A DNA stretch of 64,000 bases. Origin: Candidatus Poribacteria bacterium (GTDB lineage: Bacteria > Poribacteria > WGA-4E > WGA-3G). The position numbers and the translations under genes were made by a program. Below, one piece after another: positions 1 through 64,000 of the stretch. Below the pieces are notes generated by a model. That model had not been told where the DNA came from and ran no database searches. It saw only the letters and a program-made list of their open reading frames with translations. Where the stretch lies: positions 3,808,001 through 3,872,000 of the forward strand of contig OZ251518.1 of NCBI GenBank assembly GCA_965242965.1. The letters run 5' to 3'. Each line of letters begins with the position of its first letter. Within the stretch, counting starts at the first letter, position 1.

Positions 1-312
1 AATAAACTCGGTGATGCCCAACGCTAAAATGTTAATTGCCACGCCGCACACAATCTGCTCGGCGTGGAAAGTGACGGTAGCGATGGCGTGTAGCAGTGCC
101 AACGCTATCCCGAAGCCGATGCCGACAAGCAGGCCTATCCACGTTGAGCCGGATGCTTGTGTGCCGATAACATAGCCGAACGCACCGATGAGCATCATGC
201 CTTCAAGTGCGATGTTAATCACGCCGGAACGTTCGGAGTAGATACCGCCGAGGGCAGCGAATCCGAGGGGTGTCGTCATTCGCAGTGTAGTTGGAATTAG
301 TTCTAATATCAT
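1..312 (-). CDS. Nucleoside/sugar ABC transporter permease (runs off window edge)
   Basis: Manual minus-strand translation from ATG at 312: MILELIPTTLRMTTPLGFAALGGIYSERSGVINIALEGMMLIGAF, the typical start of simple-sugar/nucleoside ABC permeases; lies downstream of a second permease. Confidence 0.85.
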   Translation of the reverse strand, partial: MILELIPTTLRMTTPLGFAALGGIYSERSGVINIALEGMMLIGAFGYVIGTQASGSTWIGLLVGIGFGIALALLHAIATVTFHAEQIVCGVAINILALGITEFI

Positions 313-318
313 CTTTTT

Positions 319-448
319 GTTGTTCGCCATGCGTTGTTTGGCTGCTGCTGTGCAGCGCAGGTTGTCATCTCAGGCCGTCTTGACGTTGTCAAGACTTGCA
401 TGCTTTTGAACCTTTTTCGTTGTTCGCCATGCGTTGTTTGGCTGCTGC
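319..448. repeat. 30-bp direct repeat pair (319-348, 419-448) enclosing a GTCTTGAC-GTT-GTCAAGAC palindrome
   Basis: GTTGTTCGCCATGCGTTGTTTGGCTGCTGC occurs twice, 100 bp apart. Confidence 0.85.
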
Positions 449-452
449 GTGC

Positions 453-1520
453 CTATCTAGATTTCCGAGAAAATCCATCGATGCAGACGAGGCAGATAAT
501 CAACAATCCCTGTCCGGCGAGAAACAGCCCGCGCGGCACATTCAGTAAAATCTCAATATCAAGTGCAACTTTGCTGAGTAACCCGAATAAGAGTGCCGCC
601 GCCAAAACACCGAACGGATGATTTCTGCCTAATAGCGCGACGGCAATGCCGGTGAAACCCCAGCCGGGTGAGAAGCTGTCTAAATACCGATAGCGATATC
701 CCATCACTTCTGTGACTCCTGCCATTCCGGCGAGCGCGCCGCTGAGAGCCATTGTCCACACGATGACGACGCGCGTGTTGATACCGCCATAAGCCGCAAC
801 GTCTGGCGCGTTTCCTACCAGACGTAGTTCATATCCCCAGCGCGTGTGCGATAGGAAGATATAGCAGAGGATAACGCACCCGCAGGCAAACAAGAAACTG
901 GCGTTGAGCGGGTTACTCTGTGTAACGAGTGTGAGCACGCCTGCCACTCGTGGAAGGCGCGCCGCTTCGTGAATCGGCGGCGTTTGCGGATTCATCTGAT
1001 TCGGTTCTTGGTAAACGGACGTGACGAGGTAGTTCATCAGCGCGAAGGCGATGAAGTTCATCATAATGGTGTTGATGACTTCGTGTGTGCCGTATTTCGC
1101 TTTCAAGAAACCTGGCACCGCGCCCCAAACCGCACCTGCGATTAACGCCGCGCCTATGCATAACGGAATTAACACGACAGAGGGTAGGTTCAGAAACATG
1201 CCTATCCACGTAGCGGCGAAGGCGGCGACATAGAGTTGTCCTTCACACCCGATGTTGAACAGCCCGCCTTTATAGCCGATAGCGACAGCGAGCCCGGTGA
1301 AAATCAGCGGTGTGGCGTTAAACAGCACGTAGCCGAAATCGTCGAAAGTCGCGAAGCCGCTGACGAAGATGACAGAATAGAACTCCAGGGGATGCTGTCC
1401 CCTTATCAGAAGCACAAGCCCACAGAGCAGGAAAAATCCGCAGAGCGCGATGAGCGAGGGGATAAAATTCCGCAGCAATTTTCGGAGAAAATGAGAAGCG
1501 TTTCGGATATTCTTCGTCAT
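453..1520 (-). CDS. Nucleoside/sugar ABC transporter permease
   Basis: Hydrophobic; motifs ATPLIFTGLAVA, GLFNIGCEGQ, HEVINTIMMNF, GFTGIAVALLGRNHP. Confidence 0.92.
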   Translation of the reverse strand: MTKNIRNASHFLRKLLRNFIPSLIALCGFFLLCGLVLLIRGQHPLEFYSVIFVSGFATFDDFGYVLFNATPLIFTGLAVAIGYKGGLFNIGCEGQLYVAAFAATWIGMFLNLPSVVLIPLCIGAALIAGAVWGAVPGFLKAKYGTHEVINTIMMNFIAFALMNYLVTSVYQEPNQMNPQTPPIHEAARLPRVAGVLTLVTQSNPLNASFLFACGCVILCYIFLSHTRWGYELRLVGNAPDVAAYGGINTRVVIVWTMALSGALAGMAGVTEVMGYRYRYLDSFSPGWGFTGIAVALLGRNHPFGVLAAALLFGLLSKVALDIEILLNVPRGLFLAGQGLLIICLVCIDGFSRKSR

Positions 1521-1604
1521 TAGTATGTATGTGTCCCAGAGTTATGGAAACTCTGTATCCGGCCATGTTTTCCTACAGCGGCAGAGACGTAATCTTGGAC
1601 ATCG

Positions 1605-1810
1605 GAGCAGGATTGAGCAGGATTTTCAAGATTTCGCAAGAGATGAGCAGGATTTTCACGATTTGAAGCAGGATTTTCACGATTATACAAGATTTCGCAA
1701 GATTATAGATTCTGATAAGTCGAATATCTCGTGGCGTGCCAAAACGGTGTGGTGTCTCAGATCCCTAATCCTGGTAAATCGTGATAATCCTGTAAATCCT
1801 GCTCGGATTT
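1605..1810. repeat. CAGGATTTT/AATCCTG short-period inverted repeat cluster
   Basis: Left arm of (C/A)AGGATTTT-like units, right arm of AATCCTG units; same family at 36530-36856 and 42644-42685. Confidence 0.8.
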
Positions 1811-1837
1811 GACAAAAAGTTTGAGAAATGTTATCAT
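1809..1837 (+). promoter_or_regulatory. Sigma70-type promoter
   Basis: TTGACA-17 bp-TATCAT with extended TG, about 45 bp upstream of the ATG at 1883. Confidence 0.7.
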
Positions 1838-1882
1838 AAAACATAAGCGTTATGAGACTAACACGAATCTATTATAGCACAA

Positions 1883-3286
1883 ATGTCGTATTTAAAACAA
1901 TCTTCAGCAGAAATACCGGCCGCCCTCGGTGGCACGCCTGTCTTTGAACGAACGGCAGACGCACCCTTTCCGAACTTAGAACGGTGGCATCAAATGACGG
2001 AGGCGGAAGCACAGGTTGTTTATGAGATGACACTGCGCAATGAATTATCGGGTGCCTCCCCTACCGTGCAGGCGTTTGAGGAGATGTGGCGCGAACGGCA
2101 TCGGACGCGCTTCGCTATCAGCGTTGTCAACGGCACAGCGGCGATTCATAGCGCGATGTTTGGACTTGGGGTTGGGCCCAGGGACGAGGTAATCTGTCCG
2201 ACTTACACGTGGATGGGCTCCATCACGCCGGCACTGATGCTGATGGCGAAACCGGTTTTTTGTGAAGTAGACCCGGGAACGTTACTCATTGATGTCGCCG
2301 ATGTTCGGCGGCGGATTACCGAACGCACAAAGGCGATTGTCGCCGTGCATCTGTGGGGTAATGTCTGCGATATGGACGCGCTGATGGCACTGAGCGAAGA
2401 GACAGGCGTGCCGGTTATTGAGGATTGTTCGCATGCGCACGGGGCGGCTTACAAAGGCAAACCGTGCGGCAGCATCGGGCACGCGGGCGCGTGGAGTTTA
2501 CAAGGCAACAAACCTGTCAGTGCAGGTGAAGGCGGCGTGTTGGCAACGAACGATAGCGCGCTCTTTGAACGCGCCTGTCTCCTCGGGCAAGTCAACCGCA
2601 CGGTGGAGATTGACGCAGAAGAGCGGCACTATGCGCATCTCCCGATGATGGGACTCGGTGTGAAGTTTCGCGCGCATCCGCTGGCTATCGGCATTGCCTC
2701 GGTGCAGATGCAGAAGTTAGATGCCCTCAATGCAGGCCGCCGCGCCTATATTGACGAACTTTCAGAAGGGTTGCGAGATATCCCGGGGCTGCATGCCGTT
2801 GAGAGATATGCGGGTACGGAGCCGGCGGGGTTCTTCGGATGTCCATTCCATTATCGTGCGGAAGAACTACACGGGCTGCCTGCCCCTGTCTTCGCCGACG
2901 CGCTCCGAAAAGAGGGCGTTTTGGCGAATAACAACCCATATCCGGCCCTGGTAGGCCAAGGCGTGCCGGTTTTTTCAGGCGGAATGTCAACACATAGCAA
3001 TCCGTACCCATTATTGCACACGCTACCCCTTTTCGCTCAGGGACTTGACATTTACACGGAGGGACGCGGCTCACTCTGCACACCTACGATGGGGGGAACG
3101 TATGAAGGGTATACCGCCGGTGCCTTGCCTATCACCGAGAAAGCGTGTTCGCGGTTGGTGTTTCTGCCGTTATTGACGGCCCCGGTGCCGCACGCGGCAG
3201 AAGGCATCCTCACCGCTATCCGAAAAATTGTCGCACACGCCGCACCGATTGCACATCACGCGCAAGAAACTGAAGTCATGAAATAA
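1883..3286 (+). CDS. DegT/DnrJ/EryC1/StrS family PLP-dependent aminotransferase
   Basis: NGTAAIHSA, AIVAVHLWG, IEDCSHAHGA, SLQGNKPVSAGEGG (PLP lysine) motifs. Confidence 0.92.
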   Translation: MSYLKQSSAEIPAALGGTPVFERTADAPFPNLERWHQMTEAEAQVVYEMTLRNELSGASPTVQAFEEMWRERHRTRFAISVVNGTAAIHSAMFGLGVGPRDEVICPTYTWMGSITPALMLMAKPVFCEVDPGTLLIDVADVRRRITERTKAIVAVHLWGNVCDMDALMALSEETGVPVIEDCSHAHGAAYKGKPCGSIGHAGAWSLQGNKPVSAGEGGVLATNDSALFERACLLGQVNRTVEIDAEERHYAHLPMMGLGVKFRAHPLAIGIASVQMQKLDALNAGRRAYIDELSEGLRDIPGLHAVERYAGTEPAGFFGCPFHYRAEELHGLPAPVFADALRKEGVLANNNPYPALVGQGVPVFSGGMSTHSNPYPLLHTLPLFAQGLDIYTEGRGSLCTPTMGGTYEGYTAGALPITEKACSRLVFLPLLTAPVPHAAEGILTAIRKIVAHAAPIAHHAQETEVMK

Positions 3287-3358
3287 TCAAAACCGCCCGT
3301 TATTCGTTTATTCGTTGAGCGAGGGATGGGCCCTCGCCGTGATTTAGCGCATCAAAAA

Positions 3359-5080
3359 ATGGCAACAGAATTTTCTGCTCGAACTCGTGCCCAGACTATA
3401 GAAACCTTAAAGACAGAGTGCTTAGACGTGCTTGTCATCGGCGGCGGTATTGTCGGCGCGGGCATCATCCGTGATTTAGCACTGAACGATGGCATCCGAG
3501 CGGGGCTCATTGAGCAAGGCGATTTTGGCAGCGGGACGAGCAGTGCCACTTCGCAGCTAGTCCACGGCGGGTTTCGGTATCTCTCCAAGGGCGACATTGC
3601 GCTGGTGAAAGCGGCTCGGCGTGAACGAGAGGTGTTGTTACGCATCGCGCCGAGTGTAGTCAGCCCGCTTCCTATCGCCATCCTCTGTTACGCCGGCGAC
3701 AGGTATCCTCTCGCCGGCATCCAGATGGCGGCGCACTACTATAACCATCTGTCGCAGACAGATAGAGCGGAGAAGGCTGAGGTTATCCGTGATGTCGTAG
3801 AAATTCAGCAGCGCCTCGGTTCAATTGAGACGACAGGATTGAAGGGTGCCGCTATCATCTGGGATAGCAAGGTGGACGATGCGCGGCTATGCCTTCTCAC
3901 GTTGCGGGATGCCTATTTGCACGGCGCATCTGTTGCCAATTATGTCCGGTTTCTCGATTTTGTCCGACAAGCCGGTGCCGAGACAGTTGTTCGCGTCGCA
4001 GATAGCATCACCGGCGACGAATTTGAGGTGCGCGCGAAGCACATTGTATCTGCGACGGGCCCTTGGACAGACGGGGTATGGGAGAAGGAACCTGGATATG
4101 ATGGCGTGCCAAAGTTGACTACGCAGCGCGCGAAAGGGATTCACATCCTCGTGCCGCGCTTGCCCGGCAATCACTACGGTATCGCGACGCTCACGCGTTC
4201 AGAGAAATCGCATCACGGAAAACCGCGTGTCATCTTTCTTTTGCCCATAGGCGCAAGCACTGATGAGACAGCGAACGGATACCAAAACCTGTTGCTCATC
4301 GGCACTACGGAGACGCATCCGGACGGAGCACCCGACGCTGTCCGGCCCACCGCTGCGGAAGTGGACTATCTACTCGCCGAAACAAGGCGAGTTTTCCCCA
4401 ACGCCGCGTTGACGCGTGCTGACGTTATTGCTGCTTATGCCGGCATCCGGCCCCTCGTATCTTCTAGGAGAAGCAGGCCGGGCAAAATAGGGCAAAATCC
4501 CCTGAACTTGATAAAATGCCGACGCAACCGCGGGAATGACTATGTCACGAGGGGACATATTATCGCTGAAAGCCCGAGCGGTGTCATGTATATTTACGGT
4601 GGGAAACTGACGACGCATCGGCAGATAGCAGAAGAAACGGTGGACAGACTGGCAGAAAAACTCGGCGTTGCGCGGCACTGCCGGACCGCAATACTGCCGC
4701 TCCTTAACGAGGCACCGGTGAGCAACGTTTGTAATCCCGCAGCGGCGCGCCTTATTCGGCGGTACGGCGACGCTGGTGCCTACACCATCCAGCAGTGGGT
4801 GGATAAGGATGCAACCCTCTCGGAATCTTTGACTGACTCGTTTCCATTCGTCAAAGCGGAGGTTCGCTATGCGTTTTGGGGGGAGATGGCGATGAATCTG
4901 GAAGATTTCCTCTGGCGGCGCACCCGCATCGGACTGACTGCTGGACAAGGCGTTGACATCGCACCCAAAATCGCCGCATTTCTGGGAGAATCCTACGAAT
5001 GGAATGCATCACGCATTGCAGCAGAAGTGGAAACCTATCGCCAACGGATTGCATGGTTGAACGCTGAATTGGGTTCGTAG
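3359..5080 (+). CDS. glpD: FAD-dependent glycerol-3-phosphate dehydrogenase/oxidase
   Basis: IGGGIVGAG, GTSSATSQLVHGGFRYL, DDARL, GGKLTTHR, DFLWRRTR motifs. Confidence 0.88.
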   Translation: MATEFSARTRAQTIETLKTECLDVLVIGGGIVGAGIIRDLALNDGIRAGLIEQGDFGSGTSSATSQLVHGGFRYLSKGDIALVKAARREREVLLRIAPSVVSPLPIAILCYAGDRYPLAGIQMAAHYYNHLSQTDRAEKAEVIRDVVEIQQRLGSIETTGLKGAAIIWDSKVDDARLCLLTLRDAYLHGASVANYVRFLDFVRQAGAETVVRVADSITGDEFEVRAKHIVSATGPWTDGVWEKEPGYDGVPKLTTQRAKGIHILVPRLPGNHYGIATLTRSEKSHHGKPRVIFLLPIGASTDETANGYQNLLLIGTTETHPDGAPDAVRPTAAEVDYLLAETRRVFPNAALTRADVIAAYAGIRPLVSSRRSRPGKIGQNPLNLIKCRRNRGNDYVTRGHIIAESPSGVMYIYGGKLTTHRQIAEETVDRLAEKLGVARHCRTAILPLLNEAPVSNVCNPAAARLIRRYGDAGAYTIQQWVDKDATLSESLTDSFPFVKAEVRYAFWGEMAMNLEDFLWRRTRIGLTAGQGVDIAPKIAAFLGESYEWNASRIAAEVETYRQRIAWLNAELGS

Positions 5081-5091
5081 AAACTGTTCGC

Positions 5092-5232
5092 TAAAATAGG
5101 CACAGAAACGTAGTCATCGACAACGTCAATGATGGATGACGCAGATAGATGTCATCGCCTCGTTAAAATAGGCACAGAAATGTAGTCATTGACAACGTCA
5201 ATGACGGATAACGCAGATAGATGTCATCGCCC
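5092..5232. repeat. Tandem 72-bp duplication containing a GTAG-headed hairpin
   Basis: TAAAATAGGCACAGAAA(C/T)GTAGTCAT(C/T)GACAACGTCAATGA... at 5092 and 5164; partial copy at about 33622. Confidence 0.85.
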
Positions 5233-5270
5233 CAAGAACGCCAATCGAACGCATTGCGAAAGACAGAAAA

Positions 5271-6263
5271 ATGGAAGTTTATCGCTGGGAAGATAGAAAA
5301 TTTGGGAAACTTGAACCGCTGCGTTTCGGCGCAGAACGGGACTTCGAGGATTTGCTAGAACAAGACCCGAGGCTAGTCCTCGGCGAACCGCTTTGCGTCA
5401 TCAGCAGGCAGCCACCCCTCAGCACGTCAAAACAGAAAATCGATCTACTCGCGTTAGACAGACAGGGGAACTGTGTGATTATTGAACTCAAGCGCGGCCG
5501 CCCCTCGCGCACCGCCATCGCGCAAATTTTGGAATACGCAGCGGGCGTGGCACAACTTGTCTACATTGAACTTGAACAACTGACTTACCGATGGTTTCAA
5601 CAGCAAGGGAAAGAATTCACATCGCTGGCGGCGTTGCATAGCGAATTCTTTGAGTATGCCATCGGCGATATCCCCAACTCGGCGTTCAATCAGAAACAAC
5701 GCCTCGTCCTCGTCTCCGAAGGTGTGGATGCACGCGTGCTGGAAGTTGCCGAATACCTGCGGAGTTTAAACATTGACATCACCTATATCTCCTATTTTTC
5801 CTACCACGCGCCCGATGAAATTTTAGTCGCCACGGAAACCGTCCTCGGCGGAAATGTCCTCAAAGAGGAGGAACGGGCGTATCCGGAGACAGCGCAGCAG
5901 TTTATGACGCAGGAATTGTTCATGGAGACGCTAGCGTCAAACAAGGAATTGCTCAACGTTGCCTCCGAATTCTTCGGGTATGCGACTGCGTGCGGCGCAA
6001 CGGTGCGCCCGCGCATCGCGAAACTCCGCATGACTATCGGCGGAGGCTGGTGGTTAGATACTTACCCCTCAAAACGCGCAACGCACTTTCGAGTTGATGT
6101 CCACGGCGATTTTACACCGCTGCACATTGTAGAGTGCCGCGCGAATTTACCCAATGTAACCGTGAAGAATTTCGGCATCTCTTTTAACATCGCCACCCCT
6201 GAGCAGCTTGAATATGCGGTTGAAGTTTTTGAGCGCATCCGGAATACGATATTGGGCAATTAA
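5271..6263 (+). CDS. NucS/DUF91-like PD-(D/E)XK endonuclease domain protein
   Basis: ERDFEDLL...KIDLLALD...VIIELKR...AIAQILEY catalytic pattern; C-terminal domain unassigned. Confidence 0.8.
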   Translation: MEVYRWEDRKFGKLEPLRFGAERDFEDLLEQDPRLVLGEPLCVISRQPPLSTSKQKIDLLALDRQGNCVIIELKRGRPSRTAIAQILEYAAGVAQLVYIELEQLTYRWFQQQGKEFTSLAALHSEFFEYAIGDIPNSAFNQKQRLVLVSEGVDARVLEVAEYLRSLNIDITYISYFSYHAPDEILVATETVLGGNVLKEEERAYPETAQQFMTQELFMETLASNKELLNVASEFFGYATACGATVRPRIAKLRMTIGGGWWLDTYPSKRATHFRVDVHGDFTPLHIVECRANLPNVTVKNFGISFNIATPEQLEYAVEVFERIRNTILGN

Positions 6264-6376
6264 CCAAAACGTCGTTTTTTGTCAGCGAGGGACAGGCCCT
6301 CGTCCTACAGTGACTATGTAGGTTGAGAGCCTGTCCCTCAACACGCCACTTCTCGCACTACGGTGAGAAAAAACTC

Positions 6377-7381
6377 ATGACTTGGATTGACTTTGGCTCA
6401 CCTGAATTCCTCTATTGGCTGTGGAGTGTGCTACCCATCGTCCTCTTGATATGCCTTGGCATCAGGCAGCGGCGGCAGGCGAGCGAACTCTTCCATAGCA
6501 TTCCCAATCCAACCTATGCACGGCGACACAAAATCCAAGCCGCATTGCTGATGGTAAGTTACCTCCTCGTGACATTCGCCATTGCGCGGCCGCAGTTTGG
6601 CGAAAAACAGGAACCGGTGCAACAGCGAGTCGTAGATGTCATGCTCGCGCTGGATATTTCAACGAGTATGCTGGCCGAAGATGGACAAAAAGCAGTTCGG
6701 CTGCGCCGCGCAAAACACGCCATTTTCGCGCTGGTCGAACGGATGCAGGGAAACCGCATCGGACTGCTGCTATTTGCCGAGGCGAGTTTTGTCGTCTGTC
6801 CCTTGACAACGGATGCATCCACACTCAAAGAATTCGTTGCGGCGGTGGAGCCAGTGACGCTTGTTCACAGCGGAACGCAGATTGGGAGTGCAATTGAAAC
6901 CGCAGTTGCTCGGCTGAACCGCGAACGAGACAGGGCGCATAAGGCACTCATCTTGTGGACAGATGGCGAAGACCACGGGGACACAGCAGTTGATGCAGCA
7001 AAAGCGGCAGCGAGTGCCGGTGTGCATGTCTACTGCATCGGCGTTGGAAATCCGGGGCAACCTGCGCCTATTCCGCTGGCAGATGGCGCGGGATATAAGC
7101 GGAATGTCAACGGGCAACTCGTGCTAACCGAACTTGACGAAGAAACGCTACGCGAGGTTGCCGAACAGGGACGCGGACGTTATTATCATGAGACAGAAAT
7201 CTCTCAGCAAAGTGAGCGGCTTGCGGGAGATTTAGCACGGTTGGCGACGCGGCAATTCAAGATGGGGACTCCTGATGGCGGAGGACATGCGGAACGGTTT
7301 CAGTTGTTTGTCGGCATCGCGCTTCTCTTATTGATTGCGGAAATGTTCGTGTCTTTCCAAAAAAGCCCTATCTCACCGTAG
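6377..7381 (+). CDS. VWA domain protein, BatB-like
   Basis: N-terminal TM with ARPQFG, MIDAS DISTSM, TDGED, C-terminal ERFQLF + TM. Confidence 0.9.
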   Translation: MTWIDFGSPEFLYWLWSVLPIVLLICLGIRQRRQASELFHSIPNPTYARRHKIQAALLMVSYLLVTFAIARPQFGEKQEPVQQRVVDVMLALDISTSMLAEDGQKAVRLRRAKHAIFALVERMQGNRIGLLLFAEASFVVCPLTTDASTLKEFVAAVEPVTLVHSGTQIGSAIETAVARLNRERDRAHKALILWTDGEDHGDTAVDAAKAAASAGVHVYCIGVGNPGQPAPIPLADGAGYKRNVNGQLVLTELDEETLREVAEQGRGRYYHETEISQQSERLAGDLARLATRQFKMGTPDGGGHAERFQLFVGIALLLLIAEMFVSFQKSPISP

Positions 7382-7391
7382 CCTATCTCTC

Positions 7392-7647
7392 CGTAGGTTG
7401 AGGGCCTGTCGTTCAACAGGCCGCTCTATCTCGTCGTAGGTTGAGGGCCTGTCCCTCAACAGGCCGCGAATTTGAAATCAGCCGTTTTTCGTATTCTTCC
7501 CAAAACCCCTATTTCCCCGTAGGTTGAGGGCCTGTCCCTCAACAGGCTCCAGATTTGAAAGGAACCGTTTTCACCGGCTCGCGCGGCCGTTTTTCGTTCC
7601 GTCAAAAACCCCTATTTCCCCGTAGGTTGAGGGCCTGTCCCTCAACA
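7392..7647. repeat. Cluster of REP-like GTAGGTTGAGGGCCTGTCCCTCAAC hairpins
   Basis: Four copies at about 7393, 7436, 7518, 7622; GTAG head plus stem GTTGAGGG/CCCTCAAC; another at about 6318. Confidence 0.88.
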
Positions 7648-7851
7648 TGCCGCAAAATCGCAGGGATTCTTAGATGAGAGTGTTACATAACTCAATGCTT
7701 TCCCGGTAGGATAGACCTCCTGGTCTCGATTTCTTTGGGTAGGAGAGACCTCCCGGTCTCGATGCATGTCAGACTCGTTCGGGTGCAGGCGCACCCGAAC
7801 TATAGGGCTAGCGTGCGCGCCGCTTATAGTTCAGGAGCACCTGCTCCTGAA

Positions 7852-8118
7852 TTAGTAGTGCTCAGGTCCTTGCAAATGACAGCGGGAGGAGGAAATCGAG
7901 ACCGGGAGGTCTCTCCTGCATTCTATCAGCCGGTCCGAACGATAGATGAGCTCATCAAAAGAGATGCGACCTGCCTCGTAGTCCGCAGCGTCTTTCTCCC
8001 AATGCGAAATGATTTGACCGGCAGGCGGACACGGCGAATGAAACAGGCTATATGCAACACCCACAAGGCACGCAACGATGAAGAGGATACGGAGAAGACG
8101 TTTCATGTTGGGTCTCAA
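7852..8118 (-). CDS. Small hypothetical membrane/secreted protein; C-terminus runs into a REP
   Basis: MKRLLRILFIVACLVGVAYSL hydrophobic N-terminus; follows the 8126-8647 gene closely. Confidence 0.5.
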   Translation of the reverse strand: MRPNMKRLLRILFIVACLVGVAYSLFHSPCPPAGQIISHWEKDAADYEAGRISFDELIYRSDRLIECRRDLPVSISSSRCHLQGPEHY

Positions 8119-8125
8119 GACCGCG

Positions 8126-8647
8126 TTATTCTTTCATGCGTTTCAAGAAATCTTGAAAGGCTCTGTCTTCGATGCGTTCCTGCCGAAGTTCATCTCGCTT
8201 TTCTTTTGGCCTACGAAAGAAGGCTTCGATCTGTGCCTGCACCACTTCCTCGTCGGTGAGATGTTCGGGTTGCTCGACCGCCCTGTTATAGAGTTCCCGG
8301 GCAGAGATGTGCTTGAGTGGACGTGGTGCACCCTCCGGTGGATAGTCTACGTCCAACGAGTTCCAGAGGGTTCTCCGTTTCCGTCTCGGTTGCGCGTCGC
8401 GGTTGTCATCTGTCACCGTCCTCTCGATGGCGACAGCACCCGTGACAGTCTGCGTCGGTTCCGGTTCCGGGTGCGGTTCGGCATGCCACTCGTCACCATG
8501 CCAATGCCCACCCGGCTCAACCCTCTCCGCCTCTATCCGCTCAATCTCCCTCTCCATCGCCTTCCGCTGCTGCACCTGGCGATACCAGAGGGTGCCACTC
8601 ACAATAATAGCCACTAGCAAGATCCCGATTGTGATGTTTTTTGACAT
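8126..8647 (-). CDS. Hypothetical N-terminally anchored protein with GGHWHGDEWHAEPH motif
   Basis: AGGAG RBS upstream, N-terminal TM, short coiled coil, His/Trp motif. Confidence 0.75.
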   Translation of the reverse strand: MSKNITIGILLVAIIVSGTLWYRQVQQRKAMEREIERIEAERVEPGGHWHGDEWHAEPHPEPEPTQTVTGAVAIERTVTDDNRDAQPRRKRRTLWNSLDVDYPPEGAPRPLKHISARELYNRAVEQPEHLTDEEVVQAQIEAFFRRPKEKRDELRQERIEDRAFQDFLKRMKE

Positions 8648-9158
8648 TGTTTTGTCTCCTAATTAGATCGCGAGGGACAGGCCCTCGCGCTACGGTAACG
8701 GGTGACGCTCGCGGGGGAACCCCGCTCGGATGCGCGTGTGGCATCCGAGGGCCCCCGCCCTACGATGAAAAAACGATTCTTAGGTCCGTAGGACCTTAAT
8801 GTCTATAGCCCGCGCGCCCGCGAAGAACGCTAAGGTCCTTTAGGTCCTTAATGTGTTTTGCCATGTCTGCGCGTGTTTTTTATTAAGGACCTAAAGGACC
8901 TTGAAAACAGGACGACACGTGCTGCTATAGACATGTAGGACCTAAAGGACCTAAAACGCCATCTCTTGACGATGGCCAACGCGGGGGACAGGCCCCCGCG
9001 CTACGATAAAAAACGGTTCTTGAGCCATCGCGGGGGAAACCCTCTCGGATGCGCGTATGGCATCCGAGGGCCCCCGCGCTACGGGAACATCGAGACCAGG
9101 AGGTCTCGCCTACCGGGAAGACGTTGAGTTATGAAACACCCTCAAATAATAGGCAGTA

Positions 9159-10634
9159 TCATGTCCTCAGATAAGTCTGCACCCCGCCGTAATGCCGCTC
9201 CGCCTTTGGACGCTCATCCACTTGCCACGGCAAATTCACCGGAATGAGTCCTTCCTCAAAATAGGAATCGGTTATCTGCCAGAATTGCAAGCGCGGGTAG
9301 TGCTTACCGTTGTGTTCAATGAATCCTTCCTCTTCGGCAACGTTGCGCATCCCTCGCGTAACCTCGTGCAAAGTAATGAAAATCCCAATGGCGGCACCGT
9401 TATCCCGCATTGCTGTGCGGAAGGCGCGCACCTGATTCGGGTTTAAACTCCTCCCCGATTTTACCTCGGCTATGACAGGCAGTTTCGTCTGCGCTGCCTC
9501 GGCGAGGTGCCTGTTTTCCCAGAGGGTAATCTTGCCCGTGCCGTCAAACCCGCCATCGTTGCTATTCGGCGTTGGCGCGAGGCCCAATCGGGTAACTGCC
9601 CAGTTCGCGAAATCGTGAGGATTCTGCTCGGCGAGAAGGATGGCATCTTGATGCGTTGTCGGATATCCCTCGATGCGGTAATCGGCGTTCGGACGGAGCC
9701 CATGGCGTTCTCGTAGCCGCCGCTCCATCGGGCCTAAAGCGAGGACAGTGAGCTCAATGCCTACCCAACGCCGCCCGAGGCCGTGTGCGGCATCGACTGT
9801 CGTGCCACAGCCACAGAAGGCATCGAAGACGATGTCACCGGGGTTGGAAGAGGCTTTGATGATGCGTTCAAGGAGCGCGAGCGGTTTCTGAGTGGGATAG
9901 CCGAGGCGTTCTTTGGAGAGATTAATCAACGGCTTGATGTCAGTCCACCAATCGTTAATCGGCGTGCCTTCTTCGCGATAGTGCAACGCACGGGTGCCAC
10001 CCCGGTCGGTGAACCTTTTGCCTGTCACGTTGTGTTCGCCGTAGGGACGATACTCGGTGTTAAAGATGACATCTTTCCCGCGGGCGTATCGCAAAATCAC
10101 GTCGTGTTTGCGCGGGAAATCCTTGCGCGGGATGCCGCCGCCCGCGTAACACCAGATAATCTCGTTCCGAAAATTCGCCGCGCCGAAAACTGCGTCCAGC
10201 ATCACTTTCAGGTAGTGACTCGCGTGCGGGTCACAGTGCAAATAAACGCTGCCATTCGGCTTCAACAACCGCCAAACCTCAGCCACGCGCGGTGCCATGA
10301 AGACGAGATAGGCGCGCATTGATTCATCTGCTCTCGACCCCCCCTTCAAAATTTTGTCAAAACCCGTTAAACAATCTGCTAACTTGTCCATGGTTTCAAC
10401 GAGTTCGGGGTGTCTGCCATCGTAGTAGAGGACGGATGCCTGATTCTCGCGCGCCGCGTCGTCCCACTGCCAGATGTCGTCAAACGCTTTGCGCTGCGCT
10501 TTGGAGCCGGCGAGGAAGATGTTGTAGTTGCGGCCGCTGTTAAACGGCGGATCGAAGTAACAGAGATGATAACTATGAGTTGGCATCTCTCGCATGACGT
10601 TGAGGTTATCGCCGAAATAGAGGGTATTTTCCAT
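9159..10634 (-). CDS. N6/N4 DNA methyltransferase fused to Mrr-like restriction endonuclease domain
   Basis: FDPPF catalytic motif, YPTQKP, DAFCGCGTT SAM motif; C-terminal DGGFDG...AEVKSG...VRAFR nuclease pattern. Confidence 0.88.
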   Translation of the reverse strand: MENTLYFGDNLNVMREMPTHSYHLCYFDPPFNSGRNYNIFLAGSKAQRKAFDDIWQWDDAARENQASVLYYDGRHPELVETMDKLADCLTGFDKILKGGSRADESMRAYLVFMAPRVAEVWRLLKPNGSVYLHCDPHASHYLKVMLDAVFGAANFRNEIIWCYAGGGIPRKDFPRKHDVILRYARGKDVIFNTEYRPYGEHNVTGKRFTDRGGTRALHYREEGTPINDWWTDIKPLINLSKERLGYPTQKPLALLERIIKASSNPGDIVFDAFCGCGTTVDAAHGLGRRWVGIELTVLALGPMERRLRERHGLRPNADYRIEGYPTTHQDAILLAEQNPHDFANWAVTRLGLAPTPNSNDGGFDGTGKITLWENRHLAEAAQTKLPVIAEVKSGRSLNPNQVRAFRTAMRDNGAAIGIFITLHEVTRGMRNVAEEEGFIEHNGKHYPRLQFWQITDSYFEEGLIPVNLPWQVDERPKAERHYGGVQTYLRT

Positions 10635-10648
10635 AGTTTCGTCTTTCG

Positions 10649-11659
10649 CTACGCTTTTTTGATGAGGCCGCCGGGTCGGAAGCGCATCAGCGCGATGAGA
10701 ATAATGCCGAAGAGCAGGTAGCGCATGCCGCTCAATTGGTAAGGCAGACTGATACGCAGGACTTCGCCGAGGGATGCTAAAATCGCCGCGCCGATGATGG
10801 CGTTCTTAATGCCGCCCATGCCGCCGAGGACTACCATGCAGAGGATGAAAATAGATTCCCAGAATTCAAACGCACTGGCACTGAGATTTATCCGAAACTG
10901 CGCGAAAAACGCGCCGCCGAGCGCGCCGATAGCCGCGCTCACTGCAAATGCCAGCGATTTATAGCGGCTCAGGTTAATCCCCATGCTCTCCGCTGCTTGT
11001 TCATCTTCGCGGATGGCAATCCAGGCTCTGCCGACACGGGAGTGTTGTAACCGATAGGTGACAAGCACCACTAGTGCCAGTAAGACGAGAATGTGGTAAT
11101 AGTTGTGCCAATTCTGGTCCAGGACAACACCGAAGAGTGTCGGTGGTGGAATATCGTGGACAAACCCGTTGGGCCCGCCGATAAGCCCAGTCCAATTTTT
11201 GACGATACGAAACAGCAGTTCTGCGAACCCGAATGTTACGATAGCGAAGTAATCGCCGGTGAGGCGCAGAGTCGGTGCGCCACGTAGGAGTCCCCACAGC
11301 GCGCCGTTCAGCAAAGCAATCGGGAGGACGAGCCAATAATTGACACCGAGCCGCGTCATCAAAAGTCCCGCCGTATAGCCGCCGACGAGATAAAACCCGA
11401 CGTAACCCAAATCCAACAAGCCGGTGAATCCGCACACAATGTTCAGCCCAACGGCGAGGAGCATATAGATGCCCGCCCAAACGATAATCCGCAGCAGGTA
11501 ATCACCACTCGGAATGCTGGTGGGGACAGAGATACCTTGCAAGGACAGCCACTGGATAGTGTAGTCAAGGAGGTAGGTAAGTCCCGGCAGAAAACAGATG
11601 ACGACGAAGAGGATGATGTTTTTCGGTGTTAATTTGTCTCTCATTTTTCTCTTTCGCAA
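10649..11659 (-). CDS. livM: Branched-chain amino acid ABC transporter permease
   Basis: GLLDLGYVGFY, LRLTGDYFAIVT, AIREDE, VVLGGMG. Confidence 0.92.
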   Translation of the reverse strand: MRKRKMRDKLTPKNIILFVVICFLPGLTYLLDYTIQWLSLQGISVPTSIPSGDYLLRIIVWAGIYMLLAVGLNIVCGFTGLLDLGYVGFYLVGGYTAGLLMTRLGVNYWLVLPIALLNGALWGLLRGAPTLRLTGDYFAIVTFGFAELLFRIVKNWTGLIGGPNGFVHDIPPPTLFGVVLDQNWHNYYHILVLLALVVLVTYRLQHSRVGRAWIAIREDEQAAESMGINLSRYKSLAFAVSAAIGALGGAFFAQFRINLSASAFEFWESIFILCMVVLGGMGGIKNAIIGAAILASLGEVLRISLPYQLSGMRYLLFGIILIALMRFRPGGLIKKA

Positions 11660-11711
11660 TGTGTTCGGCGGACATTACCGATGCAGAGACAGTTCACTTC
11701 TGCGAGCCCTG

Positions 11712-12608
11712 TTAGGCACGGGTGCCTGTCGTTTTTCCAAAGAGTCCCGAGGGCCGAATGAGGATGACAGCAATCATAATAATATAGGCAATCGCCAGCC
11801 GGTACCCGGAGGAAATATAGCCGGCACCTAGCACTTCGGCGAGCCCGATGAGGATACCGCCTATCATCGCGCCAGTGATATTGCCGATGCCGCCAAGCAC
11901 GGCGGCGGCGAACGCGGCGACACCTTTGTAGTAACCCATCGTCGGTTCAATCACTTCGCGCAACCCTACCATCACACCGGCGACGGCACCTAACGCTGAA
12001 CCGATGGCGAACGCCACGGCGATAACGCGGTTCGTCTGGATACCCATCAGATTCGCCGCAACCGGATTCTGCGCGCAGGCACGCATCGCTTTGCCAATTT
12101 TGGTTAAATAGATCAGCCGATTGAGCAAAATCATAAGCACCGCGGCGAACAAAATAATAAAAAGGTCGCGGTAGGGTAAATCCGCACCCCCAGGCAGCGG
12201 AATCGCATTTTCACTTAAGAAGAGAGCCGGGATGGCTTCTTCGGGGAAGGTGCGCTGCCGAGCACCCCAGATAATCCGCGCCAGATTCTGCAGCGCAAGA
12301 GACATACCAATCGCAGTAATTAACGCCGATAATCGTGGTGCCTTGCGCAGCGGCCGATACGCGATAACATCCATCCCCATGCCTATCCCCGCGCAGAGCA
12401 GCATGCAGATAGGCAACGCTACCCAAAACGGCACATGCAACACCGCGACGAGGATAAACGAAAAATAGGCACCAAGCATGAATATCTCGCCGTGGGCGAA
12501 ATTAATCAGCTGGATAATGCCGTAAACCATCGTATAGCCTACCGCGATGAGCGCGTAAATGCCGCCAAGAACCAAACCATTAATAAGTTGTTCTAAAAAT
12601 TGTGCCAT
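11712..12608 (-). CDS. livH: Branched-chain amino acid ABC transporter permease
   Basis: YALIAVGYTMVYGIIQLINFAHGE, AAAVLGGIG, RPSGLFG. Confidence 0.93.
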   Translation of the reverse strand: MAQFLEQLINGLVLGGIYALIAVGYTMVYGIIQLINFAHGEIFMLGAYFSFILVAVLHVPFWVALPICMLLCAGIGMGMDVIAYRPLRKAPRLSALITAIGMSLALQNLARIIWGARQRTFPEEAIPALFLSENAIPLPGGADLPYRDLFIILFAAVLMILLNRLIYLTKIGKAMRACAQNPVAANLMGIQTNRVIAVAFAIGSALGAVAGVMVGLREVIEPTMGYYKGVAAFAAAVLGGIGNITGAMIGGILIGLAEVLGAGYISSGYRLAIAYIIMIAVILIRPSGLFGKTTGTRA

Positions 12609-12621
12609 AATTTGCAAGGCC

Positions 12622-12664
12622 GGTAAGGCGAGGGACAAACGTTCCTCGCCTTACCGTTTTTTTT
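12622..12664. terminator. GC-rich hairpin between the liv binding-protein gene and livH
   Basis: CGGTAAGGCGAGG...CCTCGCCTTACCG followed by a T tract on the + strand; could instead be a REP-derived mRNA stabiliser. Confidence 0.45.
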
Positions 12665-12818
12665 ATGATGCGCAATGCGTTCGGTGGACATCACCGATGC
12701 AAAGACAGTTCATTTCCCAAGCCGTCTTGACGCGGTCTCTCCGATGGGGATGCATCGAGACCAGGAGGTCTCTCCTACCGGCATGCATCGAAACGTTGTC
12801 AAGACTTGCATCTTGGGA

Positions 12819-14006
12819 CTATTCTGGTGCGTCCAGATTCAGCAGTTGCTGCGGGGCCGCCATAAATTCTCCATCTTTGACGATTTTGACATAGGCAGGC
12901 TTGTTCAGGGTATCGCCGTGTTCATCAAAATAGGTGAGTCCCGTGATGCCCTTATAGCCTTCTTCCGGCGTGTCGAGGGATGCCAAATAGTCGCGGATGG
13001 CTTTCCGATTCTGTTTGAGAGTCGCTTTCGCCGAGTAAGTGGCTTCGATGGCTTCCGCAATCATGCCGACAGCATCGTAACTCAGCGCGGCCCAGGTATC
13101 CGGTGCTACGCCGTAGGCGGCTTCAAAATTTTCTGCAACGACTTGTGCTGCCTCGTTTTCAACACCGAAGAGAAAGGGTGTCGTGAGGTAGGTGCCTTCG
13201 GCGGCCGGTCCTGCAATTTTGAGGAAATCGGGTGAATCCACGCCATCTGCACCGAAGAACTGTGCAGTAGTGATGCCAGCCTCTCGTGCTTGTTTCGCAA
13301 TCAGTGCCGCTTGTCCGTAGAGCCCCGAGATGAAAATACCGTCTGGATTCTTGGCTTTGATGCTGGTGAGCTGCGCCTTAAAATCGGTATTATCCCTGTC
13401 ATAGGCTTCCGAGGCGACAAGATTGAGGCCGACTGCCTTCGCCTCCGCGGTGAATGCATCGGCGAGCCCTCTGCCGTAGTCGTCATTGTCGAAAAGCACC
13501 GCGACGTTCTTTAATTCAGGCAGGACACTCTTGATGTATTTCGCGATGAATTGCCCCTGAAAATCGTCGCGATACAAGTTCCTGAACGTCCAATCGCTAC
13601 CTTTGCAAACGTTGACGTTCGTGGAGCCGGGCGACAATGCAACGATGCCAGCCCGTTTATAGGTGGGTTTGCCGGCGAGTGAGCACGAGCTATTGAAATG
13701 CCCGACGACTGCGAGGATTTCGCGGTTGGTGGCGATACGTTCTGCGACAAGGCTTGCCTCGCCATCTTTGCCTGCATCGTCTTCAAAGACGAGTTTCAGC
13801 GTCATGCCGTTAATGCCGCCTGCGGCGTTGATTTCGTCAGCCTTCAAGTTCGCGCCGCGTTCTATCATTTCTCCGAATGCCGCCGCGCTGCCGGTAAACG
13901 GCCCCGCAACAGCAACTTTCAATTCTTTTGCTGCTTCGCTTGGCAGGATGCCTGCCAAACCGAGGGCGATGCCCATCAGCAGAAGCCCTAAAAACCATTT
14001 TTTCAT
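12819..14006 (-). CDS. Branched-chain amino acid ABC transporter substrate-binding protein (LivJ/LivK family)
   Basis: Signal peptide, GPFTG, INAAGGING, VVGHFNSS, DFKAQLTSIK. Confidence 0.92.
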   Translation of the reverse strand: MKKWFLGLLLMGIALGLAGILPSEAAKELKVAVAGPFTGSAAAFGEMIERGANLKADEINAAGGINGMTLKLVFEDDAGKDGEASLVAERIATNREILAVVGHFNSSCSLAGKPTYKRAGIVALSPGSTNVNVCKGSDWTFRNLYRDDFQGQFIAKYIKSVLPELKNVAVLFDNDDYGRGLADAFTAEAKAVGLNLVASEAYDRDNTDFKAQLTSIKAKNPDGIFISGLYGQAALIAKQAREAGITTAQFFGADGVDSPDFLKIAGPAAEGTYLTTPFLFGVENEAAQVVAENFEAAYGVAPDTWAALSYDAVGMIAEAIEATYSAKATLKQNRKAIRDYLASLDTPEEGYKGITGLTYFDEHGDTLNKPAYVKIVKDGEFMAAPQQLLNLDAPE

Positions 14007-14154
14007 GAGTCTATGTTCCTTTCTTTGTGGTGCGTCTTCTACCTATCATAATCGTTGTGGCAGAAAAACGCGAGACGTTTTGAATGCCTACTAGGACAAT
14101 TCAGTTTACAGATACACGGTAAGGACAGATGTCTCTATCTGTCCGCTTCCCCGG

Positions 14155-14399
14155 CATGCATCGAGACCGGGAGGTCTCTCCTACGGGTTTGGGTAGGAGG
14201 GACATCCTTGTCCCGATACGGTGGGCATCGCGACCGGGAGGTTTCTCCTCCGCGTCTGGGTAGGAGGGACATCCTTGTCCCGATATGTTTAAAAATCGAG
14301 ACCGGGAGGTCTCTCCTACCGGGATGCATCGCGACCGGGCGCGCCTATTGACACTTCCCTTTTTTATCGTAACGTTGAGCGATTTATGAAACACCCTCA
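14155..14399. repeat. REP cluster ending in the TTATGAAACACCCTCA end motif
   Basis: Multiple CGAGACCGGGAGGTCTCTCCTAC and GTAGGAGGGACATCCTTGTCCCGA copies. Confidence 0.8.
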
Positions 14400-15194
14400 T
14401 TATTTTACCGCAACCACCTGTTTAAAGTCAAATTTAAATTCAGGTTCGATCGGCTGCCCGTCTGGCGGAATAATCTGGATGCCAGAGACAACAAGCCTGA
14501 CTTCGGTTGCGTCGTTTTCAAGCCGGTTGAAGATTAAAAGCCCGCGCCGTTGCGCACCACGGAATAACTTGCCACCGGCGAAAATGCTGTCCTCAGCTAA
14601 GGCGCGTCCCCCTTCCAACGCCTCCTCGTCAACGTAGGAATAAGAGCCATAATACGAAGGATAGTAGGGCGAATAGCCGTAGCGATAATAAGGCGAATAG
14701 GAGTAAGGATAAACGGGACGCACGGTTAACTCGCCGCGAGAAATGTCCACGTCATCGTAGAGCCGCTCAAAGTAATCGTAAGGCAGCGCGGCGTGTTGCG
14801 CGCCGTTTTTATCGATGAGCACCGCCGCGTCATCGGCAACCTGCACGCGCGGGCTATCAAGGTTGTGAACCGTCACTTCAAAAACGGTGTAGAGCGGCTC
14901 AACAGCCCCATTCCGTTCAACGACGAGATAAGGGTTCATCCACGGTTCATCGGTGAGCGCGAAGAGATCTACTTCTGTGAGCGGTTGCAGGGTAACAGCG
15001 ATGCCTTTCTGTTCAATAGTCATCGCGCCTGTTTCGGTATCAATCTGCGCGGGTGAACGTTCTGTCATCGGTTCCATGTAGACATCAACAGCCGGGTGCG
15101 GTTTCGCTGCGCATCCGCAAAGCACGAGAGACACTGCCCCGACGAAGAGGAGCATCCATTTCCGGGGTGTTCCGGTAAAAACTTGGCATATCAT
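14400..15194 (-). CDS. Hypothetical lipoprotein with Tyr-rich low-complexity insert
   Basis: Lipobox-like LCGC after a hydrophobic stretch; RBS GGAGG; YPYSYSPYYRYGYSPYYPSYYGSYSY segment. Confidence 0.75.
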   Translation of the reverse strand: MICQVFTGTPRKWMLLFVGAVSLVLCGCAAKPHPAVDVYMEPMTERSPAQIDTETGAMTIEQKGIAVTLQPLTEVDLFALTDEPWMNPYLVVERNGAVEPLYTVFEVTVHNLDSPRVQVADDAAVLIDKNGAQHAALPYDYFERLYDDVDISRGELTVRPVYPYSYSPYYRYGYSPYYPSYYGSYSYVDEEALEGGRALAEDSIFAGGKLFRGAQRRGLLIFNRLENDATEVRLVVSGIQIIPPDGQPIEPEFKFDFKQVVAVK

Positions 15195-15227
15195 GAGATT
15201 TGCCCTCCTAAAACAGTCATGAATTTT

Positions 15228-15257
15228 ATTATACCACAAGTTACCTTGAAATGTCAA
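15228..15257 (-). promoter_or_regulatory. Sigma70-type promoter
   Basis: TTGACA-18 bp-TATAAT on the minus strand upstream of the ATG at 15194. Confidence 0.7.
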
Positions 15258-15331
15258 ATTTTTCCCAGCGGCATTCGTTGGGGAGAACCTTTCGGTGCGC
15301 CGTTCCTGTCTCAATGCGAGCGATGCATCCT

Positions 15332-16124
15332 GATAGGAGGAGACCTCGGGTCTCGAATTCTTCCTTTTCCTGTCGACTGCCCCTCCCAGTCTCGCTGCGC
15401 GCGATGTTTTCCCGGTAGGAGAGACCTCCCGGTTTCAATGTTCCCGTAGCGCGGGGGCCTGTCCCCCGCGATTCTCGATTACCGTAGCGCGGGGGCCTGT
15501 CCCCCGCGATCTCCATCGTTAAGCGGTAGCGTTTTAGGTCCGTTGGGACCTGAAGAGAACGCGCTCCGTTTTTTTTACCCTCTCTGTAATTTGTGATCGC
15601 CTGATCACAAACGGGTCAAGATCGGGCGATCTTGATCTACAGGGGTGATGCGGTCTGACAGCAAAACGCTGGCGAGGGGAACCCGCTCGCGAACGCGTGT
15701 GGAACCCTACGAGGGCCCTCGCCCTACGATGCAGTGCCGTTTTTTTTCGCCGTAGCGCGGGGGCCTGTCCCCCGCGATTTCTCGATGTTCCCGTAGCGCG
15801 GGGGCCTGTCCCCCGCGATCGTTGGATGACGCGAGCGATGGCGAGGGACAGGCCCTCGCCCTACGGTGAGGGGGAAGCGTTTTTTCATTGTAGCGCGGGG
15901 GACAGGCCCCCGCGATCTCCATCGTCATGATGTGTGTTTCCCCCTCTGTAGTTTGTGATCGCCTGATCACAAACGGGTCGGGATCAGGCGATCCCGAACT
16001 ACAGGGCCTGGTGCACGGACGCTGGCGAGGGACAGGCCCTCGCCCTACGTGAAGGGCGGCGTTTTTTCACCGTAGCGCGGGGGCCTGTCCCCCGCGACGT
16101 TGAGCCATTTATGAAACATCCTCA
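15332..16124. repeat. Large REP array (GTAGCGCGGGGGCCTGTCCCCCGCG and related hairpins) ending in TTATGAAACATCCTCA
   Basis: Several near-identical GTAG-headed hairpins in both orientations. Confidence 0.88.
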
Positions 16125-16126
16125 CT

Positions 16127-17380
16127 TTAATTAGCAACGTTGTCCAAACCGCTTCCTTCTGATTTCTCCAATTGCTGATACTGCATTGTCACATTGGCGA
16201 CAATGCCTGTCCATAACCCTGCCATCACCATCGCGGTGAGAGAGAAGGCGGCACCCGGTATCGTCTTGACAACGAAGCTCGCCAATTTAATCACTCCCGC
16301 GCTGCCGCCCTTCGCGAAACGGTAGCAGAACGAATCGATGAGCTGCTTCGCACGATACCGCTCATCGTAGGATAGCGGCATGTAGAACAATTCTTTCGCC
16401 GCCCGGAAGAACGAATAGTCAAACGCTTTGAATAATAAGTATGCGAGCGAACCCATGCGGAGTGAGGGACGCAGCGTCAACGCAAGTCCACTCAGCAGAT
16501 GCACCACCGGAATGACGTGATGAATCACGCGCACCGAAAGAAACCGCAATGCAAGCGGCACGACTATCAGTTGCAAAACGGCGGTGCAGCCATTTAAAAC
16601 CGCGTAAAAAGTGCCGTAGAATGCGGTTCTGACATCGACATCCGGTCTCTCGATTTCAACGAGCCCGTTGAACCGAAGATCGAGGACAGTGGAGACGACT
16701 TGCGTGCTTAAGATGAGCAGGGCCACGGAGACGAGGTATCGCGAACTGAAAAGCGCGCCAGCCCCGAGATGTCCGCGCCGCCCACCTGCTTCTTCCAACG
16801 TCGGTTTCGGTTCTCCAGCGAGCCTGTAGGCAAGCGCACTGAAAAGCGTTGTAGGCACGAGAGATGCTGCCGTGAATAGCAGCAGCGTTTGCGTCCCTAA
16901 CAGTTCCGCCCATCTGCTGACAAGGATGCCACCTACCACAGAACCTACCGAGGCGACAGCACAGAAGGGACCGTTTATCCGTTTCGCCTGCGTCGACGTA
17001 AGCGTGCTGTTGACGAAGGACCAGAATTGCTCTATGATAATCACGATGTATGCCTCGCGGAAGACATAGATGATCGCAGCGGCAAAATGCACGCCGCGGG
17101 AAAGCGCGAGGTAGCACCCGAAGATTAATGCACCGGACAGCAGCGAGGTTATCACCAACGTGCGCGTCGCACCGAGCCGCGACAACAGAATACCGTATAC
17201 ATAGAGCAGCAGCAAGAGAGCCGGGGGCACCGCCACCATCGCACTCGGCAGGTTCTCCGCACCGTAACTCTCAATGAATAGGGAGGTGGAAACGGCGCGG
17301 ATGAACTCGTAACCGCACAGCAGGAAACTCGCGGCAATTGAAATGAAAATGGCGGCAAAAATGATACGTCGTGGAAACAT
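16127..17380 (-). CDS. NTT/Npt1-like (ATP/ADP translocase family) MFS transporter
   Basis: Many TM segments; QFWSFVNSTLTSTQAKR and KELFYMPLSYDERYRAKQLIDSFCYRFAK resemble the TLC/NTT family signature. Confidence 0.75.
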   Translation of the reverse strand: MFPRRIIFAAIFISIAASFLLCGYEFIRAVSTSLFIESYGAENLPSAMVAVPPALLLLLYVYGILLSRLGATRTLVITSLLSGALIFGCYLALSRGVHFAAAIIYVFREAYIVIIIEQFWSFVNSTLTSTQAKRINGPFCAVASVGSVVGGILVSRWAELLGTQTLLLFTAASLVPTTLFSALAYRLAGEPKPTLEEAGGRRGHLGAGALFSSRYLVSVALLILSTQVVSTVLDLRFNGLVEIERPDVDVRTAFYGTFYAVLNGCTAVLQLIVVPLALRFLSVRVIHHVIPVVHLLSGLALTLRPSLRMGSLAYLLFKAFDYSFFRAAKELFYMPLSYDERYRAKQLIDSFCYRFAKGGSAGVIKLASFVVKTIPGAAFSLTAMVMAGLWTGIVANVTMQYQQLEKSEGSGLDNVAN

Positions 17381-17410
17381 ACACCAAAAACCTTGTAGGC
17401 GCGTCCGTTA

Positions 17411-18238
17411 TTACCGCGTCGGAATCGTATCTTCCTCTGGCCGAGGCGCATGGACCCAGTGGCCGCTCGGGTCGCTACCTCTAGCGATGATGGTGCGTCG
17501 GTTCCAACTGTTCGCCGCACGGACATCCGGTGGGACGAACCGCATCGTCAAACCGCATCGCCGCCGGTCAGATGTATTTGATTCAGAACCGTGGAGCAGC
17601 AAATCCGAATGCAGCGAGATTTGTCCGGCTTTCATCTCAAACGGCACGGGGGCATCGCCGTATTGCTCCGGGTCAAGCACGGTTTGGCTCAGCACATTCT
17701 TTTCCTCGGCGGCACTGCGTTCAAAGGCGATTTGTCCGTGCAGATGCGATTTCGGGACGACGGTCATCGCGCCGTTTTCAACGTCGGCATCGTCAATGGC
17801 GAGCCAGACGGTGACAGTCTTGCTCGGCGAGAGGGGCCAGTAAGAGGCATCCTGATGCCAGCTAACCTGCTGTTCTTCGCCGGGGAGTTTGCAGAAATAG
17901 TGCGTCGCCCAGCAGATGAGGGTTTCGCCGAGTAGATCCTGCACGTAATCGAGGATCTTGTCCTCGTTGACTAAATCATAGATGCCGGTGCAGTGCGTCT
18001 GCCAGCCGTTAATGGAGTAACTACTCCATCCTGCGTCGACAGCCTTTTGCATGAGTCCATCAAAATAGGCGCGGTGCTCGGCTATCTCGGCTTCAGAGAA
18101 GACATCGAGTGGGAAGATGAAACCGTTCTCATTGAAGCGTTGGAGCTGCGCGCGCGTAAGCGTTTTCGGGTGTTCGGTTTCCACCGGAAAAAATTGGAGT
18201 TTGCGATTTAATTCAGGCATCGCATCGGTGATTGGCAT
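17411..18238 (-). CDS. Phytanoyl-CoA dioxygenase (PhyH) family protein
   Basis: WHQD, VTVWLAIDDADVENGAM, HGS..N.S..RR Fe/2OG motifs. Confidence 0.92.
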   Translation of the reverse strand: MPITDAMPELNRKLQFFPVETEHPKTLTRAQLQRFNENGFIFPLDVFSEAEIAEHRAYFDGLMQKAVDAGWSSYSINGWQTHCTGIYDLVNEDKILDYVQDLLGETLICWATHYFCKLPGEEQQVSWHQDASYWPLSPSKTVTVWLAIDDADVENGAMTVVPKSHLHGQIAFERSAAEEKNVLSQTVLDPEQYGDAPVPFEMKAGQISLHSDLLLHGSESNTSDRRRCGLTMRFVPPDVRAANSWNRRTIIARGSDPSGHWVHAPRPEEDTIPTR

Positions 18239-18269
18239 GGGAAATTCTCCTTGGATACGACTTTATTTT

Positions 18270-18298
18270 ATCATACTTTATCCGCGTTTTGATGTCAA
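18270..18298 (-). promoter_or_regulatory. Sigma70-type promoter
   Basis: TTGACA-17 bp-TATGAT on the minus strand upstream of the PhyH gene. Confidence 0.7.
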
Positions 18299-18321
18299 GA
18301 AAAAAGAGCAGAAAGTTAGAC

Positions 18322-19232
18322 GAAGGGGTTTCATAAATCCGTTTCGGTAGGAGAGACCTCCTGGTCTCGATGCTCTCACATCACCGTAGCGCGGGGGCCT
18401 GTCCCCCGCGAACGCTCAAGAGACGTTATTTTCACCGTAGCGCGGGGGCCTGTCCCCCGCGAACGTTGGATTGCGCGGATGCTGGCGAGGGACAGGCCCT
18501 CGCCCTACGGTATGCGGGGCGTTTTTTTCCCGTAGCGCGGGGGCCTGTCCCCCGCGATCTCTCAAGAGACGTTCTTTTCACCGTAGCGCGGGGGCCTGTC
18601 CCCCGCGATCTCTATCGTCACGGTGTGTTCCCCCTTCTGTAGTTTGTGATCGCCTGATCACAAACAGGTCGGGAGCAGGTGCTCCCGAACTACAGGGCCT
18701 GGCGCGTGAATGATGGCGAGGGACAGGCCCTCGCGCTACGGTGAGGGGTGGCGTTTTTTTCCCGTAGCGCGGGGGCCTGTCCCCCGCGATTTCTCAAGAG
18801 ACGTTCTTTTCACCGTAGCGCGGGGGCCTGTCCCCCGCGATCTCTATCGTCACGGTGTGTTCCCCCTTCTGTAGTTTGTACTCGCCTGATCACAAACGAG
18901 TCGGGAGCAGGTGCACCCGAACTACAGAGCCTAGCGAGCGGATGATGGCGAGGGACAGGCCCTCGCCCTACGGTAACGCACGCCGTTTTTTCCTGTAGCG
19001 CGGGGGCCTGTCCCCCGCGATTTCTCTCGCCACGGTGTGTTGCCCCTTCTGTAGTTTGTGATCGCCTGATCACAAACGGGTCGGGAGCAGGTGCACCCGA
19101 ACTACAGAGCCTAGCGAGCGGATGATGGCGAGGGACAGGCCCTCGCCCTACGGTAACACACGCCGTTTTTTTTCCGCATCGAGACCAGGAGGTCTCTCCT
19201 ACCCGGCGGCCATCGATTTATGAAACATCCTC
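18322..19232. mobile_element. MITE-like element: inverted ends enclosing a tandem REP array
   Basis: Left GAAGGGGTTTCATAAATC + GTAGGAGAGACCTCCTGGTCTCGATGC; right GCATCGAGACCAGGAGGTCTCTCCTAC + GATTTATGAAACATCCTC; internal units recur at 232 and 180 bp spacing. Confidence 0.7.
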
Positions 19233-19272
19233 AAAAAAAATACGTGATAGAGGACATTTTTTCTTAAAAAAC

Positions 19273-19364
19273 TTGACAAAAAACGCGAAAATCCGTTAAA
19301 ATCATCGCAATCTCACCTTTTCGCGCATTTTTAATTTGACAAACGCGCGAAAAGGTGGTATAAT
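19273..19364 (+). promoter_or_regulatory. Tandem sigma70 promoters with a 13-bp inverted repeat
   Basis: TTGACA(19273)-18-TAAAAT and perfect TTGACA(19336)-17-TATAAT(19359); CACCTTTTCGCGC (19314-19326) / GCGCGAAAAGGTG (19345-19357). Confidence 0.75.
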
Positions 19365-20173
19365 TATTAAAACTAGCATGAATTTGGTGCAATGTCAAAC
19401 CGGAATTACAAAAAAAATGCCGAACGTGAACCATCAACGCGCTTCCAGACCCGCAGCGACGCTGAGCCGCGCACATAGCACGCTCTCCTTGGCCGCTCTT
19501 CTCGTAGAGCAGCCGCCCCGGATGCGCGCCCGAGACACGTTCGCTTTCTCCGTTGACGGCACCAACCTCACCATGATACCGTTTACCCCCCCCCTTCATA
19601 TACACCTGTTAACTCTTGCCAATCTCGGCAGGAAGGCGGATTGGGGTGGGGAAACAGTTGTCCCGACAGCGGGACAAACCACTCCTGCTCTGACTGCTAC
19701 GACGATGAACAGGCGCGCGCTTTTCCCGCGCGCCACACGGTTCGCGCGCGAACCGAGTGCCTCTTGGACTCCCCAAGGGGTTTTTCGCGTTGCACTATCC
19801 CTTTTTATCCTTGGCATGTCGTCCCAAATAATACGTCGCGTCTCTGTAAGGCGAGAGAGGCATCGAGACAGGGAGGGCACGCCTGCCGATGGAGCCGAAT
19901 AGGAGATTTGGTATTCAGAGCCCAACAGCGTTGTTCCGGGGAAAATTCTATCCCCATTTTGGGTATTAAGGGGCAAGATAACCGTGGGCTCCCGCCCACG
20001 GCTATCTTGTTTTTCTGTTCACTTTGCCCCGGCCGCTATCCGTTCAGAACAGCGCATGTTTATTGACTCACCGAAGACGGGACGCGCAACCACCCGCTCT
20101 TCTGATACCGATGGGGAAAACTGATGCAAACCGCGCATCAACCCCCTAAAAGATGTTAGGAGGACATTTGATC

Positions 20174-23100
20174 ATGTTCAGAAAATCCCTTTTTCCCTTA
20201 CCGACTCTGCTCATTTTACTGTGCATCGTCGGTGTCATTTCATTCGCTGCACCGAGAACCGCGGACGCGCACCATGTCACGGTAACCGGTGCCACATTCA
20301 AGTTCCAGAAAAAGTTAGGCGAGGACAGTTACTCGGCCGTTGAGGCATCCACTTCCGACACTACCCTTGAACTCGGCGACAGAATCATCGTGGATGTAAC
20401 CTTCAGTGAGCCTGTGGATATCAACAGTAGTACGGCATACGTGTTTTTACTATTTGATTCCCCAAATTGGGTTCAGTGGGTTTCGTTTGATGACAACCAA
20501 TCGAACGTAACAACGGCTAGAGTTACCTACACGGTGAAGAACACGGAGTCGCAGAGGGACAGTGACCCGGATGGGATAGAACTATACGTCTTTCCCGCGA
20601 GCAATCCGAATAATCCCAATCAGTTCCTTAGGAATCATGGTGCAGGATGGAATGCGATTGTGGAGGCTGGGACTAATATTGCCATTGATTTTACGAGTGC
20701 GAATCAGGCACTCGCGACTGCCGCGAACGCAAACGCCCCACGCATAGAGAATAATGCCCCAACGCTAGTAGATATAGATGACGACCCTATTCTGGAGCAA
20801 TACATTAAGTTTTTGGGCGCGCCGAAGTCGGGGCGACACTATTCGCAATTCGTTGCGTCCCATCGCTTGAATTGGGGTTTGGTTTGGAGGCCTGTCGATA
20901 GACAGTTCTATCTTGAACAGGGGGAATCCGATGATCCGCCTTATGACGCGAATGGCTACACTCGCGCGCCAGTGACAGGCGAGCCGAATTATGCCGCCTA
21001 CAACGTCGGTGAAAAGGTTCGTTTTGAATTGCTTTTCAACGAGAAGGTCAGAGTTGTTCGCACCGACCCTGGCATTCCAGTGACGATGAAGGTGGAGTTT
21101 GATACGCCAACCCGAAGTAAGGATGCCATCCTCGTTGAGGGTGGGGATGGCACCAGCAAAAAGTTAGTTTTTGAATGCACGGTGGAGGAAGGTGATGGCG
21201 ATTGGGGCGCAGGGCTCCAAGTCCTCTTCGGCGCTGCCCCTCAAATACATGGCGGTACCGTCCAAGACTTGGCTGGCAATGTGAGTGAATTGCCGAACTG
21301 GTTTTATGGGCGTTCGGAAGACTTCGCGAGTTATTTCCGGGCAGTGGATACTTACCCGCCGACGGTGCGGATTGCCAGGGTGCCCGTTGATGACAATGGC
21401 GACGTGATCGAGGCCACCTCTCGAAATGACACGGATAGCATCCTGTATGGTTTGGCCGGGGAGAGGGAAGAGGCCATCAGGCTGCCGCCGTCAGCCGGCA
21501 CCGAGACAGGCACCTTCACGATGTATGTTACCTTTTTTAATATGTTTCCACCTGGGTCTGGCAAAAGCAAACTTGCGGAAGACCTGCACCCGGGCGCGCC
21601 GTTTGAGGCAAGCGATATCCAGATTACAGCGGGAGGAGAAGTGCTGAGAGATGCTAGGGTGACGCTGCGGTATCGAGGGATGTGGGGCAGGGCGGTTACG
21701 GCGGCACAAGCGCGCGTCTACCTTGCCACCATCACACCCCCGCTCGGATTTAATGGCGAAATGGAGATTCAGGTGCCCGCCGGTGCGACAATGGATCTCG
21801 CCGGGAACGAAAATCAGGCATCCAATACATTGACGGTGCCCGTGAACAACCCGTTGCGCGTGGTGGAAACGCCGGAGATTGTCGCGCCTCCCGCCGGTGC
21901 CTATACCGCCGGTGATGATATTGAAGTCGAAGTGACGTATGACAGGGAGAATCTCCGCTATGAAGGCGAGGATCCGCCGTATCTGACGCTGTATCTCGGC
22001 GAAGAGATACCGGCAAATGCACGGCATGCTGTCTGGAGTGCCTCAGAAGACACGAATTCCACGAAAGTGACGTTCGCGTATACGGTGGCAGCAACGGACA
22101 CGGTGGCAGAGGCAGTGCGTGTTCCCTCTGTCAAGATACTCGTCCCGGACAAGACGATGTTGCTTTCTGGGCCACTGACTGCACCGTCTGAGCGGCAGAT
22201 TGGGACAGAGGCGGCTGCGGCGGCATCTGGCACTGCGCCAAAAACGGTGCAGACGGTAGAGCCGTTGCCGGAGGTTTCACCGATAGTCTCGGATACACCG
22301 GTGGTGCCGGTCTACCCGATTTTCGAGGAAGCAGCACCGAAGGCGGCTGCATCGGATGTGCCGCGGGAGCCGATTGTTTTCAACGAACTTGGCAATGGCA
22401 GTGGTGATGCAAACGATTGGCTGGAACTCCGCAATGTCACGGGTTCGGATGTCTCGTTAAAGGACTGGGAGCTCAGCGTCGTGCAGGATGGCAAGAAGGA
22501 AGATACGTCGCTCATCGTGTTTCCCGATGTGAGTGTGCCGGCAAATGGGCTGCTGTTGATAACGAACAGCGATCCGACAGCGGAAGGCAATGTGCTTGCA
22601 GGCGGTGATAACGTGGCGACTGCCGAGGTCGAGACAAAAGGTTCATCTCATCTCTATCTCGTCAAATCGGAGTTGTCCCTGCCAGATGATGGCAAGTTCC
22701 TCTTGATTCTCCGGAATGCGAAGGAGAAACTGGGTCTGAACGAAGCGTTCGTTGATGTCGCCGGTGGCGGCGGCAGTGACACCGATGCGTTTGTCCGCGA
22801 GCAGACAGGCGATTATGATACGCATGTCTGGCCCTTGCAAGTGTTACAGGCTCCCGGTGGTGATACCGAAGACGCCCTCGGCTCTGGCAAAGTTTGGCAG
22901 CGCGCGAAAGCGGATATTATTGGGTATCATAGAGATGCCTGGGCAGAATCCGACTTTACCGGTATCGGCTATGATAGGAAGGTGACAGAGTCTGCTGCCA
23001 CTGCCGGCACACCGGGCTATCCAAACGGTGCAGTGAAAACGGAAGCCGCCACGCCGAAGGGCAGCGTCACGCTCAGTGAAATCATGTTTGATTCGGCCGG

Positions 23101-24049
23101 CGGCACACTGCCGCAATGGATCGAACTCTACAACAATTCCAAAACGGATGCTATCAATCTCAACCGTTGGGAGTTGGAGATTCAGAATGTCGATTCCGAG
23201 GACTTAGTCGGCCGCCCGATTGTCACGTTGACGTTAGGAGAAAAAGTGATTCAACCGAATCAAACGTTGCTCATCGTCGCGGGACCGGCGCGTGCGTCGT
23301 CGGATTCGTATCTACCGGCGGACAGAGTTTACGATCTGCTCGCACTTCATGAGAAGAATCTGCGCATCAAGCGTGCGCGCGATACCTTCTTAAGTACCGA
23401 GGGGTTCTATCTGAAACTCTGCGATAGAAACGGGAATCTTGTTGACGAAGTCGGTAACAGGGACAGCGATCGGCGTTCGGATGATGCACCTGCATGGGCA
23501 TTACCGTTGAGTTTTGAGGAAGGTTCGCGGAGTTCCATCATTCGGCGTTACGATAAAGGTGTTGCGCTGCCGGGACGAAAGCGTGCGAGTTGGGTGTTGG
23601 CGGCGCGCGTCAAGCCGTTTGATGCGTCTCTCCACTACGGCCATGCCGATGACATCGGGACCCCGGGGCATCGTGAAGGCGGTGCATTACCTGTTGAGTT
23701 ATCCAGTTTCTCGCTGACGCGCACCGAGGCAGGTGCTGTCGTCTTGACATGGACAACCGAGTCAGAAGTCGACAACGCCGGGTTCAACTTGCGTCGGAGT
23801 GAAAAGCGCGCGAGTGGTTTCACGCTCTTGAATCCTGCCTTAATCGCCGGTGCCGGCACGACTGGTGAACGTCAGACTTATACGTTTACGGATACGTCTG
23901 CGAAGCCGGGTCTTGAGTATTACTATCAGATCGAGGAAGTCGCGTTTGATGGGAAACCTGAGACATTGGCGATGCGTATGTTGCGCGGTCCCGTATCTGC
24001 GGCAAATCGGATGTTGACAACGTTTGGTGCGTTGAAAAAGCGGGAATAG
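20174..24049 (+). CDS. Large secreted protein: Ig-like repeats, two lamin-tail-like domains, LPVELSSF Ig-like domain, C-terminal sorting-like motif
   Basis: AGGAGG RBS, signal peptide, repeated G..I...V.F.E.V...F.YTV units, IVFNELG..DWLELRN and LSEIMF..QWIELYN starts, ends PVSAANRMLTTFGALKKRE. Confidence 0.85.
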   Translation: MFRKSLFPLPTLLILLCIVGVISFAAPRTADAHHVTVTGATFKFQKKLGEDSYSAVEASTSDTTLELGDRIIVDVTFSEPVDINSSTAYVFLLFDSPNWVQWVSFDDNQSNVTTARVTYTVKNTESQRDSDPDGIELYVFPASNPNNPNQFLRNHGAGWNAIVEAGTNIAIDFTSANQALATAANANAPRIENNAPTLVDIDDDPILEQYIKFLGAPKSGRHYSQFVASHRLNWGLVWRPVDRQFYLEQGESDDPPYDANGYTRAPVTGEPNYAAYNVGEKVRFELLFNEKVRVVRTDPGIPVTMKVEFDTPTRSKDAILVEGGDGTSKKLVFECTVEEGDGDWGAGLQVLFGAAPQIHGGTVQDLAGNVSELPNWFYGRSEDFASYFRAVDTYPPTVRIARVPVDDNGDVIEATSRNDTDSILYGLAGEREEAIRLPPSAGTETGTFTMYVTFFNMFPPGSGKSKLAEDLHPGAPFEASDIQITAGGEVLRDARVTLRYRGMWGRAVTAAQARVYLATITPPLGFNGEMEIQVPAGATMDLAGNENQASNTLTVPVNNPLRVVETPEIVAPPAGAYTAGDDIEVEVTYDRENLRYEGEDPPYLTLYLGEEIPANARHAVWSASEDTNSTKVTFAYTVAATDTVAEAVRVPSVKILVPDKTMLLSGPLTAPSERQIGTEAAAAASGTAPKTVQTVEPLPEVSPIVSDTPVVPVYPIFEEAAPKAAASDVPREPIVFNELGNGSGDANDWLELRNVTGSDVSLKDWELSVVQDGKKEDTSLIVFPDVSVPANGLLLITNSDPTAEGNVLAGGDNVATAEVETKGSSHLYLVKSELSLPDDGKFLLILRNAKEKLGLNEAFVDVAGGGGSDTDAFVREQTGDYDTHVWPLQVLQAPGGDTEDALGSGKVWQRAKADIIGYHRDAWAESDFTGIGYDRKVTESAATAGTPGYPNGAVKTEAATPKGSVTLSEIMFDSAGGTLPQWIELYNNSKTDAINLNRWELEIQNVDSEDLVGRPIVTLTLGEKVIQPNQTLLIVAGPARASSDSYLPADRVYDLLALHEKNLRIKRARDTFLSTEGFYLKLCDRNGNLVDEVGNRDSDRRSDDAPAWALPLSFEEGSRSSIIRRYDKGVALPGRKRASWVLAARVKPFDASLHYGHADDIGTPGHREGGALPVELSSFSLTRTEAGAVVLTWTTESEVDNAGFNLRRSEKRASGFTLLNPALIAGAGTTGERQTYTFTDTSAKPGLEYYYQIEEVAFDGKPETLAMRMLRGPVSAANRMLTTFGALKKRE

Positions 24050-24062
24050 GCTGTTAAGGCCC

Positions 24063-24283
24063 CGTAGCGCGGGGGCCAGGCCCCCGCGATCTCTCGGTAG
24101 ACCGCAGCATGGCGAGAGACAGGCCCTCGCCCTACGGTAAAAGGGGCGGTTTTGGATACCGTAGCGCGGGGGCCTGTCCCCCGCGATCGTTTTAGGCTCC
24201 GTTTAGGCCCCGTAGCGCGGGGGCCTGTCCCCCGCGATCTCTGGCGATATCCAACGCCGGCGAAGGACAGGCCCTCGCCCTAC
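24063..24283. repeat. REP cluster between convergent genes
   Basis: Three GTAGCGCGGGGG..CCCCCGCG and two GACAGGCCCTCGCCCTAC copies. Confidence 0.85.
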
Positions 24284-24295
24284 GTTCCAAAGAGT

Positions 24296-25987
24296 TTATC
24301 GCGCAAGCACCCCATCCCCCTCCTCAACCCGCAAAACCTGGTCTGCCTTCACATTAAAAAACTGCGCCACGCGCCCACTCGGCCAGCGAATCCCAAGCAG
24401 TTCAACCTGCGTATGTTCGCCAATCCCGAAATGGACGCGGCAATCACTTTGCGAGAGATAACTCGCGCCACTCCGCACCTCTCTGATAAGCGACAAGTCG
24501 CCTGCCTTTACGGTAATTCGCGCGCCGATAGAAAAACCAATCGCTTGAACCGTTATCCAATGATTGCTGTTGCCGCCCTCGTTACGGAGGAGCGTCGCGG
24601 GTTGATTAGAGTTGTTGAGAAAAATGTCAATATCGCCATCGTTATCGTAGTCACCGAAGGCGGCGGCGCGCCCGACTTTAGGAGGCAACTCTGTCAAACC
24701 AACGGCGGATGAGACATCCGTGAAACGAGCCCATTGACGCGTCCTCCCCGTTTTGCCATCTTCGGGTAGGCGCGTCTTCCCTGTCTCGATGCCGTTATTT
24801 TCAAAGAGCAAATCTGCCTGCGCATACGTGGCATCTGAAAAAAGCCCAATGTTTTCTTGCAAATGCCCGTTAGCGACGAACAGATCCAGATATCCATCGT
24901 TGTTGTAATCAAAAAACTCCACTGCCCACTTGAAATAGGGAAGCGTGATGGCACCAATCCCTGACACATAGGAGACATCGGTGAAAAATTGATGCCGTTC
25001 GTTATGATAAAGGAGGACAGGGAGCGCGGAGGCGTTGCTCACAACCAGATCGAGGTATCCATCGTTATCATAATCGCCGAACGCGCTGCCCATGCCGCTG
25101 CCGGGCATCCCGTTTTCGTCATAGCCGACACCGGCGAGGGCGGCGGTTTCAGTAAACGTGCCGTCGCCGTTGTTTTGATAAAGCCGGTCTGCCTCCATAT
25201 CGTTGGCGATGTGCAGGTCTGCGTCGCCATCGTTATCGTAATCACCTATTGCCACGGCGAGTCCCAGTGCGCGATGCGAGATTCCCGATGCTTCGGTGAC
25301 ATCGGTGAAGGTGCTGTCACCGTTATTGCGATAGAGGATATCGGGTTCACTGACGAAGTGGCTGCCGGCAATCTGATCGGTGGGGCTACAATAGGTTCGG
25401 ATGCCGCGCGTCTCCCACCATCGGTTCGCTGCCAGCGAAAATTTCATATAGTTGACGACGTAGAGGTCTGCGTCACCATCTAAATCGTAGTCAAGAAAAG
25501 CGCAGCTTGTTCCCCATCGTTCATCGCCGACACGTGCTTTCTCCGTGATGTCGGTAAACGTGCTGTCGCCGTTGTTACGATAGAGGCGATTCGCACCGAA
25601 GTTGGTGACGTAAATATCTACGTAACCGTCGTTGTCAATATCGGCGGCGGCGCAGCCGACACCGTAGCCGATGTCGCCGGCACCTGAGGCATCTGTCACG
25701 TCGGTGAACGTGCTATCGCCGTTGTTGCGATAGAGCGCGTTTCGGTTTTCGGTTGAGGGAGGGATAGTGTTGGCGTTGACAACATAGATATCGAGGTTGC
25801 CATCGTTATCGTAATCAAAGAAGAGCGCGCCGGAACCGAGCGTTTCGATGAGGTATTTTTCCCCGGTGCGGCCATCGACGTGCTGGAAGGTGATGCCTGC
25901 CTCGGCGGTGACATCAACGAATTGGGGTTGCGGATAGGCAAAAGTGGACAAGATGAGGGTGAGGAGGAGGCAATAGATGGCTTTCAT
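24296..25987 (-). CDS. CRTAC1/ASPIC-UnbV family FG-GAP repeat protein
   Basis: Repeated DYDNDG.LD and LYRNNGD.TFTDVT; C-terminal SYLSQ...HFG.G...IRWPSG. Confidence 0.92.
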   Translation of the reverse strand: MKAIYCLLLTLILSTFAYPQPQFVDVTAEAGITFQHVDGRTGEKYLIETLGSGALFFDYDNDGNLDIYVVNANTIPPSTENRNALYRNNGDSTFTDVTDASGAGDIGYGVGCAAADIDNDGYVDIYVTNFGANRLYRNNGDSTFTDITEKARVGDERWGTSCAFLDYDLDGDADLYVVNYMKFSLAANRWWETRGIRTYCSPTDQIAGSHFVSEPDILYRNNGDSTFTDVTEASGISHRALGLAVAIGDYDNDGDADLHIANDMEADRLYQNNGDGTFTETAALAGVGYDENGMPGSGMGSAFGDYDNDGYLDLVVSNASALPVLLYHNERHQFFTDVSYVSGIGAITLPYFKWAVEFFDYNNDGYLDLFVANGHLQENIGLFSDATYAQADLLFENNGIETGKTRLPEDGKTGRTRQWARFTDVSSAVGLTELPPKVGRAAAFGDYDNDGDIDIFLNNSNQPATLLRNEGGNSNHWITVQAIGFSIGARITVKAGDLSLIREVRSGASYLSQSDCRVHFGIGEHTQVELLGIRWPSGRVAQFFNVKADQVLRVEEGDGVLAR

Positions 25988-25990
25988 CTC

Positions 25991-27160
25991 TTAATGCATT
26001 GCTTTTTGGCTGGCATGTTGCGCCTTCTTGTCCAAACCGAGCAACGCGTAGACATTCGCAAGCGTATCCCAATAATTCCGTTCATCTGGCGCGAGACGCA
26101 CGGCGGTTTCCGCGTGCCACCGGGCGTCCTCCACTCCCCGTAGGGCAAGGGCCTGTCCCTCGCCATGCTTATCCTGTCCCTCGCCGTGCTTATCCAAATA
26201 ACAGACAGCCAAATTATTATGCGCGATGGCAAGGTTCGCATCGGCAGCAATGGCGCGTTGATACGCCGCAATCGCCAATTTCAACTTCGCCTGTTTATGA
26301 TAAGCATGCCCCAGATTATAGTGTGCTGTCGCCGATGTCGGTGCGAGCGCGATGGCGCGTTGATAGTTTTCAATCGCCTTACCAAATCTTCGGCGTGCGA
26401 GATAGACGATGCCGAGGTTGTTATAGCCTTTCGCATCCGCTGGATGCGTTTTTACCCATTTCTGTGCCTGCTCCAGAAGTGGGGCAGTCTGGTGCAACAC
26501 TTTGAAAAACGCCATTACTGCGGCCGCCTTCTCCGTTTTTCCCGATTTCATCAACGCCTGCGCGAGGTGATAATGCGCCGCCGTGTTATCGGCTTGAATA
26601 GCGATACCCTTTTCAAACGTCTCAATTGCGAGAGGCAAGTGTCCCTGCTTTGCGTAGACTTGTCCTAACCCTAAAAGCGCGACGGTTCCGTTTGGGTTAA
26701 GTTTCATCGCCGCGGTATAGGCACGCGCCGCTTCTGCCAATGCCCCCTGTTTCAGTTGCACCTCGCCGAGTCCGTTGTAGGCATCCTCAAAATCTGGTGC
26801 GAGCGCAATCGCCTTTTCAAACGCTTCTTTTGCAAGCGGCAATGTCCCTTGCTTCAGATGGACTAAGCCGCGGTTATAGTGCGGCTGCGCACTTTTCGGA
26901 GAGAGTTGGGCGGCTTTATGGTAAGTGGCAAGCGCGGCACCATACTGCTTGAGCTCCGAATAGGCGATACCGAGGTGAAGATGCGCCGTGAAGGAATTCG
27001 GTTCATAGGCGATGGCTTTCTGGTATTCTGCCACCGCCCGGTCGAATTCCTCCAGTGTGTGATAGGCGAGTGCCGTTCGGTAATGCACATCGGCTCTGTT
27101 CGCGGCGGCGAGGTTGCCTATCACGCCGAAGATGAATAGTATGACGAAGGGATGTTGCAT
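25991..27160 (-). CDS. Tetratricopeptide repeat protein
   Basis: Multiple AHYNLG..Y...G....A...Y..AI...P TPR units; N-terminal hydrophobic segment. Confidence 0.9.
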   Translation of the reverse strand: MQHPFVILFIFGVIGNLAAANRADVHYRTALAYHTLEEFDRAVAEYQKAIAYEPNSFTAHLHLGIAYSELKQYGAALATYHKAAQLSPKSAQPHYNRGLVHLKQGTLPLAKEAFEKAIALAPDFEDAYNGLGEVQLKQGALAEAARAYTAAMKLNPNGTVALLGLGQVYAKQGHLPLAIETFEKGIAIQADNTAAHYHLAQALMKSGKTEKAAAVMAFFKVLHQTAPLLEQAQKWVKTHPADAKGYNNLGIVYLARRRFGKAIENYQRAIALAPTSATAHYNLGHAYHKQAKLKLAIAAYQRAIAADANLAIAHNNLAVCYLDKHGEGQDKHGEGQALALRGVEDARWHAETAVRLAPDERNYWDTLANVYALLGLDKKAQHASQKAMH

Positions 27161-27162
27161 TT

Positions 27163-27927
27163 CTAGTGGCGTTGTGCTTTCACGCTTCCCCAAGTCGTAG
27201 CCAATTTCTCCGCGGGTTCCACCGGCAAAAATTCGCCATCTTTGAGTTCGTTAATTTCTGCTGCGGTGATAATCCGGTCGAAGAGAAACACCTCATCAAT
27301 GATGCCGGTGAAAAACTCTTCACCCGGGTGTCGCGCGCCTACCATGACAGAACCGTCAATTTCATCAACGACAGGCGGTTTCGCGCCGCCGCCCGCTTTT
27401 TTGCCATCGTTGTAAATCACGACTTCGGATTTCGTATCATGCGTCACGGCGAGATGCACCCAGTCTTCGGGTTGGATGTCATCGGTGATGGCTTTCTGTG
27501 CCCACGCGCCGCCCGAGGTGCTCCAGAAATAGGTTTTATTGTCCACGGTTCTGAAGATGGATGCCCATTTGAGGGAGCCGGCGGTTACCATGTAATTCCA
27601 TTCCCGAATTTGCGCATCGCTGCGTTTTACCCAGAAAGCGATGGAGAACTGCTCGGTTAACTGCAAGGTATCGTTAATCGGCACCATGACGTGCTGTCCC
27701 TTTGTCCCATCAAATTCGAGTGCCTTGCCGAATTGTCCATCTACCCATTTCGGGTTTTGGATGAGCTCGCCATCGTGTCCGTGGACGGAGCCATCTTTCG
27801 CGTCGCCGCCTTGTCCTTCGTCAAAGGAGAGGTATAAGACGAGGGATTTGTCATCTAATCCTGCGAATGTCGGCATCGCACCGATGAGTGCGATAGCCAG
27901 CATGGTGATGAATAATTTTGTTTTCAT
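27163..27927 (-). CDS. Secreted LamG-like jellyroll domain protein with C-terminal sorting-like motif
   Basis: Signal peptide; LVLYLSFDEG, GQFGKALEFDG, WVHLAVT, FTGIIDEV; ends LPVEPAEKLATTWGSVK. Confidence 0.9.
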   Translation of the reverse strand: MKTKLFITMLAIALIGAMPTFAGLDDKSLVLYLSFDEGQGGDAKDGSVHGHDGELIQNPKWVDGQFGKALEFDGTKGQHVMVPINDTLQLTEQFSIAFWVKRSDAQIREWNYMVTAGSLKWASIFRTVDNKTYFWSTSGGAWAQKAITDDIQPEDWVHLAVTHDTKSEVVIYNDGKKAGGGAKPPVVDEIDGSVMVGARHPGEEFFTGIIDEVFLFDRIITAAEINELKDGEFLPVEPAEKLATTWGSVKAQRH

Positions 27928-28104
27928 CGTGGATTCCTCCTATAGTGTGTTAAATATCATATTATATTCAGGGTTAAATGTCAAGCCTGAAGCAAGATTT
28001 CGCAGGATTAAGGGGATTGAGGCGCGCGGCGTTGCTAGTTCAATCATTGCAAATTACCTCGAAACATGATATGCTATTCCCATTACAAAGGATGGAAAGA
28101 ATCG

Positions 28105-28839
28105 ATGCAAACCCAACGTATATGCCTCTGGTCTGGGCCGCGGAACGTTTCGACAGCGTTGATGTATGCGTTTGCGCAGCGGGGTGATACACGCGTGATT
28201 GACGAACCACTCTACGGATACTACCTCCACGCGACCGGCGCGTCACATCCCGGCAGTGCCGAGGTAATCGCGGTGATGCGGACAGATAGCGCGCAGGTTA
28301 TCCGCGAGGTTATCCTCGGTCCGTGCGATAAACCGGTGCTTTTCATGAAGCAGATGGCGCATCACCTCGTGGACATTGAGCTCGGTTTTATGCGGGAGAC
28401 GGTGAACGTGTTGCTTATCCGCGACCCGAGAGAGATGCTTCCGTCGCTGGAGAAGATTATCGGGAAACCGAGGTTAGCGGATACCGGATTGAAGAGGCAG
28501 GCAGAATTATTGAAGTTTTTGAGAGCATTAGGGCAGTCGCCCTCGGTGTTAGAGTCGCGTGAACTGCTCCGCGGTCCGGAGAGTGTGCTGCGTCAGTTAT
28601 GCGCGCAACTTGGGCTTCCGTTTGAGGATGCGATGTTATCGTGGCCCCGCGGTCCGCATCCTGATGATGGGGTGTGGGCTCGGCATTGGTATGGTAACGT
28701 GCATCAGTCGACTGGGTTCGCGCCTTATCGTCCGAAGACGGAGCCGTTTCCATCGGCACTACGCGATATATTGGAAGAGTGCGTGCCGTATTATGAGACG
28801 TTGCGCGCGGCGGCGATTGTTGCAACTCCCGGTTCGTAG
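28105..28839 (+). CDS. Sulfotransferase-like P-loop protein (BCAT-associated family)
   Basis: WSGPRNVSTALMYAFAQRGD, FMKQMAHH, LLIRDP, DGVWARHWY. Confidence 0.85.
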   Translation: MQTQRICLWSGPRNVSTALMYAFAQRGDTRVIDEPLYGYYLHATGASHPGSAEVIAVMRTDSAQVIREVILGPCDKPVLFMKQMAHHLVDIELGFMRETVNVLLIRDPREMLPSLEKIIGKPRLADTGLKRQAELLKFLRALGQSPSVLESRELLRGPESVLRQLCAQLGLPFEDAMLSWPRGPHPDDGVWARHWYGNVHQSTGFAPYRPKTEPFPSALRDILEECVPYYETLRAAAIVATPGS

Positions 28840-28983
28840 GCACGAGCGAGAGTGACAGATTCTCACGTTCCTGCAAAATCTGTAGGGCAGACTCACCGTT
28901 TCGGGTGCCCGATGCCGCTAACATCGGCGGGTTGCGAGCCCGCACTACAGCAACACGCCAAACGACATGAATAAGGATAAACT

Positions 28984-29892
28984 ATGTCCCCACAATTACC
29001 GGATGCCAGGAATGAAAACATTTTAATCTCTATCAACGGCGAATTGCTACCGCGCGAAGATGCGAAGATCTCCGTGTTTGACAGCCTCGTTCAAGGTGGC
29101 GATGGCGTTTGGGAGGGATTGCGCGTCTATCACGGCAAGATTTTCGCCTTGGATGCGCACTTGGAGCGGCTGTTCGATTCGGCGCATGCGATGGCGTTCG
29201 TCGGCATTCCGACGAACGCCGAAGTCAAATCGGCGATTTTTGAGACGCTTCACGCCAACGGCATGCACAACGGTGCGCACATCCGCTTGACGCTCAGCCG
29301 CGGCAAAAAGGTCACGTCTAGCATGGATGCGCGCATGAATCAATACGGGACGACGCTGATTGTCCTCGCCGAGTGGAAGCCGCCTATCTATGCGAGCAGC
29401 GGCATCCGCTTGATTACTTCGGCGATTCGCAGGAATCCGCCGCAGTGCATCGATTCCAAAATCCACCATAACAACCTGATTAACAATATCCTTGCGAAGT
29501 TGGAGGCGAACGTCGCCGGCGTGGACGATGCAATTATGCTGGATATCCACGGCTACGTCTCTGAAACTAACGCGACGAACATCTTTGTTATCAAACGTGG
29601 TGAGATGCTGACACCCCATGCGGATAGTTGTCTGCCGGGGATTACGCGCGGCGTAGTTATCCGTCTGGCACGCGCGGCTGGCATTCCGCTGAGAGAACGG
29701 AACGTCTCCTTAACCGAGGTCTGGACAGCAGATGAGGTGTTCACGACAGGGACTGTGGGTGAATTGAGTCCGGTGTTGGAAGTTGATGGCAGGCAGATTG
29801 GTGCTGGCACGCCGGGGCCGGTGACTGCGCAATTACAGGAGTTATATGCTGCATTGACTGTGCAGGAAGGGGAGCCAATTCCGCCGCGATAA
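28984..29892 (+). CDS. Aminotransferase class IV (IlvE-like)
   Basis: GDGVWEGLR, ETNATNIF, LPGITR, ADEVFTTGT..E..PV..VDG. Confidence 0.92.
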   Translation: MSPQLPDARNENILISINGELLPREDAKISVFDSLVQGGDGVWEGLRVYHGKIFALDAHLERLFDSAHAMAFVGIPTNAEVKSAIFETLHANGMHNGAHIRLTLSRGKKVTSSMDARMNQYGTTLIVLAEWKPPIYASSGIRLITSAIRRNPPQCIDSKIHHNNLINNILAKLEANVAGVDDAIMLDIHGYVSETNATNIFVIKRGEMLTPHADSCLPGITRGVVIRLARAAGIPLRERNVSLTEVWTADEVFTTGTVGELSPVLEVDGRQIGAGTPGPVTAQLQELYAALTVQEGEPIPPR

Positions 29893-29956
29893 TCGTAGCG
29901 GAACAAACGCGGTAGACTCGGTTTGCAACCGTGCCTACCGCGTGGTTGGCTTGATT

Positions 29957-30460
29957 CTACTGGGGCGGTGGCGGTGGCGGCGGTGGTTCGGTGAAAGTTT
30001 GCCCGTTCGCCGCTGCGTCCAAGCGTCGGACGTTCCAAGCGGCCCACTGTTGATACATGTCAACGGTGCCCTCGGTTCTGCCTTGGGCAATTCCCTCGGT
30101 TCTGCCTTGGGCTTTGCCTTCGGCTAAGCCTTTGGCTCGAGCTGCGTCGGCTTCTCGCTGGATGCGTTTTTCGCGCTCGGCGCGGAAATAGTCTCTCAGA
30201 ATCATCATGATGTCGATACCTCCAAAGATGAGGACAACCGAACCGAAGGCAACCATCAGGAAGTCGCCCATGTGGGCGACAATGTTCTGTGTTGTCTCCA
30301 TTGCCGGTTTGCCCTTTGCAAGTTCGTGTGGAATAAGAAAAGCGGCGTAAGTGCCGACTTCAAGCGCGAAAACAAGGAACGCTGCGAGGAACCATTTCAG
30401 GCGAATTGTCAGCAGCGAGACGCGCGCCTCTTTTTTGTCGGAGTCATTTTTCATTAGCAA
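29957..30460 (-). CDS. Hypothetical two-TM protein with AEG/AQG repeats and poly-Pro tail (copy 1)
   Basis: RBS AGGAG; near-identical to 30604-31047. Confidence 0.8.
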   Translation of the reverse strand: MLMKNDSDKKEARVSLLTIRLKWFLAAFLVFALEVGTYAAFLIPHELAKGKPAMETTQNIVAHMGDFLMVAFGSVVLIFGGIDIMMILRDYFRAEREKRIQREADAARAKGLAEGKAQGRTEGIAQGRTEGTVDMYQQWAAWNVRRLDAAANGQTFTEPPPPPPPPQ

Positions 30461-30603
30461 GTCTCCTTTTAGTATACCCTATTGCGCGATGCAACTGCAA
30501 GAAAAAACGCGCGATGAGGGATATTTGTCGCCTTCGGAGTAGGAGTTGAAGCCACCGGGTAGGCTCGGTTTCCAACCGTGCCTACCACGCGGTTAGCTTG
30601 GTT

Positions 30604-31047
30604 CTACTGGGGCGGTGGCGGCGGTGGTTCGGTGAAAGTTTGCCCGTTCGCCGCTGCGTCTAAGCGTCGGGCGTTCCAAGCGGCCCACTGTTGATACATG
30701 TCAACGGTGCCTTCCGCTCTGCCTTTGGCTCTGGCTGCGTCAGCTTCTCGCTGGATGCGTTTTTCGCGTTCGGCGCGAAAATAATCTCTCAGAATCATCA
30801 TGATGTCGATACCTCCAAAGATGAGGACAACCGAACCGAAGGCAACCATCAGGAAGTCACCCATGTAGGCTACAATGGCCTGCGTTGTCTCCATTGCCGG
30901 TTTGCCCTTTGCAAGTTCGTATGGAATAAGAAAAGCGGCGTAAGTGCCGACTTCAAGCGCGAAAACAATGAACGCTGCAAGGAACCATTTCAGGCGAATT
31001 GTCAGCAGCGAGACGCGCGCCTCTTTCTTCTCGGTATTGTTTTTCAT
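30604..31047 (-). CDS. Hypothetical two-TM protein with poly-Pro tail (copy 2)
   Basis: RBS AGGAGG; paralog lacking 16 aa of the G-x-x-E/Q repeat. Confidence 0.8.
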   Translation of the reverse strand: MKNNTEKKEARVSLLTIRLKWFLAAFIVFALEVGTYAAFLIPYELAKGKPAMETTQAIVAYMGDFLMVAFGSVVLIFGGIDIMMILRDYFRAEREKRIQREADAARAKGRAEGTVDMYQQWAAWNARRLDAAANGQTFTEPPPPPPQ

Positions 31048-31150
31048 TACAAATCCTCCTATCAGTATACCCTATTGCGCGATGCAACTGCAACAAAAAA
31101 ACGCGCGACGAGGGATATGTATATAGTATACATTCCTTAATAGGGGTTTG

Positions 31151-32350
31151 TCAACCTAATTTAATGGAAGATAGACTCGCAAGAAGTTCTCCATCCGTAA
31201 TCACAAGTTTCACCGCCAAAACCGCTATCGGCAGCTTATCGGCAAAGCGCGCCAATTTTTGTTCATCTTTCTGGGTTGTTACGATGCAAATCGCCCCGGT
31301 CTGTGTCATTTTGCGTTGAATCCGCTGACAGTCTGCTTCCGTGTAAGCATGATGGTCTGGGAATGCAAGGGGCTCAACGGTTTCCGGCGCATAGTGGTTG
31401 AGCGTTGTGACGAAAGCGTTCGGGTTACCGATGCCGCACACGGCGAGCAGCCGCTTGCCGCTGAGCCAATTAAGAGGTAATTGTTCCAAATCGCCAGAGG
31501 CATGCAGACGATAGAGATGCGTGGGACGATGGACGCTCTCTAATATGGGGGTGTTCGGTGCTAATTTGCTGAGCTCTTCCCGTAGGAGAGCCCTCCCTGT
31601 CTTGATAGTTTCGGGTATCGGGACAAGGATGTCCCTCCTACCGATGGGTGCGGGTGTCGGGACAGAGATGTTCCTCCTACCGCTAGTTTCAGGTATCGGG
31701 ACAGAGATGTCCCTCCTGCCGATGGAATCTGTCCGAGTCAATAAGATGATGTCAGCGCGGCGGAGGGCAGTGACAGGTTCACGCAGTGTTCCCACAGGCA
31801 AGAGCTGTCCTGTGTCGAAAGGACGCGTCGCGTCAATGGTGACAATGTCCACATCTCGGTGGAGTTGACGGTGTTGGAAGCCGTCGTCAAGAAGTAGCAC
31901 TTCGCTTTTAAAGCGAGTTATGGCGAGTTGCCCCGCGGCATAGCGATGCCTGCCGACAATGATAGGAATTCCTGGGAGGAGGCGCGCCATCATGTCCGCT
32001 TCATCGCCGCTTTCCGCTGCGGTGCAGAACCGTTTTTCGCCGTCTGTCACGATGGTTATTTTCTCGCGGGATTGGCGTTTATAGCCGCGGAGGAGGACGG
32101 CGACACGCAAGCCGTCTGCTTGGAGTTGTTTCGCAATAGCGATGACTGCCGGCGTTTTCCCCGTGCCGCCAACCACGATATTGCCGACGCTGATGACAGT
32201 GCATGGCAAACGGCGCGCCTGAAAAATACCGCGCGTGTAGCATGTATTCCGCAGCGAGACGATTGCGGTGTAGACATGCTTTAAAAGCACGCCGACCGGC
32301 TGGAGGAATGGCGAGAGAAATGGGTTCTGGTGCCCATGAACATGTTTCAT
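31151..32350 (-). CDS. lpxK: Tetraacyldisaccharide 4'-kinase with in-frame repeat insertion
   Basis: VISVGNIVVGGTGKTP, GDE, LLDDGFQH, LLPVGTLREP, FPDHH, TTQKD. Confidence 0.95.
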   Translation of the reverse strand: MKHVHGHQNPFLSPFLQPVGVLLKHVYTAIVSLRNTCYTRGIFQARRLPCTVISVGNIVVGGTGKTPAVIAIAKQLQADGLRVAVLLRGYKRQSREKITIVTDGEKRFCTAAESGDEADMMARLLPGIPIIVGRHRYAAGQLAITRFKSEVLLLDDGFQHRQLHRDVDIVTIDATRPFDTGQLLPVGTLREPVTALRRADIILLTRTDSIGRRDISVPIPETSGRRNISVPTPAPIGRRDILVPIPETIKTGRALLREELSKLAPNTPILESVHRPTHLYRLHASGDLEQLPLNWLSGKRLLAVCGIGNPNAFVTTLNHYAPETVEPLAFPDHHAYTEADCQRIQRKMTQTGAICIVTTQKDEQKLARFADKLPIAVLAVKLVITDGELLASLSSIKLG

Positions 32351-32410
32351 GCTGGACGCTTGTCAGGATGGATAACTCTATCCGCTTGTCTCTACAACAG
32401 AAATCTGTCC

Positions 32411-33553
32411 TTATGAAATGGTTCGGTGTTCCATCACGAGTTGTGCGGTGCGTTCAGCTGCGCCGGTTGAACCGAGTTGCGCGTAAACGGCACGCAACGC
32501 CTCGCGTTGCAACTCGCGTTTGTGAGGATGCTGGAGGAGTTCAAGGACGTGCGCTGTCAACGTCTCCGGCGTGAGTGCTGTTTGCAGCAGTTCCGGCACA
32601 ATGTCTCTACCGGCGATGAGATTCGGCAAGCCACTCCGTTCCAACGGGCTCAGCATTTTGATGATGCGCCAATTGAGCGATGAGGTGCGGAAGAGGATGA
32701 GCATCGGGGTGCCGATGCACGCCGCCTCCAGTGTCGCTGTGCCGGAGGCGATGAGCATCAAGTTCGCAGCGCGCATCGCGGTGTATGTCGCATTCTCAAT
32801 AATGTGAATCGGCGGAACGTCTTGAATCCCGCGGCGACATTCGGCGAAGAAATCTCGCGAAATACCCGGTGCTAACGGCAGGAGCCATTGCGCGTTTGGA
32901 TAAATGCGCGCGATGTTTGCAACCCCTTTGAGCATCGGCGGCAAGATGTGCCGGATTTCAGAACGGCGGCTCCCGGGCATCAACCCGATGACAAGAGCAT
33001 CGCTGTCTATCCGCAGTTTTTCGCGTGCGGCTTCACGACTAAACGCTGTCCGTGCAAAATCGACGAGCGGATGTCCGACAAACTCGGCGTTTGCACCGGC
33101 GTTTCGGTAAAACGCCGCTTCAAACGGGAAGATGGCAGCGATGACGTTCGCCCACTTCGCAAGTTTTTTGGCACGTCCCGCGCGCCACGCCCACGCCTTC
33201 GGGGGGATATAATAGACGACTGGCACGCGATATTTCCACGCGAATTTCGCCAACGGCATGTTGAATTCGGCGAAATCAACGAGGAGAAGCGCGTCGGGAC
33301 GTTGCTGTCGGATGCACCGTTTGAGATGCATCTGTTTCCGCAGGAACACAGGCAGCGCGCCGATAACGTTCGCGAAGCCCATGGTAGCCGAATCGCCGAT
33401 ATGAAGTGCCAGCGTTACGCCCGCCTTTGCCATCAGATTGCCTCCCATCCCAAAGAGGGTGATTTCTGGACAAAGTTTCTTGAGGTGTTTCACGACGTAT
33501 GAAGCGTGCAAGTCTGCCGAGGGTTCCCCCGCGACAATCATCACATGTGGCAT
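32411..33553 (-). CDS. lpxB: Lipid-A-disaccharide synthase
   Basis: AGEPSAD, YYIPPKAWAWR, FVGHPL, MPGSRRSE, SGTATLE, LPNLIAG..IVPELLQ. Confidence 0.95.
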   Translation of the reverse strand: MPHVMIVAGEPSADLHASYVVKHLKKLCPEITLFGMGGNLMAKAGVTLALHIGDSATMGFANVIGALPVFLRKQMHLKRCIRQQRPDALLLVDFAEFNMPLAKFAWKYRVPVVYYIPPKAWAWRAGRAKKLAKWANVIAAIFPFEAAFYRNAGANAEFVGHPLVDFARTAFSREAAREKLRIDSDALVIGLMPGSRRSEIRHILPPMLKGVANIARIYPNAQWLLPLAPGISRDFFAECRRGIQDVPPIHIIENATYTAMRAANLMLIASGTATLEAACIGTPMLILFRTSSLNWRIIKMLSPLERSGLPNLIAGRDIVPELLQTALTPETLTAHVLELLQHPHKRELQREALRAVYAQLGSTGAAERTAQLVMEHRTIS

Positions 33554-33638
33554 TTTTCGGATTCCCGCACAGAATTTCTTTAGGGTTCACCCGTTGCTGA
33601 TGCGTCAGTCCTAAACAAGAACGTAGTCATCGACAACG

Positions 33639-34682
33639 TCAAGGCATCAAACCCGGCACTTTCATGCCCGCCGTTTCAGGTAACCCGCACATCAGATTCA
33701 GATTCTGCACGACGGCACCTGCTGCGCCTTTCCCCAAATTATCAATCGCCGCCATGACAACGACGCGATTTGTCCGTGCATCTACCTCTAACCCAATGTC
33801 GCAATAGTTACTGCCGAGGACTGCCTTCGTTTGCGGATATTCACCAGCAGGTAGCACGCGCACGAACGGTTCATTGGCGTAGAACTCGGCATAACGTTCA
33901 AGCACAGCCTCGGTGGACATCGCCTGTTTCAGGTGGAGATAAAGGGTGCTGAGAATGCCGCGCGTCATCGGGACAAGGTGCGGCGTAAAACTGACGCGGA
34001 GCTGTTCCCCCGCGATGGCACTCAATTCCTGTTCAATCTCCGGCGTATGCCGATGCACACCGATGTTGTAGGCGACGACGTTGGATTCGCGACTCGGATA
34101 GTGTGTCGTATCGCGCGGTTTCGGGCCCGCGCCGGAGATACCCGACTTGGAATCAACGATGAGCGAATGGAGTGCCACCGCGCCACTGTCAAGCAACGGT
34201 GCTGCGGCGAGGATGGCACTCGTCGGATAGCACCCCGGGTTCGCGACTAACTTGGCGGTGCGGATGTCTTCACGATAGCGTTCCGGCAAGCCGTATACCG
34301 CTGCCTCCAAGAGTTCGGGGCTCGTATGTGGCACGTGATACCACGCTTCGTAGGTATCGGCATCCTTCAACCGATAGTCCGCGCTGAAATCAACCACGCG
34401 GAGGCCCTGCGCGAGAATCTGCGGCACGAACGCCATTGAGACTTTGTGCGGCACCGCCAACACCACGACATCGACTTTCTCCTTGAGGGTGTTGATGTCC
34501 AACGCTTCAAATTCAAACGAAATCAACCCCCGGAGGTGTGGTAGAACGCTGTCAATCCGCTGCCCTGCGTAAGTTTCAGAAGTGCAGAGCGCGACGGTGA
34601 GTTCACCCGGATGATTGACGAGGAATCGTAACAATTCGCTGCCGCTATAGCCGGATGCTCCAATAATTCCGATTTTTATCAT
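33639..34682 (-). CDS. argC: N-acetyl-gamma-glutamyl-phosphate reductase
   Basis: GASGYSG, ANPGCYPT, SGISGAG, HRHTPEI, IDNLGKGAAG. Confidence 0.97.
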   Translation of the reverse strand: MIKIGIIGASGYSGSELLRFLVNHPGELTVALCTSETYAGQRIDSVLPHLRGLISFEFEALDINTLKEKVDVVVLAVPHKVSMAFVPQILAQGLRVVDFSADYRLKDADTYEAWYHVPHTSPELLEAAVYGLPERYREDIRTAKLVANPGCYPTSAILAAAPLLDSGAVALHSLIVDSKSGISGAGPKPRDTTHYPSRESNVVAYNIGVHRHTPEIEQELSAIAGEQLRVSFTPHLVPMTRGILSTLYLHLKQAMSTEAVLERYAEFYANEPFVRVLPAGEYPQTKAVLGSNYCDIGLEVDARTNRVVVMAAIDNLGKGAAGAVVQNLNLMCGLPETAGMKVPGLMP

Positions 34683-34733
34683 GGTTTTCTAAGTAGAAAA
34701 TGGAAAACGCATCGGAATGGGTTCTTTTCTCGC

Positions 34734-35567
34734 TCACGACGCGGTCCAACATCCCTCTGTATACGCTTCCCGATTAAATAACTTTTGACGTTCCGGCGTG
34801 GCGCGTGTCAGCCATTCCGCCGGAATCTCCTGCGTGTAGCGGTGCGGCGGGCCCACCTCCTTGAAAATGTCAATAGCGAAGATGCGATAAGGCTGCGCGG
34901 AATCTATCGGTTTCGCTTCGACGGCGTGGAAGATGCGCGCGTCAATGTATACCATGCTACCCGGCGGTAATTCCAGACGTTTCTCTGCTAATTTGCGGCC
35001 TGCCGCTGCGTCAAAATCGCCTGCCAGCATCCGTTCCGGTGTCGCCTCGGCAGTCGGCGCGACGCGGTGGCTGCCGGGGATGACTTTCAGGTTCCTGTCC
35101 CCTTTGGTGAACCCGTTCGGATAGTAGAGAATCTGGACGTAATACTTATCGCGTTCGGCAAGGTTGACAGGGTTTTCATGCTTCCAATGATGGTGGTCTT
35201 GGTGAAACGGGATGGGCCCGATGCCGCGCGGCGCAATGTTCAATGCGGAGTGACAAAAGTGATAATCCGCGCCGATCGTCGCCGTGACGAGTGCCGTAAT
35301 AAACGCATCATCGATGAGCCTGTCGCTATAATGTTCGCGCTCGTTCCACGGGCGAACGAAATAGGCTCTCGATGTGTCTCCGTTCTTTTCCAACGCCTCA
35401 ATGTATTCCCGCACCGGTTTAAGACGCGTGATTTCATTGATGAGTCCCTCGCGCGCCGCGTCGGTAAATACATCGGGATAGACGATGTATCCATCGTTGT
35501 GGAAGGCATCGATATCGGCTTGTGAGGGGCCCGATAAACGGAAAAGTGAATCCAATTGGGTTGTCAT
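34734..35567 (-). CDS. PhyH family dioxygenase
   Basis: FHNDGY, FHQD, VIPGSH, IFHA. Confidence 0.85.
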   Translation of the reverse strand: MTTQLDSLFRLSGPSQADIDAFHNDGYIVYPDVFTDAAREGLINEITRLKPVREYIEALEKNGDTSRAYFVRPWNEREHYSDRLIDDAFITALVTATIGADYHFCHSALNIAPRGIGPIPFHQDHHHWKHENPVNLAERDKYYVQILYYPNGFTKGDRNLKVIPGSHRVAPTAEATPERMLAGDFDAAAGRKLAEKRLELPPGSMVYIDARIFHAVEAKPIDSAQPYRIFAIDIFKEVGPPHRYTQEIPAEWLTRATPERQKLFNREAYTEGCWTAS

Positions 35568-35629
35568 GATTTTTGCTCCGAACCGTAGGCGCGATTGGAA
35601 ACCGCGCCTACTAGAACGTCTTTTTCATA

Positions 35630-36400
35630 TTACCGCGTCGTCTTCATTCGTCCCCACGTCGTTGCCAATTTCCCGTTGGGCTCAACGTCAAAGGCATCCT
35701 CCCAACCGTTCAGGAGTTGCTGAATTTCTTCTGCCTCCAGTGCGCGACTGAGGATGACTACCTCGTCAATACCCCCGGTAAACTGCTCCGGTCCGAATTT
35801 GAGTTGCAACACCTCGCCTACCGCCACTTTTCCACCCCATTCGGGTTTCCAATCGGCTTTGTCGGCAGATAGCGCGCCTTTTGCGCTTTCCGGTTCGCCA
35901 TCGACATACATCTCAACGTTCAGTCCGTCGTAGGTGCCGGCGATGTGGTACCACTTCTTCTGTTCTAATTCGGTTTTCCCGTAGAAGCCGGGTGTGATGC
36001 CTTGTGCAGTCCAGACCCGGAAGGAGAACCCATCAGGGATGGGTTCACCACCCGACTGGTCTTCCAATAAATACGCGCCGTTCTTTCTGACACCCGTGTC
36101 TGAATCGGCATCCACTCGGAACCAGGCGGCGACGGTAAGTTCATCTTGAACGCTTTGCAGGCTTTTTGAGTCTTGGACATCAATACTGCCGCCGCCCCCG
36201 GCGACGACTGCCTTTCCAAATTTGCCGGGCTCAAACTTAAAGTTACCCGCAATTTTTCCATCGTTGCCGTTCTTTGTTGCATCCTTAACATCGCCCTCAA
36301 AGAGCCATACGCCGACGATGGCCGGGTCATCGGGCTCTAACGCGGATGTAACGGCGCAAAGACAGAAGAGCAGCGCGATGCTGATAGTGAGCAATTTCAT
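35630..36400 (-). CDS. Secreted LamG-like domain protein with C-terminal sorting-like motif
   Basis: Signal peptide; GKFGKA, WYHIAGTYDG, FTGGIDEV; ends DVEPNGKLATTWGRMK. Confidence 0.9.
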   Translation of the reverse strand: MKLLTISIALLFCLCAVTSALEPDDPAIVGVWLFEGDVKDATKNGNDGKIAGNFKFEPGKFGKAVVAGGGGSIDVQDSKSLQSVQDELTVAAWFRVDADSDTGVRKNGAYLLEDQSGGEPIPDGFSFRVWTAQGITPGFYGKTELEQKKWYHIAGTYDGLNVEMYVDGEPESAKGALSADKADWKPEWGGKVAVGEVLQLKFGPEQFTGGIDEVVILSRALEAEEIQQLLNGWEDAFDVEPNGKLATTWGRMKTTR

Positions 36401-36529
36401 CGTGAATTCCTCCGTGTTCGTGTTGTGCAAAATCGGGAGGATAAATAACGGCATCCTCCCTACAGATAAAACGTTGATAAATAGGATACCACCCACTAGG
36501 AAAAAATTCAAGCAGAATTTTCTGTTTCT

Positions 36530-36856
36530 AAGCAGGATTATCAAGATTGAGCAGGATTATCAAGATTTTTCAAGATTTTCAGGATTAGTTTTTTGATAGT
36601 CCTAGCACGCTTGGATATGCCGCCACCGGCCTGTCTATCAGATTGCTAATCTTGCTAATCGTGTCAATCCGGAGCAGGATTTTCAGGATTTCCCAAGATT
36701 TTCAGGATTAGGTTTTTGACGCACCGGTACCGTTTTGGCAGGCCACGGGGTATTCGATGCATCAGCACCCCAAAAAAATCTTGCTAATCTTGTAACTCTT
36801 GTAAATCCTGCTCATATCGTGTAAATCCTGCTCATATCTTGCTAATCCTGCTTCAG
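36530..36856. repeat. CAGGATT/AATCCTG short-period inverted repeat cluster (two arm pairs)
   Basis: CAGGATTATCAAGATT... arms followed by GCTAATCTT/AAATCCTG arms. Confidence 0.82.
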
Positions 36857-36924
36857 ATTCTTCTTGCAAACAAAACCGAAATATGCTAGATTAACGTATC
36901 TTAACGCAAGAGGACAACACGGCT

Positions 36925-39900
36925 ATGATTGCCATTAAACCGACGCATAAACCGATAACCAATTTTTACGCCGAACTGGCGCAATACGAACACCTCGGTG
37001 AAACACACGAAGGCGCAGTCCGACCCGCTTTCGGGACGCTCCTCCAGCACTACGCACGGCAGGATAACCTCACGCTTGTCAGTGAGAAACGCCTGCGCAC
37101 GCCCCAGAATACCACCATCGTTGTCGACGGCATGCTCATCGATAACGAATTCGGGCTCCCGCGCGGCTACTGGGAAGCGAAGGACCTGCACGATGATTTG
37201 CCCACCGAAATCGACAAGAAATTCACCGCAGGTTACCCGACAGATAACATCCTCTTCCAAACACCGCAACGCGCAATTCTCTATCAGAACGGCGAACAGG
37301 TAATGGACGTGGATATTTCCGACCGGGGTGCACTGGCCCAGGTGCTACTCGCCTTTTTGAACTATGAACAGACGGACATCGCGAATTGGTATCGCGCCGT
37401 CGCCGAATTCAAGGGTAAAGTGCCTGCACTCGGCAAAGAACTCGCAGGGCTCATCCGCAACGAGGCGGAGACGAACGCGCCGTTTCAGGAGGCGTTCACC
37501 GAATTCTATCGCCAGTGCCAAGCGGCGATTAACCCGAATCTCGCCAAAGCCGCTGTTGAGGAGATGCTCGTCCAGCATATCCTCACGGAACAGATTTTCA
37601 CCTCGGTCTTCGATAGCCGCGATTTCACGCGGCGGAATATCATTGCACTTGAGATTGAGAAGGTGGTAGACGCGCTCGTGTCACAGCAGTGGAACCGCGC
37701 CGAGTTCCTCAAAAGCCTCAAGCCGTTCTATGCCGCTATTGAACGCGCCGCCACGACGTTCATTGACTTCTCGCAGAAACAGCACTTCATCAATACGGTG
37801 TATGAGCAGTTTTTCCAAGGCTTCTCTGTCAAGGTTGCGGATACGCACGGCATCGTCTATACGCCGCAGCCGATTGTCGATTTCATCGTGAAGAGCGTCT
37901 CGCATGTCCTGAAAACCGAATTCAACAGGACGCTTTCGGATAGCGGTGTGAATATCATCGATCCGTTCGTCGGCACCGGCAACTTCATCGTGCGGCTGAT
38001 GCAGGAGATTGACAAGACGGCACTCCAAGCGAAATATAGCGAGGAGCTCCACTGCAATGAGGTGCTCCTTTTGCCATACTATGTCGCCAGCATGAACATT
38101 GAGCACGAGTTTTGGGTCGCGACGCAGAAGTATCTCCCCTACGATAAAATCTGTCTCGTGGATACGTTCGATGTGACGGATGCGCCGCAGATGACGATGT
38201 TCGCGCCGGATAACACGCGCCGGGTTGAGACGCAGAAGGAGTCCTCGATGTTCGTCGTCATCGGGAATCCGCCTTACAACGCCAAGCAGACGAACGAAAA
38301 CGACAATAATAAGAATCGGAAATACCCTGCACTGGATAAGCAGGTGCAGGCGACATACGTCCGAGACTCTGCATCAACGAACACAAACCTGCTCTACGAT
38401 CCCTACGTCAAAGCGATTTTCTGGGCATTGCAGCGAATTGGCCGCGAGGGCATCGTCGCGTTTGTGACGAATAACAACTTCATCACCGGGCAGTCGTTTG
38501 ACGGCATGCGGAAGCATCTCGCCCAAGATTTTGACACGCTGTATCTGTTTGACATGGGCGGCAATATCCGCAAGGGACAACCCGGCACCTCCAACGTCTT
38601 CGGTATCCAGGTCGGCGTGAGTATCTGCATCTTTGTGAAAAAGGCGAACGCGGGCACCTCCCGCATTTTCTACAACGACGAAACGGCGGCGATGCCTAAA
38701 GACGAAACGTTTGACTTCCTGAAAACGCGCGAACACGTCGGCAACGTCACGTGGCAGCAGCTTCAGCCGGACGCGCGGCATACGTGGATTACAGAAGGGC
38801 TCCGTCCCGAGTTTGTCGATTTCATCCCGATGGGCACCAAGGAAGCGAAAGCCACGAAAGGCGAGGTATCCGGTGTGATTTTCCACCAATATTGCAACGG
38901 TGTGAAGACTAATCGGGATGCTTGGGCAATCAATTTCAACTCAGATGCTCTCGCGACGAACGTTCAGCGAATGATGGAAACCTATAATGCAGAGATGTTT
39001 CGGTGGCAGGCATTGGCGGACAAGTCAGGAGCGAACGTTGACAATTTCGTTACGGACGATAAGCGGCAAATCAGTTGGAGTAGCGACTTGAAGGCGAAGT
39101 TGAAGCGCGGCAAAGTCGCCAAGTATGCTAAAGACAAGGTGCGGAAAGTGCTTTACCGTCCCTACGCAAAAAGGAGTCTCTACTTTGACCGGATGCTGAC
39201 TCAAGTTTACCTGCTTCCGTCTTTTTTCCCAACACCTCAAACTGAGGCGGAAAACCAGGTCATTTGTGTCAGCGCGACCGGAAGTAGCCAACCGTTTCAG
39301 GTGTTAATGGCGGATGTGATTCCGAACAGCGCGCTCCTTCAGATTGCGCAATGCTTTCCGTTTTACACCTACGATGAGGATGGCACGAACCGTCGTGAGA
39401 ACATTACGGATTGGGCATTATCGGCGTTCCGTGCGCATTACGGCGATGCGAGCATCACGAAGTGGGACATTTTCCACTATTGCTATGGTGTGTTGCATCA
39501 TCCTGAGTATCGGGAGCGGTATCAGGCAGATCTGAAGCGCGATTTGCCGCGTATCCCGTTCGCGGATGCGCGTGGAGTATCCGCGGATTTTTGGGAGTTC
39601 GTAAAAGCGGGGGAGCGGTTGGCACACTTGCATCTCCACTACGAGGAATTGCCGGTTGATGAGACGCTTCGGTTAATTGAAACGCCGGGTGCGCCGTTAG
39701 ACTGGCGCGTGTCGCAGATGAAATTTTCCAAAGACCGGACATCGCTCCGTTACAACGATTTCCTGACGTTGGCTGGTATTCCTGAGGCGGCGTTTGCGTA
39801 TCGGTTGGGAAGTCGTTCGGCGTTGGAGTGGGTAGTGAATCAGTATTGCGTGAAATCGGACAAAGCGAGTGGTATCGTCAACGATCCGAATTTGGTTTCG

Positions 39901-40002
39901 GATGCGGAGTCCATCGTGCGCTTGGTGCGTCAGGTGGTGCAGTTGAGTGTGGAGACGGTGGAGATCGTTTCGGGGTTGGGGGAGTTGAGGGTTGATGGGT
40001 GA
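36925..40002 (+). CDS. Type ISP/IIG-like restriction-modification enzyme (nuclease + N6 MTase + specificity domain, no helicase)
   Basis: N-terminal VDG...YWEAKD; GIVYTPQPIVDF, IIDPFVGTG, VIGNPPY; C-terminal YRERY..DLKRDLPRIP and YRLGSRSALEWV like the LlaGI/LlaBIII C-terminus. Confidence 0.88.
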   Translation: MIAIKPTHKPITNFYAELAQYEHLGETHEGAVRPAFGTLLQHYARQDNLTLVSEKRLRTPQNTTIVVDGMLIDNEFGLPRGYWEAKDLHDDLPTEIDKKFTAGYPTDNILFQTPQRAILYQNGEQVMDVDISDRGALAQVLLAFLNYEQTDIANWYRAVAEFKGKVPALGKELAGLIRNEAETNAPFQEAFTEFYRQCQAAINPNLAKAAVEEMLVQHILTEQIFTSVFDSRDFTRRNIIALEIEKVVDALVSQQWNRAEFLKSLKPFYAAIERAATTFIDFSQKQHFINTVYEQFFQGFSVKVADTHGIVYTPQPIVDFIVKSVSHVLKTEFNRTLSDSGVNIIDPFVGTGNFIVRLMQEIDKTALQAKYSEELHCNEVLLLPYYVASMNIEHEFWVATQKYLPYDKICLVDTFDVTDAPQMTMFAPDNTRRVETQKESSMFVVIGNPPYNAKQTNENDNNKNRKYPALDKQVQATYVRDSASTNTNLLYDPYVKAIFWALQRIGREGIVAFVTNNNFITGQSFDGMRKHLAQDFDTLYLFDMGGNIRKGQPGTSNVFGIQVGVSICIFVKKANAGTSRIFYNDETAAMPKDETFDFLKTREHVGNVTWQQLQPDARHTWITEGLRPEFVDFIPMGTKEAKATKGEVSGVIFHQYCNGVKTNRDAWAINFNSDALATNVQRMMETYNAEMFRWQALADKSGANVDNFVTDDKRQISWSSDLKAKLKRGKVAKYAKDKVRKVLYRPYAKRSLYFDRMLTQVYLLPSFFPTPQTEAENQVICVSATGSSQPFQVLMADVIPNSALLQIAQCFPFYTYDEDGTNRRENITDWALSAFRAHYGDASITKWDIFHYCYGVLHHPEYRERYQADLKRDLPRIPFADARGVSADFWEFVKAGERLAHLHLHYEELPVDETLRLIETPGAPLDWRVSQMKFSKDRTSLRYNDFLTLAGIPEAAFAYRLGSRSALEWVVNQYCVKSDKASGIVNDPNLVSDAESIVRLVRQVVQLSVETVEIVSGLGELRVDG

Positions 40003-40019
40003 GGGGTCACTACGCGGTG

Positions 40020-41954
40020 TTACCCCTTTTCCTTTTGCTTCGCCTCTCGCAATTTCTGGTAGCGTTCTAGGAATTCAGTATGTGCGCGTTGCACCATGGA
40101 GAGTAAATCCCTATACCGCCTGATATAGATGCGAGAGTTCGCTAAAATTTCGCGCCTGCCTCTCACGTAAGGCGTATCAACCAAATCTCCGCAGAGAAGA
40201 TACCCCGTAACCTCCTGATACTGAGATTCGGGATCGGTTGTTCCTTGGAGGTGGTTCTGGACAAAGATAACGTACTCTTCAATCTGTCTAAGTTCTTCAC
40301 GAGAAACTTTTGACATCGGACGCTTGATTTCCACTACGACGAGGTGTGTTCCTTCGCGGACGCAGAGAAAATCAATGCGCTTGTTTTTCTCTGGCACATC
40401 ACTACTTTCGGGGAATTTATCACGTAGGAGTTGCCTATAGGTGACTTCGTTAGCTACAAGCGTCCACCTCGGGTCGATCACCCAGGGGAATTCGCGTAGG
40501 AACTTATGGAGTGTTGGCACTTCCAGCGCGTTGGTTTCGATGAGTTTCTGCAGTTTTTCGATGGTTGTTATCCGTCCGCCGGTAACGCGTGCCATCTCTT
40601 TCGCTTCAACGATTTGCCACTCCCGGAACAAATCAAGGAGTTTTCCCGGGTTTTCAAGTTCGGCTTCGGTTAAGTCGTTGGCGATTTCCCAGAAGGCATC
40701 AAACTCCAGAAAATCGAGACACATTTGGATGATTGGTTCTTGTTCCTTCACGTCAGCGAGCGGGTTCCTCCGGACGGCTTGGCGCACGAGTCCGTCTGCC
40801 AATTTCAAAGCGCGTAGGTTGGCAATCTCTTCTGCATGCTGCCGAAAGTTGACATACAGTGGGTTTTCTCGCAGTCGTCGCTCATTATCCTGGCTGCGTT
40901 TCTTCGACCAATCGCTAGCAATTTTATTAACCTCTTTTTGTCCCCACTCCTTGAGAGCCGCGTTTGCTTCGGTGTCCCACACCAAGGCGTTCCGGCTTGT
41001 TCCGATGGTGTCTTCCTCTTCATCAACGAATTCAACGTGCAGTTCGCCAATGAGGTAAGAAAACGCGAACTGTTGTCCACCAACCGCGTCGAAAACAAAC
41101 GGTTCTTGGACCAACTTTCCTCTCGCCATTAAGGCAATGCCCCGGTCTACTTTGTCCTTGGTTGGCGATGTGTGTGCTAGTGCGCCAATCCAACCCGACA
41201 CTGTCCAGCCAGTTTCTGGTTGGATTTCCTCGTCGTATTCCCACAGATACGGTTTGCCATCCATATCTTTGTCGAGTAGGCGTTTCAAATCCCGGTCTTC
41301 CGGCGAAATGGGTTCGCCGTTAATGACGACTTCAAAGTTATTTTGCGCGCCGATGACAGCGAATCGCCGGGCGAGTCCACGCCGAATGATGTCAACCGAA
41401 ATCCGGCGGTTTCGGAATTTGGTGATATGTCGGAGCGTCACCGTTGTGCCTTTAGAGACATTTTCGGTTGGAGGCAGTTGCGGCAGTTCAATCTCCCTGT
41501 TCTCGGCATTTTCCAGTAGTTCGTCGTAATTCATTCGGAAATGGCTAACTTCACCGTCTTTGACGCTTTCGACAGCGATTTCCCGCGCAATACCAAACGC
41601 CGAGAATTTACCGATGCCTTTTCTGCCCATGATTCGGCGACAAGCAGGGGGCGGGGTTTGATCTGCCTTTTCCTCATCGCGCCGGTCTCTGTCGATAATG
41701 AGATATTTTTTCCGCACATCTTTATCTGACATACCGATGCCGTCATCGCGAAGAACAATCTCCGACGAGGTGCTAATTGCCTCATTGGGAATCGTAATCT
41801 CGACTTTGGTGGCGTTGGCATCCCAACTGTTGGCCACCAATTCCCCGATGACAGATGGCAACGTTGAATACATCTGCAAGCCGAGGTGCTTGATGGTACA
41901 AACGTCAAACTCCATTCGATACGGCTTTTTGGAACGATCGACTTCTTGGTGCAT
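40020..41954 (-). CDS. GHKL (MORC/HATPase_c_3-type) ATPase fused to C-terminal PD-(D/E)XK nuclease
   Basis: ELVANSWDANA, DDGIGMS, GRKGIGKFS, GTTVTL Bergerat motifs; RIDFLC...VVVEIKRP...QIEEY. Confidence 0.88.
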   Translation of the reverse strand: MHQEVDRSKKPYRMEFDVCTIKHLGLQMYSTLPSVIGELVANSWDANATKVEITIPNEAISTSSEIVLRDDGIGMSDKDVRKKYLIIDRDRRDEEKADQTPPPACRRIMGRKGIGKFSAFGIAREIAVESVKDGEVSHFRMNYDELLENAENREIELPQLPPTENVSKGTTVTLRHITKFRNRRISVDIIRRGLARRFAVIGAQNNFEVVINGEPISPEDRDLKRLLDKDMDGKPYLWEYDEEIQPETGWTVSGWIGALAHTSPTKDKVDRGIALMARGKLVQEPFVFDAVGGQQFAFSYLIGELHVEFVDEEEDTIGTSRNALVWDTEANAALKEWGQKEVNKIASDWSKKRSQDNERRLRENPLYVNFRQHAEEIANLRALKLADGLVRQAVRRNPLADVKEQEPIIQMCLDFLEFDAFWEIANDLTEAELENPGKLLDLFREWQIVEAKEMARVTGGRITTIEKLQKLIETNALEVPTLHKFLREFPWVIDPRWTLVANEVTYRQLLRDKFPESSDVPEKNKRIDFLCVREGTHLVVVEIKRPMSKVSREELRQIEEYVIFVQNHLQGTTDPESQYQEVTGYLLCGDLVDTPYVRGRREILANSRIYIRRYRDLLSMVQRAHTEFLERYQKLREAKQKEKG

Positions 41955-42066
41955 CGTGTGATTACCTCCTCTGTTAGCAAGCAACTCCAAAAACGTCACC
42001 GCAACGCTTTTTGATAACTGTTAATAGGATACTACAAAGCCTTCTTTTTTGCAAGTCAAAACAACA

Positions 42067-42096
42067 TTGACATTAACTGCAGTTTTAAGGTATCAT
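42067..42096 (+). promoter_or_regulatory. Sigma70-type promoter for TIR gene
   Basis: TTGACA-18 bp-TATCAT. Confidence 0.55.
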
Positions 42097-42186
42097 TAAT
42101 TATTGAAACAATTTAGCCGCAGGGGCAAACAGTTGCGTCCCTGCAATAACACAATTGACGCGAAACCTTTAAGGAGGTATTAAGAG

Positions 42187-42570
42187 ATGGCCAAGGTACG
42201 TGTATTCTTGAGCTTTGAATTTGACAAAGACGAGCCACTCCATCGCAATTTCTACGAGCAGGCGAAGAAACAGTCTTGCTACGCCATTCGTAATTATTCT
42301 ATGAACGAAGCCTATCGCCCCGACAAAAGTTGGCTGAATAAGGCCAGAAAGCTGATTTGCGAGTCCGACATCGTGATTGTCCTCGTCGGCCAGGATACCC
42401 ACAACGCGCCCGGCGTTGAAAAAGAGGTAACCATCGCAAATCAGGAAGGCAAGCCGATTTTCCAGATTAGACCCCAGGGGAAAACTTGGGGTGAAGTCAA
42501 GGGAACCGGCGACTTGATACCGTGGAAATGGGACAAAATTGACGAGAAGATAGGCGAACTTTTGAATTAG
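42187..42570 (+). CDS. Stand-alone TIR-like domain protein (DUF1863/ThsB-like)
   Basis: AAGGAGG RBS; VFLSF, SDIVIVLVGQDT..APGVEKEV (TIR catalytic Glu region), GKPIF, IPWKWDKI. Confidence 0.85.
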   Translation: MAKVRVFLSFEFDKDEPLHRNFYEQAKKQSCYAIRNYSMNEAYRPDKSWLNKARKLICESDIVIVLVGQDTHNAPGVEKEVTIANQEGKPIFQIRPQGKTWGEVKGTGDLIPWKWDKIDEKIGELLN

Positions 42571-42688
42571 AAACGGTACGGATAAAACTGCGGAAGTTCT
42601 ATCCGAGTGCCGTCCGGCTGCACGATGCAGCAAAAGTTGCCCCTAATCCTGTTAATCCTTTAATCCTGCAAATCCTGATTCAGACAAT

Positions 42689-42723
42689 GAAAAAGAGGTT
42701 CCCGCGGCGGGAACCTCTTTTTC
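42689..42723. terminator. Bidirectional intrinsic terminator
   Basis: GAAAAAGAGGTTCCCG-CGG-CGGGAACCTCTTTTTC perfect stem with A/T tails. Confidence 0.8.
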
Positions 42724-42846
42724 TCTTGCAAACAAAACCCAAAAGATGCTAAATTGTAACCTAAACCCAAAGCCCGGTAGGAGGGACCTCCCGGTCCCGA
42801 TACCCAGGGCCCCGGTCACGAATTTTGCCGAGAGAGGATAACCATA

Positions 42847-44142
42847 ATGGTTCAATACAAAGCACCCCGCGCGTTTCATGTCATGACAAAGCCCATCGGG
42901 CCGATATGCAACCTCGATTGCGAATACTGCTTCTATCTTGATAAAGAGAAACTCTACCCCGAAACTCGCTCTTTTCGCATGAATGACGAGATTCTGGAGA
43001 ACTACGTCAAACAATACATTGACGCACAGCAAGTCAACGAAGTCACCTTCGCATGGCAAGGCGGCGAACCGACGTTGATGGGCGTAGACTTTTTCCGCCG
43101 CGCTGTCGCTTATCAGAAGAAGTATCGCCGCACCGGCATGACAATCCAGAATTCGTTTCAGACGAACGCCACGCTCCTTGACGACGAATGGGGAGAGTTC
43201 TTCAAGCAGCATAACTTCCTCATCGGCGTGAGCATTGACGGCCCGCCGGAGATTCACGATAAATACCGCTACGACAAGCGCGGACGTTCATCGTCTGAGC
43301 AGGTGATTCAGGGGTTGCGCATCTTGCAGAAGCATAAGGTTGACTATAACGTGCTGTGTGTTGTCAACCGCCACAACGCCGAGTATCCGCAGGAAGTCTA
43401 CGCCTATTTCAAGGAACTTGGCGCGGAGTTTATGCAGTTCATCCCCGCAGTTGAACATTTCGGCGGAAAGAATGTGTCCCCGCGCTCTGTCACGGCACGG
43501 CAATACGGTAAATTCCTCTGCCAGATTTTCGATGAGTGGGTGGTGAACGACATCGGCACTATCTTCGTGCAGATTTTTGATGTCGCGCTGGAGGCGTGGA
43601 TGGGGTATACACCGAGCCTCTGCGTTTTCAACGAGACCTGCGGTGATGCCCTCGCATTGGAACATAACGGCGATCTTTACTCCTGCGATCACTTCGTCAC
43701 GCCGGACTATCACGTCGGTAACATTTCGGAAACCTCCATCGCCGAGTTGGTGGATTCCGATTTCCAGCGCAAGTTCGGCACCGATAAACGCGATACGCTC
43801 CCCGAATATTGCCGCACCTGCGAAGTGAAGTTCGTGTGCAACGGCGGTTGTCCCAAAAACCGATTCATCAAAACCCCGACTGGCGAGGATGGGTTGAACT
43901 ATCTCTGTGCCGGCTACAAGCAGTTTTTCAAGCACATTGACGAACCGATGAAGATGATGGCGGCCGCGCTGCATCAAGGACAGCCTGCGAATAGCATCAT
44001 CCCGGTCCTGCGCGAACGTCGAAACGCCGCGAAAACCGCGAGGATGTCGGAACAAGGCACACAAGGGAAGGTAGGACGGAATTCGCCTTGTCCGTGCGGC
44101 AGCGGCAGGAAGTATAAGCAGTGCTGCTTGCGGAACAAGTAG
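42847..44142 (+). CDS. Anaerobic sulfatase maturase (radical SAM/SPASM) with C-terminal SEC-C motif
   Basis: CNLDCEYC, WQGGEP, YSCDHF, CNGGCPKNR, GRNSPCPCGSGRKYKQCC. Confidence 0.95.
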   Translation: MVQYKAPRAFHVMTKPIGPICNLDCEYCFYLDKEKLYPETRSFRMNDEILENYVKQYIDAQQVNEVTFAWQGGEPTLMGVDFFRRAVAYQKKYRRTGMTIQNSFQTNATLLDDEWGEFFKQHNFLIGVSIDGPPEIHDKYRYDKRGRSSSEQVIQGLRILQKHKVDYNVLCVVNRHNAEYPQEVYAYFKELGAEFMQFIPAVEHFGGKNVSPRSVTARQYGKFLCQIFDEWVVNDIGTIFVQIFDVALEAWMGYTPSLCVFNETCGDALALEHNGDLYSCDHFVTPDYHVGNISETSIAELVDSDFQRKFGTDKRDTLPEYCRTCEVKFVCNGGCPKNRFIKTPTGEDGLNYLCAGYKQFFKHIDEPMKMMAAALHQGQPANSIIPVLRERRNAAKTARMSEQGTQGKVGRNSPCPCGSGRKYKQCCLRNK

Positions 44143-44153
44143 AGGAAGACGCT

Positions 44154-45665
44154 ATGGCTCAAACCAGACCGAATATCTTATTGATTACCAGCGACCAGCA
44201 GCATTGGAACACGCTGGGATGTCTCAACCCGGAGCTCCATACACCGCACTTGGATGCACTGGCGCGGGAAGGGACGCTTTTCCATCGCGCGTATTGCCCG
44301 AATCCGACCTGCACGCCGACGCGCGCTTCGATCATCACCGGCAAATACCCGAGTCAACACGGTGCCTGGTCCCTCGGCACGAAACTCTCTGAAGAGGAGC
44401 ATACCGTCGGTGAAGATTTCACAGCGGCAGGTTACCGCACCGCGCTCGTCGGCAAGGCGCATTTTCAACCGCTGCACGGCACGGACGAGTTCCCGTCGCT
44501 GGAATCCTATCCAATTCTACAAGACCTAGGTTTTTGGCGCGACTTTAACGAACCGTTTTACGGGTTTGAGCATGTGGAACTCGCACGCAACCACGCCGAT
44601 GAGGCGCACGTCGGACAGCACTATGCTATCTGGATGGAGGAGAAGGGCTGCACGAATTGGCGCGATTATTTCGCACCGCCGACCGGGAATGCCCGCGGAC
44701 AATATAGGAAATGGCCCATTCCGGAGGAATACCACTACGATACGTGGATTGCCGAACGGACGAACGTGCTGATGGAAGAATATCAGCGGAATGGTGAGAA
44801 CTTCTTCCTCTGGGCCAGTTTCTTCGACCCGCATCCGAAATATCTCGTGCCGGAACCATGGGATACGATGTATGACCCGGGCGTTCTGACAGTGCCATCA
44901 GTCACCGAAGGGGAGCATGCAAACAACCCGCCGCATTTTCAACTGACGCAGCAGCGGAAACCTGACTTCTCTGCATGGCGCGAAAGCGGGAAGGGTGTCC
45001 ATGGGTTCAATTCGCATCTGCGCGACAAGGACGAACTTGCGAAGGATATCGCTGTCTATTACGGCATGGTGAGCCTGATGGACAAATACATCGGGCAAAT
45101 CTTGGCAAAATTGGATGCGTTAGGACTTGCGGAGAATACCCTCGTCCTCTTCACGTCCGACCATGGGCATTTTTACGGACAGCACGGGCTCGTCGCAAAA
45201 GGCGCGTTCCACTATGAAGATGTGATTCGGGTGCCGTTCATCGTGCGGTATCCGGAGATTGTGCCGGCGGGGATGCAATCGGAGGCGTTGCAGAGTTTGG
45301 TAGACTTGGCACCGTCGTTCCTCAGTGCCGCCGGGATTGACATTCCGCGCCCGATGACAGGCGAAGATCAGACACCCGTTTGGTATGGTGAACAGACGAG
45401 GGTTCGGGAGCACGTTATCGTTGAGAATCACCACGAGCCGACGACGGTCCACGTCAAAACCTACGTTGACGAACGCTACAAACTCACCGTCTATTACAAC
45501 CGCGATTACGGCGAGTTGTTCGATCTTCGGGAAGACGCAGGCGAGGTTAACAACCTCTGGAATTCCCCCGCGCATGCTGAGTTGAAGGCAGAACTGGTGA
45601 TGAAGTTGTTGTTCGCGGAGATGGGGAAAGAACCGCTGTGGATGCCGCGGACATCGGGTGCATAA
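44154..45665 (+). CDS. Sulfatase (Cys-type)
   Basis: PNILLITSDQ, CTPTRAS (CxPxR), GKAH, TSDHG, ELFDL..D.GE..NL. Confidence 0.95.
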   Translation: MAQTRPNILLITSDQQHWNTLGCLNPELHTPHLDALAREGTLFHRAYCPNPTCTPTRASIITGKYPSQHGAWSLGTKLSEEEHTVGEDFTAAGYRTALVGKAHFQPLHGTDEFPSLESYPILQDLGFWRDFNEPFYGFEHVELARNHADEAHVGQHYAIWMEEKGCTNWRDYFAPPTGNARGQYRKWPIPEEYHYDTWIAERTNVLMEEYQRNGENFFLWASFFDPHPKYLVPEPWDTMYDPGVLTVPSVTEGEHANNPPHFQLTQQRKPDFSAWRESGKGVHGFNSHLRDKDELAKDIAVYYGMVSLMDKYIGQILAKLDALGLAENTLVLFTSDHGHFYGQHGLVAKGAFHYEDVIRVPFIVRYPEIVPAGMQSEALQSLVDLAPSFLSAAGIDIPRPMTGEDQTPVWYGEQTRVREHVIVENHHEPTTVHVKTYVDERYKLTVYYNRDYGELFDLREDAGEVNNLWNSPAHAELKAELVMKLLFAEMGKEPLWMPRTSGA

Positions 45666-45729
45666 ACGGGAAACGGGCGGCGATAGAAATCCGTCCATAC
45701 ATGCCTGCGCGATGGGTGCGAAAATCAAC

Positions 45730-45758
45730 TTGACATTTGTGACAGAATAGGATATTAT
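45730..45758 (+). promoter_or_regulatory. Sigma70-type promoter
   Basis: TTGACA-17 bp-TATTAT. Confidence 0.55.
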
Positions 45759-45895
45759 ATAAAGTTAACATGTGGACAGCACTTCTAGGGTTACCTAGGG
45801 TTGGCCCATGTTCTTATTGGTGGCTGCAGTCAAGTTGCAGTCGTTGCCTCGCTATCCTTTAAGTTTAACTTTTATCAATTTCAGGAGATGATACG

Positions 45896-46627
45896 ATGCA
45901 GGAAACAATCAAGTCTGCGCCGACAATCCTCTATCCCGAATCGGACGGTAAACCTATGGCAGAAACCGATACTCATCGCGACTTAATCACCGATTGCATT
46001 CAGACGCTCAAGCAGCACTACCGGGAAGAACCGGACGTTTACGTTTCTGGCAATCTGCTGGTGTATTACGAACCCTATCCAAATCCCCGCGCCGTAGCAC
46101 CGGATGTCTTCGTCGTGCGCGGCGTGTCCAAAAAACCGCGGCGGATTTTCGTGGCTGCGGCGGAGAATAAGACACTAGATTTTGTGTTGGAGGTGGGCAG
46201 CCGCGGCACCTACCGGCAAGATCTTGAACGCAAGAAAAACATTTACGCCACCGAACTCGGCGTGAAGGAATACTATATCTATATCCCCTCCGGCGTAGCG
46301 GAAGAATCCTTTATCGGGTTTCGGCTCGTTGACGGTGCCTATGAACGGATAGAGTTCGTCAACGGCCGGCTGTCCTCCACGGTGCTTGGGTTGGAACTCG
46401 GGATATATGAGGATACACTGCGGTTCTATCATCCACAGCTGCAGCAATGGTTGCAGCCCCCTGAGGCACGCGTTGAACGCGCCGAGACACGCGCCGAGCG
46501 CGCCGAAGAACGCGCCGAACACGCCGAAGCGCAAGCGGAACAGGAAGCACGCGCACGCCGAGACATGGAGGAAGAACTCGCAAAGGCTTTGAGCGAAGTC
46601 CAGCGTCTTCAAGCACAGATAGGATAG
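45896..46627 (+). CDS. Uma2 (DUF820) family endonuclease with C-terminal coiled coil
   Basis: YPESDGKPMAET, VAPDVFVV, FVLEV.S, LGVKEYY, RAERAE repeats. Confidence 0.92.
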   Translation: MQETIKSAPTILYPESDGKPMAETDTHRDLITDCIQTLKQHYREEPDVYVSGNLLVYYEPYPNPRAVAPDVFVVRGVSKKPRRIFVAAAENKTLDFVLEVGSRGTYRQDLERKKNIYATELGVKEYYIYIPSGVAEESFIGFRLVDGAYERIEFVNGRLSSTVLGLELGIYEDTLRFYHPQLQQWLQPPEARVERAETRAERAEERAEHAEAQAEQEARARRDMEEELAKALSEVQRLQAQIG

Positions 46628-46743
46628 TAATTTCCGAGCACGGCGAGGGGGCGACGATGCCAGTAACAGGCAGATATGGATATCCGCTCTTACAGTGCAG
46701 CCTTTGGAAATGGGAAGCCCGCGAGGGATAGGCCATCGCCCGC

Positions 46744-47559
46744 CTAATACCGCCGTTTCCAATGCCAACTGTCACTGCCGGAGATGAGGGGCCGGATGTC
46801 CTCTGGCAGCGTCTCAATAAATTCGGGACTTACCTCGTTGCCGGGCCATTCGCGCACCATCGGCGGCGTGTAACCGGCGATGAGGATTACCCGCTCTTTG
46901 TCGCTCCGGATAGCCGTTGTGCTGTGCACCAGCGACTCGGCGAAAAGCAACACAGCTCCGGCGGATGCCTCCACCTGATAGATGAGTTTGTCATCGGCTA
47001 ATGCCGCTTCGATCATCTCGTTTTGGGGCCATGTCAAGCGGTGGCTTCCGGGAATAACGCATGTGCCGCCATCGTCGGGGCCGACATCGGTGAGGTAGGC
47101 GAGCGTCTTCACGAAGATGCAGTGGAACTTGTGCTGCTCCATGTAGGTGCCCCATCCGTGTTGTGTGCCGCGATGAAAGCCTGTCGGGTTATAGCGACGT
47201 TTGCGGAGTTCGCTGAGAGGTGTCTCCGGGTTCCGGCGATTGATAATCGCCTCTGTCTCCTCCAGTCGGACTTTGCCGCCCACCACTTCCTCAACGAGAG
47301 GCACCAGTTTGGGGTGCGCGGCGTATGCCAATAACGCCGGTGCGTATTCAACAAGGTTGCCGAAAAGCACGTGGTGTTCGCCATGTGGGCGTGCATAGAC
47401 GCGCGTGGATTCCAATGCCGCGTCTGCCTTGATTTTGTAGAGCGCGTCTTTCATCTGTGCGATTTCATCGCCGCTCAGGACATCCTCTAGCAACACGAAG
47501 CCGTAGATGTCGAAGTGTAGCCGTTGCGCTGGCGTGAGTTGGATGGGTTCACTTTTCAT
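46744..47559 (-). CDS. PhyH family dioxygenase-like protein
   Basis: FDIYGF, YLTDVGPDDGGT.VIPGSH, ESLVH; the HxD position reads HRG. Confidence 0.85.
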   Translation of the reverse strand: MKSEPIQLTPAQRLHFDIYGFVLLEDVLSGDEIAQMKDALYKIKADAALESTRVYARPHGEHHVLFGNLVEYAPALLAYAAHPKLVPLVEEVVGGKVRLEETEAIINRRNPETPLSELRKRRYNPTGFHRGTQHGWGTYMEQHKFHCIFVKTLAYLTDVGPDDGGTCVIPGSHRLTWPQNEMIEAALADDKLIYQVEASAGAVLLFAESLVHSTTAIRSDKERVILIAGYTPPMVREWPGNEVSPEFIETLPEDIRPLISGSDSWHWKRRY

Positions 47560-47634
47560 CTCGGTGTTCCTCCTCATTTCCGGTAGGCGCGCGTTGGCAG
47601 CGCGCACGTTAACTTGCGCCGTTTGAAACCGCGT

Positions 47635-48387
47635 CTACCGGGGGTGTCCCCCTGTTTTGATATTTGCCCACATCGTTGTCAGTTTACCATCTGTTTCTAC
47701 TGCAAGTTCCAGCGGTTCATCGCCTTCGTAAACGAGCAGTTCATCGACGTAGCCCGCGACAGTCATCCCCCAGACATAAAAGACGAGCCACTTGGCTGTG
47801 GGCCCGATGGCGGCGTTCCGAAACGCAAGCCCCTTTTCCGGTTTCGCTTTCAGTGCTTTGTCCCTGCTGTCTCCCGCGTAGAAGTCAAACTCGCTTTTGT
47901 CAAAATCGGCGACAATTCGGATGTATTTCCAGACATCTGTCTCAAAATCGCCGATTGGTTGCCACGCGGCACCGTCGTAGAAGCGGACAATATTTGCGTC
48001 CCAGTTGATATAAGTGCCGCCGTTGTTTTCGCCAATGTTATCGGCGGAACCGATTTTGACGTTGAAAGAGCGTCCGCCGCCCTCAATGTAAACCCAGCAT
48101 TCAACGGAGGTGATAGGGTTATCGGTTTCTATCGGCACGCCGAGTCCATCGCCATCTGCGCCGCCCAAAATGGCGAGCGATTTTTTGTCGGTTTTGACGG
48201 TGTCATCGGTAACCTCAAATCCGTCGCCTTGCGCCTCCCAATCTTCGGGGGCTTTGCCGAGGGTGAATTCTTCAAATCCTGTCTGGACGAATACCTTCTG
48301 TGCGGCGGTGCTGTTCATAAAGACGACACTGAGCAGGATGGCCGTTGCGATAGTCAAATAGGTTTTCGTGTCTTTCGTGTTTGTCAT
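47635..48387 (-). CDS. Secreted beta-rich (lectin-like) protein with C-terminal sorting-like motif
   Basis: AGGAG RBS; signal peptide; ends LAVETDGKLTTMWANIK. Confidence 0.8.
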   Translation of the reverse strand: MTNTKDTKTYLTIATAILLSVVFMNSTAAQKVFVQTGFEEFTLGKAPEDWEAQGDGFEVTDDTVKTDKKSLAILGGADGDGLGVPIETDNPITSVECWVYIEGGGRSFNVKIGSADNIGENNGGTYINWDANIVRFYDGAAWQPIGDFETDVWKYIRIVADFDKSEFDFYAGDSRDKALKAKPEKGLAFRNAAIGPTAKWLVFYVWGMTVAGYVDELLVYEGDEPLELAVETDGKLTTMWANIKTGGHPR

Positions 48388-48407
48388 GAGTGTCGCGTAT
48401 GCTCCTT

Positions 48408-49202
48408 TCATGGCATCCAGATGTTCCATTCCCCCTTTTTCTCCCACGTGCGGCAGGCGAGGCACAAGCACATATACCGAATCGCGAACCGGGGATAAGG
48501 CGTGACGTTTATCGTGCCGGAGTGCGGCAGCAGATAGTGAAAGAGAAGCACATCGCCTGGTTTGGCGGTGACTTCCATCGGTTCTCCTAAGTCCATCTGT
48601 GGGAACAGGGCGCGCACATCGCCGACGCGGTTGGAGAAGTTCGGGTTCTTTTTCCGAAACGCGCGGATGCGCGCCGGGCCCTCCGGCCATATCATCGTTG
48701 TCCCACCGTGCGAATGTGCATCGGTGAGGTAGGTTAAACTCGTCACACGAAAGCAGCCCGGGTCTAACCGCAAATCCCTGAAGTCGCCATCAAGGTGCGG
48801 CGATGGACATTTCCACTGTCTTCCATCTGGATGTCTTTCATCTGGAAACTGATTGAGGGCCCAGATGCCGTCGGGCTGCCTGCTTTGACAGTGCGGAATC
48901 TCCGGATACCTCTCCGCGAGTTGATAAAGGACAGCGAGATACGCCGGCGTGCAACATGCCATGACATCTGGATGCTTCACGCCGTAAAGTTCAATCCGAT
49001 TCCCGATGCCCAACTGTTCCATATAAAAGCCAGAGAGTGGTGGACGTTGGAAATGCTTCCATGAACTTGGGTTATCTGACTGCATGCCCATCATCTGCCA
49101 CATCGCCGCTTCTGCTTTTGTGACAGTCTCTTCGGGGATGAGGCCGGAGAGTTGGAGATACCCTTCCTCCTCAAATTGTACCAGTTGCTGTTTTGAAAGC
49201 AT
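48408..49202 (-). CDS. PhyH family dioxygenase
   Basis: FEEEGY, HLD, YLTD...GGT, KPGDVLLFHYLLPHSG..N...R. Confidence 0.85.
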   Translation of the reverse strand: MLSKQQLVQFEEEGYLQLSGLIPEETVTKAEAAMWQMMGMQSDNPSSWKHFQRPPLSGFYMEQLGIGNRIELYGVKHPDVMACCTPAYLAVLYQLAERYPEIPHCQSRQPDGIWALNQFPDERHPDGRQWKCPSPHLDGDFRDLRLDPGCFRVTSLTYLTDAHSHGGTTMIWPEGPARIRAFRKKNPNFSNRVGDVRALFPQMDLGEPMEVTAKPGDVLLFHYLLPHSGTINVTPYPRFAIRYMCLCLACRTWEKKGEWNIWMP

Positions 49203-49206
49203 AGGG

Positions 49207-50013
49207 TTAGTCCTCAATCGTGATTTGTGAAATATCAAACGTGGGTTCGGGATACTTCATGTCCAACTTCTCCAGTGCCTCAACCACGCGTTCAGTGATG
49301 ACGAGGTTGCGGTACCACTTCTTGTTCGCCGGGATGATGTGCCAGGGTGCCCACTCGGTGCTGCAGGTATTGAAAACCGCCTCATACGCCTGCATATAAT
49401 CGTTCCAGTAAGCGCGTTCACGAATGTCGGATTCTGCGATTTTCCAGTGCTTCCTCGGGTCTTTCAGTCGCGATTCAAGCCGCGCTTTCTGTTCATCCTT
49501 AGAGATGTGGAGGAAAAACTTCAGGACAACCATCCGGTTTTCTACCAGCATTTTCTCAAAGTTGTTAATCTGCTGATACCGCAGTGCCCAGTCCTCTTCG
49601 GGCACGAGGTTATGCACCCGTGCGACAAGCACATCTTCATAATGCGAACGGTTGAAAATGCCGATGGTGCCTTTTGCGGGCACAGCGCGGTGTGCCCGCC
49701 ATAAGAAATCGTGGGAAGTTTCATGCTCGGTGGGCACCTTGAAATTGACGACATCGCATCCTTGCACGTTGATGCCGGACATCACACCGCGGATGGTGCC
49801 GTCCTTGCCGCAGGTGTCCATGCCTTGCAGGATGATAAGCAGTGCGCGCTGATTTTCGGCGTAAAGCAGTGCCTGAAGTTTCGTCAACCGCTTATGCAGT
49901 TTTTTCAGCGCGCTTTTCGTTTCCCCTTTTTTGCGGTAATGCCCGGTGTAGTCTGCGTCATAATCGGTTAAACAGACGCTACTGCCGGGCGTGACGATGA
50001 AAGGTTGTGACAT
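49207..50013 (-). CDS. ppk2: Polyphosphate kinase 2 family (class III-like)
   Basis: QGMDTCGKDG, HDFLWR, FNRSHYEDVL, IPANKKWYR. Confidence 0.93.
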   Translation of the reverse strand: MSQPFIVTPGSSVCLTDYDADYTGHYRKKGETKSALKKLHKRLTKLQALLYAENQRALLIILQGMDTCGKDGTIRGVMSGINVQGCDVVNFKVPTEHETSHDFLWRAHRAVPAKGTIGIFNRSHYEDVLVARVHNLVPEEDWALRYQQINNFEKMLVENRMVVLKFFLHISKDEQKARLESRLKDPRKHWKIAESDIRERAYWNDYMQAYEAVFNTCSTEWAPWHIIPANKKWYRNLVITERVVEALEKLDMKYPEPTFDISQITIED

Positions 50014-50064
50014 AGAGTTCCTCCCATGAAACAGACGCGAATTGGGGCGCGCCGTGAGGAGATG

Positions 50065-51213
50065 TTATCCCATTTCTCTATCTAGTTCTTCTAGACTCAT
50101 TTTCCGGACGAAGTCCACCGTGATTTCTGCGCCATTGCCGGTTTCAAACGCCTTCAGCAGGACGTTCCGGCACCGTTTATTCACATCTCGCGGCGTGCGG
50201 CGTTGCAAGTTCGTCAAGAGAAGTTTGAGTGCGTCCTCGGTAAATGGCGAGTAGCCTGTTTTTGGCTTCGCGGCGGTTCTGTGGTGCGCGAGGAGTTCGC
50301 ACACATATTGCAGCATCGCCTCCTCTTCCATCTCGTGAAAGAAAATCTGCTGCGTAACTCTGTCTATCAGATAGGTTCCAAGTATCAATTCGATTTCCTC
50401 ATACTCCTCAGGCGCGGTGAGCGTGAAATTCATGAAAAGCGTGAAGAAATAGGGCATCCTGTCTACGAGTTCGCGCAATCCTTGTCCAAAAGGACGGTAC
50501 TGCGGCGGCGTGAAATAGATGAAATTCTCCATTTCATCTATCCAGAGGCAGAACCGATTGTGTTCGGTAACATCAGTCGATTCGGATAGCCCGGTGAAGC
50601 AGTGAAAAACCCCGGCGAGCACCCGAAAATAGTCCTGCGTCTTTTCGAGGTTGCGATTCAAACCGAGTTTCCGCAATTCGGTAGTTGTGCATTTGCCGAG
50701 GAAGTATGCGTTCAGCAACGGTTTCGTCTTCGTCTGCACGTCTGCCAAACCGAGCAACGCATCCACGAGAACGGTGCTGAGCATCGTTTGCCGCAGGCTC
50801 TTTTTCGCTGCTGTGTACCCGACAGATTCAACCGTTCTAGTTACGGACTCTTGTATCCGCTCAAGTCCAGTCTGCTCCATGACATCGAGATAAAAATCTC
50901 GCGTCGGGTTATCAACTTCCGTGGGGGTATGGACGCGGCAAATCTCTATATCCTGCACACTAGGTGTTAGAATAGGGATATTTGCTTCATGGCTAAAGAA
51001 CAAGGAAGCGTGTGTTTTGCCGCTGCCAACGGGCCCCCGACATAATATCACCTGAGTTGGCGCGGATGCCTTTGCTTCACGGAAAACGTTGTCAAACTCA
51101 CCTTTGAGCGCGTCCATGCCCACCCAAACCGCCTGGTGTGGGTTGAGCGGTGGCACGGTTGTAAAGGGATTCTCCCGTAAACAAGCTGAATTCCAATCAA
51201 TGGAAAATTTCAT
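50065..51213 (-). CDS. P-loop (AAA+-like) ATPase of unknown function
   Basis: N-terminal ENPF, Walker A GPVGSGKT, Walker B LWIDEME, lid-like PFTEDAL...TPRDVNKRC. Confidence 0.85.
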   Translation of the reverse strand: MKFSIDWNSACLRENPFTTVPPLNPHQAVWVGMDALKGEFDNVFREAKASAPTQVILCRGPVGSGKTHASLFFSHEANIPILTPSVQDIEICRVHTPTEVDNPTRDFYLDVMEQTGLERIQESVTRTVESVGYTAAKKSLRQTMLSTVLVDALLGLADVQTKTKPLLNAYFLGKCTTTELRKLGLNRNLEKTQDYFRVLAGVFHCFTGLSESTDVTEHNRFCLWIDEMENFIYFTPPQYRPFGQGLRELVDRMPYFFTLFMNFTLTAPEEYEEIELILGTYLIDRVTQQIFFHEMEEEAMLQYVCELLAHHRTAAKPKTGYSPFTEDALKLLLTNLQRRTPRDVNKRCRNVLLKAFETGNGAEITVDFVRKMSLEELDREMG

Positions 51214-51219
51214 GATTAT

Positions 51220-51849
51220 TCACCTTGAAACTTTTTTCACACGCGGCAATGTTCTGAGCATACCGTTTAATTCCTCAAGATAGCCGAGATGGTTCCGAAG
51301 ACGCTTCATCATTTCGGCTTGTTTGCCTCCTATGCGAGAATTTACGGTTTTCAATGCCGCTTCTGTCAATACATACGACCATCTCGGAAACAATACGAGA
51401 TAGAGGTGCATGAGCAGATCTAGTGACGACCAGGTTCTCATCGTTTTGAAGCGTTCTTCATACCACGCAATCAAACCCCGACAAGCATTCATATCATCTG
51501 TTAACATGATAACCTGGCCGGTGTATTGCCGCCGCACTTGATACAGCGCGAGTGCGCAATTTTGACGTTCGCCCCGGTTGCATTTTGGGTTACCAGCAGG
51601 CGACTCGGTGAAAATCAGGTTCTCATAAACCTGTTCTCGATGGAAATATCGCCTCGCTTGCCTCACAAATTGTAATATCTGTTCGGCATTGCTATTCAAT
51701 TTGTCTTTGTGCCGCCGTACCTCGTGTGGAATCTCTCGTGAGACTTGCACATTAAATTGCTGTGTTAACACATCAACGATATGGGTTTCCCCGATATATA
51801 CATCGCGTATGTTGATGAGTGCCGAGGTATCAGGAATAAGAATATCCAT
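51220..51849 (-). CDS. PIN-domain-like nuclease
   Basis: ILIPDTSALI, E in helix (EIPHEV), RGE...ALA, MLTDD: the acidic pattern of PIN folds. Confidence 0.7.
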   Translation of the reverse strand: MDILIPDTSALINIRDVYIGETHIVDVLTQQFNVQVSREIPHEVRRHKDKLNSNAEQILQFVRQARRYFHREQVYENLIFTESPAGNPKCNRGERQNCALALYQVRRQYTGQVIMLTDDMNACRGLIAWYEERFKTMRTWSSLDLLMHLYLVLFPRWSYVLTEAALKTVNSRIGGKQAEMMKRLRNHLGYLEELNGMLRTLPRVKKVSR

Positions 51850-51944
51850 AGATTGTATCAGCGTTAAAACTTCCGATGGGATGAGCACAGAAATTTGCAC
51901 AGCATCCAGCGGCCCTAGCACTGAACTCTGCAAAAAGCCTCAGG

Positions 51945-53039
51945 CTAGATTGGACGAAAAATAAGATACGACTCATTCTCGCGACGGGAGAATCGAACTT
52001 CGTAGCGTGAATCAAGAGCCCTTGCAGACGTATCCAAAGCCCTATGAAGTTCATCAAGGTTCGCGCCAATACCGTGCTCTGTGAGTAAAAAGAGTGCCAT
52101 ATAGATGAGCGCAGGATACAGAGCTATCTTTGGTGTTGGCGTGCTTCTGAGCGTTTCAAACGCTTGATTTGCGAGATTGCGAAGCAACTCTTTTTGTTCT
52201 AATTTTTCTATTTCTGCCCACTTCCTGTCAGTGCCACCTAGGAGTGTGCGCCCGGCAACCCCAAAAAAGTGCTGCTGCAACCACGCAGGACTTGTGTGAA
52301 CGATGGAATCAGTCTCTTGGAGCCTCGGCAGCAGTTGGTAAAATTGATGCCCCTTAGCCGTTAATTTAGGGACTTTCCCGTTGCCATTTCCAATTGAAGC
52401 CAACCCGAGGTCAGCTAACCAGTGAATTCGCGGCGGCACGATATGCTCTATACCGCGTTGCGACGCTTTCCAACTCTGTGCCACGCGATTGCGCACCGCT
52501 AGAATTTCACGAGCGACGCGCGTTTCTTCTATCAATATACGGGCATCCAATTGCCGCAAATACTGCTCCTGAAATTGACTTTGCAAACCAGATAGGGACA
52601 TATTTGGTGTTTCAACCAACATCGTTAACACCGTAAGAAACTGATCGCTATCCTTTCGCAGCAGCCAATAAAGGTATGCGCATCTTTCCGGGTCAGTCAG
52701 TTCAAAAGGGCTGCGCCCTGACACCTGATTAAGAAAAGGGAGTAAGGGCTTCCCAAAGCGAGTTACACGGCAGGCACCGGCGATTCGCCCAAGCAGTCCT
52801 AATGAGGCAGCGAATTCAGTGTAGCGTTTTGCACCAGTTCGTCCCCGGGTTGCCTTAATGTGTCCTTGAGGATTTGTATAATTCGTCAAATCCTGCTCAT
52901 GGTTAAGGCTCCACCTCTCAAGACGATTATAGAGCAAGGACTCGCTGAGCGTTTTATGCTCCAGCAACTTCAAAATTGCCGACACATAACCGAGACGGCG
53001 GACGTGCGTGTTAATCTCTGTGATGCCAATTTCATACAT
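51945..53039 (-). CDS. Hypothetical protein, possibly tandem winged-helix DNA-binding
   Basis: 364-aa ORF; FAASLGLL...RVTRFG and RIHWLADLGLA...KLTAKG resemble wHTH wing endings. Confidence 0.7.
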   Translation of the reverse strand: MYEIGITEINTHVRRLGYVSAILKLLEHKTLSESLLYNRLERWSLNHEQDLTNYTNPQGHIKATRGRTGAKRYTEFAASLGLLGRIAGACRVTRFGKPLLPFLNQVSGRSPFELTDPERCAYLYWLLRKDSDQFLTVLTMLVETPNMSLSGLQSQFQEQYLRQLDARILIEETRVAREILAVRNRVAQSWKASQRGIEHIVPPRIHWLADLGLASIGNGNGKVPKLTAKGHQFYQLLPRLQETDSIVHTSPAWLQQHFFGVAGRTLLGGTDRKWAEIEKLEQKELLRNLANQAFETLRSTPTPKIALYPALIYMALFLLTEHGIGANLDELHRALDTSARALDSRYEVRFSRRENESYLIFRPI

Positions 53040-53078
53040 TTTGGGGCACCTGAAGTGACATTTACATCAGTCTTGCTA

Positions 53079-53107
53079 ATTGTACACGAGTGAATGAAAA
53101 AAAGCAA
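53079..53107 (-). promoter_or_regulatory. Putative promoter of the three-gene operon
   Basis: TTGCTT-17 bp-TACAAT on the minus strand, about 40 bp upstream of the ATG at 53039. Confidence 0.5.
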
Positions 53108-53130
53108 GATATATTTTCCAAAACGTCAAT

Positions 53131-53164
53131 TGTCGGGCGAAGGACAGGTTTCCTTCGCCCGACA
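53131..53164 (-). terminator. Hairpin downstream of DUF4175-like gene
   Basis: Perfect 14-bp stem TGTCGGGCGAAGGA / TCCTTCGCCCGACA. Confidence 0.55.
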
Positions 53165-53175
53165 GAGCCGCTGCT

Positions 53176-56100
53176 TCATTGCGACAACGACTCGTAATAG
53201 TTATCGACGAGGCGGCGGTATTCAGGCGGGACATCCTCCTTCGCAACCTGCGAAAGACGTTTTTTCTCCTGAAGCGTGTTGAGCCGCTCTTCTAATGCCG
53301 ACTCCAACTTGTTCAAGTCCCGAATGACGAAATCGTATTTCGGGAAGGGGCGCGAACGGTTGCTCGGACGATGCTGCATCGTATCCAGCAAACCGAGCCA
53401 CAACTCCTCGATTTCGCGGTTTGATTCAACACCGGCGCGTCCTTCTTGCTGATTTTCAGCGTCGCCTTCGCCATCTTGCCCGTTTTGTTCTTGCATCGCC
53501 TGCATCGCCTGCATCGCCTGTTGCATCCGCTCCTGAATCTGCTGTTGCTGTTCAGCGAGTTGCTGCTGACGATTCTGCTGTTCCGGCGTGTCCTCTTGTC
53601 CTTCCATCGCTTGGAGTTCGCGTTGGATATCCTGCATTTGCGCTTCCATGCTTTGGAGTTGCGCCAGGGCGGCTTCCAGCTGCTCCTCTTCCGTTGTCGC
53701 CAGATTCGCTCGCGCCTGCTGCAAATCAGCCTGCGCTTGCTCCAGCGTCTCTAACACCTCTTGTTGATTCTGCGCTGCCGCTCGGAAGCTCCGCCATTGC
53801 AAAGCGCGTTGCGCCGTTGCCATATCCCCGACAGTCTGCTCTTCCGTGAGACGGTTGGCGGCATCGCCTACATTTTGAGATGCCTCTGGATTCTCGGCGT
53901 TGAGCTGCTCCTGAAGCTGCCGCAGATTGTCCTCAAGCGATTCCAGCTCTCGCTGAAGCCCACGCTGCTGATTTGCCAAATCGGAGGCGCGCTCAAAATC
54001 TTCCGGCTGCATTGACGATTGCGCCGCGCGGTTCCGAAGTTCCTGCGTCTGCTGTTGCACATCGGATTGCTCCGCTGTCAACTGCTGCAATGCGTGGATA
54101 GCATCTTCAAGCGCATCGTCAGAGAGTTCCGCGGCGACGTTCTCCAGCTGTTCAATCGCCGCCGCGAGGCGCGCCGCCGCTTGCTCACCTTTAGCGGCAC
54201 TCAGCTGCGGTTCTTGCTGCTGCATCCCTTGCGCCGCCTGTTGCATTTGCTCGCCAGCCTGCTGCATCGCTTGTCCCGCCTGTCCGAGGCGTTGCGCCTG
54301 CGTGCCTTGTCCGCTGCCTTGCATCTGTTCCAACTGCTGCGACATCTGCTGCGCTTGCTCCGACAACTGTCCTTGTTGCTGGCTATTCTGCTGCATCTCG
54401 CTCGGTGAGGGTTGGCTTTCGCGGCCTAATTGCTGGCTTTGTTGATTGAGTTGCTGCTGCTCCTCCAACATTTCCCGCGCCTGTTCGAGCATTTCTTGCG
54501 TCTGCTCCCGCATCTCCCTGTCTAGTTCACCCTGGTCCTGCTCAATTTCGCTCTGCAGTTCCTCCATCTCCAATTCAAGATTTTCCGCCGCTTGCGCGTT
54601 GCTGTTGCGCATCTGTGTCAGCACTTTCGGGAGCTCAATGCTGACTTTGATGAGCAGTTCCAACGCTTCTTGTTCTGGCGGCATCGCCTCGGTAGGCTGG
54701 GTGGCGTTGAGGCTATCGCTCGCCTCGCGCATCCTGTCGACAGCATCTTCGAGATGCATCAGAATTTCCGGCGCGACCGGGGCAGTTTGCATCGCCATGC
54801 TGATTTCGTCAACTAACCGCTGCGTCTTATCCTTCGTTTCAGACTGCTTCTCCCCGGTCTTCTTCACAGCCGAGCGATATTCATCGGTGACAGACGCGGG
54901 TGCGGCGTTGATATGCTGCCACGTTTCTCGGATAATCTGCTTCTGTGTGGCGATGAGCTCCAAGGTGACATTCGGTGCTGGTTCTCCCGGTTCCCCCTCT
55001 TGCTTCTGGAACCGTTCGTTAAAGGGACGCACCTCAATGAAGTAAATCTCGCTGCTTGCCTCCCCGGGCCCGGTGAGCGTGTTGTTATCAGTGGCTTGCG
55101 CGTAGTAAGAGATAACTTCGCCGGGCTCTACGTCAAACTCCTCCATATAGAAGGTGTAGGTGCCGCGGCGGCTTTTTGTTGTTCGGGTGATGCCTACGTT
55201 CTTGCCTTCTCCCTGGCCTGTCTCCCTGGCAAGTTCCTGCAATTCGCCTGCGCCGATACGATACATCAGTGCCAATTTTTCAACGCCGTAGTCGTCCTTC
55301 GCCTCGGCGACAATCTGCACTTCTTCTAATTTTGTCGCCTTGACATCGCGCCCGGGTTCCTTGATAACCACTTCCGGCGGGTTATCCGGAACCGCGCGGA
55401 TTTTGTATTCAATCGGAATTTCGTTGTTAAACCCATCAATGCAGTGCAGCGCAACAGCGTATGTTCCATCTTCAGTAACGTCTACCGTTGTCGTTAGGAT
55501 GTTGCCATCGGAAATCACCATCTCTGTCTGTATCGGTAAGACAGCCTCATCTGTTTCGGGCGACGCGTCTGCCTGGGAGGCTTGGCTCACCGTGAACTTC
55601 GCCATTTGGATGGCTTTGTTTGTCGTCAACCGAATTTCTGCACGCGTGCCGACAACGGCGTGAATATCTCCCGTGCCTTGCTGCACGACAGGTGGCAACC
55701 CCGTATACCCCGGATACGTATAGGCAACGGCGATATCTGTCACCCTCGGCATCTCAAAGACTTCAACGGTGTAGCGCGCCGATGTCGCCTCGTTCGCTTG
55801 GACAGTGTATTCCATGTCCGCGTCAATGTTGAAAATTTCGTAAGTAAAGCCGCGTTTATCCTCTGGATTCTGCACCATGTTAATTTCTTGTCCGGTGCTT
55901 TGCATGCGCGCACGAGAAGTATACGTCAAAACAACCTTATCGGCGGATTTGCCGGTGACGGTGACGTGAATCGGCAAACTCTTCCCACGCAGGATACGCG
56001 CATTCCCCGGTGTAACGGTGAGTTTCGTCGTCAAAATCGGCTCTGTTTTCCCCCACGGCACCAGCACGCGGAGCAGACTGGTATGAATCTCGGAAGGAAA

Positions 56101-56610
56101 CAGCAGCGATAGCACGGTACACCCGGCGACAACGAGCGCAGCGATACCGACGTGTTTCCGCGTCCGGCTCGCATCTACGGTGGCTTTGAAATCGATGCCT
56201 TTCACGCGCTCGGTTGTATCCTCAAGCAGCCGTTGCAACATGTGCGCTTCAATCACATCATCGGTTTCGCGATTTCCGAATTGCACCGCACTGACGAGTC
56301 TATCCTCAAGGTTCGGGTAATGCCGTTCCACGTTGAGGGCGACATCGCGCAGCGTGAGGGATGCACGCAGCGGTTTTATGAGGTGTTTGTAAAGCAGATA
56401 GCCGCTCGCGATGACAATGCCCGCCAGCAACGCAACGCGCACTGGACTTGGCAGCGGCATCAGCCAATCAACGATGGATTCTCCAACGACTATCGCAAGC
56501 AACCCGGTTAGGACGATGGCTGCACCAGTCCAGAAGAGCCCACGTCTCCAGACGCGCCGAGCGGCGAGAATTTTCTCTTGTAGTTCCGCGTAACTTTCTT
56601 TTGTGTTCAT
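53176..56610 (-). CDS. DUF4175-like membrane-anchored Ig + Gln-rich coiled-coil protein
   Basis: N-terminal TMs, LEDRLVSAVQF, YTYPGYTG, D.PP.V.I..P, A.DDYG, Q-rich helices, terminal VPPEYRRLVDNYYESL. Confidence 0.85.
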   Translation of the reverse strand: MNTKESYAELQEKILAARRVWRRGLFWTGAAIVLTGLLAIVVGESIVDWLMPLPSPVRVALLAGIVIASGYLLYKHLIKPLRASLTLRDVALNVERHYPNLEDRLVSAVQFGNRETDDVIEAHMLQRLLEDTTERVKGIDFKATVDASRTRKHVGIAALVVAGCTVLSLLFPSEIHTSLLRVLVPWGKTEPILTTKLTVTPGNARILRGKSLPIHVTVTGKSADKVVLTYTSRARMQSTGQEINMVQNPEDKRGFTYEIFNIDADMEYTVQANEATSARYTVEVFEMPRVTDIAVAYTYPGYTGLPPVVQQGTGDIHAVVGTRAEIRLTTNKAIQMAKFTVSQASQADASPETDEAVLPIQTEMVISDGNILTTTVDVTEDGTYAVALHCIDGFNNEIPIEYKIRAVPDNPPEVVIKEPGRDVKATKLEEVQIVAEAKDDYGVEKLALMYRIGAGELQELARETGQGEGKNVGITRTTKSRRGTYTFYMEEFDVEPGEVISYYAQATDNNTLTGPGEASSEIYFIEVRPFNERFQKQEGEPGEPAPNVTLELIATQKQIIRETWQHINAAPASVTDEYRSAVKKTGEKQSETKDKTQRLVDEISMAMQTAPVAPEILMHLEDAVDRMREASDSLNATQPTEAMPPEQEALELLIKVSIELPKVLTQMRNSNAQAAENLELEMEELQSEIEQDQGELDREMREQTQEMLEQAREMLEEQQQLNQQSQQLGRESQPSPSEMQQNSQQQGQLSEQAQQMSQQLEQMQGSGQGTQAQRLGQAGQAMQQAGEQMQQAAQGMQQQEPQLSAAKGEQAAARLAAAIEQLENVAAELSDDALEDAIHALQQLTAEQSDVQQQTQELRNRAAQSSMQPEDFERASDLANQQRGLQRELESLEDNLRQLQEQLNAENPEASQNVGDAANRLTEEQTVGDMATAQRALQWRSFRAAAQNQQEVLETLEQAQADLQQARANLATTEEEQLEAALAQLQSMEAQMQDIQRELQAMEGQEDTPEQQNRQQQLAEQQQQIQERMQQAMQAMQAMQEQNGQDGEGDAENQQEGRAGVESNREIEELWLGLLDTMQHRPSNRSRPFPKYDFVIRDLNKLESALEERLNTLQEKKRLSQVAKEDVPPEYRRLVDNYYESLSQ

Positions 56611-56683
56611 TGTGATTCTCCTCCATCGCGCTATCAACATTAAGTTTCCTTGACGAGACTTTATCAAAAAGGGCTTTCCCTAC

Positions 56684-57354
56684 CTATTTAAAAACAAGCA
56701 CCTCCAGCATAACACCCGACAGCCAGATAAGTATCGCGACAAAAGATGCCTTCACCTTCCCTGTGTCGGCGAGAATTGAGACAGCGATTGTCAAAACGGC
56801 GATAGGCCAGATGCTTAACGGATTAAAGTGGCTCAGAAACATGAGCACCTGCACGTTTTCGCTAGAACTCAAGAAATGCAATCCCGGAATCACCTGCATG
56901 TCTACCGGTGTCCTGACATTCTCAAGTCCTCTCAGCACAGGCACGAACGCCGTATTGACGAAATAGACGAACGTCGGAATGAGTGACGCATGTGCAAGAC
57001 TTGCATAGATATGTCGAAACCGACGGCGGCATCCACCCTGAAAATTCGCGCCGCGCAGGTAAGCAGCGCGCTGAGCACAACCATCGCGAGAAGTGGGATA
57101 AGAAGGGCAAACAAGAGCACAAAGTTGCCAATAATCGGTGCCGCCTCTTCAATGAGATAGCGCGGCACACGCTCCCTTGCCAACTCTAGCGAAATCAGTC
57201 GTTCCGTAAACGGTGCCGCAGACCAGGTTACACCAACTTGCAGCACACAAAAGAGGATAAGTGCCATGCCCCACTTCGGTTGGGTTTTGAGGCGCGCAAA
57301 CGTTACACTCGGTGCAACGAAAAGATCTTTGATGTTTTGCCAACTTTCTTTCAT
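56684..57354 (-). pseudogene. Frameshifted Yip1-family membrane protein paralog
   Basis: Adding one T at about 57017-57019 joins 56932-57354 and 56684-56944 into one ORF reading ...GFRHIYASLAHASL..., colinear with 57409-58095. Confidence 0.8.
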
Positions 57355-57408
57355 GGATTTCTCAACGCTGAAGTATCGTGCTCAAGAGAGCACTCCCACC
57401 GGTAAAAG

Positions 57409-58095
57409 TTAAGAGGCAGACAGCACATCCGGTAGAATCCAGACGAGCCAAATCAGCACAGCGGCAATCCGTGCCCGGGTCTTGTCTACATCAGCAAGCA
57501 CTGCTACAGCGATAGCTGTCACGGCGATTATCCACACACTGAACGGATTGATGTGGCTCAGAAACATCAGCAGTTTCGCATTTTCAAGCGAACCGAAGAG
57601 GAGATGCAAACCCGGGAGCAGCCGCATAGCCACGGCGTTTTTCACATCGGCTACGTCTCGAAACACGAGCAGCAATGCAGTGTTGACGAGGTTGATAACG
57701 CACCCGAGCAGCGATAGATGCACAACGGCGGCGAAGATATGCCGAAAGGTTAAGTTTTCGTTGTTACCCAAACGCGCCGCCAATTTGAAGATTGCACTGC
57801 TAATGACGAACCACAGCACCGCAAAAAGTGGCAGGAGAAAGAGGCCGACTTGCGTCATAATCCCTACCATCATTTCGGCCGCCTGACGTTGTTCCTCCGA
57901 CATATTCGTTTGTGTTTGTGTCATTCCTTCGGCGATGAGTGCTTGGCTATACGGCGCGGTTGCCCATCCTATCAGAACATTAAATAGGTAGAAGATGAGG
58001 AAAGCGACACCCCACTTCGGTTCAGTTCTGATGCGTTCAAACGCAGCACTCGGTTCCGCGATAAGTTCTCCGATGTTACGCAAACTCTCTTTCAT
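57409..58095 (-). CDS. Yip1 family membrane protein
   Basis: EPSAAFERI...PKW, five TM segments, INPFSVW. Confidence 0.85.
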   Translation of the reverse strand: MKESLRNIGELIAEPSAAFERIRTEPKWGVAFLIFYLFNVLIGWATAPYSQALIAEGMTQTQTNMSEEQRQAAEMMVGIMTQVGLFLLPLFAVLWFVISSAIFKLAARLGNNENLTFRHIFAAVVHLSLLGCVINLVNTALLLVFRDVADVKNAVAMRLLPGLHLLFGSLENAKLLMFLSHINPFSVWIIAVTAIAVAVLADVDKTRARIAAVLIWLVWILPDVLSAS

Positions 58096-58223
58096 AGTTT
58101 CACCCGCTGATTAGACAAAATGTTGGTGGAAAGGTTCATTTTAATAGTATAACAAATCCTGCACAAAATCGCAAGAAATTTTTCAGTTGTTTTCTCGCGG
58201 GCGATGTGGTAATATAGAATATT

Positions 58224-58775
58224 ATGGAAAAACAAGCATCCATTCCCATTTATACTATCGGCTACGGAAGCCGTCCGGTCGGAGCGTTCATGGAAGTGTT
58301 GCGCCTGCACCAGATAGCGTATCTCATTGACGTGCGTTCTACGCCTTATTCGCGCTACAAACCGGAGTTTTCCAAAGACGCTCTGGCATCGGCACTCCAC
58401 CGACACGGGATTCACTACGTCTTCATGGGCGATACCCTCGGCGGGCACCCCGATGATGAAACGTGTTACGTGAACGGAAAAATTGACTACGAGCAGGTGA
58501 AGACAACGGCGGACTATCAGCGGGGGATTGAACGCCTCCGCAATGCTTTCGCGCAGCAACGCCGCGTTGTCCTGATGTGTAGCGAGGGGAAACCGGAACA
58601 GTGCCATCGCAGCAAACTCATCGGCGCGACGCTGACAGCAGCGGATATTCTGGTGCATCACATTGATGAGAAGGACGAACTGCAAACGCAGGAAACAATC
58701 ATTGAACGGCTGACAGGCGGACAACTGCCGCTGTTCGGCGAGGAGACGTTCCACTCGCGCAAGCGATACTTGTAA
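58224..58775 (+). CDS. DUF488 family protein
   Basis: IYTIGYGSR, LIDVRSTPYSRY.PEF, LGG.P, LMCSE.KP..CHRS. Confidence 0.93.
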   Translation: MEKQASIPIYTIGYGSRPVGAFMEVLRLHQIAYLIDVRSTPYSRYKPEFSKDALASALHRHGIHYVFMGDTLGGHPDDETCYVNGKIDYEQVKTTADYQRGIERLRNAFAQQRRVVLMCSEGKPEQCHRSKLIGATLTAADILVHHIDEKDELQTQETIIERLTGGQLPLFGEETFHSRKRYL

Positions 58776-58894
58776 CGGCGGCTTTGAGCCGGGTCCGTTT
58801 TTCGTAGGGCGAGGGCCTGTCCCTCGCCGTGTATAGTGCTGTCAGTCGGATTTCATACGGGCCCGTTTTCCGTCCGAATCACGCGAGAATTATT

Positions 58895-59386
58895 ATGAAA
58901 ACGCCCAAAATTATCACCATTGGCGTATACGGATATGACGAAGAGAGTTTCTTTTCTGCGCTACAAGCGGCAAACGTAGATACCTTCTGCGACATCCGCA
59001 GCCGGCGCGGCGTGCGCGGCGCGACTTACGCATTCGCCAACAGCGTCCGGTTGCAATCGCGCCTCGCGGCACTCGGCATCCGCTATCTCCATTGCAAAGA
59101 GCTCGCGCCGACGAAAGCAGTGCGCGACAAACAAGCCGCAGCGGATAAAGCAGACAACGTTGCTAAACGCGAACGCACTACGTTGGGAGAAGCGTTTATT
59201 GCGGCATACCACGCCGAATGCCTCGCGCATTTTGAGCCGCAAAGTCTACTGGACAAAATCGAGGCAGATGCGCAAGTTGTCGCTCTCTTTTGCGTTGAGA
59301 GAGAACCAGCGGCGTGCCACCGTTCACTCGTCGCCGAGAAACTGGCGAAAGAACTTGGACTGGAAGTTGAGGACATTGTCCTATGA
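58895..59386 (+). CDS. DUF488 family protein (second subtype)
   Basis: ITIGVYG, DIRSRRGVRG, ELAPT, LFCVE.EP..CHRS. Confidence 0.9.
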   Translation: MKTPKIITIGVYGYDEESFFSALQAANVDTFCDIRSRRGVRGATYAFANSVRLQSRLAALGIRYLHCKELAPTKAVRDKQAAADKADNVAKRERTTLGEAFIAAYHAECLAHFEPQSLLDKIEADAQVVALFCVEREPAACHRSLVAEKLAKELGLEVEDIVL

Positions 59387-61608
59387 GAGTGCTAATTGTT
59401 GCGAAAACGCGGATGGGAAGCGGTGCGTGCATTGGCGCGCTCACGGAGAAAGGCGAGAGCGTGCGGCTTGTTCCGTTCAACGCCGATGAACACCAGGGCG
59501 CAAATCGGGAGTATGAGATAGGTGAAATCTGGGAGATTTCCGCGAAACCCGCGGCCGCTGTCATCCCGCCGCATCACGAAAACATCGTCGTCTATGAAAA
59601 GCGGCACCTCCGTACCATGACAGCATTGGAAAGCGCGATTGAGCTCCTCATGCCGCCTAACATCGGACACCCGCGTGAACTCTACGAAGGACTCTTACAG
59701 ATGAGCCGTAGCGGCGCGCTTTACATCGCAGAGAAGAGCGGGATGCCACCTTACAGCACAACGTTTTGGCGGCCAGACCAGGCACTCACCCGTGATACGG
59801 ACAGCAGACGCATTCGGTATCGTTACCCCACAGCAGATGGCGGATGCACGCTCACCTATGTCGGTTTTGAAGAACCGCTTGAAACAATCCCTGCTGGCAC
59901 CCTCGTGCGCGTCTCGCTCGCACAGTGGTGGAAACCGACAGACAGAACGGATAATGAGGAACGGTGCCACGCGCAAATTTCCGGCTGGTTCCTCGAAGAA
60001 TCAGTAGGCGAGCCCTCCCGTTCTCAACAGACATCACCGGTAGAAGAGCCCTCCCTGTCTCAACGCTCTCAAGCCGACATGCCGCCGCCTGAAACCCCAC
60101 GCGAATATCTCAAGCAAGTCTTCGGACACGACGACTTCCGAGCGTTGCAAGAGGAAATCATTACGCACGTCCTTGAAAGACACGATGCTCTGATAGTCCT
60201 ACCGACAGGCGGCGGAAAATCACTCTGCTATCAGCTGCCCGCGCTCATTTTTCAGGGGGTTTCTGTCGTCGTTTCGCCCCTCATCTCACTTATGCAGGAC
60301 CAGGTGATGCAGTTGGAACAAAAAGGCATCCCTGCCGCTTTTCTCAACAGCACTGTGAGTTATGACGCTTACGTTGAAACGATGCACCAAGTCAAACGCG
60401 GCGAGATTAAGTTGCTTTACGTCGCGCCAGAAACACTCGTGCGCAATGAAATCCTGCTGATGCTTGACGCGTCCAATGTCGCGTGCATCGCTATTGACGA
60501 GGCGCACTGTATCTCGCAGTGGGGCCACGATTTCCGTCCCGAATATCGGCAACTCGTCTCGGTGCGCGAACGGTTCCCGAACGCTGTCTGTGTCGCGATG
60601 ACAGCCACCGCCACGCCGAGGGTGCAGGCGGACATCACGCAGTCGCTGCAATTGCAAGCGGAAAACCAATTCATTGCTAGTTTCGACCGGGGGAATCTCT
60701 TCATCACTGTGGAACCGAAGGTTGAGTTGCTGCGGCAGACGCTTGCGTTTCTCAATGCCCACCACGGCGAATCGGGTATCATCTACTGCCAGACGAGGAA
60801 ACAGGTGGAATCGCTGTGCCACAATTTAAGCACCTACGGGATTCAGGCACTCCCCTATCACGCAGAACTGGGTGCGGAAACCCGCAAGCGACATCAGGAG
60901 GCTTTCATCAACGGCGACACACGAATTATCGTCGCGACGATTGCCTTCGGCATGGGGATTGATAAGCCGGATGTCCGCTTCGTCCTCCACGCCGGTTTGC
61001 CGAAGGAACCCGAGTCTTACTATCAGGAAATCGGCCGTGCCGGGCGCGATGGGCAACGTTCCGAGTGCCTGCTGCTATTCAGTTATGGCGATGTGGACAC
61101 GATTCACCATTTCATTGATGAAGGCGCGCCGAGTGAACGTAAAGGACGGCTAGAACGGTTGAATACGCTTGTCGACTGGGCGACTTCGCTGGAGTGCCGT
61201 CGCAAGGGGTTGTTAGCCTATTTCGGAGAACAGTCCGAACAAGCCAATTGCGACATGTGCGATAACTGCCGCCAAGCACGGGAAGAACGCGTCGATCTGA
61301 CGTTGCCAGCGCAGAAATTCCTCTCGTGTGTTTATCGCACAGGGCAAATGTTCGGCGGCGCGCATATTATCAGTGTGATACGCGGTTCAAAAGCGAAAAA
61401 GGTGCTTGAAAATGGACACGACGCGCTCTCTACCTACGGCATTGGCACGGAGTATAGTGCGGCGCAGTGGAACTACCTCATGCAACAGTTTATCCAACAC
61501 AAGTTGTTGCGGCGAGATGCGCAGCACGGCAGTCTGCGTTTGACTGAAAAGGGGTGGGCAGTCCTCCGAAGCGAGGAGCCGTTTTTGGGATTTTCGGTGG
61601 AAAAGTGA
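59383..61608 (+). CDS. recQ: RecQ helicase with N-terminal dual-OB-like domain, no HRDC
   Basis: PTGGGKSLCYQ, DEAHCISQWGHDFR, ATIAFGMGIDK, YYQEIGRAGRDG, Zn-binding CRR..CDMCDNC, RQC; N-terminal about 200 aa KTRM...CIGA...VRL...RVSLAQWW...CHAQISG. Confidence 0.88.
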   Translation: MRVLIVAKTRMGSGACIGALTEKGESVRLVPFNADEHQGANREYEIGEIWEISAKPAAAVIPPHHENIVVYEKRHLRTMTALESAIELLMPPNIGHPRELYEGLLQMSRSGALYIAEKSGMPPYSTTFWRPDQALTRDTDSRRIRYRYPTADGGCTLTYVGFEEPLETIPAGTLVRVSLAQWWKPTDRTDNEERCHAQISGWFLEESVGEPSRSQQTSPVEEPSLSQRSQADMPPPETPREYLKQVFGHDDFRALQEEIITHVLERHDALIVLPTGGGKSLCYQLPALIFQGVSVVVSPLISLMQDQVMQLEQKGIPAAFLNSTVSYDAYVETMHQVKRGEIKLLYVAPETLVRNEILLMLDASNVACIAIDEAHCISQWGHDFRPEYRQLVSVRERFPNAVCVAMTATATPRVQADITQSLQLQAENQFIASFDRGNLFITVEPKVELLRQTLAFLNAHHGESGIIYCQTRKQVESLCHNLSTYGIQALPYHAELGAETRKRHQEAFINGDTRIIVATIAFGMGIDKPDVRFVLHAGLPKEPESYYQEIGRAGRDGQRSECLLLFSYGDVDTIHHFIDEGAPSERKGRLERLNTLVDWATSLECRRKGLLAYFGEQSEQANCDMCDNCRQAREERVDLTLPAQKFLSCVYRTGQMFGGAHIISVIRGSKAKKVLENGHDALSTYGIGTEYSAAQWNYLMQQFIQHKLLRRDAQHGSLRLTEKGWAVLRSEEPFLGFSVEK

Positions 61609-61637
61609 TTGACATTCGCCATGGCGTATGGTATACT
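61609..61637 (+). promoter_or_regulatory. Sigma70 promoter with palindromic operator candidate
   Basis: TTGACA-17 bp-TATACT with extended TG; CGCCATGGCG palindrome at 61617-61626. Confidence 0.7.
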
Positions 61638-61669
61638 TAGTTAACATTTCAACATCAACGGAGGATAGG

Positions 61670-62485
61670 ATGAAAAAATTATGTGACATGTCAACAGATG
61701 AATTACGCACCCTGCTCCAGCGAGTTACCGAAGAGGAAGACTTTTATGCCTCGCGCGAGCAGCTGCTTGAATTGCTGCAAGACCCGGGTTCGGCTCTCTA
61801 CGATGAGCACACCGTTAACCGAGCCGCTTTTCACGTCGAACCGGGCGCGTTGCTGCGGCCGATAGACGGTGTGCCGATTCCTGAATCTCCCCTCGCCACA
61901 GAATTCCGCGAATTTTTCTCTGGATACACCGAGATTGGCTGCTGGCTGGATGACTATAAGGAAGATCCGCTGGAGGGGCTTGCACCGCACACGCCGCTCG
62001 CGAAAAAACTCGCGCGGCACCGCGACTATATCCTTGCAATGCGGAAAACAACGCGGGCAGACCGGCGGTTCAAACGAATGGGTGTCTATATGGCGGATAA
62101 TCCGATGCGCAGCGAGAAAGCGGCATCGGCGTTGCAAGAGACGCGAATCGCCGAGTTGCCGCCGCCGGCATTCCGCGCGCTCGTCCGGCAATTGGTAATG
62201 CAGGAAATTTTTGAGGTGCGCGAAAAGGTTGTGGCGTTGCTGGCGGGACATCCGCCGCGCGAACAGTTGGACCTGGCGTTTCGGGAGTTCTTCGTTGCTT
62301 ATGAGCTCTTTGAGTTGGTTTTGGAGGCATACCACTATGATGCCGACGATGGGTTTGAGTTAAACCCAGAGGTGGAAGCCGAAATTGACGCGGAGGATGC
62401 GGCGATTAAGGCTGGAACAGAGAAACTCATCTCGTTTGAGGAAATCGCCAAGGAGTTTGGATACCTGTTGAAATGTACACGCTAG
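61670..62485 (+). CDS. Hypothetical protein with acidic antitoxin-like C-terminus
   Basis: GGAGG RBS; ends ELNPEVEAEI...AIKAGTEKLISFEEIAKEFG; overlaps RelE start. Confidence 0.75.
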   Translation: MKKLCDMSTDELRTLLQRVTEEEDFYASREQLLELLQDPGSALYDEHTVNRAAFHVEPGALLRPIDGVPIPESPLATEFREFFSGYTEIGCWLDDYKEDPLEGLAPHTPLAKKLARHRDYILAMRKTTRADRRFKRMGVYMADNPMRSEKAASALQETRIAELPPPAFRALVRQLVMQEIFEVREKVVALLAGHPPREQLDLAFREFFVAYELFELVLEAYHYDADDGFELNPEVEAEIDAEDAAIKAGTEKLISFEEIAKEFGYLLKCTR

Positions 62486-62730
62486 AGTTCAAGCGACGCG
62501 CTAGAAGGGGGTTACGGCGGTTGGATGCTACGAACTGCCGACGAGTGCTTGAAGAATTGGAACGGCTGTGTGCAAATTGCGACATCTGGCCGCACGAGGC
62601 ATTGAAAGGGAAAGAACGTGGACGGTTCAAGTTGAAGTCTGGTAAATATCGCGCTGTCTATTCCTTCAGTCGTCCGGACAGAGAGATTGTCGTCCACAAA
62701 ATCGAGCACCGTGCCAAAGTCTATTCGTAA
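62473..62730 (+). CDS. RelE/ParE family toxin
   Basis: MYTLEF.RRA...L..LD, LKG...G.FKLKSGKYRAVY, I.V..I.HR..VY. Confidence 0.9.
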   Translation: MYTLEFKRRARRGLRRLDATNCRRVLEELERLCANCDIWPHEALKGKERGRFKLKSGKYRAVYSFSRPDREIVVHKIEHRAKVYS

Positions 62731-62750
62731 GTAGGAGGTGTGCCTTACGG

Positions 62751-62890
62751 CATCTCGTCATGCAGGAAATCTTCGTGGTGCGCAATCTCGCTGTGGCATT
62801 CTGGCAGGGCATCCTTCGCAACTGCAATTGGAACTCACGTTTCGGGAGTTCTTCACCACTATGATGCTGACGATGGGTTTGAGTTAAACG
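62751..62890 (+). pseudogene. Degenerate duplicate of the 3' part of the antitoxin-like gene
   Basis: ATGCAGGAAAT..., GTTTCGGGAGTTCTTC and ACCACTATGATGC.GACGATGGGTTTGAGTTAAAC match 62190-62365 with an internal deletion. Confidence 0.75.
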
Positions 62891-62893
62891 CGG

Positions 62894-63832
62894 CTAACTC
62901 GGACGATGGGCAGACGAATTCGCCGAAAATCTGTCCAACATTGCCGCAACAACCTGCTTCGTTGATGTCCTTTCTATCCATTTGATACGACAATCTCGCC
63001 GGAACCATGTCAATTGCCGTTTGGCAAAGCGACGCGTGTTCTGCTTCAACTGCGCTATCGCCTCGTCTAACGTGCAGTTCCCATCCAGATACGCAATGAG
63101 TTCTTTGTAGCCGAAACTTTGAAGCGCGGTGGCATTCCGAGAATGGCCTCGCGCGAGCAACCGTTCAACCTCTTCAATTAATCCATCGGCGAGCATCGCA
63201 TCGACTCGCTGTTCAATCCGACGGTAGAGTTGCTCCCGCGGCATCGTCAGTCCGAAGGCGATGAACGGGTACCTCGGTTCCTTATTCCACTGCTGTTGTA
63301 ATTGCGAGATGGGGGTGCCGGTGAGTTCATAAACCTCCAGCGCGCGGATGACTTTCACCAGATTGTTCGGATGAATGCGCTCGGCAGATGCCGCATCGCA
63401 GGCACGGAGGCGAGTGTGGAGAGCCTCTACACCTTGCTGCGCTGCTTCTTGGCGGAGCCGCTTCCGAATCGCCGCGTCCGCCCCCGGTCCTTTGAATAAT
63501 CCATCGACAATCGCGCGGAAATAGAGCCCAGAACCACCGACTAGCATGACGCGCTTGGCGCGGTTTTGGATGTCAGTTATCGCCGCATCCGCCAGAACCT
63601 GATACGCCGCGACAGAGAACGAGTCCGCAATGTCTACGCAGTCAATCAGGTGGTGGCGCGCGGCCAACTGCTCTTCCCGGGTCGGCTTCGCCGTGCCGAT
63701 GTCCATCTCCCGATAAATCTGCCGAGAATCGACGGAAACAATTTCGGCGTTGAGGCGTTGCGCCACCTCAATTGCTATCTCCGTTTTGCCGATGGCTGTT
63801 GGGCCAAGAATGCACAGAAGTTTCATTTTCAT
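62894..63832 (-). CDS. miaA: tRNA dimethylallyltransferase
   Basis: GPTAIGKT, EIVSVDSRQIY.EMDIGTAKP, VGGSGLY, GYKE, TRRFAKRQLTWFR. Confidence 0.97.
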   Translation of the reverse strand: MKMKLLCILGPTAIGKTEIAIEVAQRLNAEIVSVDSRQIYREMDIGTAKPTREEQLAARHHLIDCVDIADSFSVAAYQVLADAAITDIQNRAKRVMLVGGSGLYFRAIVDGLFKGPGADAAIRKRLRQEAAQQGVEALHTRLRACDAASAERIHPNNLVKVIRALEVYELTGTPISQLQQQWNKEPRYPFIAFGLTMPREQLYRRIEQRVDAMLADGLIEEVERLLARGHSRNATALQSFGYKELIAYLDGNCTLDEAIAQLKQNTRRFAKRQLTWFRRDCRIKWIERTSTKQVVAAMLDRFSANSSAHRPS

Positions 63833-64000
63833 ACACATCGGTAGGAGGGTTTTTCCTGTTCTGATGTTGAAGTGCAGTGTTGATGTTTTTCGCTGTTCCG
63901 ATAATCGTGACGTTGTCTTTGATGTGTGGAAACAACTTTTCCACTCGCAGTGTGAACGTTTCCACAGCGCGGTAAGTCAAATCAATGCCGAGCCACTGAC
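63768..64000 (-). CDS. 3' end of a probable DNA methyltransferase (partial, possibly truncated)
   Basis: Reads QWLGIDLTYRAVE...RVEK...TIIG, paralleling RRWVGIELT...RIEG of the 9159-10634 MTase. Confidence 0.5.
   Translation of the reverse strand, partial: QWLGIDLTYRAVETFTLRVEKLFPHIKDNVTIIGTAKNINTALQHQNRKNPPTDVYENETSVHSWPNSHRQNGDSN

Follow-up and report, generated by a model that had tools for sequence, protein, structure and literature searches.

A short C-terminal motif shared by secreted proteins of Candidatus Poribacteria is probably a lineage-specific sorting tag

Candidatus Poribacteria form an uncultured phylum that is dominant in many marine sponges. Here we report the analysis of four secreted proteins with related C-terminal tails that are encoded in one genomic window from this phylum, the window being the whole stretch of 64,000 nucleotides that was analysed. 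The largest of them, P0001, is a giant protein at 20174..24049 on the plus strand (its ORF is open from 20153, with the probable start at 20174), which consists of a body with Pfam matches to LTD and Big_12, a 120-aa C-terminal module and a divergent form of the tag. The module, LPVELSSF...TWTTESEVDNAGFNLRRS...YYYQIEEV, lies at 23687..23989 (+) and has no match in Pfam or NCBIfam, and the divergent tag, PVSAANRMLTTFGALKKRE, follows at 23990..24046 (+) and is closed by the stop codon at 24047-24049. The other three genes are on the minus strand. P0002 (27163..27927) is a LamG protein that matches Laminin_G_3 (PF13385) with 82.3 bits, above the Pfam gathering score, and carries the canonical tag LPVEPAEKLATTWGSVKAQRH at 27166..27228 (35.2 bits with the tag HMM; stop codon 27163-27165), which is retained in its orthologues. 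P0003 (35630..36400; ORF extending to 36544, with the Met of MKLLTISIALLF as the probable start) matches the same family with 76.3 bits, also above the gathering score, and ends in the C-terminal peptide DVEPNGKLATTWGRMKTTR; its tag FDVEPNGKLATTWGRMKTTR occupies 35633..35692 (35.7 bits) and its stop codon 35630-35632. P0004 (47635..48387; probable start MTNTKDTK...) belongs to no Pfam family and, by profile comparison only, appears to be a remote LamG-like beta-sandwich (hhalign with LamG, 93.7%, E 1.8e-7, the aligned region including the tag); it ends in the C-terminal peptide AVETDGKLTTMWANIKTGGHPR, with its tag LAVETDGKLTTMWANIKTGGHPR at 47638..47706 (29.1 bits) and its stop codon at 47635-47637.

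A sequence-only reading of this DNA had proposed that the four proteins share a C-terminal motif and are all exported. Translation confirmed the four terminal peptides (PVSAANRMLTTFGALKKRE, LPVEPAEKLATTWGSVKAQRH, DVEPNGKLATTWGRMKTTR and AVETDGKLTTMWANIKTGGHPR), and the proposed signal peptides agree with the N-termini, each of which is of the Sec type by inspection, with K/R in the n-region, a hydrophobic core and a small-x-small site. The window also contains lpxB and lpxK, which implies an LPS-bearing envelope.

The tag is a peptide of approximately 20 residues with the consensus h-L-[PA]-V-[ED]-P-x-x-K-L-[AT]-T-T-W-[GA]-x-[LIVM]-K, behind which come 1-9 further residues, most of them basic. 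A search of the 5.7-Mb genome of the window with the tag HMM identified 113 ORFs that terminate in the tag, all of them carrying it at the extreme C-terminus, and no internal match was found at E<1 in the whole genome. The motif greatly exceeds chance expectation: a loose regular expression gave 46 matches in 57,628 six-frame segments, as compared with 4 in reversed and 0-4 in shuffled segments, and all 46 sit 4-9 residues ahead of a stop codon. A Met and a hydrophobic N-terminus are present in about 103 of the 113 bearers according to a hydrophobicity heuristic, which is not a trained predictor, and seven of the ten proteins missed by the heuristic keep a hydrophobic stretch but lack an ATG. 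The motif is thus neither internal nor cytoplasmic, the two distributions that would have spoken against an export signal. Within the tag, the Trp is invariant and the Val, Lys and Thr are nearly so across 29 clusters of preceding bodies, and the tail behind the invariant Lys is short (1-6 residues), variable and Arg-rich (Arg at 44 of 154 residues), with Arg as the last residue in 22 and Tyr or Phe in 5 of the 46 strict tags. Each of these strict tags is encoded by a 30-mer of its own, third-position identity being 0.54, and a DNA repeat as the origin of the motif was rejected on these grounds. Selection on the tag acts at the level of protein, not DNA.

After removal of the tails, the 113 bodies fell into 29 BLAST clusters, the largest having 54 members, and the tag stays conserved while the bodies diverge past BLAST detection. 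Laminin_G_3 was found in 52 of the tagged proteins, and the other Pfam bodies include PD40, CBM_4_9, CBM9_1, NPCBM, F5_F8_type_C, 3keto-disac_hyd, HmuY, DUF4960, RhaB_D2 and giants with LTD, fn3 and LRR domains, while 18 of the 34 non-LamG representatives have no Pfam family. Most tagged proteins are small single binding modules (median length 277 aa), and 46 of the 113 genes are organized in tandem arrays. The description of the four proteins as unrelated therefore applies to the genome, where the tag follows unrelated folds, but not to the window, where two are Laminin_G_3 proteins, a third is LamG-like by hhalign and only the body of P0001 is not LamG.

The AlphaFold2 model of P0002 (mean pLDDT 91.4, pTM 0.87), which replaced an earlier run on 28 close orthologues that was too weak (mean pLDDT 58.9), shows a complete LamG fold, with pLDDT of 86-99 over core residues 1-210 and below 50 over tag residues 213-232. 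In the model, TTWGSVKA (mature residues 223-229) takes the form of a helix, also at pLDDT <50, and the tag is predicted to be a flexible tail outside the fold that it follows. The possibility that the motif is a structural strand of the preceding fold is contradicted by the 29 body clusters, the at least 10 Pfam families and the low pLDDT of the tag; body diversity and the AlphaFold model together show that the tag is independent of the fold in front of it.

The motif had also been assigned to P0001, where a tail is indeed present, but as a degenerate variant that the tag HMM does not report at E<10. The 120-aa C-terminal module is common to 30 giant paralogues in the genome, including P0001, and starts 120 residues before the stop codon in 29 of them and 119 residues in one. 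The tag profile aligns end to end with the tails of these modules (19 columns, P 3.9e-4), and intermediates between the canonical and divergent forms, such as GKLTMRWSQLK and GKLTTRWGELK, were identified, so that the P0001 tail is a divergent copy of the tag. The ExDNAGFN DNA pattern of the module was detected in family f1 alone (78/99 versus 0/52), and the module relatives among the matches listed all have identities of at least 86%. A body domain shared by two paralogues (33% identity over 272 aa) is followed by a T9SS type-A C-terminal domain (CTD) in one of them and by the 120-aa module and tag in the other, which suggests swapping of C-terminal anchors between paralogues. Neither the tag profile nor the 120-aa module had a match better than chance level among PDB sequences (E>=0.22). 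ESM Atlas scores of 0.84-0.88 serve as leads only.

The tag is distributed throughout the phylum. Its DNA pattern was found in 41 of 41 relatives and in 149 of 151 phylum genomes, at 4-78 copies per genome versus 0-2 for the reversed control, and the remaining two, in which no strict match occurs, have 72 and 79 HMM matches of the variant GKAAATWG, so that all 151 sampled genomes carry the tag in its strict or variant form. In other poribacterial genomes, 80 loci yielded 78 strict matches, and each of the 78 has a stop codon 3-10 aa downstream. Among 1.84 billion representatives, 541 matched the tag profile at E<=1e-3, and of the best 150 of these, 139 carry the match no more than 10 aa from the C-terminus. 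The strict matches listed in a scan of 185,579 species were all poribacterial. Phylogenetic profiling inside the phylum found no tag-free lineage and hence no contrast for co-occurring genes. The tag is not described by any Pfam or NCBIfam model, and no description was found in a search of the main texts of openly accessible articles.

Analysis of the genome for secretion machinery revealed components resembling those of the type IX secretion system. A Sov/SprA-like gene scored 159.6 bits with TIGR04189 (cut-off 200) and a PorU-like gene 408 bits with NF033707 (cut-off 420); the PorV/PorQ family NF033709 was above its cut-off in three of the four barrels scanned, with at least six PorV-like matches in the genome, and Peptidase_C25 was found in 151 of 151 phylum genomes. 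GldL and GldM had no match in the genome, the same searches being silent in control genomes as well. The genome, which is 94.7% complete, also has no match to exosortase (PF09721, Exosortase_EpsH, at E<=0.01) or to PEP-CTERM (TIGR02595). It encodes 43 canonical T9SS type-A CTDs, never on the same protein as the tag, and the three C-terminal classes (113 proteins with the tag, 35 with the CTD and 30 with the module) show no overlap. The neighbours of tagged genes belong to families abundant in the genome (Gfo/Idh/MocA, TPR, FG-GAP/ASPIC, sulfatase, PhyH and type ISP R-M), and no candidate receptor, translocon or peptidase was found among them. A complex prediction for residues 36-386 of a PorV/PorQ-family barrel with the tag alignment gave 0.00, a value without controls that has no bearing either way.

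Tagged proteins resemble T9SS type-A cargo in combining a Sec signal peptide with an extreme C-terminal signal that has a basic end, and in the variety of otherwise unrelated secreted or surface proteins that bear the signal; the genome also holds Sov/SprA-, PorV/PorQ- and PorU-like genes. However, the tag has about 20 residues and is predicted to be unstructured, whereas type-A CTDs are beta-sandwiches of 70-100 aa with motifs B, D and E, and tagged proteins have a median length of 277 aa versus 748 aa for CTD proteins. None of 38 tagged proteins scanned matches TIGR04183 (Por_Secre_tail), and a comparison of hhalign profiles between the tag and 35 CTDs of the same genome gave P 0.46 over 2 columns. 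This comparison speaks against the view, now rejected, that the tag forms the final strand of such a CTD, and the tag does not resemble T9SS CTDs in either sequence or size. In T9SS, type-B CTDs with PorP/SprF-like partners provide a parallel in which one outer-membrane system serves several C-terminal signal classes through different barrels, and a similar logic may apply to the PorV-like matches and the mutually exclusive C-terminal classes of Poribacteria. Type-B CTDs are folded domains whose partner genes usually adjoin the cargo; in contrast, no such partner gene was seen adjoining tagged genes. T9SS signals can be small: 'short CTDs' of Prevotella intermedia with 43-55 aa and three strands have been described, and neither secretion nor attachment of Hbp35 is possible without its C-terminal 22 residues (PMC11969387). 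Different T9SS signals are reported to be read by different shuttle proteins (PMC12618676). In Bacteroidota, specialised shuttle barrels of the system serve distinct C-terminal signal classes.

With PEP-CTERM the tag shares a short signature near the C-terminus (P-V-E-P in the tag, V-P-E-P in PEP-CTERM), a basic end and a large set of bearers, numbering from dozens to hundreds in a genome. PEP-CTERM is also lineage-restricted and frequently follows LamG-type bodies, as does the tag. In contrast to PEP-CTERM, LPXTG, GlyGly-CTERM and MYXO-CTERM, the tag has no hydrophobic transmembrane stretch between signature and basic end, the V-E-P being separated from that end by only about 10 polar residues (KLATTWGxIK). 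Like the tag, the beta-signal of outer-membrane proteins is a short peptide at the C-terminus, and it is recognized in the periplasm, where the tag would be read as well. It has a terminal aromatic residue and forms part of a beta-barrel, whereas the tag rarely ends in an aromatic residue (5/46, versus Arg in 22/46) and follows soluble LamG, CBM and propeller bodies.

Taken together, the position and compartment of the motif and its independence of the preceding fold both favoured a C-terminal export or anchoring tag, which is the best reading of the motif, and in Candidatus Poribacteria the motif probably acts as a lineage-specific sorting tag at the C-terminus. In this scenario, the tagged proteins, mostly with small carbohydrate-binding, beta-sandwich or beta-propeller bodies, would leave the cytoplasm via Sec, after which a dedicated envelope factor would read the tag, and the protein would then cross the outer membrane or be anchored on the surface of the cell; cleavage may occur close to V-[ED]-P. 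In this way the cell may be coated with over 100 lectin-like modules. The leading candidate for the reader, proposed tentatively and still rather doubtful, is a T9SS-like outer-membrane module of a Sov/SprA-like translocon, several PorV/PorQ-family barrels and PorU-like C25 peptidases; since such genes are present and could serve the tag, the 'uncharacterised secretion system' invoked by the sequence-only reading may not be required. For LPXTG, PEP-CTERM and T9SS CTDs, the C-terminal sorting signal has in each case pointed the way to an envelope machine dedicated to it. It is conceivable, although the odds are somewhat against it, that the tag represents a new class of sorting signal, in which an unstructured peptide some 20 residues long, without membrane anchor or folded domain, directs about 3% of the phylum's proteome (more than 140 proteins per genome, including 30 giants) to the surface, either via its own machinery or via a motor-less Sov/SprA-PorV-PorU module outside Bacteroidota with three interchangeable signal classes.

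The tag provides a simple rule for predicting the poribacterial surface proteome and a peptide bait for its machinery. Since over 100 exported proteins in each genome, most of them glycan-binding, bear the tag, these proteins likely form a surface 'lectin coat', the likely interface of the symbionts with the host matrix and sulfated polysaccharides. The export route of poribacterial 'Por-tail' proteins was reportedly posed as a question in 2014, and it becomes testable with T9SS cargo domains and Sov/SprA-, PorU- and PorV-like genes in a genome without detectable GldL/GldM.

Several other explanations of the motif were considered. That it is the inherited tail of one expanded family of LamG paralogues, reflecting common descent or a structural element and no signal, would fit the 52 LamG bearers, the cluster of 54 members and the three LamG-like proteins in the window, but is extremely improbable given a tag that lies outside the LamG fold in the AlphaFold model, persists where bodies have diverged past BLAST detection and also follows PD40, CBM4_9, CBM9, NPCBM, F5/8C, HmuY, DUF4960 and the LTD/fn3/LRR giants. 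A processing or degradation tag recognized by a periplasmic protease would account for the invariant Lys and the Arg-rich tail behind it, whose length and sequence are unconserved as for a discarded piece; a speculative version has cleavage after this Lys and cross-linking of the resulting C-terminal Lys to peptidoglycan, as in Braun's lipoprotein. No supporting gene association was found, however, and it is difficult to see why upwards of 100 secreted proteins, conserved throughout the phylum, should carry nothing but a degron, which leaves this explanation very improbable.

Slightly less improbable, yet still quite unlikely, is a short amphipathic basic helix that holds periplasmic proteins on the membrane face, as does the C-terminal anchor of E. 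coli PBP5. The AlphaFold helix over TTWGSVKA, the placement of L, W and [LIVM] on one helix face with flanking K/R, and the Arg-rich tail are consistent with such an anchor, but the helix has pLDDT <50, helix formation is disfavoured by Thr-Thr, Gly and Pro, and such helices tolerate wide variation, unlike the invariant Trp and nearly invariant Val, Lys and Thr of the tag. An alternative that is unlikely, although it deserves more weight, is a docking peptide that, through beta-strand addition or in the manner of a dockerin, plugs many small lectin modules non-covalently into a single scaffold or surface layer and has no role in transport. In its favour, small single binding modules make up the overwhelming majority of bearers, many in tandem arrays, the tag stands free of the domain of the protein that bears it, its invariant T-T-W-G and K suggest a single specific protein partner, and cohesin and dockerin domains in the genome indicate that scaffold logic is in use; on the other hand, no scaffold with repeated receptor domains was found beside the tagged genes, and proteins exported by Sec alone would still require an export route. 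Docking of this kind overlaps the anchoring half of the sorting-tag explanation.

Translation of the ORFs placed all four C-terminal peptides named in the sequence-only reading exactly at their claimed sites. Three of them, on the LamG proteins P0002 (27163..27927, minus strand) and P0003 (35630..36400, minus strand) and on P0004 (47635..48387, minus strand), follow almost the same pattern (LPVEPAEKLATTWGSVKAQRH, FDVEPNGKLATTWGRMKTTR, and LAVETDGKLTTMWANIKTGGHPR), and the 1298-aa protein P0001 (20174..24049, plus strand) ends in a looser fourth peptide, PVSAANRMLTTFGALKKRE. The signal peptides claimed for all four were likewise borne out, as judged solely by inspection and a hydrophobicity heuristic: after a plausible start codon, each has a basic n-region followed by a hydrophobic core and then a site of the small-x-small type.

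The tag was then counted across the 5.7-Mb genome (two contigs), in which the window occupies C1:3808001-3872000. The loose core expression [KR][LM][ATS]T[TMFV][WF][GA] gave 46 matches in 57,628 six-frame stop-to-stop segments, every one of them 4-9 residues ahead of a stop, with 4 matches in the reversed segments and 0-4 in each of five shuffles. An 18-column HMM made from these 46 matches found 113 ORFs longer than 100 aa ending in the tag and no internal match with E<1 among the genome ORFs, in agreement with the strictly terminal position expected of a sorting signal; the bearers within the window are the four already reported. A Met with a strongly hydrophobic N-terminal stretch was detected heuristically in 103 of the 113; among the ten misses, seven have a hydrophobic stretch without an ATG, two are genuinely weak, and one is P0004, whose signal lies beyond the limit of the N-terminal search.

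After removal of the last 28 residues, BLAST grouped the 113 bodies into 29 clusters (54, 10, 6, 5, 4, 3, and 3 members, six pairs, and 16 singletons). Laminin_G_3 was assigned by Pfam to 52 bearers, and five more LamG matches lie in untagged ORFs. A Pfam scan of 34 representatives from the remaining clusters returned PD40 propellers (4 of 4 scanned), CBM_4_9, CBM9_1 (2), NPCBM, F5_F8_type_C, 3keto-disac_hyd, HmuY, DUF4960, RhaB_D2, LTD+Big_12, and fn3+LRR+LTD, and left 18 without any family. The description of the cargo as unrelated thus holds genome-wide but not within the window, where P0002 and P0003 have LamG bodies by Pfam and P0004 is LamG-like (hhalign probability 93.7%, E 1.8e-7, the tag falling inside the alignment).

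An AlphaFold2 model of a tagged LamG protein was poor with 28 close orthologues and good with 40 rows including 21 paralogues (mean pLDDT 91.4, pTM 0.87). In this model the core (mature residues 1-210) has a pLDDT of 86-99, and the tag (residues 213-232) stays below 50 with just a low-confidence helix, so that the tag is predicted to lie outside the preceding fold and not to be one of its structural strands. Selection acts on the protein and not on the DNA: no two of the 46 strict tags share the same coding 30-mer, and where the first two bases of tag codons agree, the third agrees in just 54% of pairs. The invariant Lys is followed by 1-6 residues, 44 of 154 being Arg, and 22 of the 46 tags end in Arg.

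The tag extends throughout the phylum. Candidatus Poribacteria is the source name of homologues of P0002 and of a PorV-like protein. A degenerate DNA pattern for KL[AT]TTW[GA] was present in all 41 relatives and, in a sample of 151 genomes of the phylum covering 9 families and 22 genera, in 149; match counts per genome are 4-78 vs 0-2 for the reversed pattern. The two genomes without a strict match have 72 and 79 profile matches to the variant ...GKAAATWGSLK, and no sampled genome of the phylum represents a lineage without the tag. The strict pattern VEPxxKL[AT]TTWG, for which we estimate less than one chance match in a collection of 185,579 species (one genome each), matched at least 130 stretches; all 80 matches listed belong to poribacterial records, and in all 78 recovered from the listed loci x-[LIVM]-[KR] comes next, then a stop within 3-10 residues. 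Against 1.84 billion representative protein sequences, 541 matches to the tag profile reached E<=1e-3, and 139 of the best 150 of these have the tag no more than 10 residues from the C-terminus; the other 11 comprise six repeat or internal look-alikes and five proteins with 11-29 extra residues behind the tag. The profile also matched the library proteins P0365 and P0452, one of 4133 aa with 30 internal stretches resembling the tag, the other of 101 aa with three tandem ARGKLTTVWGKLTI units.

The P0001 tail represents a third kind of C-terminus in the genome, beside the tag and the type-A CTD of type IX secretion systems (T9SS). A nearly identical 120-aa module ends 30 proteins of 826-2214 aa (for example at window 23687-24046, C1:1749391-1755525, and C1:5384528-5391169 of the same contig), with the layout LPVELSSF...TWTTESEVDNAGFNLRRS...YYYQIEEV..., then PVSAxNRMLTTFGEVKxxE, and without a Pfam or NCBIfam match. 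Paralogue tails GKLTMRWSQLK, GKLTTRWGELK, and GKATTTWGDLK bridge it to the canonical tag, and profile comparison aligns module tail and tag from end to end across 19 columns (P 3.9e-4). Its DNA pattern occurs in 78 of 99 genomes of the window's own family vs 0 of 52 elsewhere, which suggests confinement to that family.

A search with TIGR04183 found 43 type-A CTDs, all C-terminal on larger proteins, in agreement with a 2014 paper whose consulted passages report such domains in poribacterial single-cell genomes, describe the Por structural genes as not found there, and leave the export pathway open (PMC3909097). Besides this cargo, the genome holds a T9SS-like set at C1:3451181-3457805 (L221:182-6805), C1:3236351-3244033 (L064:2352-10034), L065:5290-6450, L066:5053-5985, and L063:9922-11010, L-numbers being stretches of the genome. 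It comprises a 2207-aa Sov/SprA-like ORF (159.6 bits, E 6e-47; cut-off 200 bits), three PorU-like Peptidase_C25 giants (the top one 408 bits vs a cut-off of 420), the best of them followed by a PorV2-like barrel gene, and several PorV/PorQ-family barrels (3 of 4 scanned above the family cut-off). Peptidase_C25 occurs in every one of the 151 phylum genomes. Neither GldM nor GldL had a match in the genome, the same searches being silent in every control genome too, and exosortase and PEP-CTERM searches were also negative. Some 2 kb upstream of the best PorV/PorQ-family gene there are cohesin-domain proteins (L065:800-3243), one of which also contains dockerin repeats fused with an FGE-sulfatase domain. 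Tag, type-A CTD, and module never co-occur on one protein, and the proteins bearing them have a median length of 277, 748, and 1473 aa, respectively; a single body domain is joined in one paralogue to a type-A CTD and in another to module and tag.

LPXTG, PEP-CTERM, and T9SS CTDs are recognised by a common combination of features, which the tag shares: a strictly terminal position, signal peptides, cargo proteins that are unrelated, fold independence, exchange for another C-terminal signal, and purifying selection across the phylum. On these features the tag is probably a post-Sec sorting or anchoring signal, an unusual one in that it has no membrane anchor and no folded domain. It was covered by no Pfam or NCBIfam model in scans of its bearers, and no description was found in open-access papers and bioRxiv. 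Less probably, it might act as a docking peptide, an amphipathic anchor, or a protease or peptidoglycan-linkage site; since its invariants (V, K, T-T-W-G, K) are sequence-specific, we argue for a protein receptor over generic membrane binding. The reading as a family tail is already contradicted.

The most economical reader of such a signal would be the T9SS-like outer-membrane module, because T9SS signals shrink and their shuttle barrels differ by signal class. Such signals can be as short as 43-55 aa, the last 22 residues of Hbp35 being the sole part that its secretion and attachment absolutely required (PMC11969387), and signal classes are reported to be read by different shuttle barrels (PMC12618676). 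This assignment is tentative and less likely than not: profile comparison detected no similarity of the tag to the genome's own type-A CTDs, and nothing ties it to any PorV/PorQ paralogue.

Within the window, an operon-like row (24296-27927, minus strand) runs from a tagged LamG gene through a TPR gene (31-nt overlap) to an FG-GAP/UnbV_ASPIC gene, and TPR and FG-GAP/ASPIC genes adjoin tagged genes 7-8 times in the genome. Phytanoyl-CoA dioxygenase family (PhyH) genes lie directly downstream of two tagged genes (34734-35567 and 46744-47607, minus strand) and number five among tagged-gene neighbours genome-wide, an adjacency that may be due to chance because PhyH is expanded in the phylum. Beside a HATPase_c_3 protein lies a 1025-aa restriction-modification enzyme of type ISP (36925-41999), and more type ISP paralogues (L047, L048) are near tagged genes elsewhere. 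At 42847-45665 (plus strand), the gene of a radical SAM/SPASM protein whose C-terminus bears a SEC-C motif runs into the beginning of a sulfatase gene, and the two look like an anaerobic sulfatase-maturase/sulfatase pair.

Follow-up and report, generated by a model that had tools for sequence, protein, structure and literature searches.

Phosphorothioate (PT) systems are, to our knowledge, the only known defence built on a mark in the DNA backbone. In the Tdp PT system, which An et al. are said to have described in 2025, the TdpAB proteins reportedly form an ATPase and nuclease pair restrained by PT marks. Among the partners of sspBCD, SspE (a PT-sensing DUF262 plus DUF1524 nuclease) couples an NTPase to a nuclease within one polypeptide, which is of the ParB/DGQHR plus HNH kind. 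SspFGH is a three-gene cassette beside sspBCD with one Walker A subunit, which is patchily distributed, horizontally spread and proposed to damage non-PT DNA; its SspH exceeds 1200 aa and carries an FtsK-like end. The description of SspFGH (Wang et al. 2021, PMC8092258) counts 2,211 of 2,678 sspBCD clusters without a known restriction partner and asks whether other partners exist. DndFGH and PbeABCD are multi-gene modules of an ATPase and a DNA reader beside PT modification genes, and they are often solitary or paired with a second module (PMC6459918, PMC10853773). In addition, Rakesh, Aravind and Krishnan (2024, PMC10853773) describe Dnd neighbourhoods bordered by PIN/HEPN 'back-up' endoRNases, some of which are encoded on the other strand. 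The Menshen system (NsnABC) follows a proposed logic of DNA sensor, ATPase transducer and PIN-like effector, in which NsnA is a ParB-DUF262 protein, NsnB an ABC ATPase and NsnC an inactive, toxin-fused PIN protein (PMC12065111).

Here, we compare these systems with three adjacent genes, called A, B and C, in a window of Poribacteria DNA (the whole stretch of 64,000 nucleotides that was analysed). The locus has the following features:

49207..50013, flank: PPK2 gene (ppk2), Pfam E 1.1e-72
50065..51213, minus strand: gene C, 382 aa, predicted AAA+ ATPase of the AAA_22/TniB kind
50527-50550, minus strand: Walker B of C, CLWIDEME, with D226 and E227 invariant in 28/28
51013-51036, minus strand: Walker A of C, GPVGSGKT, with G60, G63, G65, K66 and T67 invariant in 28/28
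51220..51933, minus strand: gene B, candidate nuclease of the PIN-like type; 237 aa if read from the TTG at 51933, 209-aa conserved core from the ATG at 51849
51945..53039, minus strand: gene A, ORF of 364 aa, proposed reader of DNA and PT state
53079..53107, minus strand: weak promoter-like pair of hexamers ahead of gene A, TTGCTT-17-TACAAT, read by eye
53131..53164, minus strand: hairpin in the gap that separates gene A from the DUF4175-like gene, 14-bp stem, terminator-like, weak T-run
53176..56667, flank: DUF4175-like gene, 1163 aa, E 2.9e-11

As the original prediction had stated, three co-oriented ORFs of 364, 209 and 382 aa lie between ppk2 and the DUF4175-like gene. All three are on the minus strand. 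The shorter length of B is counted from the ATG that opens the family-conserved MDILIPDT, the longer one from the upstream TTG. The hairpin that was said to precede the operon follows directly on the stop codon of the DUF4175-like gene (dG -30.4 kcal/mol, z -4.8), and none of 200 shuffles folded equally well; because its T-run is weak, it is missing from the list of the consensus terminator scan. The AT-richness of the block was confirmed, with G+C contents of 0.489 for A, 0.456 for B, 0.506 for C and 0.487 for ABC as a whole versus 0.542 for the genome, of whose 3-kb windows just 1.1% are as low as ABC. As the candidate for an own promoter, TTGCTT (53107-53102) and TACAAT (53084-53079) can be read by eye with a 17-nt spacer (8/12); the sigma-70 scan lists no minus-strand site upstream of A. 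This candidate is the weakest part of the earlier observation, its 8/12 falling under the threshold of that scan.

No Pfam, NCBIfam or PADLOC family matched A, B or C above cut-off. PADLOC returned no match at E<=1 for the proteins of the window and none at E<=0.01 for the distant set of A, B and C in locus L070, which agrees, at the family level, with the earlier statement that the combination is no recognised named system. The proposed layout of a DNA-binding protein, an NTPase and a PIN-like nuclease was recovered at the motif level.

Both Walker motifs of C are intact, as predicted, and invariant in all 28 aligned homologues, with ~150 residues between them. N262, R285 and R342 are conserved to the same extent (28/28) and sit, by position only, where sensor 1, the arginine finger and sensor 2 (C-terminal lid) are expected. 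AAA_22 matched the C protein of the window with E 0.003, and across the 28 family members AAA_22 was found in 19/28 and TniB in 10/28. Against solved structures, no match was better than E 0.04, and the one to TnsC was weak (E 0.27). These motifs and family matches place C among the AAA+ ATPases, in the AAA_22/TniB group.

For B, the PIN-like acidic pattern noted earlier is borne out by conservation: D7, E43 and E94 occur in 33/33 homologues each, D118 in 31/33, and residue 119 is always acidic (D or E, 33/33). These residues form the arrangement of PIN nucleases (D, E, D/E, D at core strand ends). PIN_4 matched the window's protein with E 0.005 and 17.5 bits, below the Pfam cut-off of 21.9, and 4/33 family members. 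In a profile search against solved structures, the best match, a weak one, was the PIN domain of Rrp44/DIS3 (E 0.0029), with D7 aligned to the D of LPDT, E43 to the E of QEVR and TDD to TND. With direct family matches that are weak and sub-threshold, B is best regarded as a candidate PIN-like nuclease. PIN-fold nucleases include DNA nucleases too, and the role of RNase effector once ascribed to B is a guess, as is the choice of RNA or DNA as its substrate.

The wHTH call for A held for the motifs, two winged-helix-like 'helix plus wing' elements at ~residues 70-100 and 200-240, but the family matches behind it come from relatives: 30/120 members of the A family matched HTH_45 at ~residues 71-115 and 212-248 (best E 1e-6, all under the cut-off), and the window's own A did not. 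The wHTH assignment is accordingly a sub-threshold one. In a representative library of 1.84 billion proteins, the family falls into 524 clusters at E<=1e-3, or 238 at the stricter E<=1e-30. In one of these clusters (P0376) the N-terminal stretch resembles the DNA-binding half of the PT-DNA-binding restriction endonuclease NF045808 (E 4.9e-6), a fusion that speaks for a PT-linked role. Solved structures yielded matches of A at chance level only: a weak one to an HxlR-type wHTH (E 0.5) and one to annexin (E 0.01), in which no stretch passed by itself. Profile similarity to SspB or SspG, as expected of a triple-wHTH reader (SspB/DUF4007, DndG, BrxA), was not seen for A. The idea that A is a diverged form of either was unsupported by hhalign, which gave a probability of 6-9% against SspB, on a single wing motif of 32-48 residues, and 1% against one SspG sequence; Pfam found no DUF4007 match in A or in the A family members searched.

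The trio keeps together across 87 related loci, which represent no fewer than five phyla, and is a real, conserved unit of inheritance. In the co-occurrence check across genomes that had been suggested for the trio, 43 of the 50 assessable loci had both A and B alongside C. The order is A-B-C in 22 of 24 genome loci, which came from a pattern-limited scan of 185,579 species with a single genome per species, and A-C-B in a divergent set of 8 metagenome loci; related loci are non-independent samples. Relatives of C were found neither in IMG/VR viral contigs nor in PLSDB plasmids, and 5/41 related genomes contain C. This patchy distribution over several phyla is as expected of an accessory module of the defence type. 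A NACHT protein occupies the place of A before B-C in L034, a sensor swap typical of defence systems. A subgroup of B-C is without A (L071, L074, L075) and L014 is without B. In genome G002 the equivalent site carries what a deletion left over, and SspC has no match there; a paralogue of C in the window's own genome, C', has a degenerate Walker A. The decay patterns of G002, L014 and C' fit a dispensable accessory module.

The neighbours of the relatives did not bear out the idea of a free-standing system, since the relatives are components or partners of the named Ssp and Dnd PT systems. Where at least 5 kb of flank is available on both sides, ABC lies within or adjacent to sspBCD or dndCDE genes in 24/27 cases; overall, with many short contigs, Ssp or Dnd genes were found in at least 53/87 loci and ssp genes in at least 44/87. 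These tallies are lower bounds because ORF picking missed some genes. Stop-to-stop rescans recovered B in L049, L056, L061, L064 and L077 and SspB in L058, L059, L062 and L065. PADLOC called the neighbours with E-values of 1.8e-90 for SspB, 0 for SspC and 1.3e-87 for SspD. A neighbour of ~1165 aa in relatives is SspC, and its equation with the window's DUF4175-like gene was rejected; neither the DUF4175-like protein nor ppk2 of the window matches any neighbour in the 24 genome loci. Among Poribacteria genomes, SspC is present in 25/41 and DndC in 15/41, and with PT genes this common, genome-level co-presence alone says little.

The partner type follows the phylogeny of C. In a quick IQ-TREE search the dnd-linked copies group together, with 3 label changes versus 8.7 expected and 0/500 shuffles as low, and the window's C falls into a clade of 10 rows with 99% support, 8/10 of them ssp-adjacent; the deep joins are unsure because of several long branches. 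This pattern speaks against an autonomous defence or addiction module whose company with PT genes would reflect no more than shared defence islands and for which a stand-alone copy would be the normal working state. Adjacency in the long-flank loci, where frames overlap and gene orders are of at least four kinds, is also tighter than island clustering, and the viral contigs and plasmids searched held no relatives. Such autonomy, which we regard as quite improbable, would account for the intact and solitary copy in the window and for L033, L034 and the group of L071-L075, which show no clear PT modification genes. L033 and L034 share this lack with L021 (Pseudanabaena sp. 'Roaring Creek') among the long-flank loci, and no PT genes were seen in the B-C subgroup without A; these loci also weigh against a PT-coupled module. 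Autonomy would also have a precedent, as 320/553 PbeAC are solitary (PMC6459918).

ABC and the PT genes are arranged in several ways. In L068, L070 and L094, SspB-SspC-SspD-A-B-C form a tightly packed six-gene operon with overlapping stop and start codons, whereas the order is SspD-A-B-C-SspB-SspC in L048 and L058-L065; ABC stands between sspD and sspB-sspC in ~ten loci. In Poribacteria, sspDCB and ABC are divergent (sspDCB|ABC), and another clade of Poribacteria shows dndCDE|ABC. The phyla with the trio in ssp operons are Poribacteria, Acidobacteriota, Chloroflexota, Cyanobacteriota and Pseudomonadota. A position between modification genes would also suit an accessory of modification without any anti-phage effector, in which ABC would choose, limit or prepare PT sites as an extra DNA reader, a loader ATPase and a nicking enzyme. 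The winged-helix-like motifs of A, as reported for the reader SspB (PMC10853773), and the coexistence of bona fide restriction genes point the same way. The majority of ssp and dnd clusters, though, function in the absence of ABC (SspC 25/41 in Poribacteria versus C 5/41), the profile comparison of A with SspB indicates no real relation, and the invariant nuclease active site together with the swap of NACHT for A fits an effector better; we therefore consider a modification accessory very unlikely.

Other restriction modules do occur beside ABC: SspFGH in L084, SspFGH-like genes in L021 and L064, and Pbe-like genes in L026, L027, L042 and L051. Because these modules share loci with ABC, the trio is not simply 'the' missing nuclease. 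Their company would also suit a back-up suicide module, in which B would be an endoRNase toxin checked by A and C and freed if the PT system is blocked or overrun, so that the infected cell stops growing (abortive infection) and the invader DNA is left uncut. The nearest solved relative of B is the endoribonuclease PIN domain of Rrp44, the dnd-linked copies of ABC are divergent from dndC, and such a role has been proposed for the PIN/HEPN endoRNases at Dnd borders, which ABC resembles in placing a PIN nuclease beside PT genes, sometimes on the opposite strand (PMC10853773). In ssp loci, however, ABC is intra-operonic and not at a border, with frames overlapping sspD, and the toxicity of B would be an assumption of this explanation. 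Together with the DNA nucleases among PIN folds, this makes a suicide module unlikely in our judgement. The accessible text of PMC10853773 names no conserved trio of PIN, AAA+ and wHTH-like proteins, and none inside ssp operons; its supplementary data may list such neighbourhoods. A whole-word literature search retrieved no paper joining sspBCD with PIN, and the genes may figure without a name in the neighbourhood tables of PMC10853773 and PMC8092258.

Of the described systems, SspFGH resembles ABC in its three genes beside sspBCD, its one Walker A subunit and its patchy, horizontal spread. An identity of the two was rejected, since the PADLOC models of SspF, SspG and SspH match none of A, B and C and succeed in the positive control L084. 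There, the genes downstream of A-C-B (600, 507 and 1693 aa) were called SspF (1.6e-110), SspG (3.7e-94) and SspH (4.4e-261). As true SspFGH is found beside A-C-B, ABC is not SspFGH, and the two can share one operon. The trio contains nothing similar to SspH, its largest protein having 382 aa, and no FtsK_SpoIIIE match was found in A, B or C with Pfam. ABC shares with SspE the coupling of an NTPase to a nuclease for sspBCD, but the Pfam families of SspE are missing from A, B and C. It is comparable to DndFGH and PbeABCD as an ATPase and DNA-reader module, but PADLOC gave no match to these for A, B or C. The Pbe-like genes (a CxC/SMC-like ATPase and a ~150-aa protein) lie across dndCDE from ABC in the same loci, so they are separate modules. 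Menshen has a similar logic, but ABC combines an AAA+ ATPase with a PIN-like protein whose acidic set is intact, and neither a ParB-DUF262 sensor nor an ABC ATPase was matched in A, B or C by Pfam or PADLOC. No match of the TdpAB kind was obtained for the B or C profiles against all solved-structure sequences.

The window's own copy of the module is intact, and its neighbours are ppk2 and the DUF4175-like gene, not PT genes. The host genome (94.7% complete) encodes sspC, sspD, dndCDE and a PT-DNA-binding HNH endonuclease (NF045808, 3.6e-94), with sspCD 1.41 Mb and dndCDE 0.69 Mb from ABC; SspB was not found in it. This copy of ABC may work in trans with PT marks from other parts of the chromosome; alternatively, it may be an orphan that is being lost, as in the sister species.

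Taken together, the location of ABC in or beside PT clusters in other bacteria makes it a probable and so far undescribed defence arm of these systems. The reading we favour, with reasonable though not high confidence, is a rare, horizontally spread three-gene effector arm ('restriction' or abortive) alongside SspBCD or DndCDE. From domains and gene context, we infer that the multi-winged-helix-like A would read DNA and its PT state, that C, of the TniB/ORC-like kind of AAA+, would assemble on nucleic acid marked by A and use ATP as a switch or motor, and that the metal-dependent, PIN-like B, always encoded beside C, would then cut nucleic acid, either DNA or RNA. More tentatively, and at slightly less than even chances, ABC may represent a third, so far unnamed class of PT-dependent restriction after SspE and SspFGH: its core would be a PIN-family nuclease, its driver an AAA+ ATPase together with a dedicated DNA reader, and its partner either single-strand (Ssp) or double-strand (Dnd) PT machinery. 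On this more tentative view, the frequent copies that stand alone and decay, the one in the window included, would illustrate how such effectors are shed after their modification partner is gone.

The trio embedded in ssp operons offers a concrete, clonable candidate partner for sspBCD. As ABC is rare in the pattern-limited scan (24 loci in 185,579 species, at a single genome per species), it could explain a small share of the orphan clusters only. If the favoured reading is true, a PIN-type nuclease and an AAA+ switch would be added to the PT toolbox. The seemingly isolated novelty of the window has a specific functional home.

The three genes A, B and C of the operon occupy positions 50065-53039 of the window as minus-strand ORFs:

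51945-53039, minus strand: gene A, ORF of 364 aa, winged-helix-like protein
51220-51933, minus strand: gene B, ORF of 237 aa from TTG or 209 aa from the ATG at 51849, PIN-like nuclease candidate
50065-51213, minus strand: gene C, ORF of 382 aa, AAA+ ATPase

The start shared with B homologues is the ATG at 51849, corresponding to 209 aa. Downstream lies a PPK2 gene (Pfam E 1.1e-72), and upstream a gene for a DUF4175-like membrane and coiled-coil protein of 1163 aa (E 2.9e-11), whose stop codon is followed by a 14-bp hairpin (-30.4 kcal/mol, z -4.8). The G+C content of the block is 48.7% in comparison to 54.2% for the genome, and only 1.1% of the 3-kb windows of the genome are as low. The original prediction had described a co-oriented trio behind a hairpin, flanked by ppk2 and a DUF4175-like gene and with its first two genes AT-richer than the flanks, and this is correct except for its promoter candidate, which is weak: a consensus scan found none before A, and the hexamer pair picked by eye has only an 8/12 match.

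Further out, a Uma2-family putative restriction-endonuclease-like gene is located 3.4 kb beyond ppk2 (45896-46627, plus strand; Pfam E 4e-18). A possible conflict or repair cassette is located at 58224-61608 (plus strand), at a distance of about 5 kb from the operon: two DUF488 genes, both also matching the 'active DUF488-N3' subclade, and after them a RecQ helicase that carries a dual-OB (DuOB) domain at its N-terminus. Two short ORFs of 86 and 140 aa (56684-57354, minus strand), which by eye resemble the halves of a paralogue of the adjacent Yip1-domain gene (57409-58095), may be a broken duplicate.

A-B-C is one co-inherited unit. A pattern-seeded genome scan (185,579 species, each represented by a single genome) yielded 24 ABC-family loci, and a metagenome scan 63 further loci with identities down to 24%. 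With the exception of L014 and L034, the genome loci all have the order A-B-C (22 of 24), and eight divergent metagenome loci have the order A-C-B; B adjoins C in all arrangements. In 52 loci the sequence upstream of C extends for 2.2 kb or more; two of these end directly after C, leaving 50 assessable. The co-occurrence proposed earlier as a check was confirmed, with A and B both present beside C in 43 of these 50. Among the incomplete trios, L014 lacks B, L034, L041, L071 and L074 lack A, and L054 and L073 lack both, with a B fragment retained in L054. In L034 (Chloroflexaceae MAG), the place of A directly before B-C is taken by an 869-aa NNH1-NACHT STAND protein (6714-9323, plus strand).

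The trio is linked to genes for phosphorothioate (PT) modification, the introduction of sulfur into the DNA backbone by Ssp (sspBCD) or Dnd (dndCDE). Neighbour clustering of the 24 genome loci returned three recurrent families, namely SspB (DUF4007, E 1e-91; PADLOC 1.8e-90), SspC (PADLOC E 0) and SspD (PAPS reductase; PADLOC 1.3e-87), and in another Poribacteria clade dndC-dndD-dndE is divergent from A. Using profiles built from the neighbour genes, PT genes were detected in 53 of 87 loci overall; of the 27 loci that have 5 kb or more on each side, 24 contain them. The three exceptions are L021, which is cut by the contig end and has SspF/G/H-like genes directly before A, L033 with only a weak SspD-like gene, and the NACHT-B-C variant L034. 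We observed SspB-SspC-SspD-A-B-C with overlapping reading frames (L068, L070, L094), SspD-A-B-C-SspB-SspC (L048, L058-L065), ABC followed by SspB-SspC (L029, L050) and also divergent arrangements. Conserved neighbours in varying order are a classic sign of functional linkage; as gene order varies here while the PT company stays, functional linkage and not inherited synteny is indicated. In a quick maximum-likelihood tree of C, the dnd-linked copies group (3 label changes vs 8.7 in shuffles; 0/500 shuffles as low), and the window's C lies within a clade with 99% support, in which 8 out of 10 rows are ssp-adjacent. That ABC is a modification accessory seems very doubtful.

ABC is distinct from the named modules. 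In agreement with the earlier impression that the combination is not a named system, A, B and C had no match to PADLOC models at E<=1. The SspF/G/H models match the three genes after A-C-B in L084 and none of A, B and C, so that ABC and SspFGH are distinct and able to share an operon. According to PMC8092258, SspFGH consists of one protein with Walker A, a second of unknown type and a third, large one that is FtsK-like at its end. In Pseudanabaena sp. 'Roaring Creek' (L021 30-8241, plus strand), SspF/G/H-like genes of 434, 517 and 1798 aa are directly upstream of A-B-C; the 1798-aa SspH-like gene has an FtsK_SpoIIIE domain, and the middle gene (517 aa) also resembles the MADS7 family (NF047733, 2.6e-13). 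The genome is that of an isolate, so that cloning of the locus would be feasible. In several dnd-linked ABC loci, Pbe-like genes border the far side of dndCDE. Two effector modules together have precedent, with SspE and SspFGH coexisting in 36 genomes and PbeAC and DndFGH in 25 (PMC8092258, PMC6459918). PIN and HEPN RNases occur at the edges of Dnd neighbourhoods, where a back-up suicide role was proposed (Rakesh, Aravind and Krishnan, PMC10853773); the passages of that paper on these neighbourhoods mention neither an A-PIN-AAA+ trio nor one within ssp operons, and further literature searches gave no description of the ABC trio. A back-up-suicide version of ABC is conceivable and, in our estimate, rather unlikely.

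None of the three proteins scored above cut-off against Pfam and NCBIfam; motif conservation is evident. In C, the predicted Walker A and B motifs are indeed present (GPVGSGKT and CLWIDEME), and N262, R285 and R342 are invariant in 28/28 homologues. Weak family matches of C were AAA_22 (19/28 members), TniB (10/28) and also TnsC. The spacing of about 150 residues between Walker A and Walker B may represent an enlarged helical insertion, as in initiator-type AAA+ proteins. B is PIN-like at motif level: its PIN_4 match is weak and below cut-off, and the best match of the B profile to solved structures is the Rrp44/DIS3 PIN domain (E 0.0029), with the TDD motif and the invariant residues D7 and E43 aligning to TND, LPDT and QEVR, respectively. 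A was assigned to no family; a wHTH-like character is suggested by HTH_45 (winged helix) matches, all sub-threshold, which 30 of the 120 diverse family members examined show near residues 71-115 and 212-248. Profile comparison of A with SspB or SspG revealed just shared wing motifs, at a probability below 10%. In the A-family cluster P0376, an N-terminal stretch resembles the DNA-binding half of NF045808 (E 4.9e-6), the family 'phosphorothioated DNA-binding restriction endonuclease'. A of the A-C-B subgroup is larger, with ~520-550 aa (P0465, P0487, P0494; L087 6685-8334; L093 4558-6171), and carries an extra N-terminal domain of ~170-190 residues without a Pfam or NCBIfam family match.

ABC probably belongs to the effector modules of phosphorothioate R-M systems, and we favour, with some reserve, its reading as a PT-coupled effector module. 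Here, A would read DNA and PT state, C would serve as an ATP-driven switch or motor, and B would be the nuclease of the module.

In the window's own genome (completeness 94.7%), ABC lies 1.41 Mb from sspC-sspD and 0.69 Mb from dndCDE, at two loci:

G000:C1:2436000-2454000: defence island L035 with a DGQHR/DndB-like 771-aa protein, SspC, SspD, an NF045808 endonuclease (3.6e-94) and a CBASS-like set with a patatin phospholipase between two CD-NTase-like genes
L007 7369-8658 (G000:C1 about 4551368-4552657), minus strand: C paralogue, 429-aa ORF, directly beside dndC-dndD-dndE

SspB was not found in this genome by tblastn or Pfam family search, and an SspB profile on the 18-kb L035 was also blank. 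The C paralogue, with 36% identity to the window's C and 46% to the dnd-linked type, has a degenerate Walker A (APRAEGQAYAS vs GPxGxGKTHAS) and no A or B alongside, and is the remnant of a second, dnd-linked ABC copy; a Pbe-like SMC/CxC ATPase and a 160-aa gene are on the far side. At the ppk2/DUF4175 site of G002, a sister species of the same genus in which DndC is present and SspC was not matched, A residues 1-48 are joined to C residues 186-382 with stops inside the match (L009 7598-8346), a deletion remnant of the operon. The window's ABC, with all motifs present, is thus an intact orphan in a lineage losing such modules. An autonomous system is a very improbable reading of ABC.

The names of close homologues identify the host as a Candidatus Poribacteria bacterium. 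C occurs in 5 of 41 related genomes, the window's own included; of these copies, one is broken and another, located at a contig end, is fragmentary. The 24 genome loci come from Poribacteria, Gammaproteobacteria MAGs, Pseudanabaena, Acidobacteriota, Chloroflexia, Chloroflexaceae and Dehalococcoidia, and the A family comprises 524 clusters (50% identity level, E<=1e-3) in 1.84 billion representatives. No relatives were found on viral contigs or plasmids. The ABC module is rare yet phylogenetically wide, and it is directly testable by cloning.
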